Source: Pseudovirgaria hyperparasitica
Taxonomy: Eukaryota
NCBI GenBank assembly: GCA_010093815.1
Contig: ML996598.1
Length of the DNA stretch: 42,112 nt
Strand: one strand, 5' to 3'
In this document: in pieces, positions 1 to 42,112 of the stretch
How the letters are laid out: the number at the start of each line of letters is the position of its first letter
How positions within the stretch are numbered: position 1 is the stretch's first letter
Notes under the pieces: model-generated
The model's input: the letters and a program-made list of their open reading frames with translations, nothing else
Told to the model about the DNA's origin: nothing
Databases searched by the model: none
Position numbers and translations under genes: made by a program

Positions 1-2523
1 TTTATTATATAATAGTCTATTACGGCTAGATCCTATTATATAACTCTATTTAGATATATATTCCTTATATAAGGAATATTATATATCTATTTATACCTGT
101 CCTTTTCACAGTACTTACTAATAGCCCTTTACTCTAAATAAGGAATATATTAAATCCCTTTAATTTATAGATAAGATTAAAGAATCTATACTAGGTAAAG
201 GGGTTTAGCTCTGAATTCTTATTATATAAAGAATTATTTAATACTACTCTTAGAACTTCTAAGAATATAGAGGAGTATTTAAATAAGATTATAAGAATTA
301 GAGATAATCTTAAGTCTAAATTACTTAAATTACCTAATAAATTCATAATAGTATAGGTATTAAATAACCTTACTAAGGAATATAAAAACTTAGTAACTAT
401 TATTACCTAGTCTATTAGAAAGGATAAGGATTTAGATATAGATAAAATATTTAATTATCTACTATATAAGTCTAGAAGGATAAAATTAAAGTCTTTACTA
501 AAAAATAAGATAATTAATATAGAAATAGCTAATAATACTAGTTCTAATAAATGCTCTTACTATAAAAAACTAAATTATATAGAAGATAAGTATTTTAAAA
601 AACATCCTTATTTAAAACCCTCTAATAAGGAGAAAGGAAAGCAAAAGTAAAAGAAAGAGAAAGAGAAGAATAAGAAGATAAATACTTCTTCTAAATAAGA
701 AGAAGAGGTATTTACTACCTTAATTAATGACTCTACTATTTAAAAAATAGAGTCTATTAATAGCTCTTTCTATAAAACCTCTTAGATTATAGATTTAGAG
801 GCTAGTATTAATATATACTCTAATAAGAGTCTCTTTATTAGTATTAAAGAATATAATAATACTATTAAATAGAGAGATTTAAATAGAGTTATAAATACTA
901 GTAGTATAGGCGATTATAGAGTTCTAATTATATCTACTAATATAGAGATATTAATTAAGAACTATCTTTATATACCTAATTTTAGAGTAAATCTATTATC
1001 TATAGGAAAGATAATTAGAGATGGAAAGTCTATATTATTTAAAGATAACTATGCCTGCATCTATTCAAAGAATAAGAGGCTATTAGCTAAGGCTAGTATA
1101 ACAAATAATATTAGTATTCTTGAGACAACTCCTATATATAAAGAACCTGATTCTTTATATACCTCTATAGAAAATGAGATTATAGACACTCAAAGTAGTT
1201 CTATTAATTCTACTATAGATTTATAGCATAATAGATTAGGCCATATAAATCAAAAGGCATTAAATCAACTTAAAAATGATAAGATTATAGAATTCCTAGA
1301 TAATAATCTATTATATAAAGAGTATGAAATATATCTAAAGGCTAGTTATACTAAAATATATAAGTCTAACTATATTCCTAAACCTAAGGAATATCTAGAG
1401 GTTATATATAGTGACATTTATAGTCCTTTACCATCTACTATAAATAATTATATATACTTTATAACTTATTTAGATAGCTATTCTAAATATCTAGAGGTAG
1501 ATATTATAAAAAATAGAGATAAGAACTTCTTAATTACTAAGAATTATATTACTAGATAAGAAAACTAGTCTAATAATAATAATAAAGTAAAGAGATTCTA
1601 CTCTAATAATACTAGAGAGTATAAATCATTATTATATAAGTCTTATTTTAATAAAAAAGGCATAGAATACACTTATACATGTCCTTATAGTCTAGAATAG
1701 AACTCTAAAGTAGAGAGAATTAATAGGACATTACTTAATAAAGTTAGATCATTACTTTATTAAGCTAATTTATCTTATTATTACTAGGCTAAAGCTCTAT
1801 TAGCTACGTGTTATCTATATAATAGAACACCACATTCTAGTATAGAATATAAAACTCCCTATGAACTTAAATATGGTAAAAAACCAATTATTATACATAT
1901 AAAAGTATGGGGTTCTAGGGTATATAAAAAGAAACATATACCTAAGAATAAATTAGAGCCAAGAAGTAGCTTATATTATCTTATAAACTATAATGATAAT
2001 AATTAGTATAAATTACTTAATATTAGTAATAATACTACTACATGGGCTAAAGATATTACTATACTATAGAGTACTTTTTATAATAAAAGTCAAAAACTCT
2101 ACTTAGACTCTCTAGAGCAAGAGTCTATATATAGAGAACTAAGTGAAAATGAATCAGAAGAAGACGAAAATTACACAGATAATGAGTCTATATATGATTC
2201 AAATACTCCTAAAATTACAGCCGAATCGGGTAATAATTATAGTTAGAATCAATTTATAAATAATAGAGAAAATCAACCTAGACTCTCTAAGGGGTCTAGA
2301 GACTCTAGAGCTAAATCTAGTTAGTCTATAGACTCTATTAATTTAGATTTAGAAGATAAATTAGCTTATACTAATAATAGTAATATTAATTCTAATGCTA
2401 TATGTTATTATACTTATAATAGTCTATTTAAATTTAGTACTTATAATATATTCTTAGATATTATAGAGCCTAAATCATATAAATAAGCTATAAAAAATAT
2501 ATATACTATAGAATAGAAAAATG
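1..2523 (+). mobile_element. RIP-degraded Ty1/copia LTR retrotransposon, gag-PR-IN and start of RT (5' end outside window)
   Basis: After reverting C>T/G>A: zinc knuckle CSYCKKxNHxEDKCFKKHP (~551-606), protease WIIDSGAS (~783-807), GAG-pre-integrase LWHNRLGHIN (~1221-1250), integrase EVIHSDICGP (~1398-1427) and YSPEQNSKAERINR (~1686-1727), then RT start EPKSYKQA (~2466). PR-IN-RT order is copia-specific. Confidence 0.92.
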
Positions 2524-2761
2524 TGTTAGGACGGGAACCACAATAGACCTATATAGACCATTCTAATCCATACAGCCACGTAGTGGCCAGAGCTAGGTTA
2601 AGTTAGCTAAGTTAAGCAAGGTCACTATATAAGTAGACCGTATAAACCGATTCCTACTCGTTAGAAATCAACCTCGTATAAGAGTAAGATTACTCTATAA
2701 ATACATTCCTATATCTCTCTATGAACTATTAGACTACTATCCTATATCTTTACTCTTTATA
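2524..2761 (+). repeat. 5' LTR of gypsy copy A
   Basis: TGTTAGG...CTTTATA (RIPed ...ACA), TATATAAGTAG box, direct repeat of 10340-10577. Confidence 0.95.
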
Positions 2762-2802
2762 TTTTGATTCCTCTCTATATAGTATAACGGTAGCTTATAG
2801 AG

Positions 2803-4185
2803 ATAGCTCCTACTACGCGCTATAATACCCGTGGCACTACCTTATACGAGAGACTCTCTCTAAATCTAAACGAAGAGAATAGTCTCTCTATAACCACCTC
2901 CACCGATAAGTATACCCTATAGGCTATTATACTAATAACTAGTACGGTATTCTATATAACCGTGGAAGATTACCTAGATAATAAGGAAGGAGTCTATTAT
3001 ACTCTATCGCGGTCTAGTTCATACTATACTAGACCTATCCTTATTATAAGACTAGACCCTATTAACGTTAATGAATTAATTCGTTAGAACTAACTAACGT
3101 TAACCACGCCTTATAATAACGTATATACTAAGCTACACGTAGAGAGGTAGCGTTAGGCTTAGCTTAAGTAGTAACTTCGCGAACTCGACGAAGCGCGAGG
3201 ACGAACTACTAGACTCGAAGCCGCACTACGCGCTTTAGTACTAGTAGTAACTAATCTATACTAATATAGACTAACTTAAGCCGAAATAGTCTAACCAAGT
3301 CTATTACTATCCTAGTTACCTTAGCCTAAGAAACTACCTTACTTCGACGGTAAAACTAGAAGGAGCTTTTATGAATGGGCTTACTAGTATAGCTAATTCT
3401 TCCACCTATTCACGAACGATAGTAATAAGATTAGGTTTATATAGAACTACCTAGACCTAACGCTATCTAAACGTTAGATAGTACATCGAATTAAATACCC
3501 TAAGGATACGTATAACTAGGATACGTTCACCGAATTCCTTCTTTAATACTTCGGCAATAGAGCCGAGCGACGTAAATAGACTTAGAGCTATATCTTTAAG
3601 ACTTAATAGTAAGAGAGATAATCCCCGTTATAACTCCTCGAATACCTCCGATCTCTTTAGAGAGAAGCTAAGGAAGATCGCATGGTTTAATAATATAACG
3701 ACTTTAAAAGGTCCCTTAACCTAAGCGTAAAGAAACGTATCGACCTTATAACGTCTATCTCTACTAACCTTTAGATACTCGCGAATCTCGTAGAACGATA
3801 CTAGCGTATAATAAATAACTAACGTCGTATAGGCGTACGACTATCCCTATTAATCTAATCTAATACGAAATCGTCTAAAGAGGACCGGTTTAGTAATAGA
3901 TCGCGCGGAATACCTTATAGGCGCTACCACTCTACGAACTCGAGAAGACGAGGCCTATACCGCGGATCTTTCTACTAGTCGATATATTAAGACGCGAGAA
4001 ACGACTCGTATAAACGACCTAAAGTCACCTACTACACCTATAGTAGAATAGGCCATATAGCACCCGAGTACCGCTTAGGGAAACTACTAAATACTAATAT
4101 AGATACTAAGTTAGTTACATGCTATAAGTGCTAGTAGCTAGAATACATCGCGCCTAACTACCCGGTATATAATATAAAAAACTAA
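2803..4185 (+). pseudogene. gag: gag of gypsy copy A (460 codons, two CCHC knuckles)
   Basis: ATA at 2803 is ATG in copies B (34224) and C (41020) and is in frame with TAA 4183-4185. Reverted knuckles CYTCGGIGHIAPEC and CYKCQQPGHIAPNC. Confidence 0.88.
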
Positions 4186-7100
4186 CTGCCTATAAGGAAC
4201 CCTCGCGACTTATAGATATAACTAAAATAGAGGGATAACTAGCTAACTAGTATATTAAACTATAGGCTAGGCCTATTAAGGTCCCTCGTGGATAACATTA
4301 GACCGTAATACTTAATAGTAGTTTAGCTACTAACGTTATATCGACTTAACGAGCACGAGAACTTAACGTCGATATTTAAGTACTAATAGATGCTACCTTC
4401 TATAGTATCGATGGTCCTATTAAATCGTAGGATACCTATACTATTAAATATAGTATCTAGGATAGCGGGGGGAAGTAGAAACCCTACTACTTAACCTTTA
4501 TCGTGGTAGATAGTCCCTTTAATATAATCCTCGGTATACCATAGCTCGAAAAATATAACCCGAAACTAGACTTTATCTAGAAAACAGCTGGCTGGCGCAT
4601 ATACCCACTATAATAGAACCTAGTATAGCTAGTCAACGACGAATAATTCTAGAAGGACTACGAAAAGGTAATCTCCGCTATCTACGTCCTCTTACTTACT
4701 TAAAATAGAGAGCTTAGTATTAAAGTGGACGAAAACCTACTATATTAGTATAAAATATACTAACATATCGCGTTAGCAATCGACTCGTCCGAATTACCTT
4801 AATACTAATCTACTAACCTTACTATTAACCTCGAAGACGGTTAATAACCCCTACACGGACCTATATACCCTCTATTAGAACCCGAGCTATAGGTCCTCTA
4901 AGAATATATTAAAAAGAACCTTACGCGAGGATAGATTAGGCCTAGTATATCCCTAGCCGGAGCTCTAATTCTCTTTATAAAGAAGAAGGATAGGAGTCTC
5001 TATCTATATATCGACTACTATAGCCTAAATAATATTACGCGAAAGAATCATTACCTACTACCTCTTATCTCCGAGTCTATTAATAGACTAGGGCGCGCGA
5101 AGATCTTTACTAAGCTTAATCTACGTAACGCCTACTACCGCCTACGTATTAAGAAGGGTAATAAGTAGAAAACGGCGTTTAGGACCCGTTATGGATACTT
5201 CGAGTATATAGTAGTCCCTTTTAGACTAACTAACGCGCTAGGAACCTTCTAAGCGTACATTAATAACGTGCTAGTAGGCCTACTCGACACGACGTGCATT
5301 ATATACCTTAATAATATTCTTATCTTCTCTAATAACGAAGAAGAACATATCTAGCACGTACGTGTAGTCCTAGATAGGCTAGAAAAACATAAGCTATATA
5401 TTAAGCTATCTAAATGCGAGTTCCACTAGGACCATGTTAACTTCCTTAGCTTCGTTATTACTAATTAAGGTATAACCATAGAAAGGGATAGGGTCGCTAC
5501 TATCGTGGACTAGTCTAAACTAAAATTAGTTCGAGATATACGTGTCTTTATTAGATTCGCTAATTACTACCGAAAATTCGTTAAGCATTTCTCCCGGCTA
5601 GTAGCACCGCTTAACACGCGTACTACTACTATAGATTCGTCTATTACGGTCCGCGGTAGATAGAAACAGCGTAATATTAAATTATAGCCTATAGAATTAT
5701 CGGAAGGCGAAAGGGCCTCCTTTGAGAAAATCAAAGAGGCATTTATAACTACCCTATTACTAATATACTTCGACCTAACTAAACCTATCCGCGTTAAAAC
5801 CGACGCGTTAGAATTTATAATCTTAGGTATTCTCTTCTAGCCTAGATTAACTAAGTCTAAAAAGGTCTAATAGTATCTAGTTACGTTCTTCTCACGCAAA
5901 ATGGTCGATGTTAAGACTAGATATACTATCTATAACTAAGAGCTACTAGTAATAGTAGAGTCGTTTAAATAGTGGCGATATTATCTTAAAGGTACCATGT
6001 ATAATGTCGAGTTACTAACTAATTACTATAACTTAAAGGGGTTTATAAGCACGACGGTTTTAAACCATTAATAGATCTAATAGGCTAAGTAGCTTACGAA
6101 CTTTTACTTTATAATCTACTATCGATCTAGAAGTATAAATCTAGCTAATAGAATGTTAAGAAGACCTAACTATAAAGAAGGCGCCTAGAATTATAGTGGC
6201 CATAGGGTCCTAGAGTAGCTATAGGCCTAACTCTTAAGGATAAGGTTAGATTTTAAGTTATTAGGCGATTAGCGAGATACTAACGTTAATGCCGGTAATT
6301 AAATATCTAAGACCGAAGCCGGTAACTAAAGACGCGGTACTAAAGTCCCTAGTAGGCCGTTTATTGGTGCTATCGGGAAGGGCGATAATACCTAGCGTGA
6401 ATATCTAATTAACCTCGCCTAGTTAATCGTGGATCTATAGAAGATAGACCCGATAGTTTTAAAGTTATGTAAAATATAGTAAGATAGGTTATTATAGACT
6501 AAAGTAGACTATAAGTAGACCTTCGTAGACGGCTTACTTTACTATGATAGAAAGTACTATATATTAATAGGTAACGCGTAATTTAACGTAGTTAGCTGAT
6601 ACTATAACGCTAACCTAGTAGGATACTTTGGGTATATACGTACCCTAAGCTTAATTCGTTAGTACTATTTTTAGGAAGATATACCTAAGTACATCGAAGA
6701 ATAGATAGCTACTTATCCGATTTATTAAAGAACGAAGGCCCCTAGGCATAAGCCATATAGGAATTTATAGCCTCTTTTAGCCCCCCTCTTTATATAGGAA
6801 GATATTACTATAGACTTTATAGTTAACTTATCTCTAAGCGAGATGCTTAGAATAAGTTATAATTCTATTCTTATTATCATAGATAGACTTATAAAGATAT
6901 CTAGGTATATCCTAGTATGGAAGACGATTATATCCAAAGAACTAGCGTAGGTATTCTAGAACGAGATTATTAAGGTCTATAGTATACTAAAAAGGATCGT
7001 TACGGACCGAGGAAGTACCTTCACATCTAAATTCTAGACGTTATTCTACGAAATAGTAAGTATAAATAGAAATATATCTATAGTATTTTATCCTTAGACG

Positions 7101-8003
7101 GATGGCTAGATAGAGCGATAGAACTAGACGCTTAAGGCCTACCTACGCGCATTCTATAATTTCGAGTAGGATAACTAGGCCTCTCTACTAAGTATAGTAG
7201 AGTTTATATATAATAATAGTCGTTATAGTATAATAGATATTATACCTTTCTAGGCGAACCTCGGACGTAGTCTAAGGATAGGTTTTAAGCCTTAGACGGT
7301 CTAATTTAATCGAATAATAGACGTGAACGTCCACGCTTAGAAATTAGTAATTAAAATCTTCGAAACCGTACGTAACTATCGCGCTATAATCTAATAAGTA
7401 AACGACTCGTATACGAAGTACTATAATAGGTTAGCTAAGGATTAGACGTACGAGGAGGGTAACGAGGTCCTTCTTAACGTTTATAATATATGAACGTCGC
7501 GAGTAAATAAGAAGCTCGATTATAAAATGGCTGGTCCCTTCCGAATTAAACGTCGCATTAGTATAAGAGCCTACGAGCTCAACTTAGAAAGCAATATAAG
7601 AATCTATAACGTGTTCCACGTCTTACTACTCGAAAGATTTCGACCTAACGTGTATGGCCGTACGAACGTATAGTTATACTCTATTATACCCTAAGATGGA
7701 CTAGACGTGTTCGAAGTAGACTATATTATCGAATATAGAATCGATAAAGACGGCGTTTAGAAATATAGAATCCGTTAGAAGGACTATACTAAGGACGAGG
7801 ACACCTAGGAACTAGCGGTATATATCTTAAGTTCTATAATAGCTGCGTATAAGTAAAAGATATAGAATAGTATATTATTAATATAAGTATAGCGACGTCG
7901 CGGTCGTTATAAAAAGAAGAAGAATACCATAGAGAACGAAGTGCTAAACTAGGAAATCTAGACGCGCACTAGGAAAACTCTATATGGCAGCCCCATAATT
8001 TAA
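4176..8003 (+). pseudogene. pol: pol of gypsy copy A (PR, RT, RNase H, integrase, chromodomain)
   Basis: Reverted motifs LDSGSATN (~4311), KTAFRT, YLDDIL (~5304), ETDAS (~5796), WEDITMDF, IVTDRG, HPQTDGQTER, GPF and chromodomain FEVDxIxEHR..YRIRWKGY..DTWEP (~7710-7815). 3' end approximate. Confidence 0.92.
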
Positions 8004-8399
8004 GTGTTATACGGTTACTAGACGCGAAGAAAGTATAAATAACCATTTTAGAAACGCGACGCGATATACCATAATAGAATAACATAGAGGAGTCTAGAAT
8101 AGACTAACATGGACTATTATACACGAGAAAAACATAGGACTAAGAACCTAAAAAAAGGTACCCTACCATAGAATTAAACTCTTAACACGAAATATAAAAG
8201 GTTAGAGTATCTAAACCAATAACTACTAGGCCACTGGTTCGGGTACTCTAATGGAATTCATAGAGATAAACCAATTTATATGCGGTGCCTACACTTAGGT
8301 GACTTAAGGAAAATTAGAATATAGAAACCGATAGTTATAAGCTAAGTAAGCGCATATATAATATCGTTAAGTTAAGAATTAAATTACTAGAAACTAGCT

Positions 8400-9860
8400 A
8401 ACGGGTATCTAAACGGTCTAAAAAGGACTAAAACGGATAAGAGCTAGGTATAGAGCTAATACATAGAGCTAGGCATAGAGCTAATATATAGAGCTAGACC
8501 ATAGAGCTAATATAGAGAGCTAAACCCATAGAGCTAGAACCATAGAGCTACTCCTCTATCTTATTATCTGTTCTAACCTCTAGTATAGTCCTCTCTAACT
8601 ATATAATATGGCGGTAGAGGACGATGACCTTAGCCTCTAGAGTAATAATCTAATCCGTTAGAGCCTAGAGGGAAGAGCCTTAAGCGCCGGAGCGTAGCGA
8701 CTAGGTCTAAAGTTAGCTAATACGATCTAGAATAATCTAGAAGAGAATATATACTCTCTTATAAGGCGACTTAGAGGGAGAAATAGTAGACCTCTTATAA
8801 GATCTATTAGTAGCGCGAGACGGATAGGGGGGGATAGAGCGAATTCTCTCTACGGCCTCTATAGCTAGGATAGACTCTCTAGAATAGGTAGCCTAGGCGC
8901 TAGGGATCTCGCGGCGGCTAGAAAAATCAATAGGTGTTAAAAATAATTAACGTGCTCGTAACTTATACTTTAATAACCTCTAGGAAGAGCTTATAGCGCT
9001 CCCTAAACTCCCTCTATATAGTAGATAGATGGCTATAAGGACCCCCGAGGGTCTTGCGGACACGAAGATCGTTATATATATCTTATATATATATAGGAAC
9101 CTAAGAATATATTAGTATAGACCACTTTAGATTATACTAGATTAAGATAGCCTATTATACTTATCTATAGATAAGTCTTACTAGTTACGGTATAGCGGTA
9201 GTAGCGGGTAGGTAGAGTAAAGATAGGGTGTATAGGCCCGTCGCGGTTAGTAGAGTAGTAGCTAATACTAGAGTTAGAGCGAAAGAGATATTTAGAGCCG
9301 GCCATATGGCCCTTAATATACTTATAGTATATTAAACCGTAGTTCGCCGTTTTCCTATGGCGTAAACCACGACTACGTTTAGTATCCTCGGCGACCTAGA
9401 CCTTATTATTAGTAGGCTAGGGTTTAGAGTAAATATTAAGGTCCTAAAAGGACCTAGAGTAACTAAATCGGTCTATATTAGACCGGAAGGAAGAGCGGCG
9501 AGGCGGCGGCGTAGGTAAGCGCAAGGGCTCGCGATTATCGTCTATAATAAGATCTTCTTTATCCTCTAGAGGAGGTAGAGTAGACGGCGTACGCTTTAGA
9601 GTAAGAGGAGAACCTACGACCACTTCATCCATAAGTTTAGTACTAGAATTACCTAGATTAGAGCGACTAGTGGCTATATTAGTAGTAGAGGCAGTAGTAG
9701 CAGTAGCCCTAGCTACTCTCTTCTCTAACTTAGAGCGCGCCTTCATGCTACCGCGATAGATAGACTTCTTAGCCGGCGTGGCTAGGGAGTAGGCGATACC
9801 TTTAGAGCGAGTCTTACGAGAGAAGGAGGTAGGCTTAGAGATAGGACTAGTATTAGATAT
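8400..9860 (-). pseudogene. Antisense, probably spliced, ORF of unknown function in the 3' region of gypsy copy A (includes the 100-aa track ORF 9444-9746)
   Basis: The track ORF extends stop-free upstream to ~9860 and continues past RIP-type TAG stops. Intron-like segments at 8918-8966 and from 9101. The homologous sequence is conserved in copy B. Confidence 0.6.
8440..8550. repeat. Imperfect 12-14 bp tandem repeat with core ATAGAGCTA
   Basis: About nine AGAGCTA cores in tandem; far fewer at the homologous site in copy B (~39858-39925). Confidence 0.8.
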
Positions 9861-10322
9861 CTATATATACACGTTAGCTAGAGATCTAAGGAAGGAATAT
9901 TCGTCTACCCTTAACGGTAATTAACGAAGCTAAATTAGTAACCGTAATAACGCGAATAGGTTATATTAGACCGGTTCTAATAAGAATAGACTACTATAGA
10001 CCCTTCTAAACCTAAACTAGGGAAGATAGTATATAAATTAACGACTTACCTTAAGAGCGAGGTGGATATACTAGAGAATAAAATTAAAGGCGAGCGAAGC
10101 TAAATATATACTCGACCAAAGTAGTAATTATATGTCCTAGGTAGTAGCCACGAAGCAAGGGATAAGCGCGTGTATAAACTAGTAAAAGTGAACTAGAATC
10201 TCGAGTTCACCTATATTAAGGATGGTTATAACGTTATAGAAACTTAGTTACGGATATATAGATACACGATAGATTATAGAGACTTAGGATTATATATACT
10301 TAAGTGCTTCGGGGCGAAGTAT

Positions 10323-10336
10323 AAAAAGAAGAAGGA
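10323..10336 (+). other. Polypurine tract of gypsy copy A
   Basis: AAAAAGAAGAAGGA three bases upstream of the 3' LTR. Confidence 0.85.
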
Positions 10337-10339
10337 TAT

Positions 10340-10577
10340 TATTAGGACGGGAACCATAATAGACCTATATAGACTATTCTAATCCATGCAGCCACGTAGT
10401 AGCTAGAGCTGGGTTGAGTTAGCTAAGTTAAGCGAGGTTACTATATAAGTAGACCGCACAAACCGATTCCTACTCGTTAGTAATTAACCTCGTATAAGAG
10501 TGAGATTACTCTATAAATACATTCCTATGTCTCTCTATGAACTGTTAGACTACTATCCCACGTCTTCACTCTTTATA
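10340..10577 (+). repeat. 3' LTR of gypsy copy A
   Basis: Colinear with 2524-2761; differences are almost all C/T or G/A. Confidence 0.95.
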
Positions 10578-10582
10578 AAATG

Positions 10583-10772
10583 CTACTATTAAGAAGTATA
10601 ATGACTTATTAAGTTAAAATATATAGGATTTAGTAGATAAACCTAAGAATGGTTCTACTAATATAATCTCTAGTAGATAGGTATTTAAAATTAAATTAAA
10701 CCTAGATAATACTATTAATAAGTATAAAGCTAGATAGGTAGCTAGAGGTTTTCTATAAAAATATAGAATAGA
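10583..10772 (+). mobile_element. Continuation of the copia reverse transcriptase, truncated by a Helitron insertion
   Basis: Reads on in frame across the AAATG duplication: WKNA..EEYNDLLSQNTWDLV..RWVFKIK..KYKARWVARGFLQKYGI(D), the RVT_2 N-terminus. Stops abruptly at 10772. Confidence 0.9.
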
Positions 10773-10796
10773 CTAGGGTGGCCTATAGCCGGTAGG
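10773..10796 (-). terminator. Helitron 3' terminal hairpin and CTAG
   Basis: + strand CTAGGGTGGCCTATAGCCGGTAGGC, a GC-rich inverted repeat exactly where copia homology breaks. Confidence 0.8.
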
Positions 10797-11499
10797 CTAT
10801 AAGTAGCCTTAAATTCAAGGCTACTTTCCTAGAGTTCTAAAGGTATTAGTATCGTGGAGTAGAGTCTTATAGAGTATAGTATTATAGAGTAGAGTCTTAG
10901 AAAGAGACTATATTACATGATATATATATAGCCTTAGACCATAACTAAACTAGAGTATCGTAAGTTCTTAGCGATATATCTAAAACCTTATCCCTTATAT
11001 ATAAGTAGATAGCTAATAGATAGTCTTTATCTATTATAGGGAGGGAATAGTAGCTAATAAGAAAATTCTCTACCGTTAGTAGAATACTATATAATATTAT
11101 TACTAGTAGAATAATAGAGTAATAATAGAAATATATTCTATTTACTATAACTAAAGGTAGTACTAGTATTAATCTAGGGCTTATATTATATAGTATAAAG
11201 GTATCTCTCTACAATCTTATCTTTAGCTACTACTATTACTACTTTACGCTAGAAAGGCCCTTATTATTAAAATAACGAAGTAAGTTACCCCTTCTATTAT
11301 AACTTTATTTCTATACCTTCTATACCCTACTCTACTCTCTTAGACTACTATAGTAGTTATATAGAAGTAGAATAGCTATAGCTTAGTATAGTAAAAAGTT
11401 TTTATCTCTAATTTTCTTAACCTTAAAGTAACTTCTTCTCTACTCTTACACGGCTAATATTAAGTTATAGGCCCTTATACTAAGTAATCCCTACTATAA

Positions 11500-12480
11500 T
11501 AATAGTAATAGTTAACTATACACCTAGTAGCTACGCGACTAGTACTTCTAGTTATAGTAGAAGTAGTAGTAGTAGTAGTTATAGCCCTCTAAAGTAGCTA
11601 CTAAAATCCTATAATAATAACTACTATATCTTATCTAAGATAGAGAGCTTCTATAAAGATATTAATAGTAAGTATAATAAAGAGATTCTTTATAAGTTAA
11701 TCTACTATTATAGTAAGAAGACTATCTAACTCTATATAGCTAATAGCTATAAGAACTTTAAGGCGCGCCTTACTATTAAAAATCTAGAGCGTTTCTATGC
11801 CGGGAATAATACTAAGATTAAGAAGTTTATTCTAATAATAGCGTAGCTTAATATAATATCTCCTAGGCGTTATAAGGTCGATCTTAGCCGCCCTTACTTT
11901 AGGTACTCGGCTCTTATCTATATCCGCTCTAAGGTTACCGTAAAGGTATATATAACCTATTATAAGAATAAACGCTACTTTAAGTTCTACTATATTCCCC
12001 CCTCCGGCCTCTAGATATTATTTAGTTATAGTAGATATACTAATTATAGTATAGTTAGTAAGTAGTTGCGCTATTCCTTTATAGCTAATAAAAGTAAGTT
12101 ATATCTCTTTTAGTTATACTATAATAAAGATCTCTAACTAATAATTAGAAAAGCTAGCTAAGACCTCTATCTATACTAGTAAAGCCTCGTACTCTTATTA
12201 GTCTTCTACTACTTCTATATACGCTAGTAGACCCTTCTACTTATACTAGTTATCTACTATAAAGATAACCTCTAGGCTAGTTACGCCGTACCGTCTTATA
12301 AAGAAGTCTAATCTTTAGACTATCGCCTAGACTATTAACTCTAAGAATACTAAGGCTATATACTACCACGCCTATGAACTTCGCAACCTTATAAAGGAGA
12401 TAGAGAAATATACTAACGACGCTAAGGCTAATACTAACTTTAAGAGTTTCTCTAAGTAGATAGTACTATCGCTATATAGC
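11500..12480 (+). pseudogene. Intron-containing ORF remnant of unknown function inside the Helitron
   Basis: Long codon-like frame with only RIP-type stops (ESFYKD..NFKARLT..LERFYAG..YHAYELRNL). Canonical GTAAGT..CTAAC..TAG intron at 12094-12148. Confidence 0.55.
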
Positions 12481-13183
12481 TAGTTAGTTAGGGTAGTAGT
12501 AGTACTACTCTATATTATAACTATACTTCTATATAGATAAATACTAAGCTCTTTCTCTAATATCTATTCTATCTAGATATTTATTATAAGTATCGTGATT
12601 TTAAAATTTTTAGCTATATAGTTATAAAGTCTAGAAGATATAGCGCTAACCTAAAGGACAATAGTTTAGGGTATTAATCTTACTACTATATAGCGACGTA
12701 TAATATCTAAAATTAAAAGAAACTTTCTTAATCTACGACATTCTATAACATAGATATAGTAATTATTTAGCTCTACCGCTAGCGTAAATAATAGTAATCT
12801 CGATTTTAGTAGCTCTATGTATATTACCGTATCTACGACTATTATAGAGTATCTAAGCTTATTATAACTCTACTAATTAATATACGACTTAACTACCGTA
12901 GTAAATACATAAATATACTAGTAAGTATATTTTACAATAGATATAAGAGAATATTATATAAATAGAAGGTACGGTACCTAGGAAAACATCTAATTAAAAT
13001 ACTAGAAGTATAATAGAATTTAAATATAAGTAGAGATTAAGATAATTCATATTACGGATATAGATAATAGTTTCTATAATACCTATATAAAGAGCGATAG
13101 AACGACTAGAATAATATAGTATTAGAAGAGGAGGAAATACTTAAGACTATCGTAGAGTAGTTTAAATAAGACTAGTATTATAG

Positions 13184-16100
13184 CTAGGTAGAAAGGATTT
13201 TAGGGTATACGACGTTCCTTAGTATACTATCTAGTATATACTTATTATTATTAGGTGGGATAATATAGATACTCTTAGGGTTAGTAACACGGCTAATAGC
13301 GATATATAGCTAGCTATAGATAAATACCTCTAGGTCTAAGAGGAGGCCTATATTCTAAAGACTCTAGCCCTACGACTTATTAATTATTATAGTAAATACT
13401 AGCTTAACTAGAAATTAGTATTACTTAAAGTCTATTCTATCCTTTAGCTTCTCTATAACGAATAGTATCTATAGAAGTTAGACTATCTCTCTATATTATT
13501 ATATACTAAGAATCTACGCCGTAATAGTTCTAGTATTAATACTAGATACTCGAAGTCGTGTACTATTATAGAGATAATTACTTAGATTAATATTTTATAG
13601 TAATATTATAATATATCTAATCTTAAGTCGTAGCTTATATAGTAGAATTCCTAGTATCTTAAATATATTTATCTACTCGAGTATCATAAAGCTAGTACTA
13701 TTATTATCCTTTAGTTTATTAACCGAGTATTAGATTATAACTTCTCCTAGTATCTATAATAGTAGATATTTATTTAGTATATCTACTTTCTAGTTATATA
13801 TAGTAAGAATAGTAGATAATTAAAGGGCCTCTAAGGTAAGACCCCTAGGCTATCGTATAGTAGAAAAGATTCGGCTTACTAATATATCTAGGCTACGACT
13901 AGGTATAAAGTACTAGATACCCTAAGTAGTATACCTATTATAGCTAGAGCGATTTCTAATGTTAAGAACCTTTACTATAAATCGCTCTATCTTATTATAA
14001 CGACGCTCTATTATCCTAGGCGCCTAAAGACGTATATTTATAGTAAGGCGTAGTATATGGACCTAGGGCTAGAGATATAAGTTCTTTAGATATAATTAGA
14101 TAATCTATAACCGAGTACCACGTAGAATAATTAGAAGAGTCTATTAAAAGTCGCTGTAGAAGTACATTACTATACTACTAAACGCCTCTATATTCTAATT
14201 ATAGATATCGTGTATTATTTAATCTACTACCTTAATAAAATATTAATATAATATTATATACTTATTCTAGAAATATATATCTACGGTATAGAGTATACGG
14301 CTAAGATAGATACTAGCGCTAATATTATAGCTAGTATTACGCTCTATCTAGAGGAGAATCTTAAAATAGAAATATACTATTATAGTACTATATAAAAGAA
14401 TTATAGTAATACTAGAGGAGGTAGTTACTAGTATAACTTTCCTAGAAAGTCGTAGTATATCTAGTACTAGATTCTATACTAGTATCTTCTCTATTCTACC
14501 AGGCCTATTAAGAAAGAAGACCCCCCTATAACTAGCCTCTATAGCGCCTAATAAAGTATTATATATATATTACTACTCCTAGTTTAGACTAGGGAGATAC
14601 TATATAATAAACTACGCTAGGTTATTATAACGCTAGTTTATCTACTTATAAAGGATATAATTTCTATCTAGTATAGTTATATAGAGCTAATTAAAGGCTA
14701 GCGTAGGGAGTATAACACGGTTTATATCCGTTTCTATATACTAGAGATAGTTACGAATATAGTAGAGTACTAGCTTATATCGCTATATAACTATTAGCTT
14801 AGGGATCTAGAAGTACTTACGAAGCTAGTAGATATAGTTATCGCTAAGGGTATCCTTAAACTAGTTCTAGAGATCTCGATTACTACCTTAGTTATTAGCT
14901 TATACTATAATAGTAAATATCTATCGTAGGCCTACTATAGACGAAGTACCTATAATCTCTATAAGTGCTAGCTAGTATTTACTATTATTATAGAGTAGTC
15001 CTTATATAGTATATATATCACGGTATATAGAATATACTATACTATTATATATTCTTATATTATTAAATAATACCTACCTAGGGATATAGAGAAGTAGAGT
15101 TCGTAGATAGAATACCTCTCTAGCTATCCATGGTACCTAGAGTAGATAACTAATTAAGAACTTACCGCGTCGCTTACGCTATACCTTATCCTAGATCTAG
15201 GTATAATACTAGGGAAACTCTATATAATAGAGTTATAGTAGCCCTACGATAGCACGCTACTAGTTTATAATAAAGAACTTAGTTAGTATTATATTCCTAG
15301 CCTACGCCGGGATAGATATATTCCCTAGTAAGTTATTATCGCTATATTAGAAGATAACCATTTACTAATTCTTCTTATATATAGTAAGTATCTATATAGA
15401 GGGGAACTAGCTATAGAATAGTAGACTTATAATACCGTAGATAGCCTTATAGCTAGAGAGATAGTATATATTAATAAAGACCTTTATCTTATTAAGAATC
15501 TAATTCTAGGGAGGATACTCTACGCTAGTACTACGATAACTCTATTACTACTAACGACTAGCTTAAGTATAACTATTACCACGGCCGCGATGCCGTATAC
15601 CACCTATATATATCTACTACCCTAGGTCTAGATATAACCTAGAAGGATTTAGGTTATTGCGCTATATAAGGATATTTACCATATCTAGGTCCTTATATAT
15701 ATACTTAAATATATACTTAAACACGTCTATACTATAGTACGACTTAATATTAATATATATATTATACCGTTTTAAAAGGTAAGGATTATATAGCACGATA
15801 TTATAACTTAAGTAGATATACTAATTATTATTCTTCTAGTAGATATATACGCTAGCACGACGCTAGTAGAATAGCTCTTTTCTAACTAGTAGTAACGTCT
15901 TATTTATATATAGAAAGAGAAACTAATAGTAATACTTACGGTAACTAGAATATCTCTTACTTATTATTATATATAGACTTAATAGATTTACGTTACTATA
16001 AGGCCTATATAGTATAGTATAATAGATAATTCTAAATAGTACTAGATTAGAGCTTAGGTCTAGGAGCTCTATATATATAGCGGTATTGATCTTTTTAATA

Positions 16101-16520
16101 GAAGTAGCGCGATTATCTAGTATTATAATAATAAGAATATAGATATATAGTAGTCTACGCTTCTAAAACTTAATAGAGTAGTAGTACACGATATACTTTC
16201 TAAGGATATAGCTCTTTATTAGATTATATAGAAGCTATACTAGCTTTATATAGAAAACGCGATAGTAGAGGTTAATTTAGTCTATTACTAATTCTTCTAG
16301 CGCTAGCTTATCTATTACCTTACGCTAGGCTAGGTTATATATTATAGTAATAAAGAACTCTAGTAGCCTACTATACACCGCCATAGCTATTATATTAAAA
16401 TATAGCTCTTATATAAACTAAGGCCCGCTATAGAAAGTCTTTCTAAGTATAATAGTACTTCCTACATTAGGAAAGATACGGCGCTTCCAAGTACTTCTAA
16501 GTACTCTCTAAGTATTCTTT
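13184..16520 (-). pseudogene. Helitron Rep (HUH-Y2) plus PIF1 helicase
   Basis: Reverted motifs in order: GGPRFMQELYFDAMA..FFITMTCNPAW..RVF (~16255-16435), IEFQKRGLPHIHIL (~16135-16175), VPYNPYLLKRYNxHINVE..FKYVFKYIYKGPD (~15685-15797), FFLDGPGGTGKT (~14483-14518), QFPVKLAFAMTINKSQGQSL..HGQLYVAISRV..RNVVYPEIL (~13190-13416). Confidence 0.95.
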
Positions 16521-16587
16521 TATCCTATTATATTTATTAGGCGGATCTACTTACTATCTATCCTAATAGGACGGCTTTATATAATTT

Positions 16588-16713
16588 ATACTAAGTATCC
16601 CGCTTATATCGAACGTCCCGTTTATACCGAACGTACTAGTTATACTAAACGTCCCGTTAGTACCGAACGTACTAGTTATACTAAACGTCCCGTTTATACC
16701 GAATGTACCGTTT
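16588..16713. repeat. 18-bp tandem repeat, 7 units (ATACCGAACGTCCCGTTT-like)
   Basis: Units start at 16588, 16606, 16624, 16642, 16660, 16678 and 16696. Confidence 0.85.
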
Positions 16714-16864
16714 ATACTAACGGGATAATTAGTACTAGTTATTTTCTCAATACTAATTAGCTTACTAGTACTACTTATTTACTATATACTAATAACTCTT
16801 ATAGAATAAATAGTATCTAGTATTTTAGCTTCTCTATCTACTCTATCTACTCTATCTACTCTAT

Positions 16865-17049
16865 NNNNNNNNNNNNNNNNNNNNNNNNNNNNNNNNNNNN
16901 NNNNNNNNNNNNNNNNNNNNNNNNNNNNNNNNNNNNNNNNNNNNNNNNNNNNNNNNNNNNNNNNNNNNNNNNNNNNNNNNNNNNNNNNNNNNNNNNNNNN
17001 NNNNNNNNNNNNNNNNNNNNNNNNNNNNNNNNNNNNNNNNNNNNNNNNN
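16865..17049. other. Assembly gap (185 N)
   Basis: Run of N, preceded by a CTCTATCTA short tandem repeat. Confidence 1.
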
Positions 17050-17549
17050 TTTCTAAAGTAATATCTTTATCTAAAGTATCTCTATAACTCTATATATCTT
17101 ATTATTCTAAATTATATCTTTAGTATATTTAATTATAGTCTTTAAATTTAATACTAGAAAGATAATATATAATAGAGAGTAGAGGTTTAAAATTAATTAG
17201 ACTAGGAACTTAAATTAAATAGTACTATTCTAAGCTCTCTCTAACTATATAGCTATAATAAAATATAGTAGACCTTCCTTTCTTCTATCTTTAGGCGGTA
17301 TCCTTTATCTATTAAAAGGTATTCTTATCTAGAACTACCTTTAATAACCTTTTCTCCCACTAGATACTTCCCTCTATATTTCTAGTTACTATTTTTATTC
17401 TCTCTTATATTATCTATTCGGCCTCGTGGTAGTCTATATAGTTCCCTAGTTATATACTAATATCCGACTTCTCTTAAAAGTATATACTCTTTATATATAG
17501 GTTAAAGACCCGACTTAAACGTCCGCTACTATCTTACTTTATTTTAATT

Positions 17550-18500
17550 TAAGTATTAGTTAGGGTAGATAGACTACTAGTTAAGGTAGCTATAACTAGG
17601 GATAATAAGTTAGTAATAGACTTATTTATACTATATATATATATACTATTATTTACTATTCCCGCGGTTACTTAGAGCGGGTCTATACTTAATATCTAAG
17701 ATAGTATAATCTTATCTATAGCTACTACTAGTAGTATAGAACTCTTACCTATATCTAATAGTATATAAGATAATTCGAGGTACTTATCTAACTAGTTTAG
17801 AGTATCTAACTTATTCTTTTTATAGTAGTTAGTATCTATATAGCTTCTATAACTTTAGTATATACTTATATTATCTAATAGCTTAGACTCCTTGCTCTTA
17901 TCTAAGTTATCTATATCTACTTTAGAGAAGTTATCTAGGTTATCTTTATATAGGTTTATATATATAGTATCCGGGTTAATTAGTATTAGTACTATAAATA
18001 CTAATACTATTAGCGATTTTTAAATATAGTCGATATAGTAGGGCGCCTAGTTCGACTATATTAGGCTTAGTACTTACTATTTCTCTATATAATTTAGCAC
18101 GCGATTAGATAAAGGTATATATATATACCTAGTATTAGTAGAGAGTATACGAATCTATAGCAACTAAAGGATGAGTTTAGCGCCCGCCTACTACTATATT
18201 TATTAAGGGTATATCTTATTATAATATATATAATAGTAATTATAGATAGTAGAATCAGTCGGAATATACTACTATAGTACTCCTTTAATCTAAGGAATCT
18301 TAGGGACTATAGTAGAACTAACTTTAGAGCCTTAATTACTACTAGCTCTATAAATATTTTCCGAGTTACGCTAGTATTATACTAATAATTAGTAATATAT
18401 CTAATACGATATAAGTAATATACCTTTACTTCTATATACGCGTTATTATATATTAGATTACTTATACTAGCTTTTCTCTTCTCAGCTATCTTCTAGTCCT
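17550..18500 (-). pseudogene. Possible degraded ORF, unknown product
   Basis: Minus-strand frame with few stops (LINPDT..DNLDNFSKVDID..LDKYLE); no family confidently recognised. Confidence 0.3.
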
Positions 18501-19649
18501 AGTATTTAGATACTATCTATCTAACTCTAGAGAGGAGTTAGTAACGGAAGTCTATTATATCTTCCTTTACTAGCGTAATAATATAGACGGGAGATATATT
18601 TTATAAATTATAATTAAGGTAGTAGCTACTAAGATTAATATCTCCGGCGGCTATCTAGGCCGATTATACTAGTATTCTAAAACTATCTAGGCTACTATCT
18701 AGCTATATATTAAGGCGATTAAATACCAGTAGTAACCAGCCTAAAAACGTTATAGCAATTAAAATCTCTATTATCATAAGGTAACGGTCTCATTTATAAG
18801 ACTAGAGACTATCTCTATAGAACCGCCTCTTTTCACGGATAGTTAGTTCCCTCTCTACTACTATTTCTCTATCTTTATCTATTAAGCTAGATAGCTAATA
18901 TAGTAGAGGAGAGGACGTAAGACCGTTATATCCCTAGTTACTATTATAGTAGAATATTACTATAACGTCTAAGCTATATAGGGCGTTACTACTATATTCG
19001 CTACTAGTATACCTAGACTACTAGATTATTAGTAGGTAAACGAACGCGTTAAGATAAGCTAGGTATATATATATACGTTTTTTATATTAATAGCTATTAT
19101 ATAAGTCTCTATTATTAATACTAATACGTGTCTATATTATATCGTATCTTTATTTATCTATCCCGTTTAGTTTACTATAGTTACTAGATTATCTTCTATT
19201 AGTATTACCACTATAGTAGCTAGATAGTCCCTTAACCGTCTTCCGTGTTAGAGGTTCTATAGAGAAGATATATAAGAGATTAGTAGATATTTTTATTAGC
19301 TATAGATTAGTAACCTACTAGGCGATAATATTAGGTAGTAAAATAATAACTAGCTAGTAGATATAATAAAGGTTTAGACGTAGACTAATATAGTATTTTT
19401 ATAGACGCGTAATACTTACACGTTATTATTAATAATTTTAAGTAAGCATATATAGGAATTAAGGGGCTAAGAGCTAGGTAGAAGTTAAGGGTTAGTAGGT
19501 ATATATCGGGCTTTCGACGGGCTTACACCTAACTTCTTCTAGTATATACCTAGAATATTTACTATATACCGTATTATTACTATCTACTAATAATTATACT
19601 ATAGTATTTTTCCTTTATAGTAACTATATCTTAAGATACTATAGGCCGT

Positions 19650-22600
19650 AGTCTTCTACTAATACTATAGTAGAAAGATTAGTAGTATATACTATATAAT
19701 CTATAGGTACTATAACTTAGAACTATATAGACGAGTACGGCTTACCGCATTACTATTATTATTATAACTATTAGGCCTATAGCTACTACTATTAACTAGG
19801 TCACGGCGTGGCTTTAGTACTTATAGTTATATTAATTAATAGAACTCTTTAGTTCGCTCTATTAGTATTTAGCCGTTAAGTATTAATTAGAAGTCTAAGT
19901 CTATAGAATTAGATATATCTACTACTAATACAGCCCTATATAAAGATACTACTATATTCTCTAATTCTATTTCGGACCTAGAATCTATAGACGGCGTTAC
20001 TAGTAGCTATAGTACTAATTTAGTATATTAGTCTAATATATATTATAGAAATACTATATCTATAGTAACGAGAGCGTCTAGTACTATATATTTAATAAAA
20101 ATGTTTAAAGAAGAGAGCGGTATATATATTATAGTAGACTAGAGTAGACGTGATAATCCGTCCGATGTAAGTATATATAGTCTAGGTTTATAGTAGTAAC
20201 TAATTTAGTAGGCCCGATTTGGTTAATTTAATAGTAAGTTTATAGAGCGCCTTATAATATAGATAAATCGGTTTAGTATTTTAAATATAGTATATAATAA
20301 ATTAACTACTATCCTTAAATAGACTTCCGCTATACCCCCTAATCTTTATATACTAAAATCTAATATTATATATAAGTAGTTATTATACTACTCTAAAGGG
20401 ATACCGTACGAAAGTTAGTAGCGTAGCTATAATATATTTAGTACTACTATAGTTAAATACTAGTATAGGGATCCGCTTATATTAGTAGAATTTCTTCTTA
20501 GATACTAACTATTTACTAGTAAGCTCGTGTTTAAGTTAGTATAATAATTTACTAGTTTAGATAACCGGGTATATAGTAAAGCCTATATAGTAGATAGTTA
20601 GTAGGATATATATACTACTATTCCGGATAGTACCGTTATTATCTCTATTATTTTATCTTTAGATAAGATAAACCTTACTAACCATAGTAGTAATAGAGTA
20701 GTATAGCTAGTCTATCTATCTATTTATAATCTACTACTAAACGTCCGCTTATCTAGGAGTCTACTATTATTTCTACTACTTACTCTATTACTAGTAGTTA
20801 AGCTAGAAACGGTAGCGAATCGCTTTATATTCTATTAGGTTATAAGTAAAGTTCTAGCCTATATATCTATCTATAATAGAGTCGTTAACTATACTAATTA
20901 TTATATAGTATTATAGACTATATAGAATACTAGAGTATTAGTATTATATACTAATAGCGGCTTATATAAGTACTATCCGCGTTTAGCTTTATATATTATA
21001 GATTTTCCGGAGTAGGTACTTATTACGGGTATATTCTATTAGTATATATATCTAATATATATAGTCTCTAGTAATAGATAATAGTATCTATAAGAAGCCA
21101 TTACTAGTATATAGAAGTTCTATATATACTCGTCGTTATAGAAATAGATTTACTATATATATTATAAGTTAATAACTAATAGCTACGGTAGTAAGTATAC
21201 TAGTAGTAAGATAGATAATAGAACGAGTATACCTAGTGTCTTATTATTTTCGTCGACGTCTTTCGCGCTAGTAGTATAGAGCTATTATATTTACTAATTA
21301 GTTAAGAGTTAGTATTCTAGTAGGTAGATAGAGCTATTAGATAATTTCGCCTAGTTACTTACTAGAGTTAATATATACCACGCGGTCGCTCTAGACATTC
21401 TATATTAACTATATAAGGGTATATTAGAATACACGTTTAATTAGATAGTCTCGTATATTATTAATTAAGAGTATATAGAACATAGATTAAAGGGTGTATT
21501 TACTAGTATACCCCCTATAGAATAAGTAAAGAAGGTAATTAATAAGCGATTCGCGTCTATTAGAGCATTTAGTTATTATAACCTACTTATATATATAACT
21601 TTAGTAATATAATAGACGGGGGCAATATTTAAGTGTATACTAGTAGTATTTATAGTTACATTTAAACCGCTTCTATATTATAATCGATACTTCCTAAGCG
21701 TAGTACGGGTGGTTATATAAGGAGGTAGGCTCTATATACTAACTAACTACACCATAAAAGGACCGAATCTTGAAGCTACTACTTCAAGGGTGGAGCACAC
21801 TACTTATATACGACTACTACATACATGTATAATTAACTGGCAGGCCACGTGCTCCTCACGTGCCTAACATTATCCCCCTTTTCAAAGGCGCGTGTCCTTA
21901 CGCGTCGTGGGCATACTACCTTACGAAAGATGAACTAAACTAGCCGCAACGGGCCTAGTATAAACCATGTACATATATAACCAATACTCGTAATGCCGCC
22001 TCTAGTACTAGACACGCTAACTTACCGTAGTAACGTTACTACTATGTTATCCGTCACGTGCATAAAGCACACGTAACGTGGTAAGCTAAACGGAATCGTG
22101 CGAAATTCAATAACGGTTGACTAGACCGAGAGTTAAACCCGTGACCCCGTAGTAGCTTTAAGATTATATAAGGAGGTGGGCTCTACGCACTAACCAACTA
22201 CACTATAAAAGGACCGAATCTTAAAGCTACTGCTTTAAGGGTGGAGCATACTACTTATATACGACTACTATATACATGTATAATTAACTAGTAGGCCACG
22301 TGCTCCTTACGTGCCTAACAGGTTATTAATATATATATATTAGCGGCGTACTATATATATAATATATAGATACTAGTATACTTAGAAGAGGCTATATTAC
22401 GCTTAGATAATCTAAAATACTAGTTTATACTATATCGTGGAGATAAATTAGAGGATAATCATTTTAACTTTCCGAAGTTCCATGTATTATTATACCTAGT
22501 TAATACTATTAAATACTATAGTTTATTATATCTAATATTGGTAGAGCTACTAGAGTAATCTTATATTATAGTAAAGAAATTATATTAAGGTTTAAATAAG

Positions 22601-23570
22601 AGGGAGACGTTTCTATAGTAGATACTAGTAGTAGATATATATATAATGAATACTAAAATCTCTAGTAGTATAGAGGTAGCGGCTAGTACTAGTATATTAG
22701 TAGCCCCTAGCCTAGAGTAGCTTAATAATATATATAAGCTAGTTAGCTAGTAGCGTATTCTAAAGAAGCTATACTAGAGTAAATATATACTCTACGTCTT
22801 ATAGAGCTATAGACTATCTATATTCTACTAGACTACTATTAGCGACCTCTATAATATATATAGTAGTAGTTTTATATTATTTAATATAGTTATACCTTTT
22901 ATACGTAACTATCGTAATTAGCTTATTAGAGATAATATATTAAAAGATACGAATATTAAATATATTAAAAAGGACCCTTATAGACACGGGTCCTTTCTAT
23001 CTATATATATAAGACTATATATATACTAATACAACTAGATAGAGATATATCTATAGAGGCCTTTAACCTAATTTAGATAAGGTATATCTATAACTAGTAA
23101 AAGAGTAGTAAGGCTAGGGAGAATTATATAATAGTATAGAAGTTTAATAAGGGTAGTAACTACCTTAACGGGAAGCGGGTTAGTAAAGTCTATATATTTC
23201 TAGAGATATATAATACGGAGAGTATCGACGTAACTAGTAGTATAGTAGCGCGATTCCTAGGTATATTAGTTAAACTACTTAATAACTTGGGTAGAGGTAA
23301 TATTAATACTATTAGTAGTCTTATACTATTATATATAGTAGGTTAAAGGTCTAGTAATAAGACTCGTACGATAGATAGGTTCCGTGTCTACGAGCTAGAG
23401 TATATTCTATACCCTATATAGATTATATTACGTTGGTTAGTTATAGATAGTTTATTCTAGTTAGATATATATAGTAATTAGAGGATCTATAATAAGATAT
23501 ATAACCTAGACTTCTAGGCTATAAATAGACGAAATATAACTATAGCGTTAAAACACGGGTACGTATCGTA
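19650..23570 (+). pseudogene. Plavaka-type (CACTA/EnSpm-related) transposase, interrupted by a TRIM
   Basis: Reverted motifs YRDPL..FLLGHQPF..RVYSEA..WW (~20464-20605), IPIILSSDKTNLT..WPVYLSIxN (~20641-20730), ADFPEQ..CPxC (~21000-21060), PDILHQLHKG (~21392-21420), QWTG, and after the TRIM HFNFPKFH..E..H..K..Y..SNK (~22460-22600). Start approximate. Confidence 0.85.
21716..22320 (-). mobile_element. 605-bp non-autonomous LTR element (TRIM)
   Basis: 154-bp direct repeats at 21716-21869 and 22167-22320, GGTTA duplication at 21711-21715 and 22321-22325, minus-strand PPT AAAAGGGGGA next to the left LTR, 297-bp non-coding interior. Confidence 0.93.
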
Positions 23571-24017
23571 AGTCTATCGCTATCTACTACCGCCTACTAT
23601 AGTATACTAGTATATACCGGTATATAGCGGAAGTAATGGTTTATATATAGTAGTACTCGATAGTTATATTCTATACTAGAATATCTCTAAGGAATAATCG
23701 TGGTTTATTATAATTAGTTCTATAATAGACTTATATTTAATAACTATCTATAATTTTAGCTAAGGAGTATCTAGGGATACACCTCCTTATTATCTAATAA
23801 TTACTAGCTAGTATAAAAACTCCACGCCTGTAAAAGGGGTATATAGAACTAAAAGGATTCTTATTTACGGGTAGAACTAGATACGGATAGTATTAATCTA
23901 ATATAGATAGATTATATATATTAATACCCTAAAATCTAAACTATATCTCTAGGCCTACTAGACCTAGCTTATATCTAATTCTAATATTTTTATTATCCGC
24001 GTTTATACCTTATTAGA

Positions 24018-24145
24018 TACTAGGTATATAATAAGTCTATAGTTAAGTAAGTATTAGATACGTAACGAGTCTATTAATAAATAAGTACTAGGTATATAAT
24101 AAGTCTATATAAATAAGTATAAATAAGTATATACTAGGTATATAA
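24018..24145. repeat. Short dispersed direct repeat TACTAGGTATATA(TAATAAGTCTATA), three copies
   Basis: Copies near 24018, 24086 and 24132. Confidence 0.6.
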
Positions 24146-25099
24146 CGCTCTTACTAGGGAAACGTCTTTCTTAAGTATCTCCCTCTTCTAATATTTCTTC
24201 TTCTCTTTCTTTATTCTTTCTCTAGCCTTATAAGTATAGTTAGACTTATATTACTATATTATTAATATATATATTCTTATATAGACCGTTAGAAACTACG
24301 GTAACTAGATATACGTTCTTATAATAGATAAATATACTATACTAATATGTCGTATTGTTCGTGTTTAATATAAGGGTTTACTACTATAATTATTTATTAT
24401 TACGCTTGTCTATCTCTTCTTAATAATAGTACTAATTAATAATAATCTATTATAGAGATAATAGTTAGTATTACGTACTTCTCTTAAATATTTATATATT
24501 AATATTATATAAGTATATACTTTGCGGAGGTCCTCTATCCTTCTCTTAAGCTACCTAGACTATTCTCTAATTACTAGAAACTCTTATATCTAACTATTTC
24601 TACTATTTATTCCTTGGTTCTACTTATTAGGCTTTAAATAATAGCGAACTATAATAGATTAGTAGTTATCTATATTTCGTGTACGCCGAGTTAGTATACC
24701 TAAATATAATAGATAATAGTATATTTATAATAGTATATACTAGATCTTATAGTATTCCTCTTTAACGGTAGATCTATATAGTTATAAAGACGGTCTACTA
24801 TTCTATTATACCTATATACTACGCTACTCTTTTATTATATATAGATAGTATTACTAGAGTAGAGCTATTATCTATTATACTTAATATTATATATAGAGTA
24901 TTATATATTTAATATCGTTATTTCACGTGCTCTATATTAGTACGGGATCGGATACTAGTTATATATTTCCCCGCCTCTATTAAATTAACGAGTTATTACT
25001 AATAACTATACGGACTACTTATATCGATATAGCCGTAATATACGTGTTATATCTACGTCTATTATATAGAGTATATATATTATCTCTCTATTACCCTAG

Positions 25100-27050
25100 T
25101 AATATACCCTATTCTCTATTCTATCTATCTATAGCTACGTCTAGCTAGCCGCGAATAAATAGCCGAGTAGAAGTAAGTCTCAATATACTTTATATATTTA
25201 GGGCGTCCGATAGGTAGAAACTTCGGGTATATATAGAAGAGTTAATTTAAGAGGAATTTACTAGTCTATTACTAAACCTACGTAGTAAGGAAGTAAAGGA
25301 CTACTATATAAAACGAGAGTATTACCTCTAGATAGTCGCGGATAAATATATATTTATTAATAGTAGTTATACTATTTTATAGATAGATACTATATATTAA
25401 CTTAATACTATATTCTTGGTATTTACGCGTAACTAGCGGCGGTTAGCTAAATACTATTATATATGTTAAAACGATGCCCTAGGCTAGACGAGCTATTATA
25501 ATATTATATATACTCTATAAACCCGTCTAATATATCTAGCTAACCTAGTTATTCGACTATCGGACTACTAGTATCTATATCTTCTAAAGTAGCTATGCTA
25601 CCGTGTTATATATATATATATATCTATAGTCCTTATCCGCGATCGTACTCGGGTTACCCTAGTACTAATAACGGCTATATAGAATAGCACGACGCTATTA
25701 AATATTAAGGGTATAAAAATATATAATATAGTAGGTCTTAGTATAAATAAACTATTAGAATTTATTAGCTTATCTATAGATATACTAGGGGATATAGATA
25801 GTTATAGGCATGGTCGCGTCTACCTAGAATACCCGATTCTACTAAGCGAGTCGAGTAATATAATCCTTTATAAGGATAGTTTAGACTAGGTATTATAGTA
25901 GGCTATTAAATAGATACTAGGCTTAGGACTAGATTAGGTGGTTTTCCGCGTAGGCGATATAAACGGTATATTTAGAAGTCTACTATAATATATTAACTAT
26001 AATCTAACTATATAGGAACGTCGCGCTATAAGTATAGTAGTAGAATTTCTCTATCTAGCGCGCGTAGATAAGCTCGAGATATATATACGCTAATAGATAT
26101 TAGTATATATTAATATATTACGACTACTAAGCGGTATATTTTAATATATACTAGTATATCTAGTATATACTAGTATAATGCTATCGCTCTTCCGTAGACC
26201 TAATACTATTTATATATCTTAGGTTTTCGGTTATCGGTTACGTATAGAGTTATATATATAGTAGATACCTTACTAGATTTAGGTCTTTCGTCGATAGTAT
26301 ATAGATATACCCTAGTCTACTTAATATAGGCGTAGTTAATACTTTATCTACTTAAATAATAGACGTTAATAACGACGTAACTAGTATATTTATCTATTAT
26401 ATTATTAGCTAGCTAATATTATATTAGGAGAGTTAAGCGCCGCCGTTCTATCTACTCTATCTATTAATATTAATATACTAGTAATTATAACCTAATCACC
26501 TTATAAATTAATATATAATATTAGTATACTTAAGAGTTTAAGCGAACGTATAAAAGTCTAATATTATATACTATTTAGGGCCGGGGAGGAAGCGTCTACT
26601 AGTATAGTAGTTATTAAGGCGATAGTAGAAGTCTATATATAACTAGATATACTAAGTCCGCCTTCTTCTTATATAGTTCTATCGCTAGATAATATTACTA
26701 GTTTTAATATTACGGGAGAGGAGTTTATAGACACGAACCTATAAATATTAGTATAATATTAGCTTAATAGTACGTATTATAGTATAAAGTAAGTTATATT
26801 TAAGTAGTAGTTAGACATGTACGCTAGTATACTAATAGATATATAGTATCTCTACTATAAATAGAATAGGTAAGGCATAGCTAGTAATATCTTACTATCT
26901 AGAAGAGATAGTTACTATAGAATTTAGAAGATAGGCTTAGCGTCTATAGTATTAGTATATTAGATAGCTAAACTTTTATATAATACTATTTACTTATATC
27001 TATATTTATCTAAGCTCTAATTTAATAGCCTTCTATAACGTACTATATAC
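25100..27050 (+). pseudogene. Degraded ORF of unknown function
   Basis: More than 1 kb in one codon-like frame with RIP-type stops only (FRASDR..EEL..HGRVYLEYP..VVFRVGD..EFLYLARVDKLE); no family recognised. Confidence 0.45.
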
Positions 27051-27426
27051 TCGGTCGGTAAGCTACTAGACTTATATAATAGTAGTATACTACCCTACTT
27101 TATATACTACTTAAGCTACTATTACTTTAGTCTATATTAATCTTAGCTTCCTTTAGTCGTCCCTATATTATAAAAGAAAACTTCTATAAACCTTTTCTCT
27201 ACTTATCTTGGTTTTTAAACCTAAATCTTACCTTCTATACTTTATTCCGTGTTAATTACGACTGTATATAAACGCTATATTAAACTTAACTCTATTAACC
27301 CTTAAGGTCCATTCTATATAATAGTTAGCGAGGTTATATTTATAGTTTATAGTATAGATTAAGAACTCGTTATATTTAGTAATATTTAGAACTAGTCTAT
27401 ACTTAATATAATTAAGTCTTATATTT

Positions 27427-27660
27427 AAGCCGAGTCTTACGTTTAAGCCGAGTCTTACGTTTAAGCCGATCCTTACGTTTAAGCCGAGTCTTATATTTAA
27501 GTCGAGCCTTACGCTTAAGCCGATTCTTACGTTTAAGTTAAGTCTTATATTTAAGCTAAGCCTTACGTTTAAGTCGAGCCTTATACTTAAGCTAATTCTT
27601 ATGTTTAAGCTAAGCCTTATATTTAAGCTAATTCTTATATTTAAGCTAAGTCTTACGCTT
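27427..27660 (+). repeat. 18-bp minisatellite, 13 full units (AAGCCGAGTCTTACGTTT)
   Basis: Exact 18-bp periodicity; variation is mostly C/T and G/A. Confidence 0.93.
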
Positions 27661-30600
27661 AAGTCGAAGCTTATAATATAACTACTATCTTAATCGATAA
27701 TAAACTACTCGTCTTTAGTATACTTACTAGTAACTACTATTCTAACGACGAGTATAAACTTAAGAAGGTCTAAAGTAGTAAGGCTCCCGTTTCTACTTAC
27801 GCTATCTATTAGATCTCTCTTATATAGAGTAATCTATAGTTAACCTTTAGGAATATCTATAGTATTAGTAGAGAAATAGATAGACTTAAGTAGAAATAAG
27901 CGAAAACTTAAGCTAAGCTTAAGCTAGTAGTATTTAAGGCTCGTGGTAAAGGTTATAGCTTTAAAGAGTCGATTAGTTATATATATAGATTCCTTAAATT
28001 CCCTAAGTACTACTCTTAGATTAAGTTATATACTCGCTTCTAATAGATTAATAAAGAGAAATTAGTATCCTTAATAAGCTTACTCCGCTTTAATCATACT
28101 AATATCCTTCTATTATCCAACTACCCTACAGTATAGATCTTTAAGATTAAGTAAGTAGATAACTTTATTAAGTATTTTTCTAAACTTTCTAATCTTATTA
28201 TAAGCGAAGCAGATAAAGCTAATATACTATATACTAATACTAGCCTCTACGAAGACCCTTATAACTTTTAGATTATTAAACTTATAGCTAGCGAGCTTCT
28301 TAGTATAGGTTTTACTATTCTATTATATATTAGACCTAATATAATATATAAATAAGTAAAGTAATTCTTCGAAGATCTAGGTACTTATACTATAGTTTAT
28401 ATCTTACTACCGCTACGTAACTCTATAGATCTTACTAACTTTAATAATAAGCTTAAACTAGAGAGTAATCTAATTAATTCATAGTATATAGGAGTTACTA
28501 CTCCCTATATATAATACGGTATAATAAGTAGACTAGACACTTAGCTCTAGATCTCTATTCTCTACCGCGAGTTATTTAATAAGAAATTTAACTATCTAAT
28601 ATATATTACTATAAGTACCTTATAAGACGAATAGACGGATCTTCTATTATTCTAATTCTAAGACGTTACTATTAGATATATCTAGCTCTTAGGTATTACT
28701 CGGGCGCTCTTAGCTATCGTCTATTCTATTAATATAAAAGGATTCTATTATATGGAACTAGGTAGTTATGGGTACCTTAAAGTAGATTTAAAGAATTATA
28801 ATAACGATATATACCGCTTTAAAGTCCTTTAATTTCGTCTAGGCGTCCTTCTATTCGAATACCTTACTCTAAAAGTCTTTAATAAGGTTAGGCGTCCTTC
28901 TAAAGTATCTAAGGTACTAATTATATTAATAGATATAGTTACTAATATAACTTAAGCTTATCCTAAATATTTTATTCGGACTAGTAACACTAGTTTAAGT
29001 ATAATTAGGTCGTCTCTTACTACGCTTATAGGGTTTATAGACGTTCCGGCTTTAGTTAGTATATAAATCTATAATAAGCTTACTAAGTAATATATTAATA
29101 CGTGCTAGAAACTAACCTACTACGCTATATAAGCTTCTAGAGACGGCGGCGTAGACGACTATACTACTTAGGATATGTTTAATACGATAGTCCTTAATAT
29201 TATTATAGACTTAGTATCTATATCTCTAATATATAGGTTCTCTAACTCTAATAATAAGATTCTAGATTATAGTATAGAGCCTTAGAATACTCTTATTACT
29301 CTTTCTAAATTATCTATATCCCTAGATAATAATAAGGATATAAATATAGAATATAGTTACGATATTATTAGTAACGAAGGTTCTATTACTAGCCCTATCG
29401 CTAATATATATATACTTCTAATATTATCTAAAGTCTACTCTAGTATCCTATTCTCTTTACTACCCTCTATATAGAATCTAATACTTAGTAATAACTACCT
29501 AAATCTTTAACCTGTCGACTATAACCACTACGTTAAAGATTATAAAAGATTCTATAATCTCTAGAATATTATATGTTTAGAACTATCTCCCTAATAATAG
29601 TATATCTATATATAGGCGACGGACGTACTTAGGGCTTAGTTTCTACTTTATAGCTATAGAGGAGCTAGAAAGAGCTATTTATAGCTTTATCTACTACTAG
29701 CTATACTTCTAATTAATAAAATAAATAGTACTTCTATTATCGCTTATACTACTAAGGTAGTTATTCTATCTAGTAATGTAATAGTATACCTCCCTATACT
29801 AGGTTCTACCTAAATATAGAGAATATATATATATATATTATTATCGGCCTAACTAACGAAACCTATAACGACGCTATAAGAAAAGTATATAAATATATAA
29901 GTAATATATTTACTTACTATAAGTCTCTAAAGACACTAGTTATTCTTTAAAGATACGCCGAAGCCGTTAATTAAGAGGTTTTCTTTACTATAGCTAGACT
30001 ATCTTATTACGGTAACCCTCTTATTAGACTAACCTAGAATAATATAATAGGCGGTACTATCCTCGTGTAAGCTTAGGCTAACTATAGTAAATAACTATCG
30101 GAATATAGTACGGATCCCTATACTTATCTATAGGAACTATATACTAGTTACGTTACGCTTAAGGTTATTAGACTTATTAAATCTTAATACTAATATAAAT
30201 AGATCCCTAAGAATTTCGAGAAAGAAACGGCTTAGCTATTATATACTATCTATAAATATTATACTTATAATAAGGATATATCTAAGGAGAAGTATAATAG
30301 GATAAACGAGCTATACCTCGCTACCTAGGACCTAGTTACTATCTATGCCTAGATTTATATAGGGACCCTATATATTATAAATATCGCTAAGGTAGTCTAT
30401 AATATATATCCGATTTTAGTTATAATAGAAGAGGCTATATATATCCTTAAAAGTAATATACTTAGGATTATTATTAATTATACTACTATAGAATAGTAAC
30501 CGACATTTATTTACGTTAGTAACCTACGCTAGCTTAATACCTACTAGTATAATAGTACTAATATATAGGCCGCGAACTAGAGGATCTCCTTTATAAAGCG

Positions 30601-31666
30601 CTAGATATAATATAGCTTCCCGACTACTTACCTTACCAAGTTAGAACGCTTAGTTCCTAGAATAATAAATATTATATTACTAATTACTTACTTAGGCGAG
30701 CTAACAACCTCGCCCTATATAACGAATAATATTAATATACTACTTATAGAGACCGTTTAATAAATATTTAGAATCCATAGCTATTAACACGTTATATACG
30801 CTAATATTAATAGAGATTACGTGTATACGGTAAATAACTTAATATATAATATAGACTTATTACGTTTTACTTAGTAGATCATTACTAAGCTACTCTATTA
30901 TAGCGTTATACTTAATCGTGTACTCTATATTTCTATATACGCTATCTAACGTAATCTATTTAAAGGGATAGTTAGGAACTCGCTTCTAACTATACTTACC
31001 GTAGCGGATAAAGCTTAATTTAATACCCTACCTAAGCCGGTATAGAAGCTTATCTAATGGCGTTTATAGAACGGTTCTTAGGGTTATAATAATAATATAG
31101 TCCTTATCGACCTAGTCTAAACTAATCGCTTCGGCTTCCTCTTAGAAGTAAACTATAATATCGTTACTATTACGCGTGCTAAATAGATAATAGTTATTAT
31201 TACTAACTTCGTATCTCTTAAGAGGTAGAAAGTCCTAGATAGCGTACTTAGCGAGATATAGAATAAGTACTCTAAGATTTATATAATATATATATATACG
31301 ACCCCCGACCTAGATAGCCTCCCTCTACTCTCTAATATATCTAATTACTAATATAGTTACTCTATACTTAGTATTAGAGAGAGAGAAGAATAAAGTAATT
31401 AATAAACTACTAATAGTACTAAGCCCTATAAGCCGCTAGTCTACTATAAATATAATATTAAAGAATATAAGTCTATTAAGTATCTAAGAGGGTCGACACT
31501 TATATCTAATAACTATTAGAATATTAGCTATAAAACTAATATTTACCCTAAACCCAAGACGCTTATAGGTACGTTTTATTATAATTATAAGACTACTAGT
31601 TATACTTAGCGTTATTATTCTAGCCGTACTAAATTACTAGCACGTATAAATAGTAATAATCTAGTT

Positions 31667-31750
31667 AATACTACTAGAGCTAGTACTACTAGAGCTAATA
31701 CTACTAGAACTAATACTACTAGAACTAATACTACTAGAGCTAATACTACT
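31667..31750 (+). repeat. 15-bp tandem repeat (AATACTACTAGAGCT), 5-6 units
   Basis: Visible periodicity in the tail of the helicase ORF. Confidence 0.85.
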
Positions 31751-32799
31751 AACGAAGTAACTACTAGCGGCTAGGATAATAGAGACTATAAGGATACCGA
31801 CCGAGACGGCGGTATTATAATATATAAAGATATAGAAGTTAATTAGTAATAGTATACGATTAGACTTATATATTAGGGCTACTTAGTTACGGCTTCTTAG
31901 TAAGTATATCTCTATATCTATTTTAGATATAGTCATAATATCCTACTAGATAGATAGTTTAGCTCTATTAAAGATCTATTAAGGGTATTTCTATTACGTC
32001 TACTCTAGTATAGATACGCTATTAGATAATATGGCGCTACTAGGCACGTTAACTAGTATCTACTAATTAAGAAATAAATATAATTCTATATCTACTACGA
32101 GCCCCGGCCTAATAACGTAGACTTCCTTTAGTTATCCCCTTTATACTTTTAAAACTACTTCTAGCCTTTATATTAGAAGATATTACTATCTAAAGAGAAA
32201 ATATAAAAAAATATACACTCTAATCAAAGCCCCCACCTTTAGACTTTAACTATAATATATATAGAATATAGTAAACCTAAATATCGCGTACTTTAAAAGT
32301 ATAGAAGAATATAATACTTAAATATAATAAAATATAGGCGCACGATACTCGGAGAGTACCTAGGGATAAGTATATAAATATAAAATGGGATAAGACTAAC
32401 GTAGTACCTTATATATATATAGCTATATACCGTCCTAGACGTAGTCGCCTATAATATAATATTATAAGATAAGAATTATAGCTATCTAATTCTATTAAGG
32501 ATATTAGATAATATAAAGTAAATAACTACACGCCCGACTACGCCACGCTAAGCCACGTATATATTATAAACGTGTATTCGAGGAATAATAAGGATATAAA
32601 TAAGTTTTATCTAGTAGGTACCTTATTATTCCGGCTTCTATCTCTATTATCTAATCTATATCTCCGTCTTCCTCGCGCCTATAATATACTATATATATAC
32701 TATATAATTAGTCTATAAATTATAAATACTATATTAACTATATATATTAACTATATATAATTAATATATCGAATCTAATTCTATAATAAAGTAACCGTC

Positions 32800-33630
32800 G
32801 GAATATAGTAATTACTATAGTACTACTTTATATCTTAAGTCTAGATATATAAGTAAAGTATAAAGCTATAGAGGCGTGTATAAGGTAGCTATATATAGAA
32901 GTATATATAGCTACTCTACTTATAGACTATAGATATTAAACTAAGAACGAGCTTAGCGTAAAAAGAGCACGTAAGATTATTAATAAGATAGCGGGTAAAT
33001 TCCTAGTAGTATAGAAAAGAGTAGTAGAGTATATAGAGATAAAGGCGCTATACTATATCTACGACTAGGTACGCACTACAGTATAGAAAACTATATATTA
33101 TAGAAAAACTATCTCCGAGTATAAGAAGAGACGTATAATTATAGCCCTATATTCTATAACCTTATAATCCCCGTCTATTATAACCTTATAACCTCCGCCT
33201 ATTGCAATCTTATAACCCCCGCCTATTATAACCTTATAGCTCTTATATACCACGACCTTATAGTCTATACTTATAGCGGTCCTATAGTCTACTAATATAT
33301 ATACTATAAGAAAAATCGAATTTATAATTAGGTTCGACGATAACGTATTCCTTAAAATACTAGTACCTATATCTAACTAGTAGAAAGATTATAGCGACGC
33401 TTCGTGTATTAATTTAGTAGTATTTATATAGTAAATTAGGGTCTAATACGTAATAAAGACTAGAAGGGCACTTAACTAGAGCTATACTACCATATATTCT
33501 ATTATACTACTAGTTAAGTATATAATAAGTAAAATAGAACTAGAGGTAGATATTAGATAGCTCCTATAGTTAGTAATTAAACATGTCCTAGAATATAGTA
33601 ATAGTATAATACTTCTCGGCCTTAGATAGA
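32800..33630 (+). pseudogene. Degraded ORF of unknown function containing a 21-bp tandem repeat (~33155-33240)
   Basis: Codon-like frame (KYKAIEACIR..KRARKII..KIEFIIRFDDNVFL) with about four ATAACCTTATAACCCCCGCCT-like units. Confidence 0.4.
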
Positions 33631-33704
33631 ATATAGATAGTAATTAAACATGTCCTAGAATATAGTAATAGTATAATACTTCTTAGCCTTAGATAGAATA
33701 TAGA
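33571..33704. repeat. 67-bp tandem duplication
   Basis: 33571-33637 is repeated at 33638-33704 with only a CG>TA difference. Confidence 0.9.
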
Positions 33705-33942
33705 TAGTATACTAGAAGCAAAACGAAATATAAACTAGTAACTAATATATAATAGTATAGATAGCTATATATAGGTTATACTTAAATAAATCCGCCCCTC
33801 CGTCCCTAATACTATACTTACTATAACTAGTATAATAATAGTAATAGAAAGCTACCACCTATGATAGTAGAGATACCTATAGAGATAGTATTATAGATAG
33901 TAGATAGTATTACCTAAACGACTCGACCCTTTCTCTAGTAAT

Positions 33943-34182
33943 TGTTAGGGCTAACACTAGGATAGACTTAACTAGAACACTATGGTCTAGTACGGTCCGT
34001 GACAGGTGGACCTAGGGTAAGCCAGCTAGAATAAGCGAGACTACTATATAAGTAGGCCGTATACACTTGATTCCTACTCTTTAGGAATTAACCTCGTTAA
34101 GAGAGTAGACTACCCTTTTAAATATATTCCCGAATCCTTCTATGACCTATTAGACTACTATTCTACGTCTATAATCCTTATA
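33943..34182 (+). repeat. 5' LTR of gypsy copy B
   Basis: TGTTAGGG...CCTTATA followed by TTTTGATTCCT; matches 40739-40978. Confidence 0.93.
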
Positions 34183-34223
34183 TTTTGATTCCTCTTTATA
34201 TAGCACGACGGTAGTTTATAGAA

Positions 34224-35606
34224 ATGGCTCTAACCACTCGTCATAACACCCGTTGTACCGCCTCTTATAGTAGACCTTCTCCTAACCTAAACGAGGAGAA
34301 TAGTCTACCTATAACTACCCCTACTAATAACTATATCTTATAGACTATCGCACCGATAACTCGCACGATATTCTATATAACTATAGAAGATATTATAGAA
34401 CACGAGGATAGAGTCTATTATACTCTATCTTAGTCTAGTTCGAACTATACTAGACCTAACCTTAATACGAGGCTAGACCTTATTAATGTTAACGAGTTAA
34501 TCCGTTAGAATCGCCTAACGTTAACCATACCTTATAACGACGTGTATACTAGACTATATAAAGAGAGGTAACGATAGATTTAACTCGAGTAATAACTACG
34601 CGAACTCGACGAAGCTTAAGGACGTACTACGAGACTTAAAGCTATATTACGCGCTTTAGTTCTAGTAACGACTAATCTATATTTATATAGACCTATACTA
34701 ACTAAAACGATCTATCCTAGTCTACTACTATTCTAATTACCCCGACCTAAGAAACTACCTTACTTTAATAGTAAAAGTAGAAAGAGTTTCCACGTATAGG
34801 CTTACTAATATAGCTGATTCTTCTATCTATTCACGAACGATAGCGATAAAATTAGATTCGCCTAGAACTACCTTAACCCGACGCCTTTAGAACGTTAGAT
34901 AGTATACTAAATTAAATATTCTAAGGATGCCTATAACTAGGACACGTTCACCAAATTTCTCCTCTAATATTTTAGCAATAGGGCTAAATAACGCGACTAG
35001 GCCTAGGGCTATATCTTTAAGACTCGATAACGAGATAATTAGTTACCGTTATAACTTCTTAAATACCTTCGGCCCCTCTAGAGAGAAACCGAAGAAGATT
35101 ATATGATTCAATAGTATAATAACTTTAAATGGTCCCTCGCCCTAAATGTAAAGGACCGTCTTAACCTTATAATAATAATCTCTATAGACCTCTAAGCTCT
35201 TATAAACCTCGTAGAGCGATACTAGTATATAATAAATAATTAACGCCGCGCTAGTATACGACTATCCCTAACGATCTAATCTAATATAAAATCGTCTAAC
35301 TAAAACTAATTTAGTAATAGATCTCACGGGACGTTATAAGGCTACTACCACGCCTTAAATTCAAAACCACGCGGATCGTATCGTGGATCTCCCTACTAAT
35401 TAATATATCGAGATATAAGGACTAACTCGTATAAATAACCTAAAGTTACTTACTATATCTATAGTAGAATAGACTATATAGTACCTAAGTACCGTTTAGG
35501 GAAGCTACTAAGTACTAATATAACTAACTAACTAGTTATATACTATAAGTGCTAGTAGCTAGGATACATCGCGCCTAACTATCTAGTATAGAATATAAAA
35601 AACTAA
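34224..35606 (+). pseudogene. gag: gag of gypsy copy B
   Basis: ATG at 34224, in-frame TAA at 35604-35606, same length as copy A, two knuckles. Confidence 0.88.
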
Positions 35607-38600
35607 TAGTCTATAAGAAACCCTCGCGACTTGTAGACGCGACTATAATAGAGGGGTAATCCGCTAAATAGTATATCGAACTATAGACTAGACCTATCGA
35701 GGTCCCTTATGGATAATATTAGACTATAATACTTAATAGTAGGTCGGCTACTAACGTTATATCGACCTAATAAGCACGAGAACTTAATACCGACATCTAA
35801 GCTCTAATAGGTACTATATTCCATGGTATCGACGGTCCTATTAAGTTATACGGTACCTATACTATTAAATATAGTATCTAGGATAGCGGAGGGAAATGGA
35901 AACTCTACTACTTAACCTTTATTGTGGTAGATAGTCCCTTTAACATGATTCTAGGTATACTATGGCTTAAGAAATATAACCTAAAACTAGACTTCCTTAA
36001 GAAGATAGCTGGCTAGCGTATAAACCTACCTTAATAGGAACTAGTATAGCTTATTAACGATAAATAATTCTAGAAAGATTACGAGAAGGCGATCTCTACT
36101 ATCTACGTACTCTTACTTATATAAAATGGCGAGCTTAGTATTAAAGTAGACGAAAACCTACTATATTAGTATAAAATATACTAACATATTATATTAGCGA
36201 TCGATTCCTCTAAACTACCTTAATACTAATCTACTAACCTTACTATTAATCTCGAAGACGGCTAGTAACCTCCATATGGACTTATCTACCCTCTTTTAGA
36301 ACCTGAGTTATAAGCCCTTTAAGAATATATCGAAAAGAACCTTACGCGAGGATGGATTAGGCCTAGTATATCCCTAGCCGGAGCTCTAATCCTCTTTATA
36401 AAGAAGAAGGATAGGAGCCTCCGTCTATATATTAACTACCATAGCCTAAATAATATTACGCGAAAGAATCGTTATCTACTACCTCTTATCTCCGAGTCTA
36501 TTAATAGACTAGAACGCGTAAAGATCTTTACTAAGCTCGATCTACGTAACGCCTACTATCACCTTTATATTAAGGAAGGCGATGAATAGAAAACGGCTTT
36601 TAGGACCCGTTATAGATACTTTAAGTATACTATAGTCCCTTTTAGACTAACTAACGCGCTAGGCACCTTCTAAGCGTACATTAATAACGCGCTAGTAGGC
36701 CTACTTAACACGATATATATCGTGTACCTAGATAATATCCTTATCTTCTTAGATAATGAGGAGAAGTATATCTAGCACGTACGTATAGTTCTAGATAGGC
36801 TAGAAAAGTATAAGCTATATATTAAGCTATCTAAATGCGAGTTCCATTAGGACTATATTAACTTTCTTAGCTTTATTATTACTAATCAAGGTATAGCCAT
36901 AGAGAGAGATAGAGTTACTACTATTATAGACTAGCCTAAACTAAAATCCGTTCGAGATATACGTGTCTTTATTAGCTTCGCCAACTACTACCGAAAATTT
37001 ATTAAATACTTCTCCCGTTTAGCCGCACCACTTAATGCGCGTACTACTACTACCGACTTATCTATTACGGTCTATAGTGGATAGAAATAGCGTAATATTA
37101 AATTATAACCTATTAAATTAACTAAGGTCGAAAGAATATCCTTCGAGAAGATTAAAGAAGCATTTATAACCGCCCTATTACTAGTGTACTTCGACCTAAC
37201 TAAACCTATTCACGTCGAAACTAATATATTAGGATTTATAATCTCGGGTATACTCTCCTAGCCTAGACTAATAGAGTCTAAAAAGGTCTAATAGTATCTA
37301 GTTACGTTCTTCTCGCGTAAGATAGCTAACGTCGAGACTAGATATACTATTTATAACTAAGAGCTACTAGTAATAGTAGAGTTATTTAAGTAGTAGTAAT
37401 ATTATCTTAAAGGTACTATGCATGACGTTAAGTTACTAACTAATTACTATAACTTAAAGGGGTTTATAAGTATAACGGTTTTAAATCGTCGATAGGTTTA
37501 ATAGGCTAAGTAGCTTATAAATTTCTACTTTATAATCTACCATCGATCTAGAAGTATAAACCTAGCTAATAGAATATTAAGAAGACCTAACTATAAAGAA
37601 GGCGCCTAGGATTATAGTAGCCATAGAGTCCTAGAGTAGCTATAGGCCTAACTCTTAAGGACGAGGTTAGATAATAAGTTATCCGACGAGTAGCGAGATA
37701 CTAACGCCGATACTAGTAATTAAATTTATAAGACTAAAGCCGGTAACTAAAGACACGGTACCGAAGTCCCTAGCGAGCCATTTATCGGCGCTATTAGGGA
37801 GGGCGATAGTACCCGGCGTGTATATTAAGTAGACCTCGCCTAGTTAATCGTGGATCTATAAAAGATAGACCCGATAGTTTTAAAGTTACGTAAAATATAG
37901 TAAGATAGGTTATTATAGACCGAAGTAGACTATAAGTAGACCTTTATAGACGGCTTACTCTACTACGATAGAAAGTACTATATACCAACGGGTAACGCAC
38001 GATTTACTATAGTTAGCCGATACTATAACGCTAACCTAGTAGGATATTTCGGGTATATACGCACCCTAAGCTCGATTCGTTAGTACTATTTTTAGAAAGA
38101 TATACCTAAGTACGTTGAAGAATGGATAGCTACTTATCCGATTTATTAAAGAATAAAGGTACCTAGACACAAGCTATATAGGAACTTACAGCCTCTACTA
38201 GTCCCCCTCTTTATATAGGAAGATATTACTATAGATTTTATAGTTAACTTACCTCTAAGTAAGATGCTTAGAATGAGTTATAATTTAATTCTTATTATCG
38301 TGGATAGACTTATAAAGATATCTAGGTACGTCCCTATATAGAAGACAATTACATTAAAAGAACTAGTATAAGTATTCTAGAATAAGATTATTAAGGTCTA
38401 TAGTATACTAAAAAGGATCGTTACGGACCGAGGGAGTATATTCACGTCTAAATTCTAGACGTTATTCTACGAAATGGCCGGTATAAATAGAAACATGTTA
38501 ATAGTATTCTATCTATAAATAGATGGTTAGATAGAGCGATAGAACTAAACGCTTAAGGCCTACCTTCGTACATTCTATAATTTCGAATAAGACGACTAGG

Positions 38601-39424
38601 CCTCTCTACTAAGCATAGTAGAATTCGCGTATAATAATAGTCGTTATAGTATAATAGGTGTTACGCCCTTCTAGGTAAACCTAGAACGTAGTCTAAGGAT
38701 AGGTTTCGAACCTTATATAGTCTAGTTCGACCGAACGATAGATGTTAACGTCCACGCGTAGAAACTAACGATTAAAATCTTTAAAACCGCACGTAACTAT
38801 TACGTAATAATCTAGTAAGCGAATAAGTTATATATAAAGTACTATAATAGGTTAGTTAAAGATTAAGCGTACAAGGAGGGAGACAAGATCCTCCTTAACA
38901 TCCATAATATATAAACATCGTAAGTAAATAAAAAGCTCGATTATAAAATGGCTAGTCCCTTCCGAATTAAACGTTATATTACTATAAGAGCCTACGAGCT
39001 TAACCTAGGAAATGACATAAAAGTCTATAACGTATTCCACGTCTTATTACTTAAAAGGTTTCGACCTAACGTATATAAACGCACGAACGTGTAATTATAC
39101 TCTATTATACCCTAAGATAGACTAGACGTATACGAAGTAGACTATATTATCGAACATAGGCTCGACGAGAACGGTATCTAAAAGTATCGAATCCGTTAGA
39201 AGAACTATACTAAGGATAAGAATACCTAGGAACCTATAGTATATATCTTAAGTACCGCGATAGCTATATATAAATAGAGGTTATAGAATAATACGTTACT
39301 ACCGTAAACCTAGCGCCGTCGGGGCTGTCGTAAAAAGAAGAAGGATACCGTAGAGAACGAAGTATCGAATTACGAATTCTAAACGCATACTAGGAAAACT
39401 CTATAAGGCAGCCCTATAATTTAA
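35597..39424 (+). pseudogene. pol: pol of gypsy copy B with chromodomain
   Basis: Same PR, RT (YLD[D]IL ~36725), RH, IN and chromodomain motifs as copy A. Confidence 0.92.
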
Positions 39425-40738
39425 GCGATATATAGTTACTAAACACGAAGAAAACGTAAACAACCGTTATAGGCACGCAACGCGATATATTATAATAGAA
39501 TAATATAGAGAAGTCTAGAATAGACTAATATAGACCATTATACACGAGAAGAACATAGGACTAAGAAACTAAAAAGGTACCCCACTACGGAATTGAACTC
39601 GTAATATATAATATAAAAGGTTAGAGTACCCGAACTAATGACTACTAGGCCACTAGTTCGGGTACTCTAATATAATTTAGAGAGATAAACTAATTTATAT
39701 ACGATGCCTACACTTAAGTAACTCAAAGGAAATTAGAACCTAAAATTTAATAGTTATAGAATAAATAAGAACGCATATAATATCATTAAGTTAAGAATTA
39801 AATTACTAGAAAACTAGTAGATAGGTATCTAAACGGTCTAAAAAGGACTAAAACGGATAGAAACTAGGTAGATAGAGCCAACATATACTATATAGAAACC
39901 CCAGCAAACAGAGCCATAGAGCTACTCCTCTATCTTATTACTACTCTTAGAGCGTAGCGAACGAACTAACCGAGTAATAGAGCAACGGAGGTTAGAGACC
40001 TTATTCTCTAGAGTAACCACGCGCTTAGTTAGAGCCTAGTAAGACGACGACTAAGCGCTAGAGCGGAGTAACTAGACCTAAAGTTAGCTAACGCGGTCTA
40101 GAATAATCTAGAATAGAATATATACCCTCTTATAAGGTAACTTAGAAGGAGAACTAGTAGATCTCTTATAAGACCTATTAGTAGCACGAGGCGGGCGGAA
40201 AGGAATAGCACGAATCTCTTCTACGGCCTTAGTAGCTAAAACCGACTCCCTAGAATAGGTAGCCTAAGCGCTAGGAATCTCGCGGCGACTGAAAATTATA
40301 AGCTAAGGTTAATAATAATTAACGGTTTCTAAACTTATACTTTAATAACCTCTAGGAAGAGCTTATAGCGCTTTCTAAACTCTCTACGTATAGAAGCTAG
40401 ATAACTACTAGAACCGCCGAGAGTCTCACAGACGTAAAGATTATTATATATATCTTATACACAAATAGAAACCTAAAAACGCATTAGTATAGACGACTTT
40501 AGATTACTCTAGACTAAAATAGCCTAATAGACTTACCTAAAGATAAACTTTACCGAGAACGGTATAGCGGCGGTAGTAGATAGAGAGCTTAAAGATTAGA
40601 TATATAGGTCTATCGCGGTTAGTAGAGTAGTAGCTAATACTAGAGTTAGAGTAGAAGAGATATTTAGAGCCGGTGGCGTAAGCCTTAATATACTTAAAGT
40701 ATATCGAACTATAGTGCGCCGTTTTTCTATAGTGTAAA

Positions 40739-42112
40739 TGTTAGGGCTAATACTAGAATGGACTTAACTAGAATACTATAGTCTAGTACGGTCCGTAATA
40801 GGTGGACCCAGGGTAAGTTAGCTAGAATAAGCGAGACCACTATATAAGTAGGCCGCATACACTTGATTTCTACTCTTTAGGAATTAACCTTATTAGAAGA
40901 GTAGACTACCCTTTTAAATATATTCCCGAATCCTCCTATGACCTATTAGACTACTATCCTACGTCTATAATCCTTACATTTTAATTCCTCTTTATATAGC
41001 ACGACGGTAGTTTATAGAAATGGCTCTAACCACTCGTTATAACACTCGTGGTACCGCCTCTTATAGTAGACCTTCTCCTAACCTAAACGAGGAGAATAGT
41101 CTACCTATAACTACCCCCACCAATAACTATACCTTATAGACTATCGCACTAATAACTCGCACGACATTCCGTGTAACTATAGAAGATATTATAGAATATA
41201 AGAATAGAGTCTATTATACTCTATCTCGGTCTAGTTCGAACTATACTAGATCTAACCTTAACACGAGGCTAGACCTTATTAATATTAACGAGTTAATCCG
41301 TTAGAATCGCCTAACATTAACTACACCTTATGACGACGTATATACTAGACTATACGAAGAGAGGCAACGATAGGTTTAACTTAAGTAATAACTACACGAA
41401 CTCGACGAAGCTTGAGGACGCACTACGAGACTTAAAGCTATATTACACACTTTAGTTCTAGTAACGACTAATCTATATTTATATAGACCCATACTAACTA
41501 AAACGATCTATCCTAGTCTACTACTATCCCAATTACCCTAACCTAAGAAACCATCTTACTTCGATAGTAAAAGTAGAAAGAGTTTCCACACATAGGCTTA
41601 CTAATATAGCCGATTCTTCCATCTATTCACGAACGATAGCGATAAAATTAGATTCGCCTAGAACTACCTCGACCTAACGCCTTTAGAACGTTAGATGGTA
41701 TACTAAATCGAATATCCTAAGGATACCTATAACTAGGACACGTTCACTAAATTTCTTCTCTAATATTTTAGCGATAGGGCTAAACGACGTAACTAGGCCT
41801 AGGGCTATATCTTCGAGACTCGATAATAAGATAATTAGTTACTATTATAACTCCTTAAATACCTTCGGCCCCTCTAGAGAGAAGCCGAAGAAGATCGTAT
41901 AATTTAATAGTATAATAACTTTAAACGGTCCCTCGCCCTAAATATAAAGGACCGTCTTAACCTTATAACGATAATCTCTATAGACCTCTAAGCTCTTATA
42001 AACCTCGCGGAGCGATACTAGCGTATAATAAATAATTAACGCCGCGCTAGTATATAACTATCCCTAACGATCTAATCTAACGTAAAATCGTCTAACTAAA
42101 ACCGATTTAGTA
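40739..42112 (+). mobile_element. Gypsy copy C (same subfamily as B) nested in copy B; LTR 40739-40978, gag from 41020, runs off the window
   Basis: TG...CA 240-bp LTR followed by the priming site and gag; no PPT upstream. Confidence 0.92.

Follow-up and report, generated by a model that had tools for sequence, protein, structure and literature searches.

Large CACTA/En-Spm elements are longer than 10 kb, contain more than one ORF and possess subterminal repeat arrays. Helitrons begin with a 5' terminus TC, carry at the 3' end a hairpin followed within a few bases by CTRR, and insert between a host A and a host T, with no target duplication. Plavaka elements are placed in PMC12730594 among the DNA transposons of the CMCT clade (CACTA/EnSpm-Mirage-Chapaev-Transib). 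As far as the relevant passages of that paper and of a study on Tuberaceae Plavaka (PMC12581995) extend, their termini read TGT..ACA, CATCA..TGATG or CATAC with 2-3-bp TSDs, families may carry a TET/JBP gene, and termini and TSDs were defined only recently, for the most part in truffles and Agaricomycotina. In Stagonospora nodorum, according to the corresponding part of PMC3017866, the repeat families are an example of the nested RIP-degraded mosaics that occupy AT-rich regions of ascomycetes, with multi-gene units recognisable only via less-mutated copies.

The window considered here, a stretch of 42,112 nucleotides from Pseudovirgaria hyperparasitica (GCA_010093815.1, contig ML996598.1), resembles each of these systems in part. 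Its high-copy repeat block shares with Plavaka a transposase core well above the PF18759 cut-off, and appears to form a multi-gene DNA element with an accessory gene beside the transposase. The accessory gene recognised in the block is a putative SF1 helicase, however, in contrast to TET/JBP in the families as described in the passages cited above, and the host differs in showing classical CpA RIP. A link between helicases and Plavaka was not found in literature searches or in the passages cited above. With CACTA/En-Spm elements the block has in common that it exceeds 10 kb, contains more than one ORF and bears tandem arrays close to an end, but its transposase is of the Plavaka lineage, and no CACTA-type TIR has been demonstrated. 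The Helitron in the window compares with Helraiser (PDB 7lcc) in having Rep and a PIF1-type helicase in one frame, 3' hairpins, CTAG and a host T thereafter; unlike Helraiser it lacks roughly the N-terminal third of the protein and a 5' terminus, and it is interrupted and RIPed. The Stagonospora nodorum mosaics likewise show LTR elements layered with DNA elements, RIP indices that are extreme, and repeat units of several genes, whereas, on the evidence of the parts of PMC3017866 concerned with them, Rad5/Rad6-type genes are found there in place of the Plavaka transposase and putative Upf1-like helicase carried by the dominant unit here.

Retrotransposon layers and RIP

The features of the window are compiled in Table 1. 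The 5' part of the copia element was recognised by Pfam matches to Retrotran_gag_2 (5e-8), gag_pre-integrs (1.4e-5), rve_3 (1.3e-4) and SH3_retrovirus (1e-9). It is interrupted by gypsy A, flanked by a 5-bp target duplication, AAATG at 2519-2523 and 10578-10582; the gypsy LTRs match over 2526-2761 and 10342-10577 with 91.5% (self-blastn), and its domains comprise RVT_1 (3e-19), RNase H, integrase and chromo (Pfam). The second copia piece reads ...KARxVARGFLxKYRI on the plus strand, then breaks within the codon GA/T, and corresponds to RVT_2 profile positions 2-44 of 244 (E 2e-4, under the curated cut-off). The original prediction that copia does not resume within the window was borne out, with no RVT_2 match in the six frames of 17050-34701 (E<=0.01) and with 33930-42112 aligning with the gypsy element in self-blastn. 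The two gypsy copies at the right are 80.6% alike to A and 91.6% to each other (self-blastn); the LTR at 33943 begins TGTTAGGG, and a contig loose end lies at 33941.

Table 1. Features assigned in the window, with positions counted from its first nucleotide (., no strand).
Feature	Position	Strand	Basis or detail
Copia-type LTR retrotransposon, 5' part, RIPed	1..2523	+	gag, pre-integrase, integrase, SH3 domains at 3-2525
Ty3/gypsy chromovirus 'A' within copia	2524..10577	+	LTRs 2524-2761, 10340-10577
Copia, second piece: first ~45 RT residues, broken in GA/T codon	10578..10772	+	
Helitron 3' terminus: two hairpins, CTAG, then host T	10773..10832	-	
Helitron RepHel ORF remnant, one frame (Rep nuclease + PIF1-type helicase), N-terminal part missing	13253..16465	-	
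Tandem arrays, 18/36-bp units then 9-bp units, left edge of high-copy block	16586..16864	.	TRF
High-copy repeat block, at least 17 kb	16794..33942	+	flat depth; left end somewhere in 16466-16794
Assembly gap, 185 N	16865..17049	.	
Low-stop reading frames (two frames)	17252..19101	-	stop density
Plavaka (CMCT-clade) transposase core, RIPed	20440..21036	+	PF18759
608-bp unit, less RIPed, 157-bp terminal direct repeats	21713..22320	+	self-blastn 91%
Long low-stop frame upstream of putative helicase core	27750..29600	+	
Putative degraded Upf1/DNA2-NAM7-like SF1 helicase core, motifs II to VI	~30410..31183	+	phmmer, tblastn, BLASTP
Ty3/gypsy copies B1 (33943-40738) and B2 (40739-end), same family as A	33943..42112	+	

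Heavy RIP throughout the ~23 kb between these retrotransposons, as originally claimed, is evident from both dinucleotide indices across 11-34 kb, with TA/AT at 1.48-2.01 and (CA+TG)/(AC+GT) at 0.03-0.31. RIP severity is alike to the left and to the right of the depth step described below. Scans of the whole window for Rfam families and tRNAs gave 0 matches. In 24 frame-segments searched with Pfam (E<=0.01), matches were confined to Helitron_like_N, PIF1 and Plavaka, and no RT, integrase or second transposase domain was present. Starship giant elements are defined by a DUF3435 tyrosine-recombinase 'captain' at one end; Pfam gave no match to such a captain in the six frames of 10501-34701, a search of low sensitivity in RIPed DNA. 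Where six or seven gene remnants had been proposed, homology supports only three, namely RepHel, the Plavaka transposase and the SF1 helicase. A log-odds model of codon usage, for which the three known frames served as training set, failed in leave-one-out tests and was dropped.

The Helitron and its truncated reading frame

The 3' end of the Helitron is directly observed. The minus strand reads ...GTAGCCTTgaatttAAGGCTAC..TATAGCCtaccGGCTATAGGCCACCCTAG with its last base at 10773, T follows at 10772, and the hairpin TATAGCC/GGCTATA lies 11 nt ahead of CTAG (10776-10773). The terminal 60 nt fold as DNA with -13.9 kcal/mol (z -4.11), and none of 200 shuffles folded as well. With CTAG followed by T and the copia codon split as GA/T, the 3' side of the insertion agrees with the earlier statement that a Helitron end divides the copia RT; the 5' junction lies outside the window, and no Helitron 5' end was found inside it. 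The Rep-PIF1 assignment of the original prediction stands as well. Pfam identifies Helitron_like_N (E 2.2e-6) and PIF1 (E 1.2e-15) in the RepHel frame, and the match to Helraiser (7lcc_A) reaches E 1.5e-57 across Rep and helicase, with query residues 134-405, 459-673 and 757-1204 corresponding to Helraiser 487-748, 753-963 and 1030-1469. Homology begins at query residue 134 (~nt 16465, Helraiser residue 487), and the 133 codons upstream consist of tandem-repeat DNA, such that ~400 bp of tandem repeats break the ORF exactly where the likeness to Helraiser ends.

Beyond the gap, the two minus-strand frames at 17252-19101 contain 6-10 stops per 150 codons, as low as the Rep frame, on a stop-density map that is noisy and was used as a hint only. 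These frames, at 17.3-19.1 kb, stand where a continuing RepHel N-terminus could be. Against the PDB they gave chance-level matches only (sodium-channel beta-1, E 0.009), and no match to Helraiser was obtained, which is a weak negative because Helitron N-termini are poorly conserved.

The high-copy block

Copy depth was estimated from short public contigs of two runs (X1, X2) of one sample at >=80% likeness, covering 14100-33442; the summed contig depth is not equal to copy number. Over the four bins of 14100-16767 it amounts to 1059, 1665, 2321 and 12576, and the step is seen directly in X1, from 2312 at 16336 to 15979 at 16794, that is, to the left of the N gap. Of the 25 bins of 16768-33442, 22 have a summed depth of 15.2-25.8k; the remaining three, which are higher, fall on the 608-bp unit (two bins) and on one tandem array. 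The block is flat at 15-25k in X1 and at 7-11k in X2, where the shape is the same. In the Helitron body, single contigs have depths of ~244-374 with 1-3 contigs per place; in the block 5-22 distinct contigs are found at a single place, in support of the earlier suggestion that these genes were multi-copy. The loose ends with the best support within the block do not mark breakpoints; they are versions of this sequence that have suffered less RIP. Given a depth of ~1,000-2,300 in the Helitron body as opposed to a flat 15,000-25,000 in the block, the right-hand block is a repeat family other than the Helitron, and roughly ten times more abundant. Taken together, the end of Helraiser homology at ~16465 and the ~tenfold depth step imply that the Plavaka/helicase block occurs mostly without this Helitron.

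The assembly gap had been regarded as barring proof of linkage, a worry which is now largely removed because contigs join directly across it at 16858->17050 and 16864->17052, with 17 and 22 letters between. The first joint has depth 6080/3473 and side 27/42 (42 in X2); the second has depth 249/221, single-copy-like, and side 30, the joint criterion being 31. Two further joints, 16148->32726 and 16411->22217, have sides of 23-24, under the criterion, and were set aside. In the boundary zone 16466-16794 there are several RIP-compatible candidate Plavaka termini, none of them unique. A transition-tolerant Smith-Waterman search for a TIR partner, in which the left edge was compared with 33000-33942 in reverse complement, returned only long, low-quality alignments and no TIR, and a search for the 18-bp subterminal unit in inverted form, with RIP degeneracy allowed, gave no full match. 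Nor was a target duplication of the block found. The right end of the block and its terminal repeats are not visible because the Ty3/gypsy LTR cuts the block at 33943.

The Plavaka transposase proposed at the outset is present, as seen directly from the PF18759 match (E 7.8e-16, 58.6 bits against a cut-off of 26.3), which extends over profile positions 40-236 of 325. The 608-bp unit has a depth of 37-43k, and joint 21749->22206 represents a solo form; because of the extra copy depth, the unit is probably a small element in its own right that became nested in the block.

For the Upf1-like helicase, an exhaustive phmmer search of 1.84 billion representatives gave only 2 matches, at E 8.9e-5 and 8.9e-4, both of AAA_11+AAA_12 architecture and one named DNA2/NAM7 helicase-like; BLASTP against one of them yielded two colinear HSPs (E 7e-8 and 8e-8). 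Pfam profiles returned 0 families in the six frames of 28500-33941, even at E<=10, and phmmer of the frame against the PDB gave no match. The earlier assignment is thus weakly confirmed by the two matches, the profile search giving it no support, and 30410-31183 may tentatively be read as a degraded Upf1-like SF1 helicase. A Walker A string (G..G.GK[ST]-like) is absent from every frame of 10.7-34.1 kb, and since the PIF1 helicase also lacks it, RIP appears to have erased motifs of this type. The low-stop frame at 27750-29600 showed no homology in Pfam or in phmmer against the PDB and may be the N-terminal region of the helicase gene.

Assembly of the locus and alternative readings

On balance, the interval is better regarded as several insertions nested in one another and subsequently inactivated by RIP than as one element. 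In the proposed order of events, the Ty3/gypsy element (2524-10577, AAATG duplication) would have entered copia, and a Helitron would then have entered the GA/T site of the copia RT in minus-strand orientation, its 3' terminus coming to lie at 10773. At ~16.47-16.79 kb, in the N-terminal RepHel, the Helitron would lose continuity and a different and far more abundant repeat would start, which continues through the N gap for at least 17 kb, up to the second gypsy copy at 33943. This abundant unit would comprise the Plavaka (CMCT-clade DDE) transposase, a same-strand Upf1/DNA2-like SF1 helicase, arrays of tandem repeats and two or more additional ORF-like frames, and could be rationalized as one large cut-and-paste Plavaka-type transposon which reached tens of copies before it was destroyed by RIP. 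The block is probably such a single Plavaka-type DNA transposon; flat depth is compatible with its unity and no proof of it. We infer that the 17 kb form one element and that it was inserted into the Helitron. Of the two forms of the original prediction, the fallback, in which a large Plavaka element sits within or next to the Helitron, is the one that the evidence favours. More tentatively, and with the balance somewhat against it, the block might be a single autonomous transposon of the Plavaka lineage, longer than 17 kb and encoding its own Upf1/DNA2-like SF1 helicase and several further proteins, present in tens of copies (order 1 Mb) in a RIP-competent ascomycete, with less-mutated copies surviving.

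The most serious competitor, albeit an unlikely one, splits the 17-kb block into two or more independent high-copy elements of similar abundance, for example a Plavaka of ~6-10 kb beside, or nested with, a helicase-bearing repeat. The parts are not tied by any termini found, depth is ~20% lower over 22.8-27.4 kb than on both sides, element edges could be marked by the tandem arrays that lie at 27.35-27.67 kb and at 31.67-31.77 kb, and the 608-bp unit is demonstrably nested at 21713-22320. The three neighbouring families measured, however, differ from the block 2 to 10 times in depth (Helitron 0.1x, 608-bp unit 2x, gypsy LTR 2.5x), whereas in each of the two runs the block itself varies by no more than about +/-25% along its 17 kb; searches for a second transposase, an RT or an integrase were negative, and the loose ends listed are not breakpoints.

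It is improbable that the block, itself no transposon, arose by amplification of an endogenous gene cluster and now represents a segmental multi-gene repeat, degraded by RIP, in which a Plavaka copy is embedded. Such a family, the RIPed helicase-bearing multi-gene repeat X3X3R8, is described in a Dothideomycete in the part of PMC3017866 devoted to it, and TE-type homology is absent from most of the block. X3X3R8 has nine copies by that same account, though, compared with the tens suggested here by depth, the block adjoins a Helitron ORF that is cut short, as expected of an insertion, and transposase and helicase lie on the same strand.

The headline of the original prediction, one cargo Helitron of more than 23 kb, is more doubtful still. 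It would place the 5' end past the window and ascribe the depth step to many deletion derivatives lacking RepHel, in keeping with the lack of a Helitron 5' end and of copia resumption within the window, with the similar RIP severity on both sides of the step, and with the low-stop frames at 17.3-19.1 kb, which could be the RepHel N-terminus. Yet Helraiser homology stops at ~16465, where the ~400 bp of tandem repeats interrupt the ORF, depth jumps ~tenfold between 16336 and 16794, and the derivatives would have to retain 17 kb and drop only RepHel; the frames at 17.3-19.1 kb, for their part, lack a Helraiser match (the weak negative given above). A composite at one copy number is not what is seen, depth being 1.0-2.3k over 14100-16336 vs 15-25k over 16794-33442. 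The occurrence of the block mostly without the Helitron comes close to what the prediction itself had named as speaking against it, Helitron copies that end near 17 kb and never accompany the block. Finally, a misjoin at the gap, with Helitron and block no genomic neighbours, has very little to recommend it, for in spite of the 185-N scaffold gap and its tandem-repeat flanks the depth step lies left of the gap and the two joints cross it (side 42 in X2; side 30 against 31).

Implications

The stretch is probably an ordinary nested RIP graveyard. A single part of it is of moderate interest, the probable high-copy Plavaka-type element, which would be at least 17 kb long and carry a helicase. The idea of a Helitron-Plavaka chimera is removed, and contig depth can tell nested repeats apart without the genome at hand. 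A large, abundant and poorly characterised Plavaka-type family with a putative helicase is brought to notice, which may account for a sizeable share of the AT-rich compartment of this genome. A RIPed, high-copy, helicase-bearing relative of Plavaka would broaden both the known hosts and the gene content of the family and, if true, a cut-and-paste transposon that belongs to the RAG/CACTA-related clade and is assisted by a helicase would represent an undescribed architecture.

Sequence setting and flanking retroelements

RIP-type DNA extends across all 42,112 bp (TA/AT 1.3-2.1, (CA+TG)/(AC+GT) 0.03-0.58), with a GC content of 0.25-0.33 and (CA+TG)/(AC+GT) of 0.03-0.31 at 11-34 kb. The window has just four frames of 100 codons or more that are free of stops, and protein work was therefore done on frames read through stops.

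Features assigned along the window
Feature	Position	Strand	Basis
Copia element, 5′ part	1-2523		Pfam: gag, pre-integrase, integrase, SH3 domains
Ty3/gypsy chromovirus A	2524-10577		Self-alignment; Pfam: RVT_1 (3e-19), RNase H, integrase, chromo
Copia resumption, first ~45 RT residues	10578-10772		RVT_2 profile positions 2-44, E 2e-4; below the curated cut-off, yet at the expected place
Assembly gap	16865-17049		One run, 185 N
Plavaka transposase domain	20440-21036	+	PF18759, E 7.8e-16, 58.6 bits
608-bp unit, nested in the high-copy block	21713-22320		157-bp direct terminal repeats, 91% alike
Gypsy copies B1 and B2, family of A	33943-window end		Self-alignment

Gypsy A, whose LTRs (238 bp each) are 91.5% alike by self-alignment, is flanked within the copia element by the 5-bp target duplication AAATG (2519-2523 and 10578-10582), and this clean duplication gives the nesting order. 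Self-alignment puts the similarity of B1 to A at 80.6% and that of B2 to the beginning of B1 at 91.6%. A complete LTR start marks the beginning of B2 at 40739; the B1-to-A alignment ends there (A position 9366) with no polypurine tract in front, so that either B1 is 3′-truncated or B2 was inserted into it. As gypsy copies occupy everything from 33943 onwards, position 33942, the right border in the original prediction, is an LTR insertion point and not an element end. Six-frame Pfam scans of 10501-34701 (E ≤ 0.01, 24 frame-segments) returned three families only, two Helitron domains and Plavaka. RVT_2 was absent from them; the copia element therefore does not resume within the window, in line with the original observation.

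The Helitron

The proposal that a Helitron 3′ end splits the copia reverse transcriptase is borne out. The minus-strand end reads ...GTAGCCTTgaatttAAGGCTAC..TATAGCCtaccGGCTATAGGCCACCCTAG, finishing at 10773 with T as the next base, and its final 60 nt form hairpins (-13.9 kcal/mol, z-score -4.11; 0 of 200 shuffles fold equally well). The copia reading frame is split as GA|T, which fits the A|T target of Helitrons. A single minus-strand frame holds Helitron_like_N (E 2.2e-6) and PIF1 (E 1.2e-15) by Pfam and matches the solved Helraiser transposase (PDB 7lcc) at E 1.5e-57, residues 134-405, 459-673 and 757-1204 of this Rep nuclease-helicase (RepHel) query corresponding to Helraiser 487-748, 753-963 and 1030-1469. 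Because the alignment starts at query residue 134, Helitron homology sets in near nt 16465; the preceding 133 codons (16466-16864) do not resemble protein-coding sequence and consist of tandem arrays with 18/36-bp and 9-bp units. The RepHel N-terminal part and the 5′ terminus are absent from the Helitron, and minus-strand frames at 17.3-19.1 kb may represent that N-terminus. One contig, whose depth is single-copy-like (241/248, side 90), runs to 16593, then through CTAG and back to 16468; this points to a tandem duplication of 126 bp that the assembly has collapsed or that belongs to another copy.

The high-copy block

Two public runs of one sample, X1 and X2, in which ≈ 55% of the words sampled from 17050-27049 occur, supplied contigs that were placed on 14100-34099 at a likeness of at least 80%. 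Over the Helitron body, summed X1 depth, which according to the tool's warning does not equal copy number and in both runs derives from the same sample, is 1059, 1665 and 2321 in three bins to 16100 and 2312 at 16336, with 1-3 contigs per place and individual depths of 244-374. It stands at 15,979 at 16794, and at 15-26k in 22 of the 25 bins of 16768-33442, where 5-22 contigs cover a single place. The three higher bins hold the 608-bp unit (21.4-22.8 kb, two bins, 37-43k) and a tandem array (27.4-28.1 kb, 30k); the gypsy LTR bin reaches 54k. The X2 profile is shaped alike (≈ 0.9-1.4k, then ≈ 7-11k).

The predicted Plavaka transposase is present in this block. For the predicted Upf1-like helicase, Pfam (even at E ≤ 10) and PDB were blank; SF1-like motifs are readable by eye in the plus frame of 28502. 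An exhaustive phmmer search with 29582-31381 against 1.84 billion representatives found two proteins only (E 8.9e-5 and 8.9e-4), both AAA_11+AAA_12 helicases, one of them named DNA2/NAM7 helicase-like protein, from a Penicillium. BLASTP against the other gave two colinear segments that together cover motifs II-VI (E 7e-8 and 8e-8), and on this similarity 30410-31183 probably encodes an SF1 Upf1-like helicase. The "six or seven gene remnants" could not be verified, since two further low-stop frames, 17252-19101 (minus) and 27750-29600 (plus), gave no matches in homology searches.

Internal tandem arrays lie at 27415-27667, 31666-31767, 33155-33238 and 33565-33740 (units 18/54, 15, 24 and 67 bp); the first yields the region's only long stop-free frame (27252-27689, minus strand), a repeat artefact. 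The 608-bp unit is far less RIPed than its surroundings, has about twice the summed depth of the block and occurs in a solo form (joint 21749->22206); a miniature element with terminal repeats is one possible identity.

For Plavaka termini, PMC12730594 gives TGT..ACA and CATCA..TGATG with 2-3-bp TSDs, and PMC12581995 gives CATAC with 2-bp TSDs in truffles. RIP-compatible candidates are present in the left zone 16466-16794, none of them unique, and no inverted partner of the block's left edge was found in the window.

Interpretation

A tenfold step in depth beside an equally RIPed neighbour points to different repeat families and is hard to explain otherwise. We favour, as reasonably probable, one large Plavaka-type cut-and-paste transposon as the source of the block. 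A low-copy Helitron sits in the copia element, and its 5′ third would have been displaced by the block, a distinct and abundant repeat unit at least 17 kb long. One strand of this unit carries both the Plavaka transposase and the probable SF1 helicase, tandem arrays lie by its left edge, and retroelement domains are absent; the 608-bp unit is nested in the block, and a gypsy copy truncates it. The originally proposed alternative of a large Plavaka element in or beside the Helitron is supported.

That several elements of similar abundance make up the block is unlikely. Its best-supported loose ends (18395, 25019, 25611, 28952) carry the same sequence with C/G for the window's T/A, and hence come from copies with less RIP and do not mark breakpoints. 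That the block is a gene cluster that was amplified with a Plavaka embedded in it is rather improbable; PMC3017866 offers a precedent in a RIPed multi-gene repeat of another ascomycete. The single Helitron-Plavaka composite first proposed is not supported, given the tenfold step between Helitron body and block, and a giant Helitron with deletion derivatives is quite improbable. A mis-join at the N gap is hardly credible: the depth step sits left of the gap, and contigs bridge 16858->17050 over 17 letters (depth 6080/3473, side 27/42) and 16864->17052 over 22 letters (single-copy-like depth 249/221; side 30, one letter under the tool's criterion), so that the gap is small and both sides belong together; its 185-N length is probably far too long, and it has largely ceased to be the obstacle to linkage that had been feared.

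Coming back to the large Plavaka-type transposon, the literature, in the excerpts available, ties Plavaka elements to TET/JBP genes, and a helicase link does not appear in those excerpts; one survey counts helicase among the accessory domains used for recognising fungal DNA transposons. The C/G at contig ends means that the sample contains copies of the 17-kb block with fewer RIP mutations, which could serve as the basis of a deRIP consensus. Overall, the stretch is an ordinary RIP graveyard, and in it lies what is probably a new and large member of the Plavaka kind that bears a helicase.
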